64,000 nt of DNA from an uncultured delta proteobacterium (GTDB lineage: Bacteria; Desulfobacterota; Desulfomonilia; Desulfomonilales; Desulfomonilaceae), in the NCBI GenBank assembly GCA_963789265.1, contig CAWBKB010000001.1, positions 2,048,001 through 2,112,000 of the forward strand, in the 5' to 3' direction. Numbering within the stretch: the first letter of the stretch is position 1; each line of letters begins with the position of its first letter. Positions 1 through 64,000 of the stretch are shown here, piece after piece. The position numbers were made by a program, and so were the translations under genes. The notes below the pieces were generated by a model. It saw only the letters and a list, made by a program, of their open reading frames with translations, was not told where the DNA came from and made no database searches.

Positions 1-540
1 CAGTGGAGGCAAGTCCTGACGCCGCTCCATTGGCTGATCCAGCTTTATGAAATCCGTCATGCGACCGTCATCATGTATCCGCTTCATCCAGTAAGGGTGG
101 GCCTCAGCCGGTGTGACGCTCACGACGGCATCCGCGTTTTTCTCGACAGCCAAAGTAATAGCGTTATCAATGTCTTCGGATACTCGTAGTGGTGACGTTG
201 CTTGGAGAAGCATTATGAAATCGGGCCGATAACCTTCATTTTCTTCCAGCCACCGGGCTGCGTGCAAAACTGGCGCTACGCCCGGTGTGTCATCCTGCGC
301 GAGATTCTCCGGGCGCATGAATGGTGCCTCAGCGCCGTATCGAAGCACAACCTCGATGATCTCATGTGAATCTGTGGAGACGATCACGCGATCGAGAAAG
401 GTGGCTGCAAGTGCAGCTTCAATTGTCCATGCAACAAGAGGCTTGCCTGCCACCGGCCTCAAGTTCTTGCCGGGTATTCCCTTCGAACCACTGCGAGCTG
501 GTATGATAGCTACACAGACAGGTCTCGTTGTCTCAACCAA
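1..540 (-). CDS. Acylneuraminate (CMP-Neu5Ac-type) cytidylyltransferase, 3' end runs off window
   Basis: Own translation from TTG at 540: MVETTRPVCVAIIPARSGSKGIPGKNLRPVAGKPLVAWTIEAA...VSTDS...LLQATSPLR, motifs of the NeuA/CMAS family; GGGGA RBS upstream. Not in ORF track because truncated. Confidence 0.9.
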   Translation of the reverse strand, partial: MVETTRPVCVAIIPARSGSKGIPGKNLRPVAGKPLVAWTIEAALAATFLDRVIVSTDSHEIIEVVLRYGAEAPFMRPENLAQDDTPGVAPVLHAARWLEENEGYRPDFIMLLQATSPLRVSEDIDNAITLAVEKNADAVVSVTPAEAHPYWMKRIHDDGRMTDFIKLDQPMERRQDLPPL

Positions 541-951
541 GTGAGTCCCCTTGTTTTATTCGCAACTCCCAATTTCCGTTATAATCTCCCTAAACTGATT
601 TGAGTCCATAGCAACAGCGGACGTTGTCAGCATCTTGGAGGTTGGATAATTCCGTACAGCTCCGCTTTGGTCCTAAGCTATTAAGTCTCTGATATTCCAA
701 CCGTTGTCCTAAGATCTATCTAAACGGCCTCGACTCGTTAGCTTCAGGTGGTGCATAGTTAGTGACTATGTTAGCGATTATACTATCCCCAAAGCAAGCG
801 GGCAAGCAACTGTGCGTTCGAATGCGTTATAATGACTTTGAAGTTTGAAAGCAGGTAAGATGAATTTGATATAGGATCGGTACGGATCGGAGCACGCTCG
901 TTTCGAATATGCCGACATCCTATAACGGCCGCCGTAGGGCCGCCCATAATC

Positions 952-981
952 TTGACATTATGGCGTGGCGGATGCTATTTT
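952..981 (+). promoter_or_regulatory. sigma70-type promoter of tRNA-Met
   Basis: TTGACA (952-957), 18 nt spacer, TG-extended TATTTT (976-981), 10 nt before the tRNA. Confidence 0.6.
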
Positions 982-991
982 CAATCCGTAT

Positions 992-1068
992 GGCGGTGTA
1001 GCTCAGCAGGTTAGAGCATGCGGCTCATATCCGCAGTGTCCGGGGTTCAAGTCCCTGCACCGCCACCA
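992..1068 (+). tRNA. tRNA-Met(CAT), elongator-like; integration target
   Basis: GGCGGTG...CACCGCC-A-CCA acceptor stem, anticodon arm TGCGG-CTCATAT-CCGCA, GTTCAAGTC T-loop; G1-C72 pair argues against fMet (Ile2 not strictly excluded). Confidence 0.92.
1039..1068 (+). repeat. attL core (tRNA-Met 3' end)
   Basis: TCCGGGGTTCAAGTCCCTGCACCGCCACCA, identical to 16190-16219. Confidence 0.95.
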
Positions 1069-1118
1069 CTTAACCATAGAATATAACGAGACTATCACTC
1101 CTCCCTACCCCCGAATAG

Positions 1119-1138
1119 TTGTGTGCAAATTGTGTGCA
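1119..1138 (+). promoter_or_regulatory. Putative integrase arm-type sites (left), TTGTGTGCA x2
   Basis: Copies at 1119-1127 and 1130-1138 (11-bp period), ~50 bp from the core; matched by 16117-16136. Confidence 0.75.
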
Positions 1139-1197
1139 GATCCTCTGTGATGGGAAATCAGACGGGGAACACGTAAATATATGGGACGTGGTTCCCG

Positions 1198-1317
1198 TAA
1201 AAATCGGTCCACTCGGTCCATTCGGGACTTTTGTTGTAATTTCGAGGGATTGCCGAAATTTAAAGCGGTCCACAAGTGGTCCACTTGGGGGGTAAAGTGG
1301 TCCACTGCTTGATTTTA
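1198..1317 (-). repeat. Left GTGGACC iteron array (inverted copy of 15960-16078)
   Basis: GGTCCA(C) at 1206, 1215, degenerate 1224, 1267, 1278, 1299. Confidence 0.85.
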
Positions 1318-2484
1318 TTACTGATTTGACTTTTTCAGGGGGGTGACAGTTGCTTTTCTTTGAATTGATCGAAGTGCGTTAACTTCCAGGTGGGAATATC
1401 GCTTGGTCTGCTCAAGATTGCTGTGCCCCAAAAACTTGGAGACTTTGTAAAGGGATTGGCCGTCGTTCACTGCTTGTGAGGCAATACTGTGGCGCGTGCC
1501 CTGATATAAGGTGATGTGAGCAACCCCAGCTTTTTCACGGGCTGCGTTCCATTGGTTCCTGCACCAATTCCGACCATGAGGCTTACCGGTCGAATCGCAA
1601 AAGACAAATCCCTCGGCATCCACATGGCGCGGTCTCGTCAAATAGAGTTCTTTCCAATTGGGGTCGAGAGGAACAATGCGAATTCGCTTTGACTTGGTAA
1701 ACGGCCGCAGGTCGTTATCAGCGAAGGCCCGCTGTATAGTCACTAGATCATTTTTTAAGTCGATATCGTGATGCTGAAGGGCTCGGGTCTCTCCGGGCCT
1801 CGTTCCGTGCGTAGCTGAGAAGAGGATCATAAGGTGCGCGTCAGCGGTCAGGTTCGCAAAGATAAGGTCCTGTGTCTCGACGTCCGCCCACTTCCACTCC
1901 GGGTCCGGCAGAGTACTTGCCCTGAATTCCATCGGGAACTTGGGGATTGCCTGTATAACCTCTTCCTCGTACGCATCCTTGAAGATCTTGTGAAGGGCGC
2001 TCATGATATTCCAGAGGCTTTTGGGGGAGTAATCAAGCGACAGGTAGAATTGTTTCAGGTCGCGCCCGCGGATCTCTGTAATGGGCTTCTCCTTGAAGTA
2101 GGGAAGGAATATGTTGCGCACGTAGTTCCTGAGCGAGCCCAAGTAGGTAATTGACAACTCATTCCGATCTTTGCGACGCTGGCAATTGCTCAGCCACTCT
2201 TCTGCGTAGACGGAGAAGCTGTGGAGTGATTTTTTCGTCTTGGAATAGAAGTCCGGGTCGAATGTCCCGCTTTGTATCTCGCCTGTTATTTGCGCCAGGG
2301 TATATTCGGCGTGCTCACGACTGTGAAAACTTCTGTGTTGCTTGTCGGCCCAGATCTCAATTCCGCCTGACAGACGGATTTTCCAGCGGTTGCCCCGATT
2401 CTTGTACACCTTCCCCAGAGCAGGCATTGTCCACACCTCCGGCGTTTGGGGGAAAGCATACTTTGTTTTTGACTTTGGGGGCAA
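1318..2484 (-). CDS. int: Tyrosine recombinase (phage integrase)
   Basis: 388 aa; catalytic motifs GTRPGE(R), TKSK, YQGTRH (H/YxxR), LGH, RY; N-terminal arm-binding-like region; adjacent to att. Confidence 0.93.
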   Translation of the reverse strand: MPPKSKTKYAFPQTPEVWTMPALGKVYKNRGNRWKIRLSGGIEIWADKQHRSFHSREHAEYTLAQITGEIQSGTFDPDFYSKTKKSLHSFSVYAEEWLSNCQRRKDRNELSITYLGSLRNYVRNIFLPYFKEKPITEIRGRDLKQFYLSLDYSPKSLWNIMSALHKIFKDAYEEEVIQAIPKFPMEFRASTLPDPEWKWADVETQDLIFANLTADAHLMILFSATHGTRPGETRALQHHDIDLKNDLVTIQRAFADNDLRPFTKSKRIRIVPLDPNWKELYLTRPRHVDAEGFVFCDSTGKPHGRNWCRNQWNAAREKAGVAHITLYQGTRHSIASQAVNDGQSLYKVSKFLGHSNLEQTKRYSHLEVNALRSIQRKATVTPLKKSNQ

Positions 2485-2883
2485 CTATTTTTCCGTTTTT
2501 GATTGCTCGCGGGAAAGTTCGCGCTCTAACCAAGCCAGATACTCGGGGAGCTGTTGATCCGTCAAACGCAGACCGGTTGCCTTGTGGATATTGCTCCTGA
2601 GCCTCTTAAACTGGCGTTTAAACCTGTAGTGTTGGCGTATTCGGCGGACACTTCCCTTGATCCACGCCAAGGGGCCTTGAGCGGGACACCAGCCCGGTAG
2701 TCGCAATATCTTGGCGAGGGCTTCCACCTGCACGGTAAGCCAGTGGTGAACAGCCCAGCCGTTTGGATCTCCCGATTCGCTGGACAGATAGGCTGGGTAT
2801 CCCAACAGCCGGGCCGCATCCCACGCGACCGCGGTGAGAAATGATTTGAACAACGACCATGCAAATTTCAGCCAGTCTCTCAT
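2485..2883 (-). CDS. Hypothetical protein
   Basis: 132 aa, abuts both neighbours in the leftward operon. Confidence 0.6.
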   Translation of the reverse strand: MRDWLKFAWSLFKSFLTAVAWDAARLLGYPAYLSSESGDPNGWAVHHWLTVQVEALAKILRLPGWCPAQGPLAWIKGSVRRIRQHYRFKRQFKRLRSNIHKATGLRLTDQQLPEYLAWLERELSREQSKTEK

Positions 2884-3164
2884 AGGTTTTCCCTCTCTTC
2901 CGAATAGCAGATGCGGCGCATGATATAATCAGCAGCTTCCCGTTGCGCCGGCGTAATTGGTCGTGGAACCGGATGCGCCCTTAGTATTTTCTCGAGTGCA
3001 CGTAGGGCAACGACGACCGTTTCAGCGGCCCGAACTGCCTTAGCGCCGGCTTCGGGTGCGTACCAATTTTCAACGTCGTGCATTAAAGATTCCGCTTCAC
3101 TTTGCAGTTGCCGAACCTTATCTATGATCTTTCGGAATTCTCCGCACGTATACCCGGGAGTCAT
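2880..3164 (-). CDS. Hypothetical helical protein (start MTPGYTCG)
   Basis: ATG at 3164 overlaps stop of ERCC4 gene (ATGA) with GGAGG-like RBS (GAGG); the longer 229-aa track ORF overlaps the ERCC4 gene. Confidence 0.6.
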   Translation of the reverse strand: MTPGYTCGEFRKIIDKVRQLQSEAESLMHDVENWYAPEAGAKAVRAAETVVVALRALEKILRAHPVPRPITPAQREAADYIMRRICYSEERENL

Positions 3165-3640
3165 GCTGACCTCGCTTCCAATCGGGATTGATGATCTCGC
3201 CAAAACCTCAACAAAATGCTCTCGCAGAGTGTTGCCGCAACTTCCTGGCTCCCAGCGAATAAGAAGGGTATGGCATATCTGTGCTGTAGCGCCACCACGG
3301 ATTCCCAGGCGCTCCTGGGGTTCATTTGGCTGCGGTAATTGCCTTGGAGTAGATCTGAATACCGGGCTTCCACGACCACATAGAAATGCAGGATGGACGC
3401 GGCCCGCTCCAATTCTCTCGTGAACCGTTCGCGGGAGACGGTTAAACAGCCGATCAAATCGTCCAGGGTTTTGCGTTCGATTGAAACCCAGCTTTGGAAG
3501 CCGTCCAGCGAATAATCGCCAGTCGGAAGGCACGTCCGGACGGTTGGCAGAGAAAAGTAATTTTCCCATGGCGCGGGGTCCGGTTCCCGCGTATCAATCA
3601 AGAAAAGCGGCAGAGGTTCGCTCTTGGCCATGCTACTCAC
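3161..3640 (-). CDS. ERCC4/XPF-family nuclease
   Basis: IDTRE, LPTGDY, IERKTLDDL motifs. Confidence 0.88.
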   Translation of the reverse strand: MSSMAKSEPLPLFLIDTREPDPAPWENYFSLPTVRTCLPTGDYSLDGFQSWVSIERKTLDDLIGCLTVSRERFTRELERAASILHFYVVVEARYSDLLQGNYRSQMNPRSAWESVVALQHRYAIPFLFAGSQEVAATLCESILLRFWRDHQSRLEARSA

Positions 3641-6085
3641 CCCTGTGCCGACTTAAATTGAGCGCAACTGGTAGCGTCCCGTCTCTCCACTGGCTTGGGG
3701 CAACACCACTCAAGATCACACTGGCTACACGCAAGACTTTGCTTCCCGAAATTACCAGGCACCACGTTGTCCGCTTGGCCTTCGGCCCTCAGTCCTATGC
3801 CGCGCCAAACCTTGACCCGAGCGCTTGCGGGGCCTACTTTGCCCTTTATAATGCCCGCTCTGCCTAGAAGATTTTCGTTGAACGGCGCACGCTTCAAGGG
3901 CTGCTCTCGCACATCCTCACAATGTGACTGATACGCCTTGTAAAGCTCCGAAACGGGTACAGTCGCGGAGATGTGGACCACACAATGCTTGTCCAGGAAA
4001 TCGCCTAGTTTATCGGCGTCTTGCCGGTAATCAGCAACTGCCAACTTGACCTTCTCGGGAGGATTGAGGCCGCTCTGTTGCCACTGCCGAAGCCCAGTCA
4101 GCATCCAGTTTAAAATGCCAGGCGCTTCGGCCTTCAGTTTGTCACCCAGAGTGACATCCTTATCCTCTCCCTCGAATTGCCGGGTAAATGGAATAAGTTG
4201 CGGGCGCCTCCAAAACGCCTCAGACGCGTCCCGCACTTCTGGTCGATTGTTCGCGCAAATGAAGACTTTGGCTTCAGGAGTAAACTCGAAAAATTCCCTG
4301 CGCAAAAAGCGAGCAGTAACCTTACCGTCTCCAGAGACTTTCTTGATAGTTTCGGCGTCGAATCGTTTCCCCTTCGGTTCAGAGGCAGACACGAACCGAG
4401 CGCCCCGGAGTCTGGCCAGGTCATTGCGAGGCGAATCGTCGTTTCTGCGCTCCATGAATGTGGCGGCGGGCGTATCAATAGCGTAGTCCCCCAATACCGC
4501 AGAGATGGTGTTTACAAGCACGGATTTGCCGTTACTGCCTTTTCCCCAGAGAAAAAACCAACATTGTTCGGTGGTCAGCCCGGTAAGGGCGTAGCCCAAC
4601 ACCCGCTGCATATAAGCGGTTAATTCGGCGTCGCCTTCGGTAATCTCTGTGATGAATTGATCCCACCGCGGGCAAACGGCCGCTGCGTCATAGTCAACAG
4701 GCGCTACCCTCGTAATGAGATCATTTGGCGAATGTGGTCGTAACTCGCCGGAGGCAAGGTCAACGGTGCCGTTCCTCACGTTCAAGAGCAAGGGGTTAGT
4801 ATCAAACACGTCTGGGAGTACACTGATTTCCTGCTCAGACGGGAGTAGCTGAATCATGGCGTTGATCTTGGAAACGCTCTCGCACTTCCGGGCGAACTTA
4901 GTCAGAGCTTCTTGCTGGTCCTTGTCCGTCAGATTCGCCGCTTCGCCGTGAAGTCCCCTTACTACGTCCTTGGCAGCGGCCTGAACCCGTGAAAGTTGAT
5001 CCTGCGCCCATCTAGTTCCGTCATAATGGTACCATCCTCCCAACTGTCCGCAGAACTTGATTTTGCCTTGAACAGCAGCGGCCAAGCGCTCAGCGTTTCC
5101 CATGTCGCTGAGGTGGTGGGAATCAGACTTGCCCTTTTCTTGAGCCTGGCGCCGGCGCTCGGCACGAATTGCCGATACGAATTCGTACTCCGGGGTCTCT
5201 TCCGCCAAATAAAGCAACGTGTAATATGTCCCCTCGCGACCCTCCTTCTCGAGGAAATCAGAGAGGTCCCCCCCTTCGGGCAGGTTGGGCAGGTTCAGGA
5301 TTTTGACGCTTTTCGCAAATCCGTGGAGGGTATCAGCTACCGCTCGGGCGTGACTCTGACCCGGTTCGTCATTATCGGGGATGATCCATACTACGCGATC
5401 TTTGAGAGGCTCGTGAATCGCATATTTTTTGACCAGGCCCGGCCATTTACTGCCATGCCGGTCAGCGCCCTGCGGAGGCGTCGTGGCCACAAATCCGAGA
5501 GACCGGGCCGCCAGAAACATCTTTCTCTCCTTCGACTACGAGAACCGGCTTTTCCGGATCCGCGGCCAACAACTCCGGCAGCCCGAATAGGACGCGAGGG
5601 ATGCCGTTTAGATCCCAGGCCCAACCGTCCTTGCCCTTTGGGTCCGGGCGCCGCACGGGGAAATCTCCTTTTGGGTCCGTCCTGCATACCTCATAGAGCA
5701 ATTTTCCTGACTCATCGTGGTACGGGTAGGTCGCGATGATCCTGGCGTACTGCTTCCGTTTTTTCTTGGAAGTTTTTCCTTTATCCGGCTTGGGCTTCCC
5801 GGCCCCTTCAGCGATCCAATTGCAGGCGTCCAGAAATGAGCACTCTTTGGCCGCCATAACGAATCCGATGGGGGGGTAATGCGTATTGCTGGAAAAATCA
5901 TGAGCGTGGTCTTCGTAGATTTTGAGGCTTTCAGTGCTCTCTGATGGATTCTCGATGCTCTTTATAAATCCGCTCGCATTAGGCTCTTTCCCCAGGCGAC
6001 GGCATATCTCGGGCAGGGAAATCAACTTATTGTAATAGTCGGTATTGACTTTGGAGTTCGCGTCAGGTAGGCTCTGATCTGACAT
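3637..6085 (-). CDS. P4/D5-type primase-helicase (degenerate CHC2-like N-term, TOPRIM, D5_N, SF3 helicase); one frameshift near 5516
   Basis: Track ORFs 5462-6085 (VLVVEGEKDV) and 3637-5520 (IIPDNDEPG, Walker A GKGSNGKS, RLRGARF, AFWRR) join as ...EKDVLAARSLGF if one T is removed. Confidence 0.88.
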
Positions 6086-6331
6086 TTATGGTTCCTCATA
6101 CTGCCCCGGCCGCCAACCGGGGTTTTGTTTATTTGGTTTTCGTTTCTCGGCCTTGAACTGTTTGGCCAGTACTAGCCACTCCGGAATGCTGCCTTCTGGC
6201 CAGTAAAATCGCCCGCGGGGGCTCACAAACGGAGTCGGAAATGCTCCTTGGTCCATGAGGATCAAAAGTTGCTCCACTGTGAGGTGCAACAAATCAGCGA
6301 GACCATGCACATCAATCCCGTTTGTCATCAT
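6086..6331 (-). CDS. AlpA/excisionase-like HTH protein
   Basis: 81 aa, LADLL...MDQGAFPTPF...RFYW...IPEWL pattern typical of AlpA; upstream of primase. Confidence 0.65.
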   Translation of the reverse strand: MMTNGIDVHGLADLLHLTVEQLLILMDQGAFPTPFVSPRGRFYWPEGSIPEWLVLAKQFKAEKRKPNKQNPGWRPGQYEEP

Positions 6332-6521
6332 TTTTCAGTTTGGCCCCTACAGCCCCGGCTCCGAAATAATGAGCACAGTGGCGGCTGAATTCCCGTAGTT
6401 CGTCACGCACATGTTTGAATTCCCCGCGCCTCATCCGCTCTATCGTTGACCGATGGATGCCCAGCAATATGGCCACACATGGCTGGGAGCATTCAGGCGG
6501 TATGTGTCGATCGGAATCCAT
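6312..6521 (-). CDS. Small HTH-like hypothetical protein
   Basis: 69 aa, SQPCVAILLGIHRSTIERM HTH-like segment; GAGG RBS. Confidence 0.5.
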   Translation of the reverse strand: MDSDRHIPPECSQPCVAILLGIHRSTIERMRRGEFKHVRDELREFSRHCAHYFGAGAVGAKLKNDDKRD

Positions 6522-6533
6522 CTCATTTCCTCG

Positions 6534-6767
6534 TCAGGCCGCGCCCTGGCCTGAGTTTTGGGTGATGTCAGGTACTCGCTCCATTAACCGCTGAAATGTC
6601 CATTCTGGGCCGAAGAATCGTTTCAACTTGCGCTCAAGGTTGCCTGGAGCACGCGTGAGCCAACCGTTTTCCAGTTTGGATAGAACCGATTGCTGCACTC
6701 CCAACTTCATCGCCAAATCCCTCTGACTGATTTGTCGTTGAAGCCGCATGAAAAGCAGGTAATTCAT
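6534..6767 (-). CDS. XRE/Cro-like HTH regulator
   Basis: SQRDLAMKLGVQQSVLSKLENG; AGGAGG RBS. Confidence 0.85.
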   Translation of the reverse strand: MNYLLFMRLQRQISQRDLAMKLGVQQSVLSKLENGWLTRAPGNLERKLKRFFGPEWTFQRLMERVPDITQNSGQGAA

Positions 6768-6785
6768 AAGGTCCTCCTATCGTTT

Positions 6786-6804
6786 GGTCACACTTACTGT
6801 GACC
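6786..6804. promoter_or_regulatory. Palindromic operator GGTCACA-N5-TGTGACC
   Basis: Perfect 7-bp arms; 16/19 match (reverse complement) to 7454-7472. Confidence 0.6.
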
Positions 6805-6830
6805 TGGTAGACAAAAAAAGGGGCTTACCC

Positions 6831-7439
6831 TCACCGGTTTATTAAAACATCCCCTCGGTAACCGTCAGTGCGTCGCAGGGATTTTGAGACAGTACGATCC
6901 AGGGTTACCCCTAGAGTTTTTTCGATATGTCGAGCAATCGCTTTCACGGAGATGAATGTTGCGCTCATCATAACCATGCCCTGCCAGGGATTCATGCCAA
7001 GCCACGCCTTAAACGTCTCGCGCGCCACATCCAGCGGTTCCACAACCATCATGCACGTGCGCACATTTTTAGCGGTCGTATGATGTTCTTTCGGGTTCTC
7101 GCGCTTTTCGCTTGATATGGATAAAGCGATACTCACGTCATAGCCCCATGCCCGGCAGTACTCCATGACTAGAATAGGCTCCCAGGCCAACGAGAGTTGA
7201 GGTTGTTGCCGGTCCGTCGCGTGGCCGATCAGCATTTGAATATGGTCCGCCCGGTATACTCCATAATGCGAAGCCTGGACTACGATTCCTGTGAGAATGG
7301 CCTTTGGCTCAGGGAATATCATATAGCCGCGAGAATCCCTGTCCACAGGCAGGACGCCTGCATCATCCCAATGTTTGATCGTTGTGCGGCCCACTTCAGG
7401 AAAGCAGTTTTGAATGTTCTTTGGCGAAAATGTCTGCAT
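6831..7439 (-). CDS. MerR-like HTH protein
   Basis: N-terminal VGRTTIKHWDDAGVLP...RDSRGYMIF resembles MerR wHTH. Confidence 0.6.
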   Translation of the reverse strand: MQTFSPKNIQNCFPEVGRTTIKHWDDAGVLPVDRDSRGYMIFPEPKAILTGIVVQASHYGVYRADHIQMLIGHATDRQQPQLSLAWEPILVMEYCRAWGYDVSIALSISSEKRENPKEHHTTAKNVRTCMMVVEPLDVARETFKAWLGMNPWQGMVMMSATFISVKAIARHIEKTLGVTLDRTVSKSLRRTDGYRGDVLINR

Positions 7440-7453
7440 AGTAACCTCGTTGT

Positions 7454-7472
7454 GTTCACAGTCAGTGTGACG
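7454..7472. promoter_or_regulatory. Second copy of TCACA-N5-TGTGA operator
   Basis: GTTCACAGTCAGTGTGACG just upstream of the 7439 start. Confidence 0.55.
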
Positions 7473-7583
7473 GGAAGAGACATATAGGAGAATTTTCTGA
7501 GTGTCAACGACTTTCTATGATTTGTTTTGGGTCTATTTTATTTTTTTGCCGTCCAGCTATAGAAGCCCGCACTGACAGTGGTT

Positions 7584-7599
7584 TGGCACACTTGTTGCT
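7584..7599 (+). promoter_or_regulatory. sigma54 (-24/-12) motif
   Basis: TGGCACA-CTTG-TTGCT. Confidence 0.55.
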
Positions 7600-7827
7600 G
7601 AAGGCTGTCAACGCAGATTTTAGGCAGTAATACCTTGAAATGTTTCGAGCGCTAGCAAACAACTACCAAGTCACCTCTCCAAACCCCTGCATGGAAGCCC
7701 ATAAGTGGCACCCTGCATGAAGAAAACAACTACCAGCCATTTCGCAGCGTCCATGATGTCCAATAATCTCGCGCGGTTATAAGGCCGCGGAGTGCATCAT
7801 TTATTTGAAATCATTACCATTTTGGGC

Positions 7828-7856
7828 TTGACTCGTCGCGCGCGGAAAGATATCAT
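7828..7856 (+). promoter_or_regulatory. sigma70 promoter for rightward XRE-like genes
   Basis: TTGACT-17 nt-TATCAT. Confidence 0.65.
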
Positions 7857-8004
7857 GCCCCCCATCTGCATCCAAAATCGCAATCCCCTCCCTTGTATCA
7901 GACTGGTACTCAGGTCCTATACTATAAACCGCAAAAGCCCCCGTTGGAGACAGGAGCTCCGTCGAGGGCTGATGCCACACCTATGCGTCAAAGGAAGGTG
8001 CAGC

Positions 8005-8472
8005 ATGGCAATAATCTATCGTTTCTCGAGCCGCGAAGCAATTTCAAAAGAAGCGCGGCCCACAACGCCATACGTTCCCCCTTGGGAGCAATACTCGCCC
8101 GTACGAAGGGTTATTTTGCCAGACTTTTTCTATCCGGATGTTGAGGTTGTTCGCCGGCAAGATTCTGGGTGCAAACTTGACTACAAAGGTTTCTACTTCC
8201 GATTGATAGTCTGTAAAAAGCCCGGAGAGAGCATCAGAGCGTTTTGCAAGAGAACTGGATATAGCAAGTCAGCGTTCTATCATTTGAGGCAAAATCCAAG
8301 TTCAGTTGCTTCAAACAGGCGTGTAAATCCAAAACTGGCCGACAACCTGGGGGTCGATCCAGGCTGGCTCGAATTGGGGTTGGATTTTGGCCCGCTGCGC
8401 GAGCGAGGTAAATGGCCGCACGTTGAACTGGCGCAAACCGCCGTACCCTCAAAAGTTCGATCCCTGCAATAA
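8005..8472 (+). CDS. XRE/cI-like HTH protein
   Basis: ATG after AAGGAAGG; SIRAFCKRTGYSKSAFY...KLADNLGVDPGWLELG. Confidence 0.65.
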   Translation: MAIIYRFSSREAISKEARPTTPYVPPWEQYSPVRRVILPDFFYPDVEVVRRQDSGCKLDYKGFYFRLIVCKKPGESIRAFCKRTGYSKSAFYHLRQNPSSVASNRRVNPKLADNLGVDPGWLELGLDFGPLRERGKWPHVELAQTAVPSKVRSLQ

Positions 8473-8537
8473 TTTCTTAACTCCCCGGTCTGCCTGGGCC
8501 GGGGTCCACACTGCCTATGCATAAAGGAAGGTGTAGC

Positions 8538-8925
8538 ATGTCAAAGTCTATCGTTTCCAAGGAAGCAAAACAAACTGTTCTTCGCGAAAGCGCCGATTAC
8601 CGAATAAGCCATTACTCTATAGAGGAACTCCGCGAATGCGGAGAGAAATTGAGGGCACTCCTGAACGAGATACTCCCTGGCAGGACGGTTCCGAACTGGG
8701 CGCAAGCGCTGGGGGTGAGCGAAAATTTGCTTTTAAGGGTTTCTGGGGGGCACAAAAGGCTTCACGATAACCGACATGTTGAGCGTCACCCAAGGCTTAG
8801 TCCGTCTCAGTACTCCGGCGTGGGACGTGGCAAGTTGGTGGTGGGTCGGCCCCGCTGCGGAGGAGGTGAGATTGTGGAGAGCTCGCGAAACCGATTCTGA
8901 GGAAGTTCCCGTGCCAGTGCAGTAA
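8538..8925 (+). CDS. XRE-like HTH protein, probable frameshift near the G6 run 8745-8750
   Basis: TVPNWAQALGVSENLLLRV HTH; alternative frame continues TKGFTITDMLSV...EEVPVPVQ* to TAA 8923-8925, followed by a GC hairpin. Confidence 0.5.
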
Positions 8926-9092
8926 CCTTTACATCCCCGCTCTTCGGGGCGGGGACCCTCCCTCCCCCGTACCCGATCAGCATACGAAATTCCCGATTTT
9001 GACAAATAGTGCTACGATTACCCTCCGGGCGATCCCCGATCCGGCCGGCGCCGGGGAAGTGAGAAGGTGGGGCGTAACACGATCTCCAATGG

Positions 9093-9419
9093 CTACAGAG
9101 AGAGCACACAGAGGTCGTTGTTCTTGGGCCGGGGCTTCACGGTACGCTTAATCTCCGCTTCCATTCGATCCTCTGCCATGTCCAGGTCGTACCGCGCCTG
9201 TGCGTTCAACCAAAACTGCGGAGTGGTCCTGAAATACCGCCCCAGCCGCATGGCCGTGTCTGCCGTGACGCTGCACTTGCCGTTGAGAATACGATTTACG
9301 GTTGAAACACTAATCCTCAGAGCTTCGGCAAGCTTGTGCTGAGTCAAGCCCAAAGGGTCCATGAATAGTTCCTTTAGTGTCTCGCCCGGGTGAATAGGCG
9401 GTAATTTTCTCGTTTTCAT
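9093..9419 (-). CDS. higA: HigA-family antitoxin
   Basis: PPIHPGETL...LGLTQHKLA...TADTAMRL...FWLNAQARYDL. Confidence 0.92.
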   Translation of the reverse strand: MKTRKLPPIHPGETLKELFMDPLGLTQHKLAEALRISVSTVNRILNGKCSVTADTAMRLGRYFRTTPQFWLNAQARYDLDMAEDRMEAEIKRTVKPRPKNNDLCVLSL

Positions 9420-9461
9420 AATGTTTTTTCCTATAGATTCTATAATATATTTGTTTCATAC

Positions 9462-9740
9462 TCAGTGATAATCGACCAGTTCTAGATCGTGAATGTATCC
9501 ATCCTTCCAAGCGAAGCACAATCGCCAGTTGCCACTGACCCGTAAGCTATGCTGACCCCTCCGCTGCCCCTTCAATGCCTCCAGCCCCCCACCGGGAATA
9601 GCGGCCAAGTCTTCCAGGCGCACAGCATCTTGCATCGCTCCAAGCAACAGCCTAAGTCTCCTGTGAAGGTGCTCAGGACTCCTTGAATGCTTCCGGTTAG
9701 ACAGCTTCTCCAGTTCCTTGTCTGCAACGCTCTTAATCAT
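9462..9740 (-). CDS. higB: HigB/RelE-family toxin
   Basis: MIKSVADKELEKL...LEALKGQRRGQHSLRVSGNWRLCF...LVDYH; toxin upstream of antitoxin. Confidence 0.92.
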   Translation of the reverse strand: MIKSVADKELEKLSNRKHSRSPEHLHRRLRLLLGAMQDAVRLEDLAAIPGGGLEALKGQRRGQHSLRVSGNWRLCFAWKDGYIHDLELVDYH

Positions 9741-9746
9741 GTATAT

Positions 9747-9775
9747 ATCATATTGCGCAACGCGGGACAATGCAA
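9747..9775 (-). promoter_or_regulatory. higBA promoter (likely leaderless transcript)
   Basis: TTGCAT-17 nt-TATGAT, 6 nt before ATG; TTGCGCAA palindrome in spacer. Confidence 0.65.
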
Positions 9776-9806
9776 GTTCAAAAATGAAAGACATCCAATC
9801 GGCAGG

Positions 9807-10043
9807 CTACCACCCCTTATTCCACCACGGCCCGATCTGCCAGAACGATGTAACCCCTTCTCTGCGGTTGAAAACGGGGAATCCGGCCGCCCGGAGTGCT
9901 TCCAGGTCCCGGTAAATCGTTCGGTATTTTGCCTCGAGTACCCGACAGAGTTCTTCCACCTGGCAACCCGATGGATTTGCCGACAGGTAGCGGACCAGCT
10001 TCCACTGACGAATTAGTGATGTGTTTGGGTGGTCTTTTGCCAT
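9807..10043 (-). CDS. Stand-alone wHTH resembling the N-terminus of WYL-domain regulators
   Basis: LIRQWKLVRYL...VEELCRVLEAKYRTIYRDLEALRAAGFPV; ends before any WYL domain. Confidence 0.7.
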   Translation of the reverse strand: MAKDHPNTSLIRQWKLVRYLSANPSGCQVEELCRVLEAKYRTIYRDLEALRAAGFPVFNRREGVTSFWQIGPWWNKGW

Positions 10044-10057
10044 GGTACGATAGGCAG

Positions 10058-10567
10058 TTAATTATCGTGTTGCGTCTCGCTTGCTTGCTTCCCCTGGAAG
10101 TCGAGAATCCAATCCGTGAGTTTTGAGCGGTCTACCAATTCGCAGCCGTTCGATTGCGCCAGGGTTCGGGCTCCCTTTGTGAAAAGGCTGTTCGTCACAA
10201 CCTGCGCCTCGCTGCATTTATAGTAGGTCTTTCCTGCTACCGCGTCCGATATTGCCCTTCGACTCACCGATTTACCGTGACGCTTGCATTGAATCGCAGT
10301 TCTGGTGCCGTTCGATACTGCTATGAGGTCAACGCCAAGGTCACCGCTGTCAGGCGTAAATTGTACCCGCTTCCCCTGATGCTGGAGCAAACGTGCAACG
10401 TAATTCTCAAACTCGCGCCCGCTCATGAGATCGACCCTGGAAATGTCCAGAGCCCTTATCCTTCGCTCTATCCTCCGCCGTTGCTTCACGCCCCTCCAAA
10501 CGCCCCAGGCGACCACGAGTACTATGCCGAGTAAGAAGAGAAGAGTCAATAAGCTGCTGTCGTCCAT
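10058..10567 (-). CDS. Membrane-anchored Mrr-family restriction endonuclease
   Basis: N-terminal TM helix; SGREFE, SGDLGVDL, IQCKR, VVTNSLFT. Confidence 0.88.
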   Translation of the reverse strand: MDDSSLLTLLFLLGIVLVVAWGVWRGVKQRRRIERRIRALDISRVDLMSGREFENYVARLLQHQGKRVQFTPDSGDLGVDLIAVSNGTRTAIQCKRHGKSVSRRAISDAVAGKTYYKCSEAQVVTNSLFTKGARTLAQSNGCELVDRSKLTDWILDFQGKQASETQHDN

Positions 10568-11051
10568 CTGAGCCCCCCTGAATAAAGTTACGACTCCGCG
10601 CGAACGCAATCAAGAGAAATCTGTGTCGCCTCAACTGCCTTCACAGGACCCGCGTGGTTGCGATTTCAGGCGAGAGATAGGGATTGATGCCCGGAGAGCC
10701 TGAACCTCGCTGAGATTTGACTACACGGAGCCAGTGGCGCACCTTCTTGGCTACCTTCTGTTCACTGAACATGCAGAGAAGAATTAGACCGTCCAGGGTG
10801 AAGTACCGTTCGCGAGTCGGAGGACGATGTACATCATGTGTAGGCGATACGCCTATTCGAGTGGAATTATAGTCGAATCCGGCCCGTATCAGCCAGGATG
10901 TTTATTTGGGTGCAATCATTGTCGAATTCGTCCTTATGGGTTTTGAGCCCAGCCGCAACGAGAAACGACCGGGCTCTTGCCCTGGCTCGGAAGGGTTTGA
11001 CCAGGGCGCCCAGGCCGCCGAAAACTACTTGGAAAACGGCGGCCTATCGAG

Positions 11052-11121
11052 TTATCCACAACCCTCCGGGGGACCGAGAAGTTATCCACAGGTTACTTCC
11101 GGGAGGGAAAAGTTATCAACA
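11052..11121 (+). promoter_or_regulatory. Cluster of three DnaA boxes
   Basis: TTATCCACA 11052-11060 and 11082-11090, TTATCAACA 11113-11121; 30/31-bp period. Confidence 0.75.
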
Positions 11122-11158
11122 GCCCCTGCCTCCGCAGGAGGTGCGAAAAAATTACGCA

Positions 11159-12175
11159 TCATGAGTACGAAACCTCCGTGGGATCATTGGTGGAGACGAT
11201 TTTGGGGGCGTTGTAGGCAGCATAACGAAGAAAATAATTGGCGAGTCGATCCCGAACCGCTTGAAAAAATTCTGAGATGTCGATCTTGGGTTTTTCTTGG
11301 ATTATGTGCCGCGTTCCTTGCAAGAGTCCTGCTGCCCCATTCACCACAAACTGTGTCTCGCCTGCTGTCAAAATGATGCAGTTGTTATCAGCGTCCAGGA
11401 TGATCGAGGGGCCAATATCCTGATTCTCTTTTGCGGACAGGATCATGACCCGTCCCTTGTCATCTTGCGCCCATCTGTAGATTCCTTGCCCGTTGAGATC
11501 AACCTCGCCAGTGATCGCGACTCCGCCGGCGATCAGTTCAGAGGGCTTCCAGGAGGTTCCTGCCATAACGGATTTAACGCCTCGAACCTCGCCTTTGCGG
11601 TACTTGCTCTCGTCGTTCTTTTGCTCCTGCTGGTCTTCCGTTTGGCCGGGCGCCACCGAAAAATGTCCTGCCCCTGTCCAATCCAGCAATGCTAGAGTTT
11701 CTGCTTTGCCGTTGTCATCCATCAGGAGGGTATGGCCGGCCTCGCTCTTCAGGAGTCTTATGCGAGTACCCTGGCGCACATCATTATCGCTGTAGACCTT
11801 AGCTTCCGCGGGAATCATCTCCGATTTGTCATCCTTAGAAGCGTTCCACGCAGAGAACGGGAAGACAATCGGGCTCGCATAATAGTCACCGCCAGGGAAG
11901 GCCACAGTAACGAGTTCCTTCGGGACAGGGCACCACCACATTCCCATGTCGCCATTACCGGCCGAACCGCCCATCGGCAACCAGGACATTTCGCACCAGT
12001 TCGACCAATTCCTGTAGTCTCCGTCTTCGAGCAGGCTTCGGATCTCAACTCGGACGCGACCTTTTCGTAACGGGTCTTTCAGGTCCTTGACGACTCCCAC
12101 GTGGCAACTTGCACCTTGGAGAATGTGGTGCGCCTCGCGCGGAATCGGGATTTTATTTTGTCGGGGGTCCGTCAT
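11159..12175 (-). CDS. Gp5/VgrG-type baseplate central spike protein (OB-fold)
   Basis: GVVKDLKDPLRKGRVRV...WSNW...GMWWCP...VTVAF.GGD...PIV and KSEAGHTLLMDD motifs of the gp5/gpV N-terminal OB-fold and beta-helix start. Confidence 0.82.
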   Translation of the reverse strand: MTDPRQNKIPIPREAHHILQGASCHVGVVKDLKDPLRKGRVRVEIRSLLEDGDYRNWSNWCEMSWLPMGGSAGNGDMGMWWCPVPKELVTVAFPGGDYYASPIVFPFSAWNASKDDKSEMIPAEAKVYSDNDVRQGTRIRLLKSEAGHTLLMDDNGKAETLALLDWTGAGHFSVAPGQTEDQQEQKNDESKYRKGEVRGVKSVMAGTSWKPSELIAGGVAITGEVDLNGQGIYRWAQDDKGRVMILSAKENQDIGPSIILDADNNCIILTAGETQFVVNGAAGLLQGTRHIIQEKPKIDISEFFQAVRDRLANYFLRYAAYNAPKIVSTNDPTEVSYS

Positions 12176-12272
12176 TGGATTGCACTCCTTAGAAGAAAAT
12201 CCCGCCCCACGGCCATAGGAATGGTTGAGACTCCGGGAGGCGGGCCTATCCGCCTGACGAGCGGGTAAAACG

Positions 12273-12650
12273 TTAAAATTCCAAAGTTTCGACTGGTTGT
12301 CCTACGTCGGTTGCGTGTGTAATCGCCATGCCATGTTTGACCTGACCATCGGCAACCGGAAAAACGGCATTCCCAGCGCCAAAACAGAAGGGGCCGACTG
12401 GTACGGCAGCGCCACTAACCCTCGTGCGCCTCAACACGAAGCTTGATACCACCACGCATGTTTCGGGATCTAAGCAGCCGTAATTGCTGGCTGAATGCCG
12501 TGAAATCACTTCACCGACAACATTTGCACTCCCCTGGCTAGAAATCGGTTGCACCGACATGTCGCCGATGATTTCAACGATGTCTCCTGCCTGAGTCTCT
12601 GGCGTGCATGTGAACATGTCAGACAGCGGTTCACCTGCGACTTTATTCAT
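12273..12650 (-). CDS. Putative capsid cement/decoration protein
   Basis: 125 aa beta-rich, AGDIVEI...VVGEV...SGAAVPVG...HGMAITHATDVGQPVETL; resembles DUF2190/beta-tulip cement proteins (by eye). Confidence 0.5.
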   Translation of the reverse strand: MNKVAGEPLSDMFTCTPETQAGDIVEIIGDMSVQPISSQGSANVVGEVISRHSASNYGCLDPETCVVVSSFVLRRTRVSGAAVPVGPFCFGAGNAVFPVADGQVKHGMAITHATDVGQPVETLEF

Positions 12651-12858
12651 TTTGCCCCCCGATCTTGACCCATCCTTTTGTAGCCAACTTTTGCACCGCC
12701 TCTCGAATGTCTTCCTCCATGAGCCTATCAGCAGCATCCTTCTTTCGGTTTGCCATCTCAAGTTCCGTATCCCGCGGGCCCGCTCCGTCTGTGCAGTGCT
12801 CGAAGCTGAACACCGTTTCGCCGTCGATCACTTCAGCATGTGGTATTGTCGCATTCAT
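12643..12858 (-). CDS. Small hypothetical protein
   Basis: 71 aa, overlaps both neighbours, GGAG RBS. Confidence 0.55.
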   Translation of the reverse strand: MNATIPHAEVIDGETVFSFEHCTDGAGPRDTELEMANRKKDAADRLMEEDIREAVQKLATKGWVKIGGQNE

Positions 12859-13011
12859 CGGTTGTTTCTCCTCGCCTTGGCCACGTTCCGATAGTAGGTA
12901 CGGCGCTCTTCCAGCAGATCCACGTCCTGACAGGTCTCAATGTGGCGTCTGGTCCTTAATCTCTTCACGGCTGAGCTTCAACTGAACATTAACGCTGTCA
13001 GCTTTGAGCAT
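12855..13011 (-). CDS. Small ORF, probably frameshifted
   Basis: MLKADSVNVQLKLSREEIK + frame-shifted RRHIETCQDVDLLEERRTYYRNVAKARRNNR*; TGATG and ATGA overlaps couple it to both neighbours. Confidence 0.4.
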
Positions 13012-13805
13012 CAGGCAACCTCGGCTTTGGCCAGCGCCGCCTCAGCCCGCGGAAGGTATGCTCTTATGGCGGCCCGGACCATGCACTCATCTTCATCCGC
13101 TCCACTCGGTAGCCGCGTGCTCAGACCCCATGGCATCGACCATGTGTAACGGGTTATCTCCCCCTTGCTCCTGTCAAGCTCACCGCCGAGCGGCCGTAAG
13201 GTGTCACCGGCTTTACGTTTGGATAGAAAACCCATCACGGCCGTCTCTAAATGTTTTTCCAGACAACCGCCCAGGTCGCGGAGTCGTTCCAAATCATTCA
13301 TATACACATTAAGATGGAATCCGACCCGGCGACCGGAAAACATCGGCCGAATGTGGCCGCAATGAGCTTTGGCATACTTTTTGACAGCGGCCCTCATGAA
13401 AAATGCCCTCTCGTCCGGCTGAACCGGCAAAAACTCGTCTGCCAAGTCGCTGGGGACAACCCAGATGTAATTCGTGCACTGCTCAGACGCCCGGAAATTA
13501 GGCACGTTCAGCTTACCCTCAGTGAACACCGACTCGGGGCTCTTCGGCTGGTAATCTCTCACAGCGGCCCAGAAATGGTCCGACAGAGGATCGTCTAGTT
13601 CCCTGAACTTCTCGAAATAGCTGTTTTCGTACGCGACCATAATCCTGGTCAGACCCGGCACCCGAGGCGGCTCTACCGGCTCCGGCAACTGCGCCGCATA
13701 GAATGATACCGCTTTCTCAGCCGCATCCACAATGTGGCCCGTGGCCGCCAACCTCCGGTAATCTTCGTCCGAAACTCGTAATACCAAACCCAAATCGTGC
13801 GCCAT
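13011..13805 (-). CDS. Protein with five tandem ribbon-helix-helix-like units
   Basis: Repeated strand-helix-helix ending in EKAVSFY / WAAVRDY / RAAVKKY / ETAVMGFL / RAAIRAYL; AGGAGG RBS. Confidence 0.6.
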   Translation of the reverse strand: MAHDLGLVLRVSDEDYRRLAATGHIVDAAEKAVSFYAAQLPEPVEPPRVPGLTRIMVAYENSYFEKFRELDDPLSDHFWAAVRDYQPKSPESVFTEGKLNVPNFRASEQCTNYIWVVPSDLADEFLPVQPDERAFFMRAAVKKYAKAHCGHIRPMFSGRRVGFHLNVYMNDLERLRDLGGCLEKHLETAVMGFLSKRKAGDTLRPLGGELDRSKGEITRYTWSMPWGLSTRLPSGADEDECMVRAAIRAYLPRAEAALAKAEVA

Positions 13806-14102
13806 AAAGCCTCCTGAAAAAACCCAATAATGGTTGACTGCTCATTATCAAAGACTCGCTCGATGTCAAGGAAAATTAACCGCGCAAGTTAATCCAGTTT
13901 AATACGTTTAATGAGTTAAGAGAAAAAATATCAAAAACGGCATATACGGGGGAGAGATTGCCCTAAAATCGCCGACCCCGGGGGGGGGCCTTTTCAGACA
14001 TAGGGGGGGGTATACTTGTGGTACCATCGCGCCACGCTTGGTGTTTCAGTGCGGGGTGAGCTTGTGCGGTGAAACTTCTATCGTGCTCTGGTCTGTTGTA
14101 GA

Positions 14103-14420
14103 TCAACTCTCGTCGTCGTCGTCCAGCGCTGCCTTCGCTACGAACGCGTCAATCCTTTTGATCAACGGCTCCCAGCTTTGCGGCATGTATCCGTCCAAAC
14201 ACGCCATGATCATGAGGTTTATTCCCTCGGTTATAGCCTCCCGAGCTTCAACGAGAAGGGAAATTGCATCGTCGGTGCCTTCCCCGAGATATCCATCAAG
14301 GGCCTTTTGGCGGTTGGCGGGTAACTGAGCAACCAGCTTTTTCAATTCGATCATTGCCGGGTGCTTCGAGATGTCTCCGGGCTTTTTGCGAACGTTGGTT
14401 CCATCGTTTGCATTTTTCAT
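14103..14420 (-). CDS. Hypothetical protein, acidic C-terminus
   Basis: ATG at 14420 overlaps recombinase stop (ATGA); GGAGG RBS. Confidence 0.6.
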   Translation of the reverse strand: MKNANDGTNVRKKPGDISKHPAMIELKKLVAQLPANRQKALDGYLGEGTDDAISLLVEAREAITEGINLMIMACLDGYMPQSWEPLIKRIDAFVAKAALDDDDES

Positions 14421-15121
14421 GCGGCCCTCCTGTAAATCTTGGCAACCAGGACATCCGACCATACAGCGCCAGTCCGGGTCTGATAACCTTCCTGGTTCAA
14501 TTCCCGCGCTATCGCCCTGAATCCATGTCCATCTGCTTTGAGCTCGTGAATACGTGCAATGATCTTCTGCTCGGTAGGCTCCGGGACCAATACTTTGAGC
14601 GGTCGATCTTTGCCGGCCTGAACCTTTTCTTCAACCCCGAATCCAAAAGGAACATGACCGCCTGTCTTCTCGTTCCGCTCTTGCTTGTCTTTCATGATGG
14701 CCAGGGTGCGCTCACTCGTCACGTCACGTTCGAACTGAGCAAAGGCGCTCATCATACTGAAAAACAACTTACCTGCGGCACTGGTAGTGTCGATGGACTC
14801 GCTGACACTGATGAAGTCCCGGCCCAGCTTGTTCAACTTCTCAGCCGTTGCAATAGAATCCTGAGTCGAACGGAAAGCTCGGTCTAGTTTGAACACGATC
14901 AGACCGGCAACTTTGCCACTGTAAACCTCATCTAGGCAGGCTTTGAATCCGTGGCGTAGGTGGATACTCTTAGCGGATACACCGTCGTCGTAATAGATGC
15001 AGTTCAGTTCGAGGCCCTTGGCCTGAGCATAGGCTGAGATTCGCTCGCCCTGCATTTTCAAGGACAAGCCGTCTTTGGCCTGCTTCGCGCTGCTCACCCG
15101 AACATAACCGTTGACTTTCAT
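14417..15121 (-). CDS. Serine recombinase (resolvase family with short C-terminal recombinase domain)
   Basis: GYVRVSS..Q, DDGVSA, FKLDRAFR, SERT, GGHVPFGF, IARELN..G..TRTG..W. Confidence 0.93.
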   Translation of the reverse strand: MKVNGYVRVSSAKQAKDGLSLKMQGERISAYAQAKGLELNCIYYDDGVSAKSIHLRHGFKACLDEVYSGKVAGLIVFKLDRAFRSTQDSIATAEKLNKLGRDFISVSESIDTTSAAGKLFFSMMSAFAQFERDVTSERTLAIMKDKQERNEKTGGHVPFGFGVEEKVQAGKDRPLKVLVPEPTEQKIIARIHELKADGHGFRAIARELNQEGYQTRTGAVWSDVLVAKIYRRAA

Positions 15122-15454
15122 AATCCATCCTCCCTTTTCTTTCGTCTACCCCTCTATACTGCACATTCCATGCCACTCTTCGCCCCGCGAGGCCACAATA
15201 TACAGCCTCCAAAGCGGCCCGTCGCGCAGATATGGTATGGTAAATCTCCTCGGGCCTGCTACAATGCGGAAATAATGCCGTGAGTGTCCGAAAAGTAAGG
15301 CAGAGTGTAGCTTATTGGGATCGCCCGACTTTTGGGGCAGTGTTTGAGCATAAAAAGCCCATTAACAGCCACTTTGGGTATTTAAAACCGCTCCATGAGA
15401 GGCCCAGGAAGGCGAGACCGCGTACTTTGCCAGGATCGGAGCAACCCTAGATGT

Positions 15455-15619
15455 TGGCACGAAGATTGCTTCTTATTATATGGCACGGTAATTGCTAAGA
15501 CATGGACCCGCAAGAGTGGCCCGGGCCTTGCATTATTAGCAGGTAGTATGCCATGAGACTATTTTGGCACGTGGCTAGAATTCTGTGACTAATTCCCTCT
15601 AAATGGCCCGCTTCCTGCA
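15455..15619. promoter_or_regulatory. Cluster of sigma54 -24/-12 motifs
   Basis: 15455-15470 +, 15481-15496 +, 15517-15532 +, 15538-15553 -, 15604-15619 +, degenerate 15565-15580 +. Confidence 0.75.
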
Positions 15620-15959
15620 TGTATTCCACGATAACACACCGCTTCTCACAATCGCTGATCTGAAACTCCGAGTAAACTAGGTGCATATACACCATATTTG
15701 CATCGAAATTAGAGCGCTGACATGGCAATGCTGGAGAGGCTTTGACCAGGTGGTCATCGGTAACAGCAGGCTCAGTGAGGAGTTAGAGAGGTTCCCAAAC
15801 TGGCCCGAGCGGTCAGTTTTCCGTGTTTCGCAAGAATCGCAATGGAAGTATGCATTGACGCATGGACCGGACAAGAAAACCGCGGGATTCCGCGGAGGCG
15901 TGGACGTGAGGAACCGGCAATCGCCACACTCTGAAAGTTTCTATAAACCTACTTCTTCA

Positions 15960-16078
15960 ATGAAATCAATTAGTGGACCGTTTTTTATAAAAGTGGACCG
16001 TTTGTGGACCACTTTGCATTTTTATAAGTCTCTGGAATCAGGATATATGGACCGAGTGCACCGAGTGGACCGTTTTTT
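15960..16078 (+). repeat. Right GTGGACC iteron array
   Basis: Copies at 15973, 15993, 16004, 16047, 16056 (GTGCACC), 16065. Confidence 0.85.
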
Positions 16079-16116
16079 TATTCCTAACATAAAGTAAAAA
16101 AGCATAAGAAAAGGGG

Positions 16117-16136
16117 TTGTGTGCAGGTTGTGTGCA
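16117..16136 (+). promoter_or_regulatory. Putative integrase arm-type sites (right), TTGTGTGCA x2
   Basis: 16117-16125 and 16128-16136, ~53 bp from core. Confidence 0.75.
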
Positions 16137-16189
16137 GGCGGGTATGGTGGTCAGTAAGTTGTAGTAATAACAGGGTTATTTGGTAGGCT

Positions 16190-16219
16190 TCCGGGGTTCA
16201 AGTCCCTGCACCGCCACCA
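16190..16219 (+). repeat. attR core
   Basis: Identical 30 bp to 1039-1068. Confidence 0.95.
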
Positions 16220-16500
16220 GCTAACCTGGCACTACCATTGCGGATTCCTTGTGCACTAAGAATCTTCGGTGTACCGCCGATCACTCCCAAAGCATCGTTC
16301 AAAGGCTGTACAAGGCAATTTCGCTAATATTCCATTCCTGAGTGCAGTGTCTTATATCGGGTGATGTTGCGTGCGCTTGCAGTCCTGCCCGCATTACACC
16401 TCATCGGGTATTTTCAAGTAGAAGCGCGGGATGGCTAAAGCGCCAGGCAACCGGCCCTTGAACAATCATCCAAAACAGCGTATAAAAATATGTTCGGGAC

Positions 16501-17082
16501 ATGAGAATAATTGCGGGCCGTTTCAAAGGATTGCGACTGCCTTCGCCCAAGAAAAAGGGGGTGCGCCCGACTACCGACCGAGTGCGGGAGGCATTGTTCA
16601 GCACCCTGGGCCCCGATGTCACAGATTCCCGCGTGCTCGACCTTTTCGCCGGGACAGGCGCTTTTGGCTTTGAAGCCCTCAGCCGCGGCGCAGCTTCAGT
16701 GGTGTTCGTGGACAGCGATCGCCAGGTAGCCCGCACCTTATCAAGGACGTGCCACGGTCTGGGAGTGGTAGACCAAGTCCGGATTCTGACCATGTCCGCC
16801 GAACAGGCCGTCAAAAGGCTCTCAGGGTCCGAAGAAAGATTCGAAATCATTTTTCTCGATCCCCCGTACGGGGAGCAATTGATTCCAGAGATGGTTTATA
16901 ATCCGATCTTTGCGAGCCTGTTCGAACGCAACGGCCTCCTGATCGTTGAAAGAGAAGAGAGGGCTTCGGAACTTGCTGTGCCCACAAGGTTCGAGAAGGA
17001 GTTCAATCGAAAATACGGTAGCACGATTATCGAAATATTTCGGTATAACATGAGCGATGTTTCAACCTTTCCATTGAGGTAG
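16501..17082 (+). CDS. rsmD: 16S rRNA m2G966 methyltransferase
   Basis: MRIIAG, RPTTDRVREALF, LDLFAGTG, DPPY. Confidence 0.95.
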   Translation: MRIIAGRFKGLRLPSPKKKGVRPTTDRVREALFSTLGPDVTDSRVLDLFAGTGAFGFEALSRGAASVVFVDSDRQVARTLSRTCHGLGVVDQVRILTMSAEQAVKRLSGSEERFEIIFLDPPYGEQLIPEMVYNPIFASLFERNGLLIVEREERASELAVPTRFEKEFNRKYGSTIIEIFRYNMSDVSTFPLR

Positions 17083-17094
17083 GGAATAGAGGGT

Positions 17095-17643
17095 ATGGGA
17101 GAAAAAATTGCTGTTTATCCGGGAACTTTTGACCCGTTTCATAACGGGCATCTGGAAATCATCCGCCGCGCTCTGGGCACGTTTGACCGCATAATCGTCG
17201 CGCTCGGCCTTAATCCTGAGAAGGAAACCATATTCACGCTGGAGGAGCGTTTGGACATGATCCGATGCAGCGTGGACGGCGACCCTAGAATAGAATGCGA
17301 TGCCTTCGACGGCCTTCTTGTGCGATATGCCGAGAGGAAAAACGCCCACGCGATTATTCGTGGACTCAGGGCGGTTTCTGACTTTGAGTATGAGTTTCAG
17401 CTTGCCTTGATGAATCGTAAACTTAGCCGGCGCATCGAAACGTTCTTTCTTATGACCGCACATCGCTATCTCTACGTGAGTTCGAGGATTATCAAAATGA
17501 CGGTAATGGCCGGTGGCTCGCCGGAAGGGTTGGTCCCCGATTACGTCTTCCAGGTCTTGAAGAAGAAGTTTCCGGCAATCGGAGAAGGCGACGATCCATT
17601 GAATTCCGACCTCCGGAGCAAAGATGAAGACGATGTTATCTGA
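17095..17643 (+). CDS. coaD: Phosphopantetheine adenylyltransferase
   Basis: YPGTFDPFHNGH, IRGLRAVSDFEYE. Confidence 0.96.
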   Translation: MGEKIAVYPGTFDPFHNGHLEIIRRALGTFDRIIVALGLNPEKETIFTLEERLDMIRCSVDGDPRIECDAFDGLLVRYAERKNAHAIIRGLRAVSDFEYEFQLALMNRKLSRRIETFFLMTAHRYLYVSSRIIKMTVMAGGSPEGLVPDYVFQVLKKKFPAIGEGDDPLNSDLRSKDEDDVI

Positions 17644-18811
17644 AAGAGCAACCCAACTGAAGCCGTCCGCCACCTTGGCTATCTCCGCGAAGGCAAAGGA
17701 ACTTAAGAGCCAGGGAGTGGATGTTGTAGGTTTCGGAGCGGGTGAACCGGATTTTCCGACCCCTTCGCATATCAGAGAAGCGGCCAAGAGATCGTTGGAC
17801 CGCGGGGAGACATTTTACACGCCCGTCAGCGGTATAGTTGAACTGAAAAAAGCAGTGGTCCGCAGGTTTGCGGCAGACTACGACCTGGAATATTCCCCGG
17901 AAAATATCGTGGTTTCCTGCGGAGCCAAGCACAGCTTGTACAACATCTTCCAAGCCGTCATTCAGCCCGGTGACGAGGTGCTGGTCTTTGCGCCGTACTG
18001 GGTTTCTTATCCCGAGATGATAGCCCTCGCCGGCGGCACTCCTGTGATCGTTGCCACTGAAGAGCAGAATGGCTTTGTGCCTGAGGCCGTGGAGATAGAA
18101 TCTCGGATAACTTCATCGACCAAGGCAATACTGATCAATTCTCCGTCCAATCCCACGGGGGTAATCTATCCCGGACATTTGTTGGAAAAAGTGGGAGAAC
18201 TTGCGGAAAAACACGATCTGCTCGTCATTTCAGACGAGATCTACGACAAACTGGTCTACGACGACCGAGCTTTTAGACCTTTCGCCTCGTTACCCGGAAT
18301 GAAGGATCGCACCATTCTGGTGAACGGAGTCTCGAAAACTTATGCCATGACCGGATTGCGCATAGGCTATTTGGCTTCCAAGCGAGCCGAACTGGTCAAA
18401 GCGGCCACCAGCATCCAGAGCCAGTCCACATCCAACCCGAACAATACGGCACAGGCTGCGGCCGTGGAGGCGCTGACCGGACCGCAGGACGAGGTCGAAC
18501 GAATGCGCGGGATCTTCGAACGGCGCAGAAACATGATGGCGGACGAAATAGAGAAGATTCCTCAGCTCTCCGCCTTCAAACCGGAAGGTGCATTCTACTT
18601 TTTCGTGAATGTTTCGAAACTGTGCGGGAAGAGGGGTATGTCGAACTCGGCGGACATCGCAAGTTATTTGCTGGAGCGTCACCACGTGGCTTGCGTTCCG
18701 GGAGGGCCGTTCGGATCTGAAGATCATATCCGCCTCTCCTTTGCAGCCGGCGAGGAAGTGATGCTCAGGGGGTTGGAACGTATTCGCACGGCCTGCGACG
18801 AGCTGACATGA
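17624..18811 (+). CDS. PLP-dependent aspartate aminotransferase (class I)
   Basis: GAGEPDF, NSPSNPTG, SDEIY, GVSKTYAMTG.RIG. Confidence 0.93.
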   Translation: MKTMLSERATQLKPSATLAISAKAKELKSQGVDVVGFGAGEPDFPTPSHIREAAKRSLDRGETFYTPVSGIVELKKAVVRRFAADYDLEYSPENIVVSCGAKHSLYNIFQAVIQPGDEVLVFAPYWVSYPEMIALAGGTPVIVATEEQNGFVPEAVEIESRITSSTKAILINSPSNPTGVIYPGHLLEKVGELAEKHDLLVISDEIYDKLVYDDRAFRPFASLPGMKDRTILVNGVSKTYAMTGLRIGYLASKRAELVKAATSIQSQSTSNPNNTAQAAAVEALTGPQDEVERMRGIFERRRNMMADEIEKIPQLSAFKPEGAFYFFVNVSKLCGKRGMSNSADIASYLLERHHVACVPGGPFGSEDHIRLSFAAGEEVMLRGLERIRTACDELT

Positions 18812-19581
18812 CCGATAATCGTCCTCTCATCCTGCTTACAAACGACGATGGAATCCATGCAGAGGGGCTACGTAAGCTGACATCCGCGGCCGCAAAGCTG
18901 GGCCGGGTCCGTATTGTGGCACCGGAGAACGAACAGAGCGCTGTAGGCCACTCCATAACACTGTATGATCCCATCAAAGCCCACGAAGTGACCAAGGACG
19001 GTCACTTCTACGGATATGGAATAGGCGGCACGCCTGCGGATTCGGTAAAGCTGGCGGTGCATTCGCTGTTGCCGCGATTGCCCGATTTGGTCATCTCCGG
19101 AATAAACAACGGCGCCAATCTTGGAATCAATGTCCTCTATTCGGGGACTGTTTCAGCGGCTACAGAGGCGGCCATACTCGGTGTTCCGGCCATGGCGGTG
19201 TCGCTGGCTCAACGGAAAGACCCGCCTTTTGACTGGGCCCTGGCTCATATCGAAACATTAGGCGCATGGGTTCTGAAATGTGGCCTGCCGCAAGGAGTCG
19301 CTCTGAATGTCAACATACCGGCCATCCCGCCGGACCAAATTCGTGGGTTCAAGTTAACCCGACAGGGACTCTCCAAATTTCGAGAGTCTTTCGAGCAACG
19401 CGAAGACCCCAGAGGAAACCGCTATTACTGGCTTGCCGGTGAAGCCACTGCCGCAGAAACGGATCAGGGTGTGGACGTCACGGCAGTGAAGGACGGTTAT
19501 GTATCCGTAACCCCCCTCTTCTACGATCTCACGGCTCATCCGTACACGGAAGAATTGACATGTTCTCTGAAGAAGCTCTAA
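18808..19581 (+). CDS. surE: 5'/3'-nucleotidase SurE
   Basis: ILLTNDDG, GTPADSV, SGINNGANLG..YSGTV. Confidence 0.96.
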   Translation: MTDNRPLILLTNDDGIHAEGLRKLTSAAAKLGRVRIVAPENEQSAVGHSITLYDPIKAHEVTKDGHFYGYGIGGTPADSVKLAVHSLLPRLPDLVISGINNGANLGINVLYSGTVSAATEAAILGVPAMAVSLAQRKDPPFDWALAHIETLGAWVLKCGLPQGVALNVNIPAIPPDQIRGFKLTRQGLSKFRESFEQREDPRGNRYYWLAGEATAAETDQGVDVTAVKDGYVSVTPLFYDLTAHPYTEELTCSLKKL

Positions 19582-20307
19582 ACAACGGTACGAACAACAT
19601 CGAGATAAAAGAAATAGAAACAATTCTCGGCCATTCCTTCAGGAATCCTTCCCATTTACTCAGCGCTCTGACCAGGCGTAGCTTCTGGCACGAAAACAGA
19701 GACACGTGCAGCGAGCACAATGAGCGCCTCGAGTTCCTTGGGGACGCAGGTACTCGGCCTGGTGATCGCGGACATACTGTATCGCGAATTCCCCGACGAT
19801 GAGGAAGGAGAGCTTCAGAAGAAAAGGGCCAGCCTCGTGAATCGGGCTGCACTTGCACAACTCATGAGGCACCTCAACCTGGCTCGTTTCTTGAGAATGG
19901 GCAGAGGAGACGAGTTGTCCGGCTGTCGTGAGAGAGATTCCATTCTCGCTGACACTTTGGAGGCATTGATTGCGGCGGTTTACCTGGATGGAGGCTTTGC
20001 TCATGCCGAGAAGCTCATAGAAAAGCATTTCTATCCGCTTATAGAAAAATGTTCCACTCGGGAAGGGATGGACGACTTCAAGAGCCTCTTGCAGGAAAAG
20101 GCGCAGGCAGAACTGGGGATTACCCCCACTTACGAAGTTGTGGATCACTGGGGCGAAGAGCATCGGAAGACTTTTTCGGTTGCAGTCTATCTGGGATCGG
20201 AAATTGCCGGACAGGGGATAGGTAAAAACAAGAGAGAAGCCGCACAAAAAGCCGCACGTGACGCCTTCGCGAAATTGGATTCAGCATCCGCGAATAAGGT
20301 CCCCTAA
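19560..20307 (+). CDS. rnc: Ribonuclease III (one frameshift near 19749)
   Basis: NERLEFLGDA in 19560-19802 continues as VLGLVIA...EGEL...DFKSLLQE dsRBD in 19720-20307. Confidence 0.9.
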
Positions 20308-20342
20308 GTTTCGCGTTTCACAAATACGGTTTCAATTGCACA

Positions 20343-20404
20343 GTAGGACCGGCATCTTGCCGGTCGTTGGAAAGAACGAATAACCGGCAAGATGCCGGTC
20401 CTAC
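20343..20404. repeat. GTAG-type REP doublet
   Basis: GTAGGACCGGCATCTTGCCGGT...ACCGGCAAGATGCCGGTCCTAC. Confidence 0.75.
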
Positions 20405-20539
20405 TGAGGGTAGCCGAACCAGATGCAGTGAAACAGATGTGACGTCTCCGATACCCATCTGAGCCAATACGTCAACAAACTTACAAAATTGAGTGCTATA
20501 GTCTTTGCCAAAAGTTTTGTCCGATTGACAAAATCACAC

Positions 20540-20598
20540 CGTCGCCCCGGACTCCGATCCGGGGTCCAGACTGGGTTCCCGCGTACGCGGGAATGACG
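20540..20598. repeat. CGTC-type REP doublet
   Basis: CGTCGCCCCGGA...CCAG / CTGG...GGGAATGACG; relatives near 37260, 44576, 62568. Confidence 0.7.
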
Positions 20599-20681
20599 GC
20601 GAAATGTCCATCGCGACGCGTGTTCAGCATTATTGGGATTGCTCGGCCAAAAGGACATTACTTTTGGCAAAAGTTGTAATC

Positions 20682-21440
20682 ATGCCCTCTTCCGTGAATC
20701 CGGAATCATGTATCGGTACCGCCGGTGGCCATGGATCGGAAGGTCTAGTGTGGCCGAGGCTCATCAAGGGAACCTTAATCGAGCGGTATAAGCGATTTCT
20801 GGCCGACATCAGATTGCGCAACGGCCGAGTTGTTACAGCGCACTGCCCGAACTCGGGCAGCATGATGGGATGTTCCGAGCCTGGGAGGCCGGTATACATT
20901 TCCCGCAGCAACAATCCCAAAAGGCGCCTTGCGTATACCTGGGAAATGATCGAGATGCCGTCTTCACTGGTGGGCGTGAATACCTTGGTCCCCAACCGAC
21001 TAGTGAAACAGGCGATAATTGAGGGCAAGATAAAGGCCCTGGCCGGATACGAAAGAGTGACCGGCGAAGTCAAGTGCAGTCCGCATTCGCGTTTGGATCT
21101 GGCGCTCGATGGCTTTGACGGGAGACGCTGTTTTGTTGAAGTGAAGAACTGCACTCTAATTGAAAACGGCATAGCCTATTTTCCCGATGCAGTAACCGCG
21201 CGGGGGCTCAAGCATTTGAAGGAACTTGAGGAACAGGTTCGAGTGGGCAATCGGGGAGTGATTTTCTTCCTCATTCAGCGCATGGATGCTACAGCCTTCT
21301 GCTCGGCTGACCATATCGACCCGGCTTACGGTCGCGAACTGCGCAGTGTGGTGAGCAACGGCGTTGAAGTACTGGCTTACGACGTGCATATAACACTCAA
21401 ACGAATAGCACTGAACAGGCAGATCCCTTGCGAATTTTGA
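20682..21440 (+). CDS. sfsA: DNA/RNA nuclease SfsA
   Basis: RYKRFLAD, HCPNSGSM, VEVKN, FPDAVTARG.KHL. Confidence 0.93.
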   Translation: MPSSVNPESCIGTAGGHGSEGLVWPRLIKGTLIERYKRFLADIRLRNGRVVTAHCPNSGSMMGCSEPGRPVYISRSNNPKRRLAYTWEMIEMPSSLVGVNTLVPNRLVKQAIIEGKIKALAGYERVTGEVKCSPHSRLDLALDGFDGRRCFVEVKNCTLIENGIAYFPDAVTARGLKHLKELEEQVRVGNRGVIFFLIQRMDATAFCSADHIDPAYGRELRSVVSNGVEVLAYDVHITLKRIALNRQIPCEF

Positions 21441-21526
21441 GAAGAAAGAAAATAGACCGGACCACTTGTTTCTGATGCTTTGCCTTCAGGTGCGGCGTGG
21501 TTAACCAGAACGATTCGTATTTTTTC

Positions 21527-21592
21527 ATCTGTGGCCATCTGCGCAATCTGTGGATTAGAAGAAATCCGCAGATTTCACAGATAGCCGCAGAT
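21527..21592. repeat. ATCTG(C/T)G palindromic mini-repeat
   Basis: ATCTGTGGCCATCTGCGCAATCTGTGGATT...AATCCGCAGATTTCACAGATAGCCGCAGAT. Confidence 0.65.
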
Positions 21593-21614
21593 TGAGTAGA
21601 CGGGCAAAAATCCC

Positions 21615-21733
21615 GGGGTCAGACCCTGTATTTTGCAGCAGAAAATCGCAGCATATATGGACTCCATGACTCCACACCGTGAGGGGGACCGTGCAGGGCG
21701 AAAGGAAAAAGCCAAGAAACAAGACCTGACCTC
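21615..21733 (+). mobile_element. Mini-element copy 1 (RAYT-derived MITE-like)
   Basis: Ends GGGGTCAG.../CAAGACCTGACCTC; aligns along its length with 22114-22230. Confidence 0.7.
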
Positions 21734-21761
21734 TGCCCCGAAAGCGGCAACCGGCGGAGTT

Positions 21762-22076
21762 TCACGCGGCCGCGTCAGGCAATTTCATTGGACGCGGGGT
21801 GACAGTCTTGCGAATCTCCGCCTCTGCAACATCCTTGGCCGTCTCGAGATCGTAGCGAGACTGAAGATTCATCCAAAAGCCGGGAGTCATCCTGAAATAT
21901 CGCGCCAGGCGTAACGCCATTATCGCCGTGATTGCACGTTTCCCGTTTACGATCTGATTCACCGTCCTCGGATCTACGCCAAGATGGCGAGCGAGCGCAT
22001 TTTGGCTCAATCCCAAAGGCTTCATAAATTCTTCCAAGAGTATTTCACCCGGATGTATTGGCGGTAACTTCTTCAT
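21762..22076 (-). CDS. higA: Orphan HigA-family antitoxin
   Basis: MKKLPPIHPGEILLEEFMKPLGLSQNALA...FWMNLQSRYDL; no toxin upstream. Confidence 0.9.
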   Translation of the reverse strand: MKKLPPIHPGEILLEEFMKPLGLSQNALARHLGVDPRTVNQIVNGKRAITAIMALRLARYFRMTPGFWMNLQSRYDLETAKDVAEAEIRKTVTPRPMKLPDAAA

Positions 22077-22113
22077 GTTTCGCTCACCTTCCTTGGTCAA
22101 TCTCTCAGTCTCC

Positions 22114-22230
22114 GGGGTCAGGCTTGTATTTTGCTGCAGAAGGTCGCAGCATGTATGGACTTCATTACTCCACCGTGAGCAAGATTGTGCAGGGCGCAAG
22201 GAGGTAAGTCAAGAAACAAGACCTGTCCCC
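22114..22230 (+). mobile_element. Mini-element copy 2 (RAYT-derived MITE-like)
   Basis: GGGGTCAGGCTTG...CAAGACCTGTCCCC; internal frame reads GLHYSTVSKIV. Confidence 0.7.
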
Positions 22231-22280
22231 TTACTGCAGGCGGGTCGTTCTCAGAAGGAAGCATCCTCCTGTACCGGAGA

Positions 22281-22871
22281 CTAGTGTCCAAGGGGAGTCT
22301 TCAACACTAAGAATTGCAGCAGAAGGAGTACCAGGTAGATCACCAAACCTAGTCCAACGAAACTGAGGGCCATTAGGCCCTTTGTTTTCCACGGCTTAGC
22401 TATAGGCTGAGGATACATGTTGATGCTTTGCGCGACGCATTGATCACTCCGTACGATGAGCGGGGTCGGGAGATCAATGTTGATTGACAGCAACTCGCAA
22501 CCTACTACTTCATTGGGCGCAAGACTCTCAAATATGAGTACGTACCGGTTATCTGTCTCAACGTGTTCAGCAAAGTGGCGTGGTGGCCAGATGTTCAGGC
22601 AGGGTGGCTTCCAATTAAAGACCAACTCGACATTCTTAGCCGTTTCTGTTCCGGCATTTCTTAGAAGCAACGACATCGTGTGAACGGTTTGTGCAGGCGA
22701 GAGTTGGTTCCCTTGTTGGTCCAGTAATGGCTGCTGAACGAGAAAAGTGAAGGTGTGCGGGGCTGCTAAGAACAACTTTGCCTTTGGTTTGAACAGGTGG
22801 TTCAGAGCCCAAGTGACGAGCGGAACGATCACCGAAACAAGTTCTTTGCCGTAGCTTTCAACGAATGTCAT
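22281..22871 (-). CDS. Hypothetical membrane protein
   Basis: 196 aa, N- and C-terminal hydrophobic segments around a beta-rich domain; GGAGG RBS. Confidence 0.75.
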   Translation of the reverse strand: MTFVESYGKELVSVIVPLVTWALNHLFKPKAKLFLAAPHTFTFLVQQPLLDQQGNQLSPAQTVHTMSLLLRNAGTETAKNVELVFNWKPPCLNIWPPRHFAEHVETDNRYVLIFESLAPNEVVGCELLSINIDLPTPLIVRSDQCVAQSINMYPQPIAKPWKTKGLMALSFVGLGLVIYLVLLLLQFLVLKTPLGH

Positions 22872-23117
22872 GATGCCTCCGTGTGGCCGCCCACAAGAGC
22901 TGATGGAGGTAAAATGATCAGCTCGCTCGCAAGAAAGCCAGCTTTAGCCCGTCGCTGAAGATACTCCCCCAGCCCAGGACCAGCCAATCACGATTTTTGC
23001 TGCCAGCAGCATGCGCAGTTAGTCGGCCTCAGAATTAGACCACTTCTCGGCAACTTTCGCCCCGAGGCAACGATGCAGCGGAGTAGGAGAGGACTTACGG
23101 CCGGGCCCACCTAGTTG

Positions 23118-23822
23118 TCATTTGGCCCACTCGGTAAAGCGCTCAAGGAGTTTTTTGCCGTTAATCAGTTCCAGTCTATATGGTAACCACGGTTTGATTG
23201 CAGGGTCTTCGGTTATTTTGGGAGCAAAGTCGGAAGTAGTTGTGACGACACCTTTGGACGCACCCATGTCTGCCGCAAGCACGCCCATTAATGCTCTAAC
23301 TTCCTGAGCTGTGACTAGATGGCCTGGACTATAGCGTTTTACTTGCTCAATAAAACGCACAGTGCAAAATCCTTTCTTTACAGCAATCACGTCTCTTCCA
23401 CCATCGCCACTGTGGGGCGTTAAGATTACCTCATCATACCCAGCCTTCTTGTAGCTGCCAGCTATGATCTCCTCCCATATTCGCGGTGGAATCTCGAATG
23501 CCGCGGTCGGATCTCTTTCCAGGTGTCGTATGATTTCAAACCACGGAATCGCAACGGCTTGGATCAACACGCCCTCGCGCGTCCGTCCACCATGTACAGT
23601 GATCGTTTGTTGCAGAAGAATTTCAAGAGGCGGTTTTTCCAAGAATGAGCCGACTGCTTTCAAATGGACATCCAGATCTGCCTTGCCACCAATCACTACA
23701 GGGCTCAAGACGATGCGGGATATGGAACCGCAGTGAGGACAAGGATTTCGCTCGCCAGAGTTCAGATGAGCGGGTTCCTCCAAAACTTTGCCACAACCTA
23801 CGCATGTAACCGCGTCCACCAT
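23118..23822 (-). CDS. Mrr-family restriction endonuclease with N-terminal Zn ribbon
   Basis: CVGC...CPHC; PRIWEEIIA, SGDGGRDV, EQVKRY, VTTSDF, LINGKKL. Confidence 0.88.
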   Translation of the reverse strand: MVDAVTCVGCGKVLEEPAHLNSGERNPCPHCGSISRIVLSPVVIGGKADLDVHLKAVGSFLEKPPLEILLQQTITVHGGRTREGVLIQAVAIPWFEIIRHLERDPTAAFEIPPRIWEEIIAGSYKKAGYDEVILTPHSGDGGRDVIAVKKGFCTVRFIEQVKRYSPGHLVTAQEVRALMGVLAADMGASKGVVTTTSDFAPKITEDPAIKPWLPYRLELINGKKLLERFTEWAK

Positions 23823-24161
23823 ACGCCTACACCTCGAAAGAATGGTCTAAGTCCGGTCTTTCCGACCATACCTCGCCTCTGCAGTGCGGTCAATGGCCGA
23901 CAAGATGGCTCCTCACCCCGGCCGAGTGCGAATGGGTAACCCCATGATTGTTGATTCCATCCTGTCGGGGCTAGAAACAAAGAAAACCCTTTGAGCGGTC
24001 GACTTATTTCGTGAAAACGCAAGTTATAGCGTTCCTACATCACGCCTCAACTGTCCACTGCGAACGCTACGGGATAGGACAATAGAAATCCCCGTGCAAC
24101 AGCATTGAAACCTATCCTCTCATGGGATTCTCCACTTGCATTGGAATTTTCGGGATTTATG

Positions 24162-24866
24162 TCAAGGCAGCTTTTTTTCGGGGCATTTCATGATGTGAAT
24201 AGTATCAAAGAAAATCCTTACATTTTCTCCGAATTTATCAATATTGTTGGGACGATCACCTTTGCCATCCTTGGCAATAACTCTATATTCCCACACACCA
24301 GAGGCATCAGAGTAGAAAGGGACCTCAAATTTCTGCCATTTATCTTGGGCGAGCTCATTGGCACGCACATAGCGAATCGCTACTCTGCGATGGACTGGTC
24401 GCAGGTCTATTAAACCCTCGTCTTTTATTTGATTCACATCTAATGTGAGAAGTACCAAGTGCTGCCGGAGATGTTCCGGTTTAGGGATTCCCATAGCCCT
24501 AATCTTGAAAACTGCGAAATAAGAGCCTGGCATCGGGAAATCAGTAGAATAAGGCCCGTAGATAACCGACTTAATGGGCTGTTCAACTTTAATACCTGCC
24601 TCTTCTTTAGTCCACTCCCAAATCGGATTCTTTGCTCCGAGATTTTTGTACGCTGCCTCTTCTGCAATACGATGACCATGATGGTGCATTAACTGCCCCT
24701 TTTCTTCATCCTCTTGACCCTGGTTGGCCTCGTTTGCACACAAATAGGTTCGAATAAGTTTTGGTCTGGCCAAAAAGTATCTTGCTAAAGTAATAATCAC
24801 GTACGCCACGCTACCGCCGACTACACCGGCAAAGCCCTTCCAAAAAATTTGCGACAAAGCATCCAT
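24162..24866 (-). CDS. Hypothetical protein with N-terminal TM helix
   Basis: Start MDALSQIFW; IYGPY...PGSY.A.F beta-sandwich-like motif; AT-richer than flanks. Confidence 0.7.
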   Translation of the reverse strand: MDALSQIFWKGFAGVVGGSVAYVIITLARYFLARPKLIRTYLCANEANQGQEDEEKGQLMHHHGHRIAEEAAYKNLGAKNPIWEWTKEEAGIKVEQPIKSVIYGPYSTDFPMPGSYFAVFKIRAMGIPKPEHLRQHLVLLTLDVNQIKDEGLIDLRPVHRRVAIRYVRANELAQDKWQKFEVPFYSDASGVWEYRVIAKDGKGDRPNNIDKFGENVRIFFDTIHIMKCPEKKLP

Positions 24867-25330
24867 TTTTTTCACTCCAGAACTCTTCCGAAAACAAAAC
24901 ACGGCCGTGCCATAACAAGTTTCTCCGTTATGTGTAGCATACCAAGAGCTATATGCGTGAGATTTAGTTCTTTTTGGCCATTCTTTCGCATAACTTTGGG
25001 TAAGACAATATTGCCTGTCTGATCAAATGATCGGCGGGGGGGACAGTGATGGCGAAATGCGGAGAGCTGCCCTAGCGGTCGCCGCGGTCATGTCGACTGT
25101 CCGGGGGCTTTTGGGGATCAAAATACCAGCGCGACAGGGCCACCTTTTCAGGACGAGAACTCTCAAACCTCGCATCAAAGGGGACAAATGGCATTTTTGT
25201 GATAGGCCGCGCGATGGGCCTTTTGTTTTTAGCTCAGGTGCATCAGCGTGTAGTTCTGTGCCACATGATGACATAATATCAAGTACTTACATGGATCGGT
25301 TTAAACAAGGCCAAAAAGAACACGGTAAAA

Positions 25331-25366
25331 CAGAAGGCCATCCCCATTTTTTCCAAGTGGCCTTCA
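25331..25366 (-). terminator. Intrinsic terminator after tRNA-Arg
   Basis: GAAGGCCA...TGGCCTTC stem followed by TGTTTT on minus strand. Confidence 0.5.
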
Positions 25367-25380
25367 TGATTGGTTTTTTG

Positions 25381-25457
<77 letters not shown>

Positions 25458-25591
25458 AAGGAATCTGCATTGTTAAACGGCGAAATTGCCATGACCGCGA
25501 CGGTTGCCTCGCCACAAATTTGTACAAATTCGGCGGAATGAATTAAACTTCCGCAGCACCTCGAAGTCGTTGTGCAACTTCTCATCCTTGG

Positions 25592-25668
25592 TGGGGAGAG
25601 TGGTGGGACTCGAACCCACGGCCTCAGGGGCCACAACCCTGTGCTCTGCCAACTGAGCTACACCCTCC
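25592..25668 (-). tRNA. tRNA-His(GTG)
   Basis: G-1 and C73, anticodon loop TT-GTG-GC, GTTCGAGTC. Confidence 0.93.
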
Positions 25669-25761
25669 ACAAAGCTTAAAATTACAGGCTTCGATGCTCG
25701 AAGTCAACTTATCATCTCCATAGACCCGGGTACCAGCGCAGCGGAATCCCAACGCACCGGT

Positions 25762-26802
25762 CTACCTCGACCGGCGGTTGCCGGGAAAGGTTGAGCCTTC
25801 CTTCGCGGCCGTCTTGAGCTTAACGGTCAGCCCCCTGATTCTATTTACCACAAGTACCCGCAACTCAGGTCGAGGGTGATGACCGAGCGCACTCTGGTAC
25901 AACCGGATTGCTCGTTCAAGCTCGTTGGCATTTTCCAGCACCAGAGCCAGATAGTAAAGAGCTTCCGGATCGCCGGGGTCGCACTTTACGGCCTGTTCGA
26001 AATCTTCCCGGCCCTGTTCTCTGTTGCCCATTTGTTCATTCGTAAGTCCCTTTTGAACAAAACCTCCCCTGAACGAAGGTGAAATACGAACCGTTGCCTC
26101 GAAGTCGGTCAAGGCCCCTTTTAAGTTCCCGTTATTCCTGCGGAGTAGTCCTCTCCTGTAATAAGCCTGAAACATAGCGGGGTCCAAGCTGATGGCTCGT
26201 GAGTACAGGGCTTCGGCGCCTTGAACGTCAGCCGTCCTTGCTCGACGATTCGCAAGATGCCAGCAGCCCACAGCAAACGAGGTCAACGGCCGCAGGCGAG
26301 TCTTGAGCAAGGCGATCCAAACGGCCAGATTCTCTTTCCATTCGGGCCGCGGATCCGATTTCAGAGCATCGCGATAAAGCGCAATTGCCTCGGAGATATG
26401 TTCCCCGCCGCGCTCGTAGATTCCTGCCAGGTTTTCTAATGCCCGATAATTCTCGTGATCGATTTCGAGGACTTTCTTATAGTCTTCTACAGCCTTGCCG
26501 GGCTGGTTTATCATCTCGTATGCCATTCCCCTTCCCTGCAAGGCCGGAACTTGCCGGGAAGCGTCCTTCGCTTCCTCGGTATACAATTTGACGGCGTCCC
26601 GGTAACTGCCCCGATTATAGGCTTGATCAGCCGGGCTAACAACAGACACCGGACTCCAGGGCAACTCAGGGATGAGTCGGTCTGCCGCGCTTGCAATAAG
26701 CGAGCAAGCAGTCACGACAAGGACAACCGCGAGCACACGCCTAAAGATGTTCCAAAGACACCGGTAAGAATTTTGGACAGATACGCTCATAGGCTTGCCC
26801 AC
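25762..26802 (-). CDS. TPR-repeat exported protein
   Basis: Signal-like N-terminus; repeated AY..RG, A..D...A TPR motifs. Confidence 0.85.
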   Translation of the reverse strand: MGKPMSVSVQNSYRCLWNIFRRVLAVVLVVTACSLIASAADRLIPELPWSPVSVVSPADQAYNRGSYRDAVKLYTEEAKDASRQVPALQGRGMAYEMINQPGKAVEDYKKVLEIDHENYRALENLAGIYERGGEHISEAIALYRDALKSDPRPEWKENLAVWIALLKTRLRPLTSFAVGCWHLANRRARTADVQGAEALYSRAISLDPAMFQAYYRRGLLRRNNGNLKGALTDFEATVRISPSFRGGFVQKGLTNEQMGNREQGREDFEQAVKCDPGDPEALYYLALVLENANELERAIRLYQSALGHHPRPELRVLVVNRIRGLTVKLKTAAKEGSTFPGNRRSR

Positions 26803-27373
26803 GAATCTATTGCCGGGGTGCCATGACAGTCACTGGGCTCTGAAGCACCGGTCCACTTTCTGTCGCCCCGATGAGGCTCAAACGGCCGGCGTCCCGGAGG
26901 GATTTTAGATAGTGGACCGGTCCTGCGCAGAATGCGGGATTGCCGGGAGACTTCTTTTAAAGGATAATTCTTGATTTGCTCTCCTGAATCGAATGCTTGC
27001 TCCAGGCTAACGTTGTTCATGGACGCGTTCAACGATATGTGATAGATAGGGCTTCGATGTGGCTCCGGTACGTGCTCGCACCAGAGATTCTTATCAGCAA
27101 TCGTGCGGAAACGGAAGAGCAGTTTTCAGAAACCGCAGGAATCTAAATGCTGTGCCGGGTCGGCCGCGTGTGCGGAGCGTACGGAGGTCTCATACGAATG
27201 CGCCGTCAAAGATGTGACAATCCTGACAGGATACGGTTGGGCAGTCCTGCGTTTCGCGCGGTACTGGATCACCCCTACATTTCCCCGCGTAGGCGGACTT
27301 GACGATGGCGGGCAAGATGCCCACCCCCTGGGGGCTACGGTTCCTCGCGTAGGCGGACGTGACGACAACGCAC

Positions 27374-27402
27374 GTAGGGGCGGGTTTGAAACCCGCCCCT
27401 AC
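27374..27402. repeat. GTAG-type REP palindrome
   Basis: GTAGGGGCGGGTTTGAAACCCGCCCCTAC. Confidence 0.75.
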
Positions 27403-27438
27403 TCGGTGTCACTTGCATGAAAGCGAATCGGTCTCACA

Positions 27439-28104
27439 ATGCCGAACAGACAGACTCACGAGACAAAAAAACCGACCGTAATGGTGCCTGACAGCGACCG
27501 GGGAAGGCATAGTGGTTGCTGTTTCATGCTCTTGATCCTTGCTTTGCTCGCACCCGCGATCTCATCAATCGCGGAACCGGTTCAACTGCCTGTCCCAAAG
27601 CACGCCGAATACCGGATCGCGATTCATTGTGCGCTGAATGTCTTACAACTGTGGCGTAATGACCAACTGGTCATAGAATATCCTATCGAAATCGGTAAAG
27701 GAGGGACGGGAAAGCGCAGAAACGGAGATCATCGTACCCCCGTGGGAGATTATGAGATCTCGTGGATGGCTTCTCGGGACAGTGCCGGAGGCCACAAAAT
27801 AATGGACCGTAGAAGTTGGTGCAAAGAAGACTGTTTTAGTGACGCGCCAACGGGCCCTCCTCTTGAAAAACTGTGGACAGATCCATACGGGGGAGACGAG
27901 GCCACGGTTATCAGCATTAATTATCCCAATGTGAAAGACAGACAGAGAGGCTTCACCGGCGACTGCATCCATATCCATGCCAACAAAAAGGCGAGAGATG
28001 GCATCATGGCCAAGTCTTACGGATGCATCCACATGTACCCGAAAGATGCAAAAGAACTGTACGAAATGGTGGAAGTCGGGACGCCGGTCAAGATTCTGCC
28101 TTGA
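27439..28104 (+). CDS. L,D-transpeptidase (YkuD family)
   Basis: GDHRTPVG.Y, IHIH...SYGCIHM. Confidence 0.85.
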   Translation: MPNRQTHETKKPTVMVPDSDRGRHSGCCFMLLILALLAPAISSIAEPVQLPVPKHAEYRIAIHCALNVLQLWRNDQLVIEYPIEIGKGGTGKRRNGDHRTPVGDYEISWMASRDSAGGHKIMDRRSWCKEDCFSDAPTGPPLEKLWTDPYGGDEATVISINYPNVKDRQRGFTGDCIHIHANKKARDGIMAKSYGCIHMYPKDAKELYEMVEVGTPVKILP

Positions 28105-28137
28105 ACCATCGCCGAAGACGGTGGTAGGCCAGCATGT

Positions 28138-29568
28138 TCACTTCTGGTGAGGGGCTTTCATAAACAGATATTCGCCTACATAGGTGATACCGCGCGTGAA
28201 GCGTTTCGCGTCCTGGAGATCGGTCAAAGCTGCACGCATCTGCCGGAAAATTGTCGACGGCCTTAAATAGTAAGATTTCCACGCTTTGTGAGCGAAAATG
28301 TTTATCTCGTCTCCGGAGAGGCCAGGATAGTCATATCTCGCGGTCAAATGTCCTGAAGAAGTAATGCCGACTCCGTCCCTGAGGTAGCCCTCCTCGCGAA
28401 GGTACGAGTTGAACCTGGTGCCCTCATAGGCTGACGCTATGGCAAATTGGGCCGTGTCGGGACTAAGTTTTAAAGCATAGTGCAGTGTCTCGGACATGGT
28501 CTCTGCGGTTTCACCAGGCAAGCCAAACACGAAGCATCCGTGAACCCGCAATCCAAGGCGTCGGCATTCCTTCATGAATTCGTACGCCTGCCTTGTGTTC
28601 GCACCTTTATGTACCGTCCTTAGAATGTCGTCGCTTCCCGACTCAAAACCCACCACAAGGTTGCGAACCCCCGCTGCTTTCATCTTCGCGAGAATTTCCC
28701 CCGGCAACTCGTAGCGGCTACAGCATGACCAGGTGATGTCTTTGCCGCGCAGAGCATCGCACAATTCCAAAACTCTCTCCCGGTCGCACGTGAAAGTGTC
28801 GTCCTCAATCTGGATCTCTTTGATCTGCGGGAGGGTATTATGAATCCAGATCATCTCGTCGGCAACGTCACTTATGTTTCGGGTTCGATACCGGTGGCCG
28901 GTAAACGCCTGAGGCCACAAGCAATATGTGCAGTGGCTGGGACAGCCTCGGCCCGAAAAGATGGAAATGTAAGGATAGTTCAGATAAGGGATCCAGTAGC
29001 GCAGCAACGGGAGATCGCGTCGTATTATTCGGGAGACCCACGGGAGCGAATCCAGATCTTCGAACTTGGGTCTGTCAGGGTTGGTTACGATCTCCTCGCC
29101 GTCCTTCCAAGTAAGCCCTTTGATCTCTGAAATGGGACGATTGCAGCACAGGTCTCGAAGGGGTTCTTCGACTTCACCCCGTATGGCAGCGGCAATTCCC
29201 GGAGCGGAGACAACCTTTTCAGGGACTACTGTGGCATAAGGACCGGCGAACATTACGAGCGAATGCCTTCGAGCTTCAGAAAGAAGCCGGGCAGTCTCCT
29301 GGTCATAGCCGATGGTTTCTTGATTACCGTAAAAGACATATATATCGTATTCGGGGACTGTGCGTAGAAACTCATCCCGCGTCAGACCTTCGACATTGCA
29401 ATCCAAGGCACGAGCGGTTGGGACGGCACCCGCTGCGTAACAGATCCACAATGGAATCCAATGACTGGCCATGCTTCCTTCAGCATTGTACGTAGCTTGG
29501 TACCGACCGCCTGCGCAGGAATCCATGCTGGGGATATTGGGAGGAACGAGAATCAGCGCGCTTTTCAT
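28138..29568 (-). CDS. B12-binding radical SAM protein, HpnJ-like
   Basis: GRGCPSHCTYCLWPQ CxxxCxxC, EDDTFT, GFESG, GLPGET. Confidence 0.85.
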   Translation of the reverse strand: MKSALILVPPNIPSMDSCAGGRYQATYNAEGSMASHWIPLWICYAAGAVPTARALDCNVEGLTRDEFLRTVPEYDIYVFYGNQETIGYDQETARLLSEARRHSLVMFAGPYATVVPEKVVSAPGIAAAIRGEVEEPLRDLCCNRPISEIKGLTWKDGEEIVTNPDRPKFEDLDSLPWVSRIIRRDLPLLRYWIPYLNYPYISIFSGRGCPSHCTYCLWPQAFTGHRYRTRNISDVADEMIWIHNTLPQIKEIQIEDDTFTCDRERVLELCDALRGKDITWSCCSRYELPGEILAKMKAAGVRNLVVGFESGSDDILRTVHKGANTRQAYEFMKECRRLGLRVHGCFVFGLPGETAETMSETLHYALKLSPDTAQFAIASAYEGTRFNSYLREEGYLRDGVGITSSGHLTARYDYPGLSGDEINIFAHKAWKSYYLRPSTIFRQMRAALTDLQDAKRFTRGITYVGEYLFMKAPHQK

Positions 29569-29580
29569 GGAACCGCAATC

Positions 29581-30660
29581 TTAGTTATCAAAGTTCTCTT
29601 TAATTGCTTCAGTTTGAAAATGAATAGCAAGAGGATCGATGAGTTCGTCAAGTTTTCCTGCCATTATGCTTTCCAATTTGTAAAGAGTCAAACCGACGCG
29701 GTGGTCCGTCACGCGATTTTGAGGAAAGTTGTACGTCCGTATCCTCTCCGAGCGATCTCCGGAGCCTACTTGGCTTTTGCGCTCCTTACTGATCTCGGAT
29801 CGGCGTTCGGCTTCCATCCTGTCGAGCAGACGTGCCTTGAGAATCTTCAAAGCCTTGGCCTTGTTCTTATGCTGAGATTTCTCGTCCTGGCAGGTGACCA
29901 CGAGATTGGTCGGCAAATGGGTCACGCGCACAGCGGAGTCGGTGGTGTTGACACTCTGACCGCCGGGACCGGAAGATCTGTACACATCTATCTTGAGGTC
30001 CTTGGGGTCTATTTCCACTTCGAGGTCATCGGCCTCGGGGAGCACGGCTACTGTTACGGCAGACGTGTGTATCCTGCCCTGGGACTCGGTTGTGGGCACC
30101 CGTTGTACTCTGTGCACACCACTTTCGTACTTGAGACGGGAATAGGCCCCATGTCCATGCACCAGCGCTATCACCTCTTTAATTCCTCCGGCAGCGGCTG
30201 AGGACAAGGACATCATTTCAACTTTCCATCCTCTCAGCTCCGCATACCGGCAATATGCTCTGAAGAGATCCCCTGCAAACAGAGCCGCCTCTTCGCCCCC
30301 TGTTCCGGCCCTTATTTCGAGGAACGTGTTTCTGGAATCATTGGGATCCTTTGGTAGAAGAAGCACACTGAGTTGCTTCTCGATCTCGGCTTGCCGCTCT
30401 TTTAGGGCCGGAAGGTCTTCGCGTGCCATCTCCACGAGTTCAGGATCTTCTTGCGCTGATATAATCCCCTCCAGCTCCTCAATTTCGCGCACTACCCCTG
30501 TCAGTCCCCGATAGGCCTTGATAATATCATCAAGGTCGGCCTGCTCTTTTGCGGCCTTCTTAAGCTTATTGGGATCCGAGATGGTTTCCGGACGCGACAA
30601 CTCGCTGCTGAGCTCTTCGTACCGCCGGCTCAATTCTTCTAGTTTATATATTACCTGCAT
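29581..30660 (-). CDS. prfA: Peptide chain release factor 1
   Basis: [29 protein letters not shown]. Confidence 0.97.
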
Positions 30661-30669
30661 TCACTGGAA

Positions 30670-31638
30670 TCAGGCAGGGAACTCACCCCTGGCCCGTAGC
30701 TCCTCTTTTTCCAAAGTAGTCTTCAGCGCTATCAGCGCCACTTCAATCTGATCGTCGTCGGGCTCCCGCGTTGTAAGTTTTTGTAGCCATAGTCCCGGCA
30801 GAAGCAATAAGTTCAACAACGGATTGTTCAGCCGTTCTCCTAGACGTATGATCTCATAAGAACACCCGGCTATAGGGAGCAGGAGAACTATTTTAACAAG
30901 TATAAAGAAAATGTTGGTTGAGATCTTGTTCCCCATAATGTCTTTCGGCAGCAGGGGAAATACTGCTGAGAACAGAAAAATGCTAAAAACCAGTACCAGC
31001 AAAAGAAACGCAGTGCCACAACGGGCATGAAGCGTAGGATACTTCCACGCGTTTTCCACGGTCAATTCTTCACCTTTTTCATACGTGTGAATCGACTTGT
31101 GCTCAGCACCGTGATATTCGAAAACTCGCCGAATTTCTTTGAGCAATGAGATCAGCACTATATACCCGACAAAGATGCTGACCTTTATGACACCGTCGAT
31201 TATGTGAAACCATACGCTCCGCACCCCGATATCGGTTCCCGCAAGAGCGCCTATTCCCAGGGTCGCGAGATGCGGTATCACCACGAACAGGATGACGGCC
31301 GAGCCAAGGGCAAATGCAATGGTCCCGCCCAGCGCCCATGGTCCGAGCTTCTCTTCTTCCTCTCCCAATGCCTCTTGGGCGGAGTAAGTCAGTGCCTGAA
31401 TCCCGTTAAAGAGGGCCTCGTAGAGTACGATGCATCCGCGCAAGAATGGTTTCTTAAGAATGGGCCATCTCTCCATAGGGGAGTGCCATCGATCTTCGCG
31501 AACCGCCAGTTCTCCGTCCGGTCTCCGCACCACAACTGTGAAGGTCTTGGGGGCCCGCATCATGATGCCTTCGATTACAGCTTGGCCGCCAACTTTGATC
31601 TGATTGCTGTCAGTTCCTGAATTATTGCTGATTAACAT
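30670..31638 (-). CDS. DUF1385 membrane protein
   Basis: GGQAVIEG, FEYHGAEHK, RCGT, TTREPD; usual position between rpmE and prfA. Confidence 0.9.
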   Translation of the reverse strand: MLISNNSGTDSNQIKVGGQAVIEGIMMRAPKTFTVVVRRPDGELAVREDRWHSPMERWPILKKPFLRGCIVLYEALFNGIQALTYSAQEALGEEEEKLGPWALGGTIAFALGSAVILFVVIPHLATLGIGALAGTDIGVRSVWFHIIDGVIKVSIFVGYIVLISLLKEIRRVFEYHGAEHKSIHTYEKGEELTVENAWKYPTLHARCGTAFLLLVLVFSIFLFSAVFPLLPKDIMGNKISTNIFFILVKIVLLLPIAGCSYEIIRLGERLNNPLLNLLLLPGLWLQKLTTREPDDDQIEVALIALKTTLEKEELRARGEFPA

Positions 31639-31754
31639 GAAGCTCCATTGTGCCTATTCCATAGGTTGGGACTGTGGATTATGCTTGTCAGGCGGAACCT
31701 ATAAATCCATTTCCCCACCCGCGACGGCCGACTGTCCGGTCCGCTCCCAGGCGT

Positions 31755-32087
31755 TTACTTCTTAGCAGATGCGGCTTTTTCCTTGGTCTTTTCTTTTGCC
31801 TTTGGCTTTGATTTCGCCGCGATGGTAGCCTTGGCCGCAGTCTCCGCTTTCTTGCGTACCTTAGCGGGCTTCTGGCCGGTGGCGATCGGTTTGTCTCCGT
31901 ATTTCTTCATGAAGCGCTCGACACGTCCGGCGCTGTCCACCAGTTTTTGTTTGCCGGTGAAGAAAGGGTGGCACGAGGAGCATATTTCCAGCTTGTATTC
32001 AGGCTTACTAGACCGCGTCACAATCTCCGCGCCACAAGCGCATCTGAAAACCGAATCCTGGAATTCGGGATGTATTCCTTTTTTCAT
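31755..32087 (-). CDS. rpmE: 50S ribosomal protein L31 with K/A-rich tail
   Basis: MKKGIHP...CACG...[21 protein letters not shown]. Confidence 0.96.
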
Positions 32088-32222
32088 TCCCTTTTCTCCG
32101 TCGATCAGTTTAAGTACTCAAGGTTAACATAGAATCGCCTCGCGAGAAACATAAAAGTGCTACGAGGCGATCCCTCAAGTTGCGGCCGCGGCAAATGTAA
32201 TCATCTAAGCCCGGCCTTACGC

Positions 32223-33476
32223 CTATTTGTTCATTATCTCCAGAAATTCCCGGTTGGAATCGGTCTGCATTATCTTGTCCAGCAGGAATTCCATGGCATC
32301 CACCGAGTTCATGTCCGCGAGCAACTTTCTCAGCAGCCAGATCCTCTGGAGATCTTGCTGGCTTAACAGGAGTTCCTCTTTGCGTGTTCCGGAACGGTTG
32401 ATGTCTATGCACGGGAAGATCCGGCGTTCTAAAAGTCGCCGGTCTAAGTGTATCTCCAAATTGCCGGTTCCTTTGAACTCCTCGTAGATAACCTCGTCCA
32501 TCTTACTACCCGTATCTATAAGAGCAGTAGCAATTATGGTCAGGCTTCCACCTTCCTCAATGTTACGGGCCGCTCCGAAGAAACGTTTGGGACGATGCAA
32601 GGCGTTAGAATCTACACCGCCGGACAAAATCTTGCCGCTGGGCGGAACCACGGTATTGTGTGCCCGGGCGAGGCGGGTAATGGAGTCCAACAGGATGACG
32701 ACATCTCTCTTGTGCTCGACGAGCCTTTTAGCCTTCTCAATGACCATGTCCGCTACTTGGACGTGCCGCTGAGCCGGTTCGTCAAAGGTTGAGGAGATCA
32801 CCTCACCATGCACGGACCGTTGCATGTCAGTCACTTCCTCAGGACGCTCATCAATCAGCAGGACGATTAGATAGATTTCCGGATGGTTGCGGGTAAGGCT
32901 GTTGGCTATCTGCTGGAGCAAGACTGTCTTGCCTGCCTTTGGCGGCGAGACAATGAGGGCACGCTGTCCTTTTCCTATTGGGGTGAGCAAATCCATTACT
33001 CTCATGGAATACTGCGTCGGCCCAATTTCAAGTTTCATTCTCTCTTCCGGATAGAGAGGCGTGAGGTTGTCAAAGAGAACTTTGTCCCGGACTTTCTCGG
33101 GATCTTCTGCGTTTATGTTCTCCACTTTGAGCAGGGCGAAATAGCGCTCCGTGTCTTTGGGAGGCCGAATATACCCCGAGATCGTATCCCCGGTCCGCAT
33201 GTTGAATCTTCTAATTTGGCTGGGGGATACATAAATGTCATCAGGCCCGGGCAGATAGTTGTAGTCGGGTGCCCTGAGGAATCCAAATCCGTCCGGGAGA
33301 GTCTCCAGCACACCTTCGCCTCTGATCGGGGCTTCCTTTTCGGTCTGTTGGTGGGCCTGGAGGATTGCGAAGATCAACTCTTGTTTGCGCATGCTACTTG
33401 CACCCTCGACCTCGAGGGAATTGGCAATAGCCAAAAGTTCACTGACCTTCTTTTCTTTCAGTTCTGCGACGTCCAT
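32223..33476 (-). CDS. rho: Transcription termination factor Rho
   Basis: [33 protein letters not shown] at 33476 after GGAG. Confidence 0.97.
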
Positions 33477-33758
33477 GAGGTCTCCTGAATCTCTATTGTC
33501 AATGGGGACAAAGACGATCTTTTGAGGTTCCGTTCGAAGCTTTTTTCGAGATAGGCCAATCAGCGTACGGAGGCGGACATATTGTAAACGGCCCCTACCC
33601 TCTTCAAAAAAATTGTTCCTGCGGCTGGAAGCGTGCTCCTGGGAGGAAGTTCTCAATCGAGGCTATTACTTTTTTAATCAACCCCTGCCAATCTGTCAAG
33701 TCTTTTGTTTTGCAGTTCATGGTTGATTGCCTCACGGTCGCGTCCTATTATGTCACCC

Positions 33759-34493
33759 ATGACGCAACTTCTTCTCCCGCTTACGACTCCACCGCGTTAC
33801 ACCTTCGAGTCCCTGGTCATCCACGAGGGAAACCAAACCGCGGTGCAAACTATTAGGTCCGCATACGGAACAGGGGCACTTCCCCTGCCTCCTCTTTTCT
33901 TGCACGGGCCACCGGGGACCGGCAAGACTCATATACTTCATGCCGTGGCATCCCTGTTGGCAACCCGATTCGCTTCAGAAGACGCCGGCGTCAAATTCAT
34001 ATTGAGGTCGGACGAGCCCCCCGGGTTTCCTGAGCTGCGGGCCCTGGTCTCCGACCCTCAAAGTCCTGTACAGGGGTTGTTAGCGGTAATTTTGGATGAT
34101 ACTCACCTCGTGAGTGAAGAAGATTCAGCGCACCTGTGGAGCTTGTCCAATAAACTGACCCGTTCCGGGGCCCCTCTAATTATGGCCGGACGCACGCCAC
34201 CCGAAGAAGTTTTTCCGACCAACGCTCATCTGCACTCACGTATTCTTTCAGGACTCGTTCTAAGCCTTGAGCCGCCCGACGATCTCATTCGCCTGCTGAT
34301 TGTGGACAAGATGGCTAAAGACAAAAACGTGCGGATTTCACCCGAGGTCTGTCAGTACCTTGTGAGCAGGAAGTCACGAAATATCAAGGAGCTGGAAAGA
34401 CTGCTCTACCTCCTGGACAGGGCCTCTCTCGAACTCAAGAGACGGATTACCATCCCCCTTGTTAAGTCCCTGGAAAGAGAAGGTTTGCTGTAA
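33759..34493 (+). CDS. hda: DnaA-family AAA+ protein, Hda-like
   Basis: QLLLPL clamp motif, YTFE, GPPGTGKTH, L.SR, RRITIP. Confidence 0.8.
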   Translation: MTQLLLPLTTPPRYTFESLVIHEGNQTAVQTIRSAYGTGALPLPPLFLHGPPGTGKTHILHAVASLLATRFASEDAGVKFILRSDEPPGFPELRALVSDPQSPVQGLLAVILDDTHLVSEEDSAHLWSLSNKLTRSGAPLIMAGRTPPEEVFPTNAHLHSRILSGLVLSLEPPDDLIRLLIVDKMAKDKNVRISPEVCQYLVSRKSRNIKELERLLYLLDRASLELKRRITIPLVKSLEREGLL

Positions 34494-34634
34494 TGATTCA
34501 CTTACGCGGCGGGATTGGCGAACTCCTGCCATTGCGAGGAGTCAAACGACGAATCAATCTAAATCCTTAGAGAAAGAGATTGCTTCGCTTCGCTCGCAAT
34601 GACAATCTTTCACCGCTCGTAACTGAATGTTTAC
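34490..34634. repeat. MITE-like element enclosing a REP-like hairpin
   Basis: Imperfect TIR GTAATGATTCACTTACG / CGTAACTGAATGTTTAC; internal CATTGCGAG...CTCGCAATGAC; relative at 41181-41396. Confidence 0.55.
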
Positions 34635-34835
34635 GGTCTGTTTTAACATCGGCTCATGCCCAGGGTCGATCTTCCGCCGGCGTTTTCACTTCCAGCCGGC
34701 AAAACAGAATCAGCTTGAACTACGTTCAGGAACACGATAAACAGGTCCTGGAACGGTTCGGTCGCCGACCGAATACCAGTGCGTCGACCGACGCGCCAAA
34801 TGATTCGGCACGCAGCCGAGGACGCATAGAAAGAT

Positions 34836-36224
34836 ATGAAGTTATTGACACTCTCCAAAGGCCGACTTCCTTGCATCGCAATAGCAGGTGTTTTGGGCAT
34901 TCTCCCTTTCTTCAAGAGTGTGGAAGATCCGAGCGCAGCCCTCTCACGCTTCGTCAAGGTCTTCACAGCGCAGGACGTCGCAGGACTAACAAAGATCATC
35001 CAACCGGAGATAATAACCGATGCGGACGTCAGTACGAAAGATGTTGAACGTTTTCTGAAGAGATTCCGAGGTAATTCCTTGAGCCTCAAGCGTTCAACCA
35101 TTGACAAGAGACTGAAGTCCGAAGACGGCAAAACTGAAAGATTCCAAGCGACTGTCTCATTCCGCGGGCCAGTGCTCGCTGCCAAATACCCGGATCCCTC
35201 AACCCTGGACATGACCCTGCTTTGGGTCATGCAAGACGGAAAGTGGTGGCTCGAACGGCCTCTGTCAATAATGTACTTGGTCAAGTCCCTCGACGCATAT
35301 CCGACCGAAGCCCAAAACGAAATGGCCACACGCTTTGAAACATCCGTCGCGATTCTGGACAAGCTCGGCATCCCCGGCAAGGAGGATTTGGCTTGGGTGG
35401 ATTACCCATTCAACGGTGAGGCGATAGCAGAATACAAGGAATTGGATAGGCTGTATGTGCAAGAACGTGGCCCCAAGGGCGTAGATCCAAAGTCCTCAGG
35501 AGTCCGGGTGCTGTTGAAAGGAGCGAGCCGGAGCCGCAGCGGTCTTCTCCAACTGTACCACGGGGATTTCCCCAGCGGTCCGAAAGACAAGCGGCGACCT
35601 GTTCCTTGGGGCGCGTTCAGGGACTACGCCGAGGCCGCGATCAAACTCGGACACACCTTCGAGAGTCAATCGAAGCCACGAGAGGCAGAGAGGATTTATC
35701 GCCGTGTCATTTCTCTTGGGCGGCAATTCCTGGATGAGCCGGGCGGGTACCAATTTGTGACCTGGGGCATAACTTTTCAGAAACAGGGAGCAGAGGCACT
35801 AGCTCGATTGCTTACCTCAAGTCGAAGTGCAGAAAAAAAACAATTATCAGCCTTTGTGAACCTGGAGTCCCGTAGGCTCGACCTGCTTCAGACCGCTTTG
35901 AAATCTCTGGACGATATGGCTGACTACAAATCTCTGAAGGCTGCGGTACTTGCCGCACATCGAACAGGAGACCCGACATTCGGACCTTGGGGAATTAATA
36001 CGTTGGCCATATTAGCCCTTAAAGGCGCGCCGGCCTGTCGACAGGCCATGAATGCAGCGAGAAGCATGGTGTTGGTTAAGAACTCCGTCATGGAAAAGAA
36101 GGCTTTGGAATCCCTGGATGAACTCGTGTCGGAACGATCGGGAACCGTGACATCATTCATAAAATATCAAAAGGACTGGGTCCGCAGCCATCGGGTTTAT
36201 GGATCGGTCCGGGCTTTCCGTTGA
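34836..36224 (+). CDS. Hypothetical exported protein
   Basis: 462 aa ORF, N-terminal hydrophobic segment. Confidence 0.7.
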   Translation: MKLLTLSKGRLPCIAIAGVLGILPFFKSVEDPSAALSRFVKVFTAQDVAGLTKIIQPEIITDADVSTKDVERFLKRFRGNSLSLKRSTIDKRLKSEDGKTERFQATVSFRGPVLAAKYPDPSTLDMTLLWVMQDGKWWLERPLSIMYLVKSLDAYPTEAQNEMATRFETSVAILDKLGIPGKEDLAWVDYPFNGEAIAEYKELDRLYVQERGPKGVDPKSSGVRVLLKGASRSRSGLLQLYHGDFPSGPKDKRRPVPWGAFRDYAEAAIKLGHTFESQSKPREAERIYRRVISLGRQFLDEPGGYQFVTWGITFQKQGAEALARLLTSSRSAEKKQLSAFVNLESRRLDLLQTALKSLDDMADYKSLKAAVLAAHRTGDPTFGPWGINTLAILALKGAPACRQAMNAARSMVLVKNSVMEKKALESLDELVSERSGTVTSFIKYQKDWVRSHRVYGSVRAFR

Positions 36225-36449
36225 GCCAATCGATCACCGCGGAGAATTCTTTTTTTGCTCGTCTATGTGATGGAGCACTGCAAATTCCGGTCTGTGACCG
36301 TTCGGGCAATGCCTGCCTGACCATACGCGCCTGTGACTGACGTGGAGCCGGATAAGCCGGATTCTCGCTCTGCGGTCTCGCCGCATCCAGCGTCTCGTGG
36401 GTCTGATTGCCCGCTGAACGGTAGCTGATGAGCATCAGCGGCGGGGCTT

Positions 36450-37196
36450 ATGGCGAAATCAATCATTCTAAAGAAATACGACTTCGGAGAAGCCGATGAA
36501 CTGGTTGTTTTCCTGAGTCGTGAACTCGGATGGTTGCGGGGAATCGCAAAAAATGCGAAGAGGAGCCGTGTGCGTTTCGGCGGCCATCTCGAACCACTTT
36601 CTCTCGTCGATCTCAGTCTGAGGCCCCGCAAGAGGGACGACCTGATTTGGATAGACGAATCTCAGGTGGTTCATGGCTTTTTGCCGATTAGATCCGACAT
36701 TGCGAAAGTCGCCCGTGCGCAATACTTCCTTGAGCTTTGTTCGGTCTTCCTTCCTGAGGATCATCCGGATCCGGCATTGTTTGACTTCATTGTGGACTTT
36801 CTCAAACGTCTTGAAACCGCCCTTCCGAACCCCGTACGGCTGCTCTTGGACGAAATCCGGCTACTGGCAATCCTCGGATACGCTCCACGATTCGACCTCT
36901 GTCCGGCCTGCGGCAAATCGTTCGCTCGCGGGGAGGGTGTCTTGTTCGTGCCGCGCTTGGGGGGCGCGTGTCATCCGACATGCGCGGGACCTAAAGAGAC
37001 GGGCACTGTTCCATTGTCACCAAACACATTGGCAATAGTGCGAAGGGGTCTCGAGGTTGGGACCGAGGTTGTCGGCCGGTTGAGGCTCAACAGACCAGGA
37101 CTTCACGAACTCAGACAGGCCCTTTCCGCTTTTGTCCGGTATCAACGGGGAGAGGAAATGAATTCCCTTCTCTTCCTGGAACACATGGGCTTCTAG
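36450..37196 (+). CDS. recO: DNA repair protein RecO
   Basis: GEAD...G.AK.AKRSR.RFGG.LEP, C..CG...C..C Zn finger. Confidence 0.93.
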   Translation: MAKSIILKKYDFGEADELVVFLSRELGWLRGIAKNAKRSRVRFGGHLEPLSLVDLSLRPRKRDDLIWIDESQVVHGFLPIRSDIAKVARAQYFLELCSVFLPEDHPDPALFDFIVDFLKRLETALPNPVRLLLDEIRLLAILGYAPRFDLCPACGKSFARGEGVLFVPRLGGACHPTCAGPKETGTVPLSPNTLAIVRRGLEVGTEVVGRLRLNRPGLHELRQALSAFVRYQRGEEMNSLLFLEHMGF

Positions 37197-37330
37197 AGGG
37201 GGGAGAATGCCTTGGTACTCCATTTCGCAAATACGGTCTCGTATTCTGGTACAGTAGCCGTCATTACCGCGCACGCGGGAATCCAGTAGGACCGGCCTCC
37301 GTGCCGGTTTTCGCGAAACGCCGGCAGGGA

Positions 37331-37541
37331 GAAACTGTCTCAAAACTATCTTGATGCCCAACATCGTGCCACGATTAGGTCTCATTCGTATAGTTGTTAC
37401 ACTCACCCCAACCCTCTCCCAGAGGGAGAGGGAGCTGTACCAAAGAGGCTATTGGAGTCCCCTCGCCCTTTGGGAGAGGGTCAGGGTGAGGGGATTTCGT
37501 GTTACGATTTCGTCCTGTTCAGGGGGTTTTGAGACAGTTTC
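37331..37541. mobile_element. MITE inserted in a GTAG REP
   Basis: 16-bp TIR GAAACTGTCTCAAAAC / GTTTTGAGACAGTTTC, 4-bp GGGA duplication at 37327-37330 and 37542-37545. Confidence 0.75.
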
Positions 37542-37598
37542 GGGACGCCGGCGCTACCGTGCAATTGGCACCGTAATTATGAAATCCCGTACTTAGCC

Positions 37599-38633
37599 CT
37601 AGAAAAGACCGGGCATCTGACTCGATTTGCCGGAAGCTTTTGAGCCTTGGAGAATGCTTTCAATCGGGGAAGGATTCTCCTCTTCTCCGGCCGAGGAGGC
37701 ATTTTTCCCCGCCTTCAAGCGCCGGCTGAGCTTAGTCAGTTTGGCTTGCAGATTTCGACTCTTCTGCTTGGAATGTTTTGCGTCCGCGGCCAGCGCCTCC
37801 GATTGCTGCCGGCAGTGATGTAATTCTTCCTGGGACCGAACGGCCTGATTTTGTAGCTCTCCAACATTATTACGCAATTGGTCTGCTTGTTTGACGGCGG
37901 CTTCGGCTTGGCGGGTAGCCTCCGCAAGTTCCGACTGGAGTCGGTTAACCTCATTTTCCGCATTAGATTTAAGTTTCCTTGCATCAGCCACCGAGTTCTT
38001 TAGCGTCTTGACCAACTCGGTGTTCTCTGCCAATTGCCGATTTAGCCGATCCGCGGCTGAAGACCGCTCTTCCAAGTCCTTGCCGATCTTCTCCAGTTTC
38101 GCCTGAAGTTCTGAAGTGCGAGTCTTATCGGTGGCCTGAAGCGATTCAATTTGGCGACTTAGGTCGGCTACCTGGTTGTCCTTGGCCTTACCATCCCGTT
38201 TGATGGCCGCCAATTCTTGCTCCTTCAACTCCAGATCCTTGCTGAGCTCATCAATGCGCTTGCGCAAACGCTGTGCCTTGTACTCTGCAACCGCTTTGGC
38301 CCCCATGAGAGCGATTCGATCTTCGTTGCGGCTGCCTTTAGCTTCAGACGCTCTTGTCTCGGACCGCTCTTGGCCGAGCTTCTCCGCGGCCCCTTTATTT
38401 GCCATCGTCTCTTGCTCACGCAGGGATCGCAGTTTTTCAACCAACGGCTTGTTTCGGTCTTCACATGTGGACAGTGCTTGTCGGGCCTCATCAAGCTGTG
38501 TTTGAAGATTCGCCAGCGATTTCTCGAGCTGCTGTTTTTGGGTGATGCTGTTTTCAGATTTGGATCCGCCGCATCCTTGGAGGACGAGGGCTAATCCCAG
38601 GATTATCATGACGCTGTAGCTTCGTGGGTTCAT
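37599..38633 (-). CDS. Coiled-coil lipoprotein
   Basis: Lipobox LQGC after hydrophobic stretch; long heptad-rich region. Confidence 0.75.
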   Translation of the reverse strand: MNPRSYSVMIILGLALVLQGCGGSKSENSITQKQQLEKSLANLQTQLDEARQALSTCEDRNKPLVEKLRSLREQETMANKGAAEKLGQERSETRASEAKGSRNEDRIALMGAKAVAEYKAQRLRKRIDELSKDLELKEQELAAIKRDGKAKDNQVADLSRQIESLQATDKTRTSELQAKLEKIGKDLEERSSAADRLNRQLAENTELVKTLKNSVADARKLKSNAENEVNRLQSELAEATRQAEAAVKQADQLRNNVGELQNQAVRSQEELHHCRQQSEALAADAKHSKQKSRNLQAKLTKLSRRLKAGKNASSAGEEENPSPIESILQGSKASGKSSQMPGLF

Positions 38634-39292
38634 GGGCGAGTTCTCCATTTTCAACGGGCCGCGAAACCAGGCATCAGGTACTTCTGCACGAAGTCGTGGC
38701 GAAAATGATTGAAACTCAGGGAGCATGCGCACAGATTTTCAATTAACATTGTAATGAACGAGAACCATTTTTGTCAATAAAAATCAACCAAATAGTTTCT
38801 CCGCATCTCGGTAGGTGTCCTTTTTTGTTTCAACGCACCCATAAGACTTGCAATTGGCTGCCATGAAGCATCTGAGGGGTAGGCCGGGCCATGCCTGATC
38901 CCGTGAAGCGCGGGACGGCGGCCACGGGCCGCCCTACTCGATGCGCGCGTACGTCGGCGCGACGACGGGCTGGGTGCCATCCCGCGTGCCGTAGGAGGCT
39001 CTGGAAGGTCCGTGCTGTATATGTCGTTTGATCGCGACCTGGTCTACATACCGGTAAATATGGATTCGGAATTGTCATAGAGGTAGAATTGCAGATGCGT
39101 AAGAAACGGTCCAATCAGTTTCCGGAGGCGCTCGTAAAGGAGAAGCATTTGTATGTGAGTAGCCCCGTACCTGTCGCGCGGGGATTCACTTACAAATGCT
39201 TTTAATTCAGGAACTCGTATATGATCGTGGTCAAGAGCAGAAAATTAAGACCGTGTTGATGCCCGAGTACGTCCGCACCCCTTCTCCGGCGC

Positions 39293-39595
39293 TCAATCGA
39301 CAAGCGGGGAGCCAATCGGCTCGGTAGTGAGACGAATAGCCGGTCTTGGGAGACTCGTCTTGCTGCGAGTTTGGAGCCACCTCCCAATTCCCCAGGTTAT
39401 GGTCAGGCAAAGGGGCAAAAAGAGCAGGACGCCGCAAAACGCGCCCTGCAAGGGGTTTTTCGCCAACATGGCATAAGCCACTGCGCCTAGCAACAGAGCG
39501 CCGACAGGCCCGAGAATCAGCATCCACGTGACCATCATGGTTGTTCCCATTGACTGGACAATACTTCTTCTAAAGTCTGCTTCACTTTCCATCAT
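39293..39595 (-). CDS. Small membrane protein
   Basis: AAGGAG RBS, two TM helices. Confidence 0.55.
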   Translation of the reverse strand: MMESEADFRRSIVQSMGTTMMVTWMLILGPVGALLLGAVAYAMLAKNPLQGAFCGVLLFLPLCLTITWGIGRWLQTRSKTSLPRPAIRLTTEPIGSPLVD

Positions 39596-40434
39596 TTCTC
39601 TCCTTAATGATTTGGGGGGGACCGTTATCCCGTCCCTCTATCGGTTCACCTACCAGCCTGACTGCTATAAATTTTCTCCGTCAGTGAGATCCCGTCATAG
39701 CGGCCCCTCCAAGCAACGGGGTTGGCCGTACCTGTTTGCACGCTCTGTACCAAACAGGATCGGCAGATACGAGCTGACAAGTATCTAGAGTGAACTCAAT
39801 ATGATGAGAGATGGGAGAGTTGTTGAACAGACTTACCGCTCACCTGCAGACTGCCTTACCCCAATAAGTGAAAATCACCGACGCATTTGCAGCCTCACCG
39901 AAAAAATCTTGTAAATGCCATATATTATCGCGCAGGCGAAATTCACCCTTGGGCCGGCCATATTCACCTGTACCGCATTTACGCCCCGCAAGTTTTGCAT
40001 TGATACTTGAACGAATGGACTGTTTTGCAGGATGTGATGCCCCCGCAGGACGCGGAAGCACCGTCGCGATCGCGAAGAACTCAGCCGAAAAGTTCCCGGA
40101 CGGTCGAGACGCGGGTCCCGTATTTCACGGGACGGTTCGTCCAGCGGGAAAGCAATCTTCTCTTGCCGGTTGGGAGATTGCCAAGGACTTACGCTCTCGC
40201 AATGCCAATCGTACTATTCGCCTAGAGAACAGTTCCGTTTTTTCTCGCTCCCAGTCCCGCGAATCGCGAGACCACCTGGAAATGCCTGCATTGGAGGCTC
40301 TGCCTCGACTATGATAGCGAGATACGGGTAGCCTGCGGGCATAGTCGGGCGTTCCGCGGGATTCCCAGGCTGAGCCTCCGCCTGGGAACCGGAAAACATG
40401 TACGCGACCCTTCCCCCAGCTTTCTTGACAAAGC

Positions 40435-41130
40435 TCACTCGCCTTTCTTAATTTGCCGCTTTATCAGGTTGATCTCCTTGGTTACGGGAATCTCCTTGGG
40501 ACAAACCCTGGTGCATTCAAGGTGGTTGACGCAACCCCAGACCCCATCGGGATAATCCAACTGCTTCAGCCTCTCTTCACGCTCTTCGTCTCTGGAATCA
40601 AAGATGTGCCGGAAAGCTTGCACTAGGGGCGCGGGGCCGAGATATTTCTCATTTTCATTGGAAACAGGACAGGCGCCCACACAGCACGCGCACAATATGC
40701 AACGGATGGATTCGCCCATTCTGCCTCTCTCCTCGTCCGATTGCTTCCGCTCTTTCTCCGGCGGGTTGGAGGCGACCAGATAGGGGCGAACCCATTCAAC
40801 TCTCTCGAAGAATGGATCTAAATCCACGACGAGATCCTTGAGGACCTTAAAGGTAGGCAGCGGTTCCAGCACTACTTCAGAGCCCTGGTAGTCCTTCACC
40901 AATTTTTGGCATGCCAGGGCGCATCGGCCGTTTATCCTCATAGCATCCGAACCGCAGACTCCGTGCGCGCAAGACATGCGATAGGCCAGAGTACCGTCCT
41001 GTTCCCATTTGATTCTGTTCAAGCAATCGAGGAGCCGCTCCCAGGGTTCGGCCTGAATGCTGTAGCTTTTAAAATACGGTTCGCGGTCCTTTTGCGGATC
41101 AAAACGCAATATTTTGAATTTCATATCCAT
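40435..41130 (-). CDS. sdhB: Succinate dehydrogenase/fumarate reductase Fe-S subunit
   Basis: SCAHGVCGSD, CILCACCVGACP, C...ECTRVCPK. Confidence 0.93.
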   Translation of the reverse strand: MDMKFKILRFDPQKDREPYFKSYSIQAEPWERLLDCLNRIKWEQDGTLAYRMSCAHGVCGSDAMRINGRCALACQKLVKDYQGSEVVLEPLPTFKVLKDLVVDLDPFFERVEWVRPYLVASNPPEKERKQSDEERGRMGESIRCILCACCVGACPVSNENEKYLGPAPLVQAFRHIFDSRDEEREERLKQLDYPDGVWGCVNHLECTRVCPKEIPVTKEINLIKRQIKKGE

Positions 41131-41180
41131 TGTAGTATTCCCCTGGGCTAATTGACCCATTTGACTCTGTAACTGGCTTT

Positions 41181-41396
41181 GCAACCGCTCAGTTACGCGG
41201 AATAACCGCGATTATGTGTCGTTGTGAGGAGTGAATAGTGGGACAGGCTTCCAGCCGTCGCTGGCGGACGGGCAAGATGCCCATCCCCACTGCAAGATGC
41301 CCGTTTTCCATCGGAACTCCAGGGGTTGGTCGTGCATGAGATTGCTTCGCTCCGCTCGCAATGACAAGCTCTTGGCGCCCCTGACTGAAGGATTGC
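41181..41396. repeat. MITE/REP composite between sdhA and sdhB
   Basis: Similar ends and internal GAGATTGCTTCGCT..GCTCGCAATGAC as 34490-34634. Confidence 0.5.
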
Positions 41397-41434
41397 CTAC
41401 TTTCTATCGTCTTGCATTCTCCAATACACGAAAA

Positions 41435-43158
41435 TCAATAAGTTCGTTCCTTTGGCTGAAAACGAGTGATCCTCACCGGCTTGTACCGAGATTCGCGGGC
41501 TGTCGTCGGTTCTTTGAATCAGGGTGTGTTTCAACCAATTAGCGTCATCTCGTTTGGGATAATCTTCTCTGAAATGCGCACCTCTACTTTCCGTCCGCGC
41601 TATGGCCGACAAGAGCATGGTTTCCGCCAAACCCAGTAAGGATTCCAGCTCGCAAGCCTCCATGATGTCCGTGTTGAACAAATTCCCGCGGTCGTCTATT
41701 GAAATCTCCCGGTAACGCTCCTTCAGCGAACCAAGTTCGGACAATGCCTTTTGCAGGTCTCTCTCATTTCTGAAGACCGAACACCACTCCGACATAAGTT
41801 CTTGCAGAGATTTTCTTATGTGAGCGACCTTCTCACCTTTGCTCTTTTGCTTGAGTTTCTCCAACTTCTGAGAAAATCTGCTCTCCGGGTGATCGGGCAG
41901 TTCCTTCCAATCCAATTGTTCAAGGTCTCGAGCAATGAGTTTGCCCGCGCGACGCCCGAACACCACAAGGTCGACCAGGGAATTGCAGCCGAGCCGGTTG
42001 GCGCCGTGAACTGAGATGCACGCGCATTCGCCCGCAGCGTACAGACCTCGAACAGGCTCCCCTTTCTCGTCGAGCACAGCGCCGTCAACATCCGTGGGGA
42101 TGCCGCCCATCATGTAGTGGCACGTCGGCTTCACAGGGATCGGATCGGTGGCCGTGTCCAGCCCGAGATAAATGCGAACGAACGATGAAATGTCAGATAG
42201 CTTCTCGGCCAACTGTTCCTTGCCTATGGAAGTGAGATCCAGATGGAGATAATCGCGTCCGTCGATGCCTCTTCCTTCACGTATTTCCGTCATCATTGCC
42301 CTGGAGACCACATCCCTTGCAGCGAGATCTTTTATCACGGGGGCATACTCTTCCATAAATCGCCTACCATCATTGTTACGAAGAATACCGCCCTCCCCTC
42401 GCGCGGCCTCACTGATAAGTCACTCCCAACCCGTAGATGCCTGTTGGGTGAAACTGGACGAATTCCATGTCCTGTAATGGAATTCCGGCGCGATATGCGA
42501 AATAGACGCCATCGCCCGTGTTGGCAAAACAGTTGGAGGTTGTTTGGTAAAGCTTGCCGAATCCTCCGGTGGCCAACAAGACTGCACGAGCCTGAAAAAC
42601 ATGTAGTTTGCCCGTTGCAAGCTCATAAGCGATCAGGCCGTTCACGCTGGATCCTTCCTTGATCAAGTCCACGAGACAGAACTCGGAGTAAACCTTGATG
42701 CCTTTCATTAGGGCGGCACCGGCTAAGGTGTCCAAAATCACCCAACCGGTCCGATCCGCCGCGTAGCAGGCTCTTTTTATTGCAGCTTCACCGAAATTTC
42801 TGGTGTGCCCCCCAAACGCTCTCTGAGCAATAGTTCCTTCCGGAGTTCTGTTGAAGGGTACCCCCATGTGTTCCAACTCGTAAACGGCACGCACCGCGTC
42901 TTTGGCGAGCACTTCGGCAGCATCTTGATCGGTGAGGTAATCGCCCCCCTTCACGGTATCGTACATGTGCCATTCCCATGAATCCGGTTCTTCATTTCCC
43001 AGAGAAGCGCCAATGCCTCCCTGTGCGGCCCCGGAATGCGACCTTGTGGGGTAAACTTTGCTGATTACCGCAACATCCAGGTCGCCGGCCACCTCAAGCG
43101 CAGCCCTCAATCCGGCCAAACCCGTACCTACTATTACGACGTCATGTTTTAAGGTCAT
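41435..43158 (-). CDS. sdhA: Succinate dehydrogenase/fumarate reductase flavoprotein (two frameshifts, ~42420 and ~41490)
   Basis: [41 protein letters not shown]-end QPKERTY* in a shifted frame. Confidence 0.92.
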
Positions 43159-43285
43159 TTGCTGTGTCCTGTACTATTCTTGTCATAATCTTCCAAACCT
43201 TGCCCGGATATTGAACGTCCGCCGGGTCCGAGTTCGTAATTACCGCGAGCGAGCAAAATGCCGGAACTGGAATTACAGACCGCTT

Positions 43286-44467
43286 TTATGCCCTTGCCTC
43301 AACCGGTTCATACACGCATCCCATCAGACCGCAATATTGGCCCACGTACTCGGCCTGGGGACGGTAAAGTGCAGGTTTCTCTTGAGCCTCCGCAAACTTT
43401 TCCTCAATTATGTGACTACACCAACCGGCAATCCTGGACATCGCAAAAATAGGCGTGAACAAGTCTCGGGGAATCCCCATCATGTGGTAAATCGGAGCGC
43501 TGTAAAAATCGACATTGGGCCTAATTTCAGTCTTACCGCGGCTGTCGAATTCCTTTATGGCAACGTCTTCGACCGTCTTTGACAACCGATCCCATTTTTC
43601 CAGGTCAGTGATTTTAGCGATTTGAGTAGCCATCTCGCTGAGAATTCTCCCCCGAGGATCCATGGTCTTGTAAACGGCATGCCCCATGCCCATGATTCTT
43701 TCGCCCCGGTCAATGCGGTCTTTCACCCACTGAGCGACGTCTTTTTCGGATTCCAGCTCCATGAGCATCTCCATGACGCGAGTGTTCGCTCCTCCGTGAA
43801 GGCTTCCAGAGAGAGCGCCGACTCCGGCCGCTGCGGCTGCATACATGTGAGCTCTGGTGGAGCACACCTCACGGCAAGCAAATGTTGACACGTTGAAGGT
43901 GTGGTCTGTATGAAGAATCAGGCAGACATCGAGGTCATGTGCAACCTCTTGATTGGGTTTCTTACCTGTCAACTGCCACAGGAAATTAGCCGCGTGTGGA
44001 AGTTCCTTATCGGCCGGAACGGGCTCCAGATTGTTACGAATTCTTTCCCAAGCGGCAGTAACAGCCGGAATGCGAGCAATAAGTTTTGTCGCCATACGAA
44101 CATTCGCATCTCTGGTCTCCCCGTTCAGATCGGGGTCGGCCATGGCCAGCACAGGTACCGAGGCCTGAAGCACGTCCATCGGACTTGCGTTCTTAGGTAG
44201 CTTCTCAAGGCAAGCATATAGGTAATCCGGGACTTCTCTGGCCGCTTTCACCTGATTATCAAAATCCTCGAGCTGCCTCAAATCCGGCAGGTTCCCATTC
44301 AGAACCAGGTATGCGGTTTCCATGAATGACGATCTTTCGGCCAACTCTTCGATGCGATAGCCCCGATAAATGAGGATCCCCTTCTGGCCGTCGATGAAGC
44401 TGATTTTAGTGTCAGCAACTTTAACGCCCCGCAGACCGATATTTTTCACAGAGACTGTTTCTGTCAT
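43286..44467 (-). CDS. gltA: Citrate synthase
   Basis: LIYRGY, DHTFNVST, LHGGAN, GMGHAVYK..DPR, PNVDFYS. Confidence 0.92.
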   Translation of the reverse strand: MTETVSVKNIGLRGVKVADTKISFIDGQKGILIYRGYRIEELAERSSFMETAYLVLNGNLPDLRQLEDFDNQVKAAREVPDYLYACLEKLPKNASPMDVLQASVPVLAMADPDLNGETRDANVRMATKLIARIPAVTAAWERIRNNLEPVPADKELPHAANFLWQLTGKKPNQEVAHDLDVCLILHTDHTFNVSTFACREVCSTRAHMYAAAAAGVGALSGSLHGGANTRVMEMLMELESEKDVAQWVKDRIDRGERIMGMGHAVYKTMDPRGRILSEMATQIAKITDLEKWDRLSKTVEDVAIKEFDSRGKTEIRPNVDFYSAPIYHMMGIPRDLFTPIFAMSRIAGWCSHIIEEKFAEAQEKPALYRPQAEYVGQYCGLMGCVYEPVEARA

Positions 44468-44575
44468 GTTCCCCTCTTCCTCCGCCGGGAGCGGATAGAC
44501 CAATTGCCAAGAATGATGACCGTGTCGTAATCGACCGTGCGAATTTTGGGAGGATTACCGTGGCGGACCTTTTCC

Positions 44576-44648
44576 CGTCATTCCTGCGAAAGCAGGAATT
44601 CAGTCCCGCGGCTTCGCGGGATGGACCCCGGATCAAGTCCGGCGTGAC
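44576..44648. repeat. CGTC-type REP doublet
   Basis: CGTCATTCCTGCGAAAGCAGGAAT...GGACCCCGGATCAAGTCCGGCGTGAC. Confidence 0.65.
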
Positions 44649-44795
44649 CCCGCGTTTCGCGGGGCAACTCGGCCAAAAGAATTGGCAATTGGTGTGCGTG
44701 CCCGATTACTTGAAGGAGCGGTTCCGGCTCCAGGCGGTCCACTCCTCCCCGTAATCGCGGACACGTCAGTTAGAGTCCTTCAAAATCAAACTACG

Positions 44796-45299
44796 TCAGT
44801 TGGCCTTGAAAAAGGCTTCTTTCTTCGCCGCGCAGACGGGACATACTTCCGGCGGCGAGCCCGCAATTGTGTAGCCGCATTTCTCGCAAATGTAATAGTC
44901 CTTTTCCGGTACCGTCCCTCCGGCTTCCAATACTTTAATTGCATCATCGTAAAGAGCGCCGTGGCCCTTTTCCACCTCATTCGCCCAGTGAAAACTCTTT
45001 GTAGCAGCCCCGATCTTTTCTTCTTTGGCTTTTGCAATGAACACGGGATACATCTTTGTGAACTCGTAATGTTCCCCGCCGTATGCTTCCTTTAAATTTT
45101 CCAGTGTAGAATTAACTCCCTTGAGCACTTCCAGATGGTTATGGGCGTGAATCGTCTCCGCGGCTGCGGCTGCGCGAAAGAGTTTAGCGACTCCCTTGAG
45201 GCCGTCTGCCTCGGCCTTCTTGGCAAAGGCAAGGTACTTCCGGTTGGCCTGCGACTCCCCTGCAAAGGCATCTCTCAAATTCTTTTCAGTCTCGCTCAT
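44796..45299 (-). CDS. rbr: Rubrerythrin
   Basis: AFAGESQA, E..HA, E..H, C-terminal CEKCG...CPVC. Confidence 0.93.
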   Translation of the reverse strand: MSETEKNLRDAFAGESQANRKYLAFAKKAEADGLKGVAKLFRAAAAAETIHAHNHLEVLKGVNSTLENLKEAYGGEHYEFTKMYPVFIAKAKEEKIGAATKSFHWANEVEKGHGALYDDAIKVLEAGGTVPEKDYYICEKCGYTIAGSPPEVCPVCAAKKEAFFKAN

Positions 45300-45523
45300 A
45301 AATTCCTCCCTTCTTTGACGGAGTATGAAATTACCACCAATTACTACCGGATCTTACCGAAGCCCGGAGGACCCGGATTCACCTCGAACGGTAACAAAAT
45401 TTACGACACTTTTATTACAAAACAGTTTAGCCTCATTTTCCATTTTATCATAGCATCATTTCTATGCCGCTGGCTTGCCTATATTACAGGCGGGCCCGTG
45501 GCTCCTCTGATATAGGTATGTAC

Positions 45524-47257
45524 TCAACCTCTACTGACCCTGGGCGTTATCATGTGATGGTGAGGACAAATGGACGCGGGGTTTTGGTATGCGCAGTGGA
45601 CAAATGCCACCATGTACTTGCGCATCTCGGGAAAGGGAACGACTTCGTCCACAAATCCTCTTTTGGCACAATATACGGGTCTGGAATTGTCATAATACTG
45701 TTGGGCCAAGGCATTCATCTTGTCAATAACGGGTTGAAGCGGTCGCTCCGCATCTTTTTCTTTGACCAGCCGCCTGGCAAAGGAAGCGGCTGCGGCTGTC
45801 TCGCCGTGCATCACGTATATCTCGGTAGACGGTGTGCCCAAAGTGAAGACCGTATGGTTGTTGGCGGTGGGACCGCCCATGATGTAATGCGCCGCGGCGG
45901 TCCCTTTGCGGAGAACGAAGAGCATCATCGGCACCGTGGTCTGTTCGATGGAATATATTAGAGATTGGCCCAAACCCAGCAGTTCCGCTTTTTCCGCTAT
46001 GTCGCCCACATCTATGCCGGAAGTGTCCTGAAACCAGACAATTGGGATGCGGTCTCTGCCGCACAGAGTGACAAACTCATTCATTTTGATGAGCCCTTGT
46101 CTGTAAAGTTTCCCACCAATGCCCGGATAAGGCGCGTATTCCGGATAGCCTTGACCTAAAAAACCTTGTTTGTTTCCTATGACCCCGAGTAGAAACCGTC
46201 GATCTTGACCAGACCCGTGTACACCTCCGGACCGTATTCAGGACGAAATTCCAAGTGCTCGCTGTTGTCTGTCAACCGGGCGAGCACCTCTTCGAAGCTG
46301 TAAACCACTTTTTGATTCATAGGAACTATGACGTTCAGGTCGTCTCCGCTGAATCGCGGCTCCGCGGGCTCCGCCACCCTGAAGAATTTAGGATCATAGG
46401 AGGGGAGAGTTTTCATATAATCTTTCAGGGCGTCCAGCGTGGCTTCTTCCGTATCAAAGACTGCTCTGAAAAAGCCTGTAGAATCATAGTGAATCTTCAC
46501 GCTACCAGGTGGCACTTCCTTGAAATGTCTCGTGGCTTCGATAAGTTGTTCGGCCCCTTCTTCGTCGAAAAACCCTTTGGGGCTCATTCCGCTCACAATT
46601 CCCCCTCCGCCCACGGCAATGTTCGCGTTTTTGTGCGCCAGGAGGAGTGTAGGGCTTATCCCCTGATAACCTCCCCCGGCTGGATTCGTGCCGTAAATGG
46701 CGGCCAAAACTGGGATACCCAGCTTCTCGAGCTCCCGCGTGTCGGAAAAAGGTCGTTCCGCCTCCTCTTCTGTCCGGATAAACCTCTTCCTGCTCGGTGA
46801 GCTTCACTCCCGAACAGTTCACCAGCCACACCAGAGGCACCCTCAGAAGCTTAGCCATATCTGTGGCGCGGAGAATGTTTTCCGATTGTCCCACGATCCA
46901 GGCTCCGGCAACAACCTTGTTGTCAAATCCTATTATTACAGCCCACTTTCCGTTTATTCTCCCCAGTCCGTCTATGACCCCGGTTGTTCCCTCTTCATTG
47001 TTCGCGGGATCGAAAATGGAATGAAGTGGACACCATGTCCCGCGATCCACCAGATACTCGAGTCGTTGCCAGACGGTCAGTTGTCCCCTCTGGTTAATCT
47101 TCTCCGAGGGAAGGCCGGCAGACTTAACTTTGTCCAACGCTTCGGAGAGTTGTTTCTCGACTTCCTTGATCTTGGCTATATTGTCTTCGCCTTGTTTGAT
47201 CTTGGATTGGCTAAGAGATTTGCCTATCTGGGTCATCTTCTCGAAGTACGGTCTCAT
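45524..47257 (-). CDS. Glutaconyl-CoA decarboxylase alpha-like carboxyltransferase (two frameshifts)
   Basis: Three consecutive track ORFs: MRPYFEKM...DNKVVAGAW, GTNPAGGGY, QDTSGIDVG...AAAHY.MGGP. Confidence 0.85.
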
Positions 47258-47425
47258 CCCATTTCCTCCGTGTATTTTCATAAAGGCGTAAACGTTCAAA
47301 GCATTAACAATAACAACTTGCCTCAACGTTTTCAAGAAAGAGAATGCAGGATTGGGGGGAAGGCGCGAAGTGAAAACAGCTTGCCCTAATCCGCGGGGCG
47401 CTGATAGGGCAAGCTGAATGCGGAC

Positions 47426-48238
47426 TTAGAATCGTCGGCGATCGTCCTCATCCGATTGTTCGGATGACTCTCTCAGTTCGTCAGGCGAGAACTCGATTTT
47501 CTTGGGGGGGATGCTCCTCAAAGCGGGGAAAAGGCCCTTGAACCGCGGAGAATGCTGTTCCATTTGATCCGGAGCATGATGTGACCAGTATGGAGTGGAG
47601 TCTTCTTCTTCTATCAGCACAGTAAGCAATAGAGCAGGATATCGGTAACGAGGGTTGTTGCCCAAAAAAGTGAGCACTTCCCGGGCGCGCAGGAATTCGC
47701 CTCTGCGCCTGTTGATTTCCCCAAGCAGGTATATCACCATGCCGGGATCGCCTTTGGTCAGGCCCCGACGGAGAGCGTCATCAAGATAGCGGTCGGCCAT
47801 CTGGAGCAATTCCGTCTCCGTGGCTAGACTACCAAGCTCCCGGGCCCCCCACGAACCGCGTAGGCTCATGACTCCGAGGTCCCTGGGATTGAGGCCCCTC
47901 GTATCCAGGAGAGAAACCAGCGCAAGCCAACTTCTCGCTGCAGAATCTTCCTGGGGACCAGCTTGAAATAGTTTGATATATTTTTGTGAACCGACCGTAT
48001 CCTTGACGTGTCCGGGCACTCGGCGATTATAATCTTGCGCACGCGCAGTAAACAGGCATGCGGGACAAGTTGCAACGTCGGACGAGCGATTGCAGTCCCT
48101 CGGAACAGCACGAAAATCCAACCCATAGCCGAAGACCGACGCGCTCACGCCGTCGGCTTCCCGGCAATGGGAAAAATGATGAAAACAGAGAGGGCAAGCA
48201 AGAACCGTTGCTGAATTGTTCACACAATCCTCCTTCAA
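47426..48238 (-). CDS. DUF2225-like Zn-binding/TPR protein
   Basis: CPLC...CPAC, YLLGEINRR.G. Confidence 0.65.
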   Translation of the reverse strand: MKEDCVNNSATVLACPLCFHHFSHCREADGVSASVFGYGLDFRAVPRDCNRSSDVATCPACLFTARAQDYNRRVPGHVKDTVGSQKYIKLFQAGPQEDSAARSWLALVSLLDTRGLNPRDLGVMSLRGSWGARELGSLATETELLQMADRYLDDALRRGLTKGDPGMVIYLLGEINRRRGEFLRAREVLTFLGNNPRYRYPALLLTVLIEEEDSTPYWSHHAPDQMEQHSPRFKGLFPALRSIPPKKIEFSPDELRESSEQSDEDDRRRF

Positions 48239-48388
48239 AACTCTTTGACCCGAATGTCACTCCCCTAAGAACCCGCGACGGACATACCATATCATAAATG
48301 ACCGCTTTTGACCACGCTTTTCTTCAAGACAGGCTTTTTCTCTTCACAAAAACATTCCAGAATGATTAACTTAACTGGCGAGCGTACA

Positions 48389-50314
48389 ATGAAACATTCT
48401 GTGTCTGACTGCATTGATTACGAAAGGGAGTTGAATCCTGCGCAACTCGAAGCCGTTACCGTTCCTTCGGGACCGGTGTTGGTTATCGCAGGCGCAGGAT
48501 CAGGGAAGACCCGAACCATCGTTTACCGGGTTGCATGGCTTGTAGAGCACGGTGTAGACCCCGGTTCCATCCTGCTGTTGACCTTCACGAGGAAGGCTGC
48601 GGAAGAAATGCTCGGCCGCGCGGCTCAGCTCTTGGACCGTAGCGTTTCAAGAGTCGCGGGAGGGACGTTTCATTCGACCGGAAACTTGCTCATGCGGAGA
48701 TACGCGAGCTTACTCGGATTTGACTCCTCGTTTTCCATTATGGATCAGGGAGATTCCGTAGAAGTATTTGAACATTTCAGGAAGAGTGTGATCGCGCCTG
48801 AAGATCTAAAGGGCTTCCCAAAGGCAAGAACCATTGCGGAAGTTGTGAGCAGAAGCGTCGGCAGTGGCAGGACTATTCGGGAAGTACTGGAGCAGCGATA
48901 TCCTCATTTCGGCGAATACGCTGCGGACCTGGATAAAATTCAGAGGTTATACGAGGAGCACAAGCGCTCCAACAATCTGACGGATTATGACGATCTCCTC
49001 GTCAACCCCATAAAGCTTCTTGAAGAGCACGAGCATGTCAGGAGAGATGTTTCCACCCAATGGCAACACATTCTTGTGGACGAGTACCAGGACACCAACA
49101 GGCTTCAGGCCCGCATCGTGCAACTGCTCGCTTATGTTCACGACAATGTGATGGTGGTAGGAGACGATTCCCAGAGTATCTACTCTTTCAGGGGGGCTGA
49201 CTTCACCAACATCATGGAATTCCCCAAGATCTTCAAGGATACCAAGATCATCAGACTGGAGGAGAACTACAGGAGCACGGCGCCTATCCTGTCAGTGACC
49301 AATTCCATCATAGAACGGGCCGTAAACGGCTATCCTAAGAGACTCTTTACGCGCAAAGCAGGCGGGCCTCTGCCGTTGGCCGCCCGTTCTTCCAGTGAAC
49401 GAGAACAGAGTCGATTCGTAGTTCAGTGCGTCAGGGAGCTACGCGATCACGGAGTTCCCTTGAGCGAAGTCGCTGTCCTGTTCCGCGTGGGCTTCCACTC
49501 CTTCGATCTCGAGGGAGAGCTGACTCGCAATAATATACCCTTCGTGAAATACGGCGGATTCAAGTTCTTGGAGAGCATGCACATCAAAGATGTGCTGGCC
49601 CATCTCAAGGTCTTCAATAATCCGAAAGATCGTTTGAGTTGGATGAGAATTCTCAGGCTCCTTCCGGGGGTGGGAATTAAGACCGCAATGAAGATCGCGA
49701 GCAGAATCGCCGACGAAGGGATTCCAAAGAGACCAACCGATCTGCTAACCGGGGACCCAAAATACAAGAAGGACTTTGAAGCCTTGTTGGGTCTCATCGC
49801 AGACCTTGAGCAGCACAAAGGTCCGATTTCCGAAAAGGTGGAACGGATAAACCTTTATTATTTCCCGTTCCTGAAGGAGAGGTACGACAACTATCCCAAA
49901 AGGATGCGGGATCTGGAGCACTTGGCCGATCTTACGGTCTCTTACAAAAGCTTGAATCGTTTTCTGAACGACATGGCCTTGGAGCCGCCGGATGAGGAAC
50001 GATCCAGCGTCGCCACGCCGAATGAAAACCTGGTGTTGTCCACGATTCATTCGGCCAAGGGGCTTGAATGGCACACTGTAATCATCATTTGGGCCGCGGA
50101 AGGGCGAATCCCCTCCCCCATGGCCCTTGATTCACCAAGCGACTTGGAGGAAGAGCGAAGACTCCTCTACGTGGCAACGACGCGCGCCAAACACAATCTG
50201 GTCGTAGTGGCTCCTTTGACCCTATTGGACCGTCGCCTCGGACAGGTCCCGGTGCGACTTTCACGATTCTTCGAGGAGATCCCACCGGAATACTTCCGCA
50301 CTTATTCGGTTTGA
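48389..50314 (+). CDS. UvrD/Rep/PcrA-family helicase
   Basis: AGAGSGKT, TFT.KAA, VDEYQD, VGDD.QSIY.FRG, STIHSAKGLE, EERRL.YVA.TRA. Confidence 0.95.
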   Translation: MKHSVSDCIDYERELNPAQLEAVTVPSGPVLVIAGAGSGKTRTIVYRVAWLVEHGVDPGSILLLTFTRKAAEEMLGRAAQLLDRSVSRVAGGTFHSTGNLLMRRYASLLGFDSSFSIMDQGDSVEVFEHFRKSVIAPEDLKGFPKARTIAEVVSRSVGSGRTIREVLEQRYPHFGEYAADLDKIQRLYEEHKRSNNLTDYDDLLVNPIKLLEEHEHVRRDVSTQWQHILVDEYQDTNRLQARIVQLLAYVHDNVMVVGDDSQSIYSFRGADFTNIMEFPKIFKDTKIIRLEENYRSTAPILSVTNSIIERAVNGYPKRLFTRKAGGPLPLAARSSSEREQSRFVVQCVRELRDHGVPLSEVAVLFRVGFHSFDLEGELTRNNIPFVKYGGFKFLESMHIKDVLAHLKVFNNPKDRLSWMRILRLLPGVGIKTAMKIASRIADEGIPKRPTDLLTGDPKYKKDFEALLGLIADLEQHKGPISEKVERINLYYFPFLKERYDNYPKRMRDLEHLADLTVSYKSLNRFLNDMALEPPDEERSSVATPNENLVLSTIHSAKGLEWHTVIIIWAAEGRIPSPMALDSPSDLEEERRLLYVATTRAKHNLVVVAPLTLLDRRLGQVPVRLSRFFEEIPPEYFRTYSV

Positions 50315-50334
50315 CAGATTGGGACCAAAAAGCC

Positions 50335-50363
50335 TTGACATTAGCCCTGCTCGCCAATAAGCT
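50335..50363 (+). promoter_or_regulatory. sigma70 promoter of tRNA-Ser
   Basis: TTGACA-17 nt-TAAGCT. Confidence 0.6.
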
Positions 50364-50382
50364 GTTATTGTCGAGCCGCCGC

Positions 50383-50475
50383 GGAGAGATGACCGAGAGG
50401 CCGAAGGTGCTCGCCTGCTAAGCGAGTGTAGGGTGTTGAGCCTTACCGAGGGTTCGAATCCCTCTCTCTCCGCCA
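50383..50475 (+). tRNA. tRNA-Ser(GCT)
   Basis: GGAGAGA...TCTCTCC-G-CCA, anticodon CT-GCT-AA, long variable arm. Confidence 0.94.
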
Positions 50476-50598
50476 TAACATTTTGGCCGTCCCGAAATGC
50501 AGGCAAACAGCGACCGACAAGTACCGCAATATATGTATGCCCCGTTTGATGGCAGCTCTTTCGGCTCCTAAAGCCATTCGCGTCTTCTCCTTGCCTGA

Positions 50599-51141
50599 TC
50601 ATCCGAAGAACAACCAGCAGACCGCAATCGCAGCTATGATCCCCACTGCATCGGCTATCAGGCCCGCATGAATTGCATACCGAACTCTTGTCACCAACAC
50701 AGCCCCAAAATACACTGCCACGACGTACAGCGTAGTCTCGGTGCTCCCGATAATTACGGAACCGAGCCTCGCTTGATAAGAATCAGCTCCGTGAGCAGTG
50801 ACGATCTGTCCCAGTAGCCCGAGCGATGCGGCCCCCGAGAGGGGCCGTATCAAGATCAGGCTCAAGACATCCGGTGTCAAGCCGAGTCTGTTCAGAACTC
50901 CCGGAATGGCTTGCGTAATGAGGTTCATGGCGCCCGACGCACGGAACATGCCCACAACTACAAGTATGGCCACAAGATAAGGAATAATTCGTACGGCGAC
51001 TTCGAATCCTTCCTTGGCCCCGTCCACGAACGATTCATACACCTTGACTCCTTTGATGAAGCCGTACAATGGAATTCCCACGAGAAATGAGAGGAAAATC
51101 ACATTTGAAACTATGGCCGAAAGATCTTGCATTCCTTTCAT
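50599..51141 (-). CDS. spmB: Spore maturation protein B-like (Gate domain)
   Basis: VYESFVDGAKEGF, RPLSG, GSTETT.Y. Confidence 0.88.
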   Translation of the reverse strand: MKGMQDLSAIVSNVIFLSFLVGIPLYGFIKGVKVYESFVDGAKEGFEVAVRIIPYLVAILVVVGMFRASGAMNLITQAIPGVLNRLGLTPDVLSLILIRPLSGAASLGLLGQIVTAHGADSYQARLGSVIIGSTETTLYVVAVYFGAVLVTRVRYAIHAGLIADAVGIIAAIAVCWLFFG

Positions 51142-51749
51142 GGCGCGGTCCTTTCTTCGGGCTCCTCACGAAATCGCCTGAGTCTCGCAAGCCATCGCGC
51201 TGCAAGAATACCGGCCAAAGTTGAAGCGCACGTTGCGATCAACGCGGGTAAGACCACCACGGTAGGATCAGAAGATCCGCCGGCGGCGAGCAACGCTATC
51301 GCACTTGCCGGGATGAGTTGAACGCTGGAAGTGTTAACGGCCAGAAACATACACATCTCATCCGTAGCTGTCCCTTTGCTAGGGTTCAGAGAGTCCAAAT
51401 CCTTCATGGCCCGAATTCCCAAAGGTGTTGCGGCATTGCTGAGTCCGAACATATTGGCCACTATGTTCATGGCCATACTACCCATGGCAGGGTGGCCGTC
51501 AGGCACTCCCGGGAAAAGGAATCGCATGACGGGGGCAATCAAGAAGGTGAAGGCGCTTATCAGGCCGCTGTCTTCTGCTATTCTCATGATACCGAGCCAC
51601 AAGGCCATGATCCCCGTGAACCCGAGGGCCAACCTGAAAGCAGTCCCAGCGCTCTCAGTGGCCGCTACCACTGTCTCTCTCGTGTGACCCGTCAACACTG
51701 CTATTACGGTGGAACCAACCAAGAGGACGAGCCAGATGATGTTCAACAT
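51138..51749 (-). CDS. spmA: Spore maturation protein A-like (Gate domain)
   Basis: MLNIIW, ANMFGL.NAATP.G, NTSSVQLIP. Confidence 0.88.
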   Translation of the reverse strand: MLNIIWLVLLVGSTVIAVLTGHTRETVVAATESAGTAFRLALGFTGIMALWLGIMRIAEDSGLISAFTFLIAPVMRFLFPGVPDGHPAMGSMAMNIVANMFGLSNAATPLGIRAMKDLDSLNPSKGTATDEMCMFLAVNTSSVQLIPASAIALLAAGGSSDPTVVVLPALIATCASTLAGILAARWLARLRRFREEPEERTAP

Positions 51750-51828
51750 CGCTACATGACCCCCTGTCCATCACGAAGGGCATCTTGAATCAGTGGGCCT
51801 TGGACGCGCCTTGCGAGCCATCCACTGA

Positions 51829-52974
51829 TCATGCCTGGCTTTTTATGAAGGAGATGCTGGAGACTGGAATAGTATAAAGGTGCTGCCCAGATTCAACGCC
51901 GATAAGGCCGTTCTCATTCCAGATGAGAATTCCATTGATATGCTCGTTTGAACCCACCAGTGATATCTCCACTTCGGCCCGGGCAGAAGATAGTCTTGCC
52001 AGTACACTGCTGGTGGTTGAAGCTGCCGGAACGCCCCGAGTTGCGCCTACCGACAGCTCCACTTGATGGGCTGAGTGAGACATTTCCTGAGTCTGCGATC
52101 CATACCGACCGGGTTCGGTTGACGATATGGGCGCTTCCAGGGCTACGCTGGCAGTCATAGAAATATCATCTATCAACTCATCAATTATGGTCTCATCGAG
52201 AACCAGGGAATCGTCGATTGACTGACTCTGAGCCATTGAAGATTGGTATTGGGTCTGCGCGGGCTTGTCTCGCGGAATTGCAGTGGAAGTGGAGAGACCG
52301 GCAGAGCGAATGGGGCCTGCCGCAGGCACGGATGGTTGCGGGACCACAATTCGCTGGCCGAGGTTTTCGAAGTCTTGGAGGGTATAGCGAAAGTTGGGGT
52401 TGATAAATTTTACGTCGCAGGCCACCGTCTTTCCGGCGATTTTCGTGTTAAAAGTCTCCGGAAGCCTGAGAACAGTATCCAGGCTTACGTCCGTATCACA
52501 TTGAAGGTGGTCGCTGATGGTCCTGATGACCCGTTTTAATTGCTCCGGGTCCTTAACTTCGTTCACTTCCTTCAGGAGCCAGTAAAGGTGAGCCCCTCGC
52601 CCTGATTCCACTATGATGGAAGGAGCCCTTGGAAAGCTCCTGATGGCCTTCGCCGCCTGCTGGGGACCTTCATAGTAAACCTTCTTCTCCTCATGGCCTT
52701 CTGACCCGATGTCCAGATCAGCCCACAATGCCACCAAGAAATGTATGTGCTCTTTCTCGGCTTTCATCCGCTCTCGCGGGCAAATCCCGAAGTAGACGTC
52801 TCTTTCTTCTCCGTAGTGTTCTTTGGCAAGAATTTCGATGTTTGGGAAATAACGAGTGCTCTGCTTTGGGTCGCCCCGCTTAAAACTCTTTACAAGAATG
52901 AATCCCCGGTACTCTTTATAATATTGGGCAAAGATTGCCTCGAGAAAATCTTTGCGTGTAAACTTGGGGACCAT
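51829..52974 (-). CDS. RepB-like primase-domain protein with C-terminal Sm/Hfq-like domain
   Basis: LWADLD, PSIIVESGRGAHLYW, VLRLP.TFN.K; low-complexity linker; ~55-aa C-terminal beta domain. Confidence 0.65.
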   Translation of the reverse strand: MVPKFTRKDFLEAIFAQYYKEYRGFILVKSFKRGDPKQSTRYFPNIEILAKEHYGEERDVYFGICPRERMKAEKEHIHFLVALWADLDIGSEGHEEKKVYYEGPQQAAKAIRSFPRAPSIIVESGRGAHLYWLLKEVNEVKDPEQLKRVIRTISDHLQCDTDVSLDTVLRLPETFNTKIAGKTVACDVKFINPNFRYTLQDFENLGQRIVVPQPSVPAAGPIRSAGLSTSTAIPRDKPAQTQYQSSMAQSQSIDDSLVLDETIIDELIDDISMTASVALEAPISSTEPGRYGSQTQEMSHSAHQVELSVGATRGVPAASTTSSVLARLSSARAEVEISLVGSNEHINGILIWNENGLIGVESGQHLYTIPVSSISFIKSQA

Positions 52975-53195
52975 TGAAAAACCTAAGCCGCTTGAATTTA
53001 GGGTAAATTTTTCCCGGTTATTCTATTCGCGGGTCTCTTGAATGTCAATGACGGTCTCGCTGTGCGCGGGTCCAATTAATTCGGGGTTATTGGGGTGAGA
53101 CGCTACTTCGCCCGGAAAAGGGTGGATTCTACGCCAGGAGACCGGGGTAGGACGAGGCCCCAGGAATCTTCTCCTGACACGAGAAACTGGCGAGA

Positions 53196-54624
53196 TCAGC
53201 CCTGCTTGCTCTTCTTTTTCTTGGGAGTAATTCCCTCACGTTTCTCTCCTTTTGCGTTGCTCTTCTGCCTCGCCCTGGCCAGGTTCTCCTGGATGACTTT
53301 GTTGCCCGGCGCGAGTTTGGCGGCCTTGGCCAACATGCGGATCTCTTGCTTGCTATCACCCTTCTTGCCGAGTGCAACCGCTCGATCGTTGTATGCTTTG
53401 GCAAGATCAACCTTGATCTCGGCGCTGGACGGGGCGAGGCTCAGCGCCTTTTCCAAGAGCCGAATCTCCTCTTGCTGTTTGCCCGCGTCCCCTTTCGTGA
53501 GGGCTTCATTGTGGTATGCCGCTGCCAGATTTGTCCGGGCTAATTGATTCTTCGGATCGATCTTGATTGCTCGCTCCAGTAGCTCAATCGCCTTGGCAGA
53601 AGCCCCGGTCTTAAACTGCCGTACAGCCTCCTTGGCTAAAAGATTGCTAAGATTTCCGACGGTAGCCTGATTCTTCGGATCCAGTTTCAGCGAGGTCTCC
53701 AGGTCGGATATTCTTTCGGCGAATTGCATATTTCGACTTTCGTCTACCGCCAGGTTGTTGTATGCAGCGGCAAGGTTTCTTTTTCGTTACAGAGTCGTTG
53801 GGAAAGATTTGCAGAGCTTCTTTCAATACAGCGATCTGCCCGGTCAAATCACCGTCCTTTCCTTTGATGACTGCCGAATTTGATAAGGCCCTTCCCAAAT
53901 TCTCCTTAATCAGCGGGTCTTTCGGGGCTAACTTCAGAGCAGTCCGAAGGAGTTCGATCTCCTTCTCATCCGCGCCCGCTTTACCTTTTGCCAATGCCAG
54001 GTTGTAATAAGCTGTACCAAGATTCTTCTTAATTTTGGGATTCCCCGGATCTAATGCCGCGGCCTTTTCGAGCGCAGCCACCTCCTGGTCGTGCGTACCG
54101 GCACGGCCTTTGACCACGCCGAAGTTGTTCAGTAGAGCGGCCAACATTTTGCGGCCGGAAGCATTCTCAGGGTCGATCTCCGTTACTTGACCGAGAAAGG
54201 CAATCTTGTCCGCGAGGTGTACCTTTTCTTCGGGCAATGATGCAGCTTGCAATGCAGCGTTTATGAAATTGAACCGAATATCCTTGTCCTCCGGCGTAAG
54301 GCGTACCGCTTTTCCCAAAAAGCGTACGCCCTCCGTCGAATTTCCTTCTCGAACGAGCTTAAGTCCGAGATTGTTATACGCAACTGCAAGCACATTCTTA
54401 TACTTGAGGTTTTGTGGGGCAAGTTTTGCTGCCTTCTCAAGTGCCGCTATAGCTGCAGATATGTTGTTACGAGATAGTAGATTGCTGCCGCGGAAAAACG
54501 CATTCTCAGCCTGAACGGCGTCGGAAGGTTCGACGGCAAGTGAAGGCAGGGACGTGAGACACAAAACTACTACTAAAAGGGTCTGAGATAACGTACACAC
54601 CGTTCCTCTAGATCGCGTGGCCAT
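53196..54624 (-). CDS. TPR-repeat exported protein (frameshift in the A-run near 53780)
   Basis: Repeated LEKA..L.P.N....NL..AYNN units across two track ORFs. Confidence 0.8.
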
Positions 54625-54826
54625 GCATCGCCCCTCGCAGTCACCATTTACGGAAAGAGAAGCTCTCCCCGATAAGTGGACACATACCATGAGAATTTCA
54701 GGGGGTCAATTTAATGAGGCCATAGCGTGGCAATGCAGCCGCTCTTCTGCAAGAGCGGCCCCGGGGAGGTTGCGGCGATGATCGGCCCTATGTCCAGGAG
54801 GATATAGGGCTATTCGATCACCGGTA

Positions 54827-56911
54827 TCACGCAGTTGCAACACTTTCGGATATCTCAATTTCTGCGCTGGTCGAGGCGGTTAAGGACTCTATGCGCACCG
54901 CGCTCACCTTATAATCAGGTGTCTTGCACACCGGATCTAGAGACGTACCCAGCAAAACATTGGAATTCGCCTCTTCAAAGTGGAAATCCATGAATATGGC
55001 GCCCGGCGGGACGATATCGCCAGGTCGGACGGCTATGACCAGTTCTCCGCGCCTGGATATCACCCTGGCCAGGTCACCGTCTTTCAAGCCCAACTTTTCG
55101 GCATCGACATAATTAATCTGCGCAAACGGCTCCGGCATTTCCTTGTGCAATGATGGACAGTTCCCGGTCTGGGTACGGGTATGATAGTGCATCCATCGTC
55201 GTCCAGTCGTCAGCAGGTAAGGATACTCATCGTCGGGCATTTCCTCCGAGGGACGGTAATCGATGACGTGGAAAAGGCCCTTGCCTCGTGTAAACCTGCC
55301 TTCGTGAAGAAAGACAGTACCGGGATGATCCGTAGACGGGCAAGGCCACTGGATTCCCTCGCCTTCGATGCGATCATAGTTGATGCCACCAAATATTGGG
55401 GAAAGACTTGCCAATTCGTCCCAAATCTCTTTCGGCGAATCGTAATTCATGGAGAGCCCCATTCTGGAGCCGAGTTGGCAAAGGATTTCCCAGTCCGGTC
55501 GAGTTCCTTCTAGAGGCTCAACAGCCTTGCGTACGCGTTGCACTTTTCGTTCGGTGTTGACGAAAGTACCGTCCTTTTCGGCCCAGGAAGTTCCTGGGAG
55601 AACTACGTGCGCAAGCTTGGCGGTCTCGGTCAGGAATATGTCTTGCACCGCCAGGAATTCCGCTGACTTCAAGGCGTGGATAATGTGGTTCGTGTCCGGA
55701 TCACTCTGCGCGGGATTTTCTCCCAAGACGAACATCCCCTTGACCGAACCGTCAATGAGCCCGTACACCATGTCGGGAATGGTGTAACCCACCCGGTCCG
55801 ACAGTTCCGCTTGCCAAGCCTTCTGAAATTTGGCACGAACATTTTGATCGGTCACCACCTGGTACCCGGGATAAACATTCGGCAAACCTCCCATGTCGCA
55901 ATGCCCCTGGACGTTGTTCTGACCTCTGAGAGGATTGACCCCCGACGAACGGCGACCAATGTGCCCCGTAAGCATGGCAAGGTTCGCCAAGGACTTCACA
56001 TTGTCAACGCCATGAGAGTGCTCGGTGATGCCAAGGGTATAAAGGATGGTCGAGCACGGCGAAGTGGCATAGATCCGCGCCACGCGCTCGATTTCCTCCG
56101 GGGGTACCCCACATATTTCCGAAGCTTTCTCAGGTGGAAACTTTTCCAGATGCGCCTGAAGCTCAGCAAAACCTTCTACCCTTTCAGAGATGAAATCCGA
56201 ATTGTGCCAGTTGTTCTTCAGAATCGCATGCATCATTCCGTTGATGAAGGCCACATCCGAACCGAAGTTCAAAGTTATATGAATGTCGGAGATCGATGTG
56301 AGTTGGATCTTGCGAGGATCTACCACGATCAGGGTCGCGCCTTTCTGCTTGGCCCTGAACACTCTGTGCGCGATGAGAGGATGAGCCTCGGTGGTATTCG
56401 ATCCGACTACCAGGACAACCGATGCATCCTCGATCTCGGGGATAGAATTTGTCATCGCTCCGCTTCCGAATGCGGCGGCAAGACCTGCCACCGTCGGCGC
56501 GTGTCAGAGACGGGCGCAGGCATCTACGTTGTTGGTTCCAAAGCCTGCCCGGCAGAATTTCTGGAGAAGGTAGTTCTCTTCATTGGTGCATCGGCCTGAT
56601 GAGAGGAACGCGAGGCTGTCACCGCCGTTTTTGTCTTTGATCTCTTTCAGCCGGGAGACCGTGAAGTCCAGAGCCTCGTCCCAGGAGGCTGCTTGCAGCG
56701 CGCCGTTCTTACGCACCAGCGGAGTGGTCAGCCTGTTAGGGCTGTCAACAAATTCGTGGGCATTCCAGCCCTTAATGCACAATTTGCCGTCGTTCATCGG
56801 CGCTTTCTTGAGCGGCACGGTGCCGATAAGCTTCCCATCAAGAACTTCGAGAAGCATTTGGCAGCCGCAGCCGCAAAAGGGACATGTGGTCTTTACGAAT
56901 CTATAGTCCAT
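54827..56911 (-). CDS. fdhF: Selenocysteine-containing formate dehydrogenase alpha subunit
   Basis: CPFCGCGC...C 4Fe-4S; in-frame TGA 56504-56506 in CARL-U-HAPTV; PLRGQNNVQG. Confidence 0.93.
56474..56492 (-). promoter_or_regulatory. Bacterial SECIS element
   Basis: GGTGGCAGGTCTTGCCGCC hairpin 11 nt after UGA, like the E. coli fdhF SECIS. Confidence 0.8.
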
Positions 56912-57522
56912 CGCTGGCTCCTCAAGTAAATATGCGATCCTGGACGTTGCTGCCGGGCTTATGTCCTGGTCTGCACGAATCTACGCGAATGAAGAAACAT
57001 AATCTTCAAGCCATTACCATAGTAATATCCGAAACCAAGTGACAAGTTGCAAAAGTATCGTCCGGCTTCAGGACATGTCCGGGGAGGCGCTGTATGAGGC
57101 TAGAGTTCGTGGAAGAAACTTTGCCTTCCCATTTTTCCGCCAACGGTAGATGCGCAGGTTTACAGTTTGCTGAGAATAACGTCCGTAGTGTTCCATTGTG
57201 TCTGGAATGGCATAGCCATATATCATAACTAAAACGACCTCAGGGATTTGTCAACACATCACCGTTGCCTGTCCTGTTTAAGGTGTCATAACAGTGTCTT
57301 CCGATTATACCAGGCGTCGCTCCGCAATTCCCGATCCCAAAAAATCCGAAGTCTTGGGAACCCTGCGGGTCATTTGGAGTCATGTAGGGGTTAGCCCGTT
57401 TGGTTGAGGCCCCAGGGGGCCTCGGAACCGAAGTGAGGCTGCCGGCCAAAAGCCACTCTTGACAAAGTTCCATCGAGTAGTATGAAAAAGGTGCTTGAGA
57501 CAAGGTCCAAGGAGGATAGCCG

Positions 57523-58512
57523 ATGATAGAAGTGGAAGGGCTGACCAAGTATTACGGTCGGCTGGCTGCTATCTACGATGTAAACTTTCGCGTGGAATCA
57601 GGCGAGATTGTGGGCTTTCTGGGCCCCAACGGCGCGGGAAAAACCACCACCATGCGGATACTTACATGCTTTTGCCCCGCATCCGCGGGAGAGGCCCGTA
57701 TTCTGGGCATGGATGTGCGGGACGAATCGCTGAAGATCAGAGGAAAGGTTGGCTATCTGCCGGAAAACATTCCTCTTTACGACTGGATGCGTGTCAGGGC
57801 ATACTTGGAATTCGTGGCCCGGGCCAAGGGGGTTGCCGCGGCAAACCGGACCGCCGAGGTCGACAGAGTCGCCGAATCGGTCGGCCTCGCTCACGTCATG
57901 GACAAGATTATTCGGTGGCTCTCCAGGGGCTACCGCCAGCGAGTAGGACTTGCTCAAGCTCTCATAGGCGACCCGCCTATTCTCATCTTAGATGAGCCTA
58001 CAATCGGTCTGGACCCGAAACAGATTCGAGAGATTCGCCACCTGATTAAAAGCTTTTCTCAGAACCGCACCGTGATTCTGTCAACGCACATACTACCGGA
58101 GGTGAGCGAGGTTTGCGACCGGGTAATAATAATCAACAAAGGCTCCATCGTGGCCGAAGATTCTCCCCAAAATCTCACTAGAGGCCATGACAAATCTTCA
58201 CGGACGCAAATCGTGGTGAGAGCGCCTGCGGACCAAGTAAAGGCGCTTCTTTCGGCGCTGAATGGTGTTCGGTCGGTTCTGCCTTCGGAGCCGGCCACCG
58301 ACGGCGAAACAGAGCTGGTCGTCGAGGCCGCGGCCGACGCCGATATGCGCCCGGAATTGGCCAGAGCCATATTGAGCAAAGGATGGGACCTCCTCGAGTT
58401 GCGGCCTATTCATGTCAGCCTGGAGGATGTATTCATTGATTTGGTCACTGAAGAGACCGACGAGGATGAGGCTACTGTTGAGCCCGTCGATGAGAAGGGG
58501 GTGGCCTCATGA
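57523..58512 (+). CDS. ABC transporter ATP-binding protein (GldA-like)
   Basis: GPNGAGKTT, LSRGYRQRVG, LDEPT. Confidence 0.92.
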   Translation: MIEVEGLTKYYGRLAAIYDVNFRVESGEIVGFLGPNGAGKTTTMRILTCFCPASAGEARILGMDVRDESLKIRGKVGYLPENIPLYDWMRVRAYLEFVARAKGVAAANRTAEVDRVAESVGLAHVMDKIIRWLSRGYRQRVGLAQALIGDPPILILDEPTIGLDPKQIREIRHLIKSFSQNRTVILSTHILPEVSEVCDRVIIINKGSIVAEDSPQNLTRGHDKSSRTQIVVRAPADQVKALLSALNGVRSVLPSEPATDGETELVVEAAADADMRPELARAILSKGWDLLELRPIHVSLEDVFIDLVTEETDEDEATVEPVDEKGVAS

Positions 58513-59279
58513 GAGGATTCTGGGCGATATTCCGCAAAGAGACTGCGAACTACTTTATTTCACCCATCGCTTATACGGTGATAGCGAGCTTCCTTCTTAT
58601 TTCGGGATTTTTCTTTTGGGCAAACGTGTCGTTCATGAGTCTCGTCAGCCTTCAGGCGGCCAATAACCCGACGATAGCTCAGCGCATAAACCTGACAGAC
58701 GTGGTCATCCGGCCTCTGATGCAGAACATGAGCATCGTGATGCTTTTTGTGATGCCCCTCCTGACTATGCGGCTCTTCTCCGAGGAAAAGAAGACCGGGA
58801 CTATCGAACTTCTGCTCACTTACCCGATTAACGATTGGGCCGTGCTTTTCGGCAAGTTTCTCTCTGCGACCCTGGTGCTTCTTATCATGCTGGCAAGTAC
58901 TCTGCCGTTCATGGCCCTGCTTTTCGGCGTCGGCAGTCCCGATCCCGGAACGTTGTTGAGCTGCTATCTCGGCCTTCTTGCGATGGGAGCGGCTTTCATG
59001 GCTTTGGGTATTTTTATATCTTCACTTACCGAAAACCAGATTGTCGCTGCTGCCGTTTCGTTCGGATCGGCACTCTTGTTTTGGGTTTTGAGCTGGAGCT
59101 CCACTCTTACAGGGGAAACGGTAGGTGCAGTTCTTCGGCAGTTGTCGATCTTGGAGCATTTGGAATCTTTCAACAAGGGTATATTGGCTTTGGCCGATGT
59201 GTCCTTCTTTCTCCTGTTCACTGCGTTCTTCCTATTCTTGTCGCTGCGCTCTCTCGAAACCAACAGGTGGAAAGGGTAA
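58509..59279 (+). CDS. ABC-2 permease (GldF-like)
   Basis: PLLTMR.FSEEKK.GTIELLLT.P, multiple TM. Confidence 0.9.
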   Translation: MRGFWAIFRKETANYFISPIAYTVIASFLLISGFFFWANVSFMSLVSLQAANNPTIAQRINLTDVVIRPLMQNMSIVMLFVMPLLTMRLFSEEKKTGTIELLLTYPINDWAVLFGKFLSATLVLLIMLASTLPFMALLFGVGSPDPGTLLSCYLGLLAMGAAFMALGIFISSLTENQIVAAAVSFGSALLFWVLSWSSTLTGETVGAVLRQLSILEHLESFNKGILALADVSFFLLFTAFFLFLSLRSLETNRWKG

Positions 59280-59282
59280 AGA

Positions 59283-60762
59283 ATGAAGATCAACGATTCG
59301 TACAGAAAGATTCTTCTTGGAGGCGGCACTGCTGTCGGCATCCTGATCTTTTTAGCCATAATCGTGGCAATTCAGTACATTGTCCTGGAGCACCCGGAGA
59401 GGTGGGACTTGACTCGGGCAGGAAAGCATACTCTCTCGCCTCAAAGCAAGAAGGTGCTCGACACCTTCAGACAGAAGAAGCTGCCCATTAACGTGCTGGC
59501 GTTTTACGACGCCAAGGATACCCGCGCCCGCGACACTCTTCGAGATTTGCTGGACCGATACAGGGACACGTACGGCGAATTCACATATTCGTTTATCGAT
59601 CCGGATCAAAATCGAGCACTTGCCATTCGGAACAAGATTGATACGTACCCCTCTATCGTCTTAAAAGCAGGAAAGAAAGACGAGCGGATCGCCACAGCGG
59701 ACGAAGAGTCCGTTACGAATGCTTTGGCTAAACTTCTCAGGAACAACGTCAAGAAGATTTATTTCGTTAAAGGTCACGGAGAATCCGCACCGGACGCCAC
59801 CGATCCCGCCGGATTCAGCATCGCCAAACAGCAAATTGAAAAGCAAAACTACAAGGTCGAACAGATAGTGCTGATGCAGACAGCGTCAATACCCGACGAT
59901 GCAACGGTGCTTGTTATTGCAGGTCCTAAAACTGATCCGATGGATAACGAACTGGAACTCATACGCAATTACATCAAGCGGGGCGGCAGTGTCTTTGTGT
60001 TGCTCGATCCGTTCAAGACACCCAAGCTCGCCGCTTTCCTGAAGACCTATGGATTCCAAACCGCCAATGACATAGTGGTTGACCGCATGAGTCGCGTGTT
60101 CGGCGGAGACTACCTGATGCCGGTGATTACCACGTATATAAAATTCCCCATTACCAGGAACTTCAATCTCGCCTCCTTCTTTCCTGAAGCCCGGTCGGTT
60201 CAAGCTGCCAAAAAACCGGTACCCAATGTGACAGATCAGAGCCTTGCCCTCACAAGCCCTGTCTCATGGACGATCAACGAGGAGCAACTCAAGTCGGGAA
60301 AAGCCAACTTCGACGAAAAGACGGGCAAGAAAGGTCCTATTTCAGTAATGGCCGTATCGACATACTCCGTCCCTCCGGACAAGAAAGAGGCAGACAAGAA
60401 AACCAGCGCAACAGCCCAATCCGCTAAGGCCTCTGCCCAGCCTAAGGTCGCAAAATCCCAAAGAAAACCGGCCAAGACTGTCAAAGCACGCATCGTTGTA
60501 GCAGGAAGCGCTCTGTTCGCCTCTAATAAGTTCTTCAAATTACAGGGCAACGGAGACTTATTCATGAACACGGTGTCATGGCTGGCCGAAGATGAGAACC
60601 TCATTGCAATCCGCCCGAAATCTTCCAAATCCCAACCTATTGTTTCTGACGGGAAACGAGTCTCTTACAATGCTCCTGGTGCCTGTGGTGTTTGTTCCCC
60701 TCGCCTGGATTATAGCGGGAGTTGCGGTTTTCTTGTATCGCAGAAGGACTATCGCGGTCTGA
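59283..60762 (+). CDS. GldG-like ABC auxiliary protein (frameshift near 60645)
   Basis: WDLT...TLS, FIDPD, GHGE, GNGDLF.N.VSWL; C-terminal TM in shifted frame ending TGA 60760-60762. Confidence 0.85.
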
Positions 60763-60841
60763 AAGAGCCGTGAGGATTGCAAAGATTTAACCACGGCGGA
60801 TTGTCGGTTGACGCCCAAACTGTTTCCGGGAGGTTTCAGGA

Positions 60842-62329
60842 ATGAAGCTGAATAAAATCCTGATCTACCTATCAATTTTGGTAGCCTTGGTGGCGTACGT
60901 CTATTTCGTGGAGATAAGACATAAGCGGAATAAGCAGGCGAGTGAAGAAAAGGCCGCTAGAATAGTTCAGATGGAAAAGGATAAGATAGTACGAATAGAG
61001 CTGGCATCACACGACAAAGGAAAGATCGAGCTCAAAAAGCCTGCCAAGACATGGGTTTTGACATCACCGATAAAGACAAAAGCCGATGAAGCCGCGGTGG
61101 CTTCTCTTCTCCAGTCCATTGCGGATGCCAAATCGGAGAAGGTCGTACTGAAGAAAGGTGCCAAATGGGCCGAGTACGGACTTGATAAGCCTGAATTCAG
61201 TGTCAGCCTTGCCACCAAAGACAAGACCGCGGACGTCCATTTCGGTTCGGCTAATCCGGCCAAGACTTCCTACTATGTCAGAGTCGACGACCAGCCCAGG
61301 CTTCTGCTGGTGCCTGACACCTTGAAGATAAGCCTTAACAAATCGGCTTTTGATTTGCGTGACAAGACGGTTGTAAGTATATCCCCGGATCAGGTGGATC
61401 GAATCGCCGTAAGTACGAAGGGTAAGGAAATAGAGCTTCAGCGTGAAGCCAAGGACAAGTGGGCTATGGTGAAGCCTGAACGGATTCGAGTGAAGGCTAC
61501 ACTTGTAGCCGGTGACTTGAGGACCCTCACGAACCTGACGGCTAAGAGCATCATAGACAATCCGACCAAGGAAGGAGACCCATACGGCCTGGACAACCCT
61601 GAGGAGACCATTCTTATGGCGGGCAAGAAGCGGGAACAAACCCTCCTAGTAGGGGCCCCTGAAAAGAAACAAGACATCAAGGGTACCGTACCGAATCGAT
61701 ACGCACGCATAAAGGGCCGTGACGATGTCTACGTCATCGACGGTCAGTCACTGAAGAGCCTGAAGACGGGGATCGAGGAACTTAGAGACCGGTCATTGCT
61801 CACCTTCAACCCCGGAGACATCGAAAAGCTGGAAGTGACTCTGGGTGGCAGGACCTGGCTAGCGTTCAAAGGTAAGGATAACAAGTGGCTTTTGGAGAAA
61901 CCTGTAAAGAAGGAGAAGATGGACGCCTGGCCGGTGACCAGGATACTCTGGGATCTTAAAGACTTGCAGTGGAAGACCGAGACAAAACCCGCGCCGGCGG
62001 ACTTGGCTTCGGTCCACCTTGACAAGCCGCAGCTCACAGTGTCTCTTTTCAAGAAGGGGACAAAGGAACCTTTGATTTTGAAAGCGGGCTGGGAAGTCCC
62101 TGCCGTCAAAGAAGAACAGGGAAAGAAATCTCAGCCTTCAGGAGAAAAGAAGGCCGAAACTTCAGCCAAAGCAAAAGGTGTCAAGGAGTTACCCGCAAGC
62201 GCGAAGGTCCCTGAGAAGGTCAACGTCTTGACTCAACCTTCATTGGAGCAGGGCGCGATATTCTCCATAGATAGCGGTTTCGTTACAGGTCTGCGTACGG
62301 ATCTCAAGCGATTGACTGAAAAGAAGTGA
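60842..62329 (+). CDS. DUF4340-domain protein
   Basis: Repeated YGLD.P and LRD(K/R) motifs; typical partner of GldG. Confidence 0.85.
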   Translation: MKLNKILIYLSILVALVAYVYFVEIRHKRNKQASEEKAARIVQMEKDKIVRIELASHDKGKIELKKPAKTWVLTSPIKTKADEAAVASLLQSIADAKSEKVVLKKGAKWAEYGLDKPEFSVSLATKDKTADVHFGSANPAKTSYYVRVDDQPRLLLVPDTLKISLNKSAFDLRDKTVVSISPDQVDRIAVSTKGKEIELQREAKDKWAMVKPERIRVKATLVAGDLRTLTNLTAKSIIDNPTKEGDPYGLDNPEETILMAGKKREQTLLVGAPEKKQDIKGTVPNRYARIKGRDDVYVIDGQSLKSLKTGIEELRDRSLLTFNPGDIEKLEVTLGGRTWLAFKGKDNKWLLEKPVKKEKMDAWPVTRILWDLKDLQWKTETKPAPADLASVHLDKPQLTVSLFKKGTKEPLILKAGWEVPAVKEEQGKKSQPSGEKKAETSAKAKGVKELPASAKVPEKVNVLTQPSLEQGAIFSIDSGFVTGLRTDLKRLTEKK

Positions 62330-62502
62330 CGAGGCGGAGCCTGGGAACCAGAAAAAAACTGCACTGACCTGGTGCCAGAATGGCACTCTGGTCAGTGGCA
62401 CCCAATATCTCGCCAACATCTGATCTTGAGTGGCTCCCGCCTGGAATGCCTGCCGTCATCCCCTCGTACGCGGGGACCAATTGTAGGGGCGGGTTTAAAA
62501 CC

Positions 62503-62676
62503 CAATGCTGTTGACTTAAGCCGCATGCCCCTTGTCCAGGAACTTTTCCTTCGACGGGCCTTCACCTCGTCATTCCGGCGGAGGCCGGAATCCAGGTTTT
62601 CCTAATCTCCCCTGGACCCCGGCCTTCGCCGGGGTGACGGTGGGGTAGACGGAGGTCCCTTAAGTCAACAGCATTG
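62503..62676. mobile_element. MITE inserted in the centre of a GTAG REP
   Basis: 18-bp perfect TIR CAATGCTGTTGACTTAAG; near-identical 11-bp flanks GGTTTAAAACC / GGTTTTAAACC. Confidence 0.75.
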
Positions 62677-62741
62677 GGTTTTAAACCCGCCCCTACCGAG
62701 GACTCGATATGATCTGCTTGAAGCAGACATTTTATTGGGCT

Positions 62742-64000
62742 TCAGTCGTTCTTCCCCTTTTCAAGTTTCCGGCGCTCCTCGTCGCGTATCTCGCGGCGGA
62801 GCAGCTTGCCTACTTTGGACTTGGGCAGCATGTCGCGGAATTCTGATGTACGACGGCACCTTGTAAGAGGCCAGCCGCTCGGAACAGAAATTGATGAGTT
62901 CTGCCGCGCCCACGCCCTTGGCGTCATCCTTCAACACTACAATGGCCTTGATGCGCTCGCCCACCTTCGGATCCGGGACGCCTACTACGCATGCCCCTAC
63001 CACCACCGGGTGATCTTGCAGGACAGCTTCGACTTCCGAGGCGGACACTCTGTATCCTTTGTGCTTGAGAATATCCGCTGACCGCTCAACGTAAAAGATC
63101 TCGCTGTTGTCTCCGAGTCGCACAAAATCACCCGTCCGATAATATATCTCCCCGTTAATATCCACGAAGGACGCTTCTGTTTCGGCGGGCTTATTGACGT
63201 ACTCCTTGACGGTGAACTTGGACGTGACCAGAAGCTCACCCACCTCACCGGCAGGCAAATCTTCCAGAGTGATAGGGTCAACCACCTTTACCTTTCTCGA
63301 CGGCAAGGGGAGCCCTATGGACATGGGGTCCGGTTCCCCGGCATCCAGTCGAGAATAGGTGACGTGTCCAGCTTCGGTGGAGCCATAAACCTGATATATC
63401 GGCACACCCACACGTTTTTTCCATCTGGCCAAAACTTCCCTGGGCAGGACATCGCCACCGCAATAGCAGTATCGCAGCGAGCCCAGCTCGTATGTCTCCT
63501 GCCGGTCGTTTTCCAGTATCATACGGTAGAGCGCGGGAACCCCCAACATTATGCGCACACGGTACCTTTCTATGGCAGACAAGATGGCATCCACCTGAGG
63601 CACCGGCATCAGGACGGTTGTGTTCCCCTGATTGAGGCCGACGGCCATCATCAACCCCAGCGCCATGATGTGAAATAAAGGGTTTATCGCGATGTAGACA
63701 TCTTCACCCGGCCTCAGGTGACCGGCAAATACATGGTCGCTGACGTCGTTCACATACGAAGTGTGCCCCCAGTGGTTGCCGGGTACCCCCTTGGGAAAAC
63801 CCGTTGTACCACCGGTATACAACATATAGGAAAGATCTACCGTCGAATCGATTGTTACACTTGGCGGCTGCGCGGCATTCTTGAGCAAGCTCTTGAAGGT
63901 GATAGTTTCCGAGCCGCCTTGCACTTTGCCGTGAGGGGCCTTGTCAAACAACAGGGCCACAGATCTCTTGTGCCACGAAACCAAGTCCAAGAGATTGGTA
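62742..64000 (-). CDS. Long-chain acyl-CoA ligase (AMP-binding), 5' end off window, frameshift near 62845
   Basis: YTGGTTGFPKG, YGSTE, RTGD, LPKSKVGKLLRR. Confidence 0.9.

Follow-up and report, generated by a model that had tools for sequence, protein, structure and literature searches.

How does an integrative element keep its replication origin silent while it resides in the chromosome and have it fire promptly after excision? This demand is placed on integrative elements in general, satellites included, and, to our knowledge, the silencing solutions described are all transcriptional, relying on repressors or on promoters and operons that are joined at the circle junction. The question is raised here by an island found in the window, that is, the whole 64-kb stretch of DNA analysed, whose two ends carry mirror-image arrays of a short repeat. 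In the explanation considered fairly likely as a whole, these arrays are the iterons of the island's primase-helicase and form a two-sided origin that straddles attP and is licensed by excision. If this is true, integration would part the two halves of the origin, acting as a switch at the DNA level without any regulator, and islands of this kind would thereby be spared harmful over-replication in situ.

The Island and Its Attachment Site

The island measures 15.1 kb and is seated in a tRNA-Met gene between two att repeats (Table 1). It is a phage-satellite-like, integrative element of the PICI/P4 type, hosted by a soil bacterium, and cargo genes are also found on it. The ERCC4-type nuclease is kept beside the primase-helicase in relatives, with homologues at loci L031-L034 and L036, and the small serine recombinase, which probably resolves multimers, is conserved as well. 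The two small HTH genes (6312..6767, minus strand) are candidates for an excisionase and a regulator.

Table 1. Features of the island and of its target gene, in window coordinates.
Feature	Position	Strand	Basis or remark
tRNA-Met (CAT), integration target	992..1068	+	ARAGORN; att core formed by its 3′ end
attL core, 30-nt direct repeat	1039..1068	+	Exact 30-mer present twice
Left TTGTGTGCA pair	1119..1138	+	Probable integrase arm-type sites; 11-bp spacing, 50 bp from core
Left array, six GTGGACC-type sites (putative iterons)	1204..1306	-	Points toward attL; sites 1299-1305, 1278-1284, 1267-1273, 1222-1230 (degenerate), 1215-1221, 1206-1212
Tyrosine integrase, 388 aa	1318..2484	-	Reads toward attL; Pfam Phage_integrase 2.3e-18; PHROG 1
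ERCC4-type nuclease, 159 aa	3161..3640	-	Pfam ERCC4 4e-10; PHROG 3490
Primase-helicase, two ORFs (5462-6085 and 3637-5520)	3637..6085	-	Toprim, D5_N, SF3 ATPase, C-terminal winged helix and Cys-rich tail
C-terminal 170 residues of primase-helicase	3640..4149	-	RFX-like winged helix, candidate iteron reader
Weak HTH_17 (AlpA-like) gene	6312-6521	-	HTH_17 E 0.0089, below cut-off
Xre-type HTH gene	6534-6767	-	HTH_3 7.4e-8
Small serine recombinase, resolvase/invertase type, 234 aa	14417..15121	-	Pfam Resolvase 1.8e-34
Right array, six sites (putative iterons)	15972..16073	+	Points toward attR; sites at 15973, 15993, 16004, 16047, 16056, 16065
A+T-rich tract adjoining innermost right site	16074..16118	.	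75.6% A+T vs 47% in the window
Right TTGTGTGCA pair	16117..16136	+	Probable integrase arm-type sites; 53 bp from core
attR core, copy of tRNA 3′ end	16190..16219	+	Repeat search and exact 30-mer search

The attachment site is composed of an arm pair, the 30-bp core and a second arm pair, spanning ~190 bp altogether. The initial annotation had described opposed arm sites internal to the arrays; the TTGTGTGCA repeats do lie inside the arrays, but all four are direct repeats on the plus strand, unlike the mirrored arrays. These 11-bp-spaced pairs are likely integrase arm sites, because they recur across the integrase relatives, array-less ones included. Similar 11-bp pairs were read by eye at most integrase-relative loci, and a strict screen for an exact 8-mer at an 11-nt offset recovered them at 17 of 45 such loci, against 9 of 225 control windows; the layout also matches that of the annotated P4 attP arm repeats. 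Neither an attP nor an attB joint was seen in the contigs (contigs only) of public runs.

Mirrored Arrays at the Island Ends

Six mirrored GTGGACC-type sites at each end, spaced 21-11-43-9-9 on the left and 20-11-43-9-9 on the right, had been reported in the initial annotation and were exactly reproduced. The 64-kb window contains 14 exact copies of GTGGACC, compared with 7.25 ± 2.46 copies in shuffled sequences, and none of the 100 shuffles reached 14. Eight of the 14 copies fall in 1206-1305 and 15973-16071, starting at 1206, 1267, 1278 and 1299 on the minus strand and at 15973, 15993, 16004 and 16065 on the plus strand. One-mismatch copies occupy 1215-1221, 16047-16053 and 16056-16062, and the sixth left site (1222-1230), read by eye, matches at 5 of 9 positions. 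The signal resides in the clustering and not in the word, since neither the one-mismatch word across the window (165 copies against 167 expected) nor the 9-mer AGTGGACCG across the genome (54 matches, the reversed control word giving 57) was enriched. When the island was scanned for clusters of 7-mers, none but the end arrays reached 4 copies.

The two arrays constitute an 88-nt gapless inverted repeat with 70% complementarity. Aligned over ~135 nt, they showed a mean column identity of 81%. Matching columns amounted to 37/45 within the sites vs 25/43 elsewhere. In both arrays the outermost site is flanked, by AATGAAATCAA on the right and by AATAAAATCAA (reverse complement) on the left, and an IHF-like motif had been claimed at this point. 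However, the IHF consensus is WATCAANNNNTTR, and both flanks miss it at the TTR positions, where they have TGG. The A+T-rich tract that adjoins the innermost right site is a candidate melting region by its composition; the inner flank of the left array (45 nt) has 53% A+T, against 47% in the window.

End Arrays and Gene-Adjacent Origins among Relatives

Islands L032 and L033, with integrases 51-52% identical to that of the window and att repeats in tRNA-Gly 16.8 and 15.7 kb apart, harbor mirrored arrays at both ends that are built from a different motif, GAC(A/G)GTA. Per 20 kb, 12/13 and 10/11 of the GAC[AG]GTA matches, respectively, are located inside the two end arrays. Each of these arrays contains one inverted iteron beside an A+T-rich 30-nt stretch, and in both islands the resolvase gene starts ~270 bp downstream of the right array. 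Whether relatives keep the terminal arrays, a point raised in the initial annotation, was answered affirmatively by both complete class-A relatives (2/2), in a comparison of both ends that comprises three elements only, all of them kin. The primase-helicases of L031-L033 belong to a different subtype, with ~26-29% identity over partial matches, and that of L032, the one scanned, matched only Toprim families in Pfam. The likeness of GAC(A/G)GTA to the iterons of L155 may be a coincidence. It was also observed that class-A and class-B islands differ in the orientation of their interior relative to the att core.

Arrays were found at 5 of 18 genome loci of integrase relatives and at 2 of 29 metagenome loci, the latter being the ones examined out of at least 79 integrase matches. 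Among the integrase relatives, the closest ones, with 65-69% identity and an identical core, have 11-bp pairs only and lack arrays. L036, whose integrase (69%) is the closest among the relatives with a whole element, shares the tRNA-Met core and has its nuclease, primase-helicase and resolvase in common with the window's island, but its origin adjoins the primase-helicase gene and its attP is devoid of arrays; together with the window's island, whose origin would straddle attP, it offers a natural experiment.

Besides L036, opposed repeat sets were found directly 3′ of homologous primase-helicase genes at all eight loci inspected, and the opposed iteron sets of this family are convergent and 60-150 bp apart. 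A strict screen for such sets behind the primase-helicase gene returned 10/24 loci vs 9/689 control windows, and neither of the two class-A loci. The nearest primase-helicase outside the window's genus with such an origin, at locus L152 (48-50% identical, with 47.7% and 50% in two separate comparisons), is accompanied by the same word, GTGGACCG. In this case, GTGGACC is found at 8230 and 8239 on the plus strand and at 8318 and 8327 on the minus strand, which represent 4 of the 9 matches in 18 kb; the iterons begin 44 nt past the primase-helicase stop and converge on a 72-nt spacer, an orientation that the window's arrays take only across attP. Nothing in the L152 genome matches the window's integrase, and the 18-kb segment covering the locus contains no tRNA. 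In the window, the left array is not directly downstream of the primase-helicase gene, lying 2.3 kb past its stop with three genes between, and there is no intergenic space behind that gene.

End arrays and a gene-adjacent origin were mutually exclusive among the elements examined. The earlier inference that the arrays are primase-helicase iterons of a two-sided origin split by integration was supported in every comparison run, being backed by the end arrays of relatives, by GTGGACCG in the L152 origin and by this mutual exclusion. If it is true, mirrored arrays inside attL and attR, with none behind rep, would provide a signature for active islands and for initiator-iteron pairs in metagenomes.

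The Candidate Iteron Reader

The two frames of the primase-helicase meet at about 5507-5514, and an independent low-depth contig (run X1) has one letter missing at 5515, where the frame splits. The best solved sequence relative of the protein is PriRep5 of SaPI5 (7OLA, E 3.3e-10). The model of the C-terminal domain reached a block-mean pLDDT of at least 90 for residues 51-120, and its best fold matches were RFX DNA-binding domains (1dp7, E 1.2e-4, TM 0.81 on target). In this model the second wing strand begins with an RVK, and the wing motif RVK(V/S)W was present in 3/3 GTGGACC-type proteins and in 0/8 of the others aligned. Overall identity of the domain does not follow the iteron motif: over the C-terminal 160 residues, the window protein is 41% identical to that of L152 and 42% identical to that of L153, whose motif is GACTCGA.

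A Proposed Split Origin and Its Alternatives

Given their sequence and distribution, the terminal arrays are probably the iterons of the island's own primase-helicase, whose C-terminal winged helix would read the sites of both arrays. The attachment site would lie inside the origin, between the two opposed sets of six sites, which are convergent only when read across attP. In the prophage, there would be two six-site half-origins, 14.7 kb apart and pointing outward. Upon Int-mediated excision, the arrays would converge on a 281-bp segment containing attP and the 45-nt A+T-rich tract, giving the circle a SaPI/PICI layout with six iterons, and presumably one hexamer, per side. Against this reading, the centre would be long beside the 72 bp of L152 and the 102 bp given for SaPI5, and it is clearly A+T-rich on its right flank only. 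Since the arrays stand at both ends and face outward, a complete two-sided origin probably exists only in the excised circle. From this geometry, we infer that replication would be coupled to excision, the excised junction being needed for full bidirectional firing, a requirement to which we give slightly less than an even chance.

The alternative that survives best accepts the iterons and dispenses with excision, with each array serving as a half-origin sufficient in itself or as a cis enhancer similar to crr. Looping between ori and crr is attributed to P4 alpha, and an initiator that looped the two prophage ends together could start replication in situ. The type-1 iterons of P4 are found at two places 4.5 kb apart, and its crr stands directly behind alpha, only 117 bp from the attP arm pair. 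Moreover, each array retains its inner flank when integrated, including the A+T-rich tract on the right, so that half-origins might load helicase in situ, and the inverted iteron with its A+T stretch in L032 and L033 resembles the intra-set melting point that one passage on SaPI5 proposes. However, in the prophage each array faces away from the other one and from the element interior, the canonical origins of this initiator family are closely spaced convergent sets, and the island has no third iteron cluster that could serve as "ori" to a terminal "crr", which makes replication without excision unlikely.

It is less probable still that the arrays are accessory sites for recombination, either extra integrase arm sites or sites of an AlpA/HTH_17-like excisionase. 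On either arm they do lie no more than ~250 bp from the core, their direct spacing of 9-11 bp is like that of Xis/Cox/Apl-type arrays, and a weak HTH_17 gene is on the island. Nevertheless, the arrays are absent from the closest integrase relatives with the same core, which have only the 11-bp pairs. Between islands of the GTGGACC and GACAGTA types, the N-terminal region of the integrase is well conserved, yet the array motifs are unrelated. In addition, both arms carry an array, each of them farther from the core than the arm pair, instead of a single arm having one between the core and the arm sites, and the same word is arranged like an origin behind the L152 primase-helicase, where neither a tRNA (18 kb) nor a related integrase accompanies it. 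Very improbable are res-like or inversion sites of the small serine recombinase: a Tn3-type res site has six sites in about 100 bp, similar to the arrays in size and number, the conserved resolvase gene begins ~270 bp from the right array in L032 and L033, and island classes differ in interior orientation, but the array sites are direct repeats and not dyads, the iterons of L152, L153 and L154 are within 50-100 nt of the primase-helicase stop, their distances to the resolvase gene being ~2.4, 3.9 and 1.0 kb, the gap between array and resolvase gene in the window is 850 bp, and two inverted res sites are not known to be a resolution substrate. Altogether, the integrase, RDF and resolvase-site readings fit the distribution worse than iterons.

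Returning to the split origin, recombination might even act as a physical replication licence, a rather doubtful extension. Each prophage end would serve one helicase hexamer as a loading pad of six iterons, and excision alone would bring the pads into convergent register for bidirectional firing. The initiator bound on either side of attP may also pair attL with attR for excision or, during replication of the circle, mask attP against re-integration, so that the replication protein would double as a directionality factor.

Comparison with Known Systems

According to PMC9371898, the C-terminal winged helix of SaPI Rep is what binds the iterons, which are located just 3′ of rep, opposed around an A+T-rich centre. 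For SaPI5, parts of a preprint (bioRxiv 10.64898/2026.10.17.759575) report iterons L1-L6 and R5-R1, presumably with one hexamer per side, a wing that reads the major groove and an origin centre of 102 bp. Gram-negative PICIs, as portrayed in a passage of PMC6092414, always have two iteron sets around an A+T-rich region. Like SaPI/PICI Rep (PriRep), the island's protein is predicted to combine a self-loading SF3 helicase with a C-terminal winged helix, in this case in fusion with a primase. The putative iterons are likewise short and form two opposed sets of about six sites each, between which a stretch rich in A+T is clear next to the right array. Unlike SaPIs, PICIs and the other family members, whose origin lies directly behind rep with a 60-150-bp centre, the island has its sets at its ends, and the 281-bp centre would hold attP and the probable integrase arm sites; as a consequence, integration would separate the halves.

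P4 shares the primase-helicase initiator (alpha), octamer type-1 iterons at two separate places (crr 4291-4590 and ori 9086-9809 in NC_001609) and arm repeats that form adjacent same-strand pairs on both sides of the core, comparable with the TTGTGTGCA pairs. However, P4 has both iteron regions inside the genome and on the same side of attP, so that integration leaves them together, whereas the mirrored arrays of the island flank attP. The res sites of Tn3 and gamma-delta are similar in their ~100 bp, six protein-binding words and nearby resolvase gene, but they consist of three dyads, whereas the arrays are direct repeats that, in relatives, are tied to the primase-helicase gene and not to the resolvase gene. 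Functions that come together only once excision has formed the attP junction of the circle are described in PMC13107129 and PMC5812530, for the SNJ2 replication operon and the ICEclc Pcirc-int fusion. Those systems join an operon or a promoter, whereas the island is proposed to join the origin DNA itself, and this attP-straddling arrangement would be a new form of the SaPI/PICI/P4 iteron origin.

Terminal arrays and gene content of the island

The six GTGGACC-type sites found at each end of the island are probably the iterons of its primase-helicase. The island itself, of 15.1 kb, is bounded by the 30-nt repeat present at both attachment sites, and its core genes are all encoded on the minus strand.

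Features of the island and their coordinates in the window
Feature	Coordinates	Strand	Remark
tRNA-Met gene	992-1068		integration target
att repeats, 30 nt, tRNA-Met 3' end	1039-1068 and 16190-16219		exact direct repeat
Left array, six sites	1204-1306	-	
Tyrosine integrase	1318-2484	-	
ERCC4-type nuclease	3161-3640	-	
Primase-helicase	3637-6085	-	Toprim, D5_N, DUF5906 ATPase, Pox_D5-type C-terminus
Two small HTH genes	6312-6767	-	
Small serine recombinase	14417-15121	-	
Right array, six sites	15972-16073	+	

The coordinates and spacings that the initial annotation had assigned to the array sites were exact. There were 14 exact GTGGACC matches in the 64 kb against 7.25 +/- 2.46 in shuffles, none of 100 shuffles reaching 14, and eight of these matches fell in two stretches of ~100 nt, where one-mismatch copies completed the six sites per side. 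Together, the two arrays make up a gapless inverted repeat of 88 nt, and their alignment gave a mean column identity of 81% for the mirrored arrays, with the site columns kept in 37/45 cases versus 25/43 for the remaining columns. Since the iteron word itself showed no genome-wide enrichment, the feature lies in the clustered and mirrored arrangement. A flank previously described as IHF-like was indeed common to both arrays, but it misses the IHF consensus at the last three positions. The right array is directed to attR and the left array to attL, and thus the two diverge relative to the island interior and would converge nowhere but over attP, once the circle has been excised.

Two other structures were observed in the window. 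A G+C-rich terminator-like hairpin followed by a T-run occurs just inside the right array (15880-15895, minus strand) and would block transcripts coming in from the attR side; in promoter and terminator scans of both island ends, counts were not above those of shuffles, this hairpin included. Besides, a perfect 11-nt inverted repeat, ACCGGTCCACT ... AGTGGACCGGT, was found in an intergenic region 10.6 kb to the right of the island (26839-26929), each arm of which includes the 9-mer iteron word of the island; the two copies diverge and are separated by 51 nt. This repeat could be fortuitous, act as a host operator or be recognized by the island's initiator.

The primase-helicase is split into two ORFs in the window, and a tblastn search with the fused 801-aa homologue of the related locus L034 placed the frame change at ~5507-5514. 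An independent low-depth contig from run X1, one of three soil-metagenome runs of a single study, lacks one letter at 5515, the same place, and therefore the split is probably a single-base assembly error and not the mark of a dead gene. The Logan contigs of these three runs, whose depth was not informative, contained no attP or attB joint, a result that speaks neither for nor against excision of the island. The same contig also lacks one letter at 8740; the window assembly seems to carry single-base indels, and short split ORFs in it need caution. Cargo genes include a HigB/HigA pair, an Mrr-type nuclease and a gpV-like OB-fold protein. In the tRNA-Gly island L032, the gpV-like protein gives way to a DUF5131 gene and a capsid gene of phage type (Phage_capsid_4, 2.8e-9; L032:8563-9882); islands sharing the integrase, replication and resolvase core differ widely in cargo and morphogenesis genes. 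A small ERCC4-domain nuclease is kept beside or near the primase-helicase both in islands with end arrays like those of the window (class A; L032:12607-13077) and in integrase relatives devoid of arrays (class B; L036:1495-2031). This nuclease is a replication or recombination accessory, and we know of no counterpart in SaPI or P4.

Integrase relatives and the arm pairs

On the core side of each array, a second repeat was found, consisting of two copies of TTGTGTGCA at 11-bp spacing; its distances to the core are 50 and 53 bp. It had been proposed that these inner arm sites were mirrored as the arrays are, which does not hold, as the pairs run in direct orientation at both ends. Relatives of the window integrase were present in 12/70 genomes of the same family, the window's own genome counted (the order-level sample comprised the same 70 genomes), and at 79 metagenome loci; the phylum sample added just two distant integrases (38% identity), and a single-protein scan of genome contigs with the window integrase returned no relative. 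Inspection covered 18 genome loci and the closest 29 of the 79 metagenome loci. Most of them displayed, by eye, an 11-bp-spaced pair resembling (T)GTNTGCA or GTCAGTA at ~50 bp from the tRNA-derived core, and, when the 8-mer had to recur exactly at an 11-nt offset, this strict screen was positive in 17/45 integrase loci versus 9/225 control windows.

In class B, to which most inspected loci belong, including the closest integrase relatives (65-69% identity), the integrase stop codon is directly followed by the pair and then by the core, leaving no space for arrays. The class A layout, in which integrase, array, pair and full tRNA follow one another, was restricted to 5/18 genome loci and 2/29 metagenome loci. 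In the annotated P4 record, the attP arm repeats are likewise adjacent same-strand pairs flanking the core on both sides. The recurrence of the pair among integrase relatives, the scarcity of arrays and the P4 layout thus suggest that the TTGTGTGCA pairs are likely the integrase arm sites, and that the arrays would belong to another factor.

Terminal arrays were also found in homologous elements, as the initial annotation had asked. Both ends were available for three class A islands, namely that of the window and L032 and L033 in tRNA-Gly. L032 and L033 harbor arrays mirrored at the two ends, with the core-nearest triple at 8-9-bp spacing. Their integrases are 51-52% identical to that of the window, with close N-terminal regions, and their array word, GAC(A/G)GTA, is unlike GTGGACC; 12/13 and 10/11 of its matches in 20 kb, respectively, lie inside the arrays. 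Separately, in many class B loci (L048, L049, L052, L056, L057, L063, L065, L071) a second 11-bp pair occurs downstream of the integrase, ~45 nt past a partial tRNA core, often with a word unlike that of the first pair, which suggests either that related islands are arranged in tandem at a single tRNA or that the contigs include the attP of circular forms.

Gene-adjacent origins of primase-helicase relatives

The primase-helicase was present in 24/70 family genomes, the window's own counted, many of them devoid of the window's integrase. In all eight loci inspected, the primase-helicase stop codon was directly followed by a short word repeated in two sets, which face each other over a short spacer as in SaPI/PICI origins. 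A strict screen, which called for two or more exact copies of a 7-mer per strand inside 350 nt, was positive in 10/24 distinct loci versus 9/689 control windows. The origin word varied by locus (GACTCGA, GGGACAA, GACAGTA, GTGAACA, GTGGCG, GGGTCTA); the GTGAACA / TGTGTTCAC iterons just downstream of the primase-helicase genes in L156 and L158 closely resemble the P4 type-1 word.

The nearest full-length relative of the primase-helicase outside the window's genus, L152 (47.7-50% identical), has the origin word GTGGACCG, in two copies per side at 9-bp spacing, convergent around a 72-nt spacer and beginning 44 nt past the stop codon. These four copies are among nine GTGGACC matches in 18 kb, within which neither a related integrase nor a tRNA was found. 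In this element, carried by genome G049, the CCTCGAG word is also present 12 times in close succession just downstream of the resolvase gene (L152:11614-11754).

The class A islands have no origin behind the primase-helicase gene, and the end arrays are their sole iteron-like clusters. In the window, the primase-helicase stop codon is overlapped by the next gene, the integrase gene comes immediately next in L031 and L032, and the strict screen at this place was negative in the window and L034. Conversely, L036, which has the closest integrase of a whole element (69%), the same tRNA-Met core and the same nuclease, primase-helicase and resolvase set as the window, lacks arrays at attP and contains opposed GTGCC(A/G)TTT sets behind the primase-helicase gene. 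Internal 7-mer clusters at ~9.0-9.3 kb in L035 and L036 (TACCGCA, TACCACA) were dropped as origin candidates because that of L036 lies inside a 253-aa ORF and this locus already has opposed iterons behind the gene. The order in the window's circle is primase-helicase, (nuclease, integrase), origin and resolvase, and that of L152 is primase-helicase, origin and resolvase; this match places the class A attachment site inside the origin.

A scan of genome contigs for GTGGACCGNGTGGACC yielded at least 120 loci, mostly single matches in G+C-rich genomes. Among the matches listed, several multi-copy loci had spacings in multiples of 9 and the look of coding repeats, and none of the seven best-clustered loci compared had homologues of the island's proteins, so that the scan gave no independent support. 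In a Dehalococcoidia MAG (L176:3960-4050), GGTCCA(C) was observed as an array of six direct repeats spaced 9-23 bp apart, and none of the island's proteins had a homologue less than 4 kb away.

The C-terminal winged helix as a candidate iteron reader

The last 170 residues of the primase-helicase were modelled as a winged helix, with a block-mean pLDDT of at least 90 over residues 51-120, and the best structural matches were RFX DNA-binding domains (1dp7: E 1.2e-4, rmsd 1.9 A over 74 columns). The best solved sequence relative of the whole protein was 7OLA, identified in PMC9371898 as SaPI5 PriRep5. According to the same source, SaPI Reps read their iterons through a C-terminal winged helix; the iterons number six to twelve, follow closely after rep and are divided equally between the two sides of an A+T-rich centre. 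By analogy, the six sites per array would fit one hexamer per array.

The expected covariation of iteron and C-terminal domain was suggested by the wing but not by the domain as a whole. In an alignment of 11 C-terminal domains, RVK(V/S)W opens the second wing strand in three proteins only, those of the window, L034 and L152, which are also the ones whose words are of GTGGACC type; RVK takes up positions 111-113 of the 170-residue C-terminal piece. L153, of equal overall similarity, has the wing RIHTW and another word. All-versus-all identity over the C-terminal 160 residues did not sort the proteins by iteron word. A phylum search with this domain returned 24 distant loci (at most 40% identity), with no RVK wing and no GTGGACC iteron. 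With a very small sample of three proteins, the wing-word covariation may be taken as suggestive. L156 has RVRSW in its wing, a near match to the RVK of the GTGGACC-type proteins.

Proposed mechanism

In the prophage, the two six-iteron pads would face outward, 14.7 kb apart. Int, probably assisted by a small HTH protein, would excise the circle by acting on the core while its arm domain contacts the TTGTGTGCA pairs. The order in this circle would be the right pad, a 43-nt gap, an arm pair, the 30-bp core, the second arm pair and the left pad, so that the two pads face each other over 281 bp; most of a 45-nt tract of 75.6% A+T falls in the gap. The primase-helicase would then load one hexamer per pad, leading to bidirectional firing, while the ERCC4 nuclease may process branched intermediates. 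Multimers would be reduced by the resolvase, as the SGI1 resolution system (PMC12217951) suggests by analogy.

The main rival within this scheme is that each pad is active in situ, either by itself or as an enhancer of the P4 crr type. In P4, crr lies 117 bp from the attP arm pair, and in L032 and L033 each array holds one inverted iteron beside an A+T-rich 30-mer, a configuration resembling the intra-set melting point proposed for SaPI5. The analysis showed the architecture and its conservation, the word in common with L152, the complementary distribution of end arrays and gene-adjacent origins, and the winged-helix fold; we infer that the primase-helicase binds both pads, that both are needed and, hence, that replication is coupled to excision, as the initial annotation had put forward for a bipartite origin split by integration. 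Of these steps, recognition of the arrays by the primase-helicase is the probable one, and dependence of firing on excision is possible and held tentatively.

Comparison with known systems

Functions formed only at a circle junction have been described for promoters and operons, such as Pcirc of ICEclc (PMC5812530) and the replication operon of SNJ2 (PMC13107129). No published iteron origin split by attP was found in the literature searched, which consisted mainly of titles and abstracts and left older P4 and SaPI papers largely outside its scope. The island would work like a SaPI/PICI/P4 replicon, and its initiator groups with theirs; however, one defining feature of that family, an origin adjoining the rep gene, is absent from the island, and the simple A+T-rich centre is replaced by attP.

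Follow-up and report, generated by a model that had tools for sequence, protein, structure and literature searches.

The window analysed here, which is the whole stretch of DNA of 64,000 nucleotides, contains a 15.1-kb island (1069..16226) integrated at the 3′ end of a tRNA-Met gene (992-1068). The ends of the island are marked by a 37-nt direct repeat (1039-1075 and 16190-16226; 95% identical), and its right copy (16190..16226, plus strand) is the attR copy of the tRNA-Met 3′ end. A tyrosine integrase gene (int; 1318-2484, minus strand) and a D5_N primase-helicase gene (3637-5520, minus strand) were identified with Pfam and PHROGs. The other island genes recognized in these searches encode an ERCC4 nuclease, several HTH proteins, HigB/HigA, an Mrr-type nuclease and a Phage_base_V protein. 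The integrase, the primase-helicase and the baseplate-spike-like protein form a satellite-like gene set, and no capsid, terminase, sigma54 or enhancer-binding protein gene was found on the island by Pfam and PHROGs. A gene for a serine recombinase of 234 aa (14417..15121, minus strand; Pfam Resolvase, 1.8e-34) leads a leftward operon. This operon also encodes a 264-aa protein, for which a set of 5.8 billion proteins contained no homologue except the protein itself. From the recombinase start (15121) to attR (16190), 1.07 kb of DNA is without a credible gene, and the array of sigma54-type motifs described below lies in this gene-free right arm. Three DNA sequencing runs showed neither an excision joint nor an empty-site joint, and they contained no further variant of the array.

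The array (15455-15619) consists of five full predicted sigma54 -24/-12 motifs and one -24 half-site within 165 bp. The sigma54 consensus is TGGCACG-N4-TTGCW. Site scores are given as matches out of the 12 positions of this consensus. Site 1 (15455..15470; TGGCACGAAGATTGCT, TGGCAC-GAAGA-TTGCT) and site 2 (15481..15496; TGGCACGGTAATTGCT, TGGCAC-GGTAA-TTGCT), 26 bp further on, are both on the plus strand and both match at 12/12 positions. Site 3 (15517..15532, plus strand; TGGCCCGGGCCTTGCA, TGGCCC-GGGCC-TTGCA; 11/12) is 36 bp past site 2, and it is convergent, at an offset of 22, with site 4 (15538..15553, minus strand; TGGCATACTACCTGCT, TGGCAT-ACTAC-CTGCT; 9/12). A -24-only half-site, TGGCAC without GC at -12 (15565..15570, plus strand), follows, and the last site is site 5 (15604..15619, plus strand; TGGCCCGCTTCCTGCA, TGGCCC-GCTTC-CTGCA; 10/12). 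In all five full sites, the GG and GC doublets have the exact GG-N10-GC spacing. The initial annotation had listed these six elements, and each of them is present where it had been placed.

Two single sigma54-type sites are found elsewhere on the island. One of them (15160..15175, minus strand; TGGCATGGAATGTGCA; 10/12) precedes the recombinase ATG (15121) by 38 nt, and a GGGAGGA ribosome-binding site separates the two; the array lies about 280 bp to the right of this site. From its sequence and placement, the site is likely the promoter of the recombinase operon. The other (7584..7599, plus strand; TGGCACACTTGTTGCT; 11/12) has the strict form of the motif defined below and is upstream of the only plus-strand genes of the island. 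Therefore, at least two island operons appear to be under sigma54, and the array may be the divergent partner of the recombinase promoter. According to the initial annotation, the array has no gene to drive. This description is correct in part; it overlooked both single sites, and the conserved minus-strand one at 15175-15160 sits before the recombinase gene. The related statement that no convincing CDS lies downstream agrees with our results: the 138-aa ORF at 15681-16097 has no Pfam match, and in a six-frame comparison with the sister island described below (G001), likeness was spread over all frames alike and no ORF was conserved.

The spacer between the divergent sigma54 sites (15176..15454) is the best-conserved part of the arm (74% to G001). 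It contains TTTGGGGCA-type repeats, of which one at 15285-15301 is inverted to one at 15323-15339 and another is at 15371-15380, and is a candidate enhancer. The TTTGGGGCA-type repeat was not linked to other sigma54 sites of the host. The enhancer search revealed no 9-mers shared between the 7584 and 15177-15960 regions, no perfect 7-bp dyads and no clear dyad, and the arm gave no IHF-like and no DnaA-box matches. To the right of the array, there is a conserved non-coding stretch (15620..15960, plus strand; 66% to G001), in which a palindrome, TGACCA-NN-TGGTCA, is located at about 15742-15755. Downstream of the array, we found no plus-strand terminator and no excess of RNA structure (z = -0.67; seven segments on both strands, z from -1.2 to +1.1), and in a two-sequence consensus fold the variation was too small to weigh. 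Rfam gave nothing on the arm beyond weak tRNA-like matches on the att copy.

A terminator-like hairpin with a T-run (CCGCGGAATCCCGCGG; 15880..15895, minus strand) lies 260 bp beyond the right end of the array, and after excision it would be downstream of int across attP. GTGGACC repeats (15972..16078) are mirrored at 1199-1286, and GTTGTGTGCA-NN-TTGTGTGCAG, a TGTGTGCA double repeat (16116..16137, plus strand), has a direct copy at 1118-1139. Both repeat groups are conserved in G001. Once the circle has formed, these arm repeats would stand on either side of the att core, as is typical of attP arm sites. The GTGGACC repeats may be attP arm-type sites or iterons. They had initially been named the right iteron array; the attP arm-type reading is at least as good, and the repeats are mirrored at the left end of the island.

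Conservation and rarity of the array

In a DNA search (60 relatives; 69 other genomes of the order), the sole relative of the arm was found on contig 27 of G001, a genome of the same genus. In G001, the island occupies another tRNA-like site, and the encoded recombinase protein is 71% identical to that of the window. In addition, one of the three DNA sequencing runs contains a G001-type arm. When the recombinase protein was searched against genome contigs, no relative was obtained. The arm-repeat pattern gave 40 stretches in the genome contigs, among which just L040 (the G001 contig) is related and the remainder are chance matches in unrelated taxa. Among the viral contigs, neither the 22-nt conserved arm block nor the island primase-helicase had a match.

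Identity between the arms of the two islands is 74% on the left side of the array and 66% on the right side, and most of the array itself is unalignable. Site 1, at the left edge of the array, is the sole site inside the left alignable block. G001 possesses four plus-strand sites (L006 4793, 4819, 4886 and 4911), with spacings of 26 and 25 bp. Positional orthologues in G001 were found for sites 1 and 2, which are 26 bp apart in both islands, and for the last site. The orthologue of site 1 (L006 4793) has the identical spacer GAAGA. The counterpart of site 2 keeps the 26-bp offset in unrelated flanks. The orthologue of the last site (L006 4911) is at an equal distance to a conserved block, ATTMCASGATAAYAC, in both islands, and alignable DNA resumes 1-3 nt past this site. 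The half-site at 15565 may correspond, in decayed form, to the G001 site at L006 4886. Furthermore, the 16-mer of the single site before the recombinase gene (15175-15160) is identical in G001.

When the window was compared with G001 over these stretches, 23 of the 24 TGGC/TTGC core positions were identical, in contrast to 16 of the 34 other positions (Fisher p = 6e-5); this result is somewhat favoured because the positions were chosen by the motif. Judging from this one sister island, from which the conservation figures come, conservation between the islands applies to the sigma54 motif and its phasing and does not extend to the sequence in which they are set. When the full sites of both islands are taken together, 8/9 point rightward.

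The strict form of the motif, TGGCAC-N5-TTGC[AT], is present in 33 copies on both strands of the 6.06-Mb assembly, and three of these copies (sites 1, 2 and 7584) fall in the 15-kb island. Two copies within 170 bp occur solely at the array; by arithmetic from the density of strict sites, about 0.03 such pairs would be expected genome-wide. The loose form, TGGC-N7-YTGC[AT], has 290 copies genome-wide, and its clusters of at least three copies (3, 4 and 5) are again found solely at the array. We give the loose form less weight because it was fitted post hoc, whereas the strict form was not fitted. When 19 host sites outside the island were used to train a weight matrix, the 200-bp segment at the array ranked first in the genome (56.6 bits versus 36.8 bits for the runner-up), although the two TGGCCC sites could not be scored, because the training had fixed A at motif position 5. 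The initial annotation had considered that such clusters might be common background in this genome. The cluster at the array is unique in 6.06 Mb.

The host possesses one rpoN gene (204.9 bits) and gave 43 Sigma54_activat matches. Among its 33 strict sites, 22 lie between genes, and for 18 a co-oriented ORF begins no more than 400 bp downstream (crude ORF calls). Therefore, the consensus is used as a promoter in the host. In the phylum, strict tandem pairs were found in 4/401 genomes, the present genome included (reversed control, 0), and the three other loci have just 2-3 sites each. A looser pair pattern occurred in 4/70 genomes of the order; more than one pair at one place was seen just in the present genome and G001.

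Arrays of the same architecture in phage contigs

Among viral contigs, at least 122 have two strict sites 5-30 nt apart, whereas the reversed-pattern control gave 7. The following statistics come from 80 loci among these at least 122 matches, corresponding to 69 distinct arrays. In the densest 250 bp, two sites were found in 41 loci, three in 14, four in 9, five in 9 and six to nine in 7. At least three sites within 250 bp are present at 39/80 loci; for comparison, the island array has five sites in 165 bp of gene-free DNA. The G+C content of the viral loci ranges from 0.33 to 0.67. At the positions that the search had left free, Y precedes TGGCAC in 169/205 sites, G follows it in 147/205 and A/T follows TTGC in 170/205. 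We take these preferences to be those of the extended sigma54 consensus.

Neighbouring viral sites on the same strand are preferentially spaced at 26-28 bp (38/110), with a second group at 35-38 bp, and convergent neighbours have an offset of 18-22 in 18/23 cases. The island array matches these values: its sites 1 and 2 are 26 bp apart, its sites 2 and 3 are 36 bp apart, and its convergent pair has an offset of 22. Because 26 bp and 36-37 bp correspond to approximately 2.5 and 3.5 helical turns, neighbouring complexes would be located on opposite faces of the DNA. Most viral arrays fall outside ORFs. The annotation of their neighbours is mostly without a function; a small terminase gene adjoins 5 of the 69 distinct arrays (L131, L139, L150, L165 and L174), and several arrays lie close to a contig end, at a distance of a few hundred bases or less.

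In five array-bearing viral records, we searched for an activator AAA+ domain or a sigma54 DNA-binding domain, and none of the five has either. Three whole phage contigs contain seven, six and five sites with a score of at least 11/12, and in all three every such site is inside the array. The island differs in this respect, having extra sites at 7584 and 15175-15160. The confinement of good sites to the phage arrays, together with the lack of an activator gene, suggests that this architecture may serve something other than gene expression. It should be mentioned that, per base, strict tandem pairs in viral contigs (at least 122 stretches) are not clearly above those in bacterial genomes (4/401), and that in the samples examined mobile DNA is set apart solely by arrays of at least four sites. 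In the literature, we found no description of sigma54-site arrays in phages or mobile elements.

Possible roles of the array

The motifs of the array are probably genuine sigma54 holoenzyme sites that are bound by the host enzyme. This assignment, which was made in the initial annotation, is strengthened by the rpoN gene and the approximately 40 enhancer-binding proteins of the host, by the conservation of core positions only between the two islands, by viral arrays with this motif and these spacings in numerous unrelated contigs and by a recombinase family that does not carry the motif (0/80 loci).

For the role of the array, we tentatively favour the idea that it mainly forms the rightward half of an enhancer-dependent control region that works in both directions and whose sites are kept by selection. 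In this mechanism, the single site at 15175-15160 would drive the serine-recombinase operon leftward, and at the four plus-strand sites of the array polymerase would wait in closed complexes. Activation of a host enhancer-binding protein would then trigger non-coding transcription from this bank of sites, rightward over 15620-15960 and the att arm. A single host signal would thereby link recombinase expression with transcription through attR or, after excision, through the attP of the circle, where the rightward transcript would run antisense to int. The motif, its rarity, conservation and placement and the sigma54 machinery of the host are observed directly, whereas we infer that the sites are bound and fire, that they have an enhancer in common and that recombination is affected. 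We favour this reading because 8/9 full sites point rightward, the outer sites are conserved, the spacer carries the TTTGGGGCA-type repeats and the island has other predicted sigma54 promoters. Several observations count against it. There is no ORF, plus-strand terminator or excess RNA structure downstream and therefore no visible product, the enhancer search yielded candidate repeats but no clear dyad or IHF-like site, and the island encodes no enhancer-binding protein. Moreover, the 26-bp-spaced sites and the convergent pair cannot all act as independent promoters.

In another reading, which we regard as possible and hold with less confidence, the sites are a non-transcribing docking array or sponge that keeps sigma54 holoenzyme in silent closed complexes, a function that would be shared with the phage arrays. 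The sponge had been put forward in the initial annotation, beside a roadblock, a DNA-entry aid and promoters for a primer RNA. Once the island has excised and replicates with its own primase-helicase, the multiplied sites would draw sigma54 from host promoters or park polymerase on the element. The architecture is common to the viral contigs far beyond the reversed control, with alike spacings and convergent offset; the opposite-face phasing, if correct, is as expected for sites that are occupied together; no product is seen downstream of the array; and an activator gene is absent both from the island and from 5/5 phage records. In vivo binding of sigma54 holoenzyme in an inactive state is described in the available excerpt of a previous report (PMC4591121). 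The island also carries a trio of DnaA boxes (11052-11121), which the initial annotation had combined with the array into DNA-encoded host-factor decoys. The boxes are real; they lie, however, 4.3 kb from the array, and the trio may simply mark an origin.

On the other hand, orientation should be irrelevant for a sponge, yet nearly all full sites of the two islands point one way. Five sites per copy would titrate little unless the copy number were high. Furthermore, the island appears to rely on sigma54 sites at two operons, so that draining sigma54 would silence them too. Extended to the phage arrays and the island array together, the proposal is that both serve the helically phased docking of sigma54-polymerase and not gene expression, either as a sigma54 trap or as an activator-independent "any stress" sensor; this remains a minority expectation on our part. 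The trap would be DNA-encoded and would drain sigma54 from host promoters once the element replicates. In the sensor version, the bank of closed complexes would be fired from solution by any active enhancer-binding protein, without a binding site of its own. If the docking reading is true, the island would share, or compete for, one host factor with co-resident phages.

The control-region reading has three further competitors, all of which we consider improbable. In the first, the array is a boundary element, at which closed complexes and the minus-strand hairpin at 15895-15880 would shield the recombinase operon against transcription arriving from the att side, be it from flanking host DNA or, in the excised circle, from int. 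The array does lie between the att arm and the recombinase operon, with the leftward terminator-like hairpin to its right. However, the excerpt of the E. coli report states that silent intragenic sigma54 sites did not lower expression of the genes containing them, "effectively ruling out" roadblock repression in that organism (PMC4591121). Most sites of the array would meet the oncoming polymerase head-on, an orientation that may or may not matter.

There is an equally small chance that the array is a cis site for DNA handling (packaging or DNA ends), copied from or shared with a helper phage. The array is 570 bp from the island end, and the island is of the satellite type, with an integrase, a primase-helicase and a baseplate-spike-like protein and without a capsid or terminase gene. 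The small terminase genes directly beside 5/69 distinct viral arrays and the position of several viral arrays near contig ends fit this idea. Terminase adjacency is, however, confined to that small minority, contig ends are not proven genome ends, and the idea invokes a helper phage and a sigma54 packaging mechanism, neither of which is known.

Finally, the repeats may bind another protein, as res sites of the recombinase, as arm sites of the integrase or an excisionase, or as iterons of the primase-helicase. We think this unlikely as well. The repeats are located between the recombinase gene and attR, in a repeat-rich region. Against this, none of 80 examined loci of recombinase homologues (235 kb of metagenomic DNA) contains even two motifs within 250 bp, and the DNA upstream of the three closest homologues (74-79% identity) is unrelated. 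The possibility of resolvase subsites, named in the initial annotation as what could overturn the sigma54 assignment, is removed by this result. The motif repeats also have no dyad symmetry, conservation between the islands is confined to the sigma54 core positions, and the phage arrays of the same motif span the wide G+C range given above, with free positions that follow the extended consensus. Two specific candidates were rejected. Res or accessory sites of the serine recombinase were discarded because the motif does not travel with the family (0/80) and forms no dyads, and replication iterons because the copies share just the sigma54 core (23/24 versus 16/34) and not the full length of a repeat.

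It is very improbable that the sites are chance matches or decaying remnants without a present function. In favour of this reading, two full sites score just 9 and 10 of 12, and the -12 element has been lost from one copy. On the other side, no second such cluster exists in the genome, where about 0.03 strict pairs would be expected, and the motif is conserved in a diverged sister island.

Comparison with known systems

Enhancer-dependent sigma54 (RpoN) promoters are exemplified by glnAp2, pspA and nifH. The island array resembles them in its -24 GG/-12 GC motif and spacing and in a host with rpoN and many activators, and the single site before the recombinase gene has a textbook placement. 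Unlike these promoters, the array packs five to six sites into 165 bp, one of them convergent, and neither a gene nor an IHF-like site was found for it. In the E. coli hyc/hyp system, a divergent pair of sigma54 promoters shares an intergenic enhancer, with FhlA. The leftward single site and the rightward bank of the island have a similar layout, being separated by a conserved spacer of about 280 bp; in contrast to hyc/hyp, the rightward side is a multi-site bank without a coding target. In phage T7, the strong early sigma70 promoters A1-A3 are clustered at the entering end of the DNA and transcribe at once. The island likewise has several same-direction polymerase sites near the end of a mobile genome, whereas sigma54 sites are silent without an activator.

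To our knowledge, sigma54 alone among bacterial sigma factors keeps polymerase waiting on DNA in a locked state. If a conserved, dense array indeed has nothing to express, mobile elements would be exploiting this locked state itself. Possible uses are the sensing of host signals, the capture of host polymerase and the marking of a special place on the DNA.

For E. coli, at least 135 sites with inactive sigma54 holoenzyme in vivo, mostly intragenic and not acting as roadblocks, are described in the excerpt of the report cited above (PMC4591121). Like those sites, the array is far from gene starts and, as far as its sequence allows a prediction, would likely carry inactive holoenzyme. The E. coli sites, in the same excerpt, are single, scattered and mostly intragenic (PMC4591121), whereas the array is dense, phased, intergenic, mobile and conserved as an array. 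Alphaproteobacterial phages carry CtrA boxes, which the portion of the report available to us presents as single operator-type sites at phage promoters (PMC9437464). In both cases, a mobile element is wired to a host transcription factor via DNA motifs; going by that portion, the difference is that the island has an array of sigma-factor sites and not single operator sites. A phage with a gene for a sigma54-type regulator is mentioned in the excerpt of another report (PMC3391216).

The phage arrays of sigma54 sites described here share with the island array the 26-bp tandem spacing, the convergent offset of 22, the gene-free location, the mobile DNA and the absence of an activator gene. Unlike them, the island array is carried on an integrated, satellite-like element of a bacterial chromosome, beside attR, and is accompanied by extra single sites at promoter positions. 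The island therefore adds three things to the phage arrays. It offers an integrated, datable sister pair in which the motif is conserved and its surroundings are not. Its surroundings are defined, as the attP arm flanks the array on one side and a recombinase operon, predicted to be driven by sigma54, on the other. Moreover, the predicted single sigma54 promoters on the same element make a transcriptional role of the array testable.

Layouts of sigma54 sites in viral contigs and in the island

In three viral-contig loci, L206 (1402-1620), L144 (1466-1616) and L161 (328-524, positions counted within each locus), plus- and minus-strand sigma54 sites alternate strictly. These arrays contain up to nine sites, with a convergent pair every 41-43 bp. 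Two holoenzymes could hardly bind such a convergent pair simultaneously. A different layout was observed in L154 and L155, which lie on one small viral contig of 10.5 kb: tandem sigma54 pairs occur at intervals of about 1 kb along this contig, and those in L154 are located at 788/815, 1501/1527 and 2546/2584.

In the island, a strict sigma54 site at 7584-7599 is located approximately 420 nt upstream of two small paralogous genes on the plus strand. The starts of both paralogues have a 22-nt repeat in common (7990-8011 and 8523-8544). On the other side, a MerR-like helix-turn-helix gene (6831-7439, minus strand) is divergent from this site.

Reading frames and orphan genes

In the window, the primase-helicase is encoded by two overlapping open reading frames, 5462-6085 and 3637-5520. 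At 5515, a contig from the public sequencing run X1 is shorter by a single base, a difference that would join both frames into one. Therefore, the two-frame state of the primase-helicase may reflect either a mistake in the assembly or a difference between strains. At 8740, the X1 sequence is one base short as well.

The genes at 12273-14462, behind the serine recombinase in the putative sigma54-driven operon, are orphans. For the 264-aa protein encoded at 13011-13805, a search of a large protein set gave only the match to itself and no other homologue. At the equivalent place in G001, a genome of the same genus with a sister island, diverged DNA matches are retained.

DnaA boxes and the att region

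Three DnaA boxes are present on one strand at 11052-11121 (AGTTATCCACA, AGTTATCCACA and AGTTATCAACA), with a spacing of 30-31 bp; two are perfect and one has a single mismatch. They are placed in gene-free DNA, with the gene for Mrr on one side and that for Phage_base_V on the other. This trio could mark the origin of the island or a further set of host-factor sites.

The att core is flanked by two repeat families, both within 1118-1286 and 15972-16137 and both kept in G001. The GTGGACC copies are mirror images at the two ends and the GTTGTGTGCA-NN-TTGTGTGCAG copies are direct. We read both families as arm-type sites of attP or as split iterons. On the host side of attR, a sigma54-like motif, TGGCACTACCATTGCG (16227-16242, score 10/12), begins at the base directly after the attR repeat, 260 bp upstream of an RsmD-like gene; this motif may have arisen by chance.

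A terminator-like hairpin followed by a T-run is located on the minus strand at 15880-15895. In the excised circle, attP would separate the integrase gene from this hairpin, which would be on the downstream side of the gene. Phage lambda has a terminator beyond att, and the hairpin in the circle would have the same relative position.
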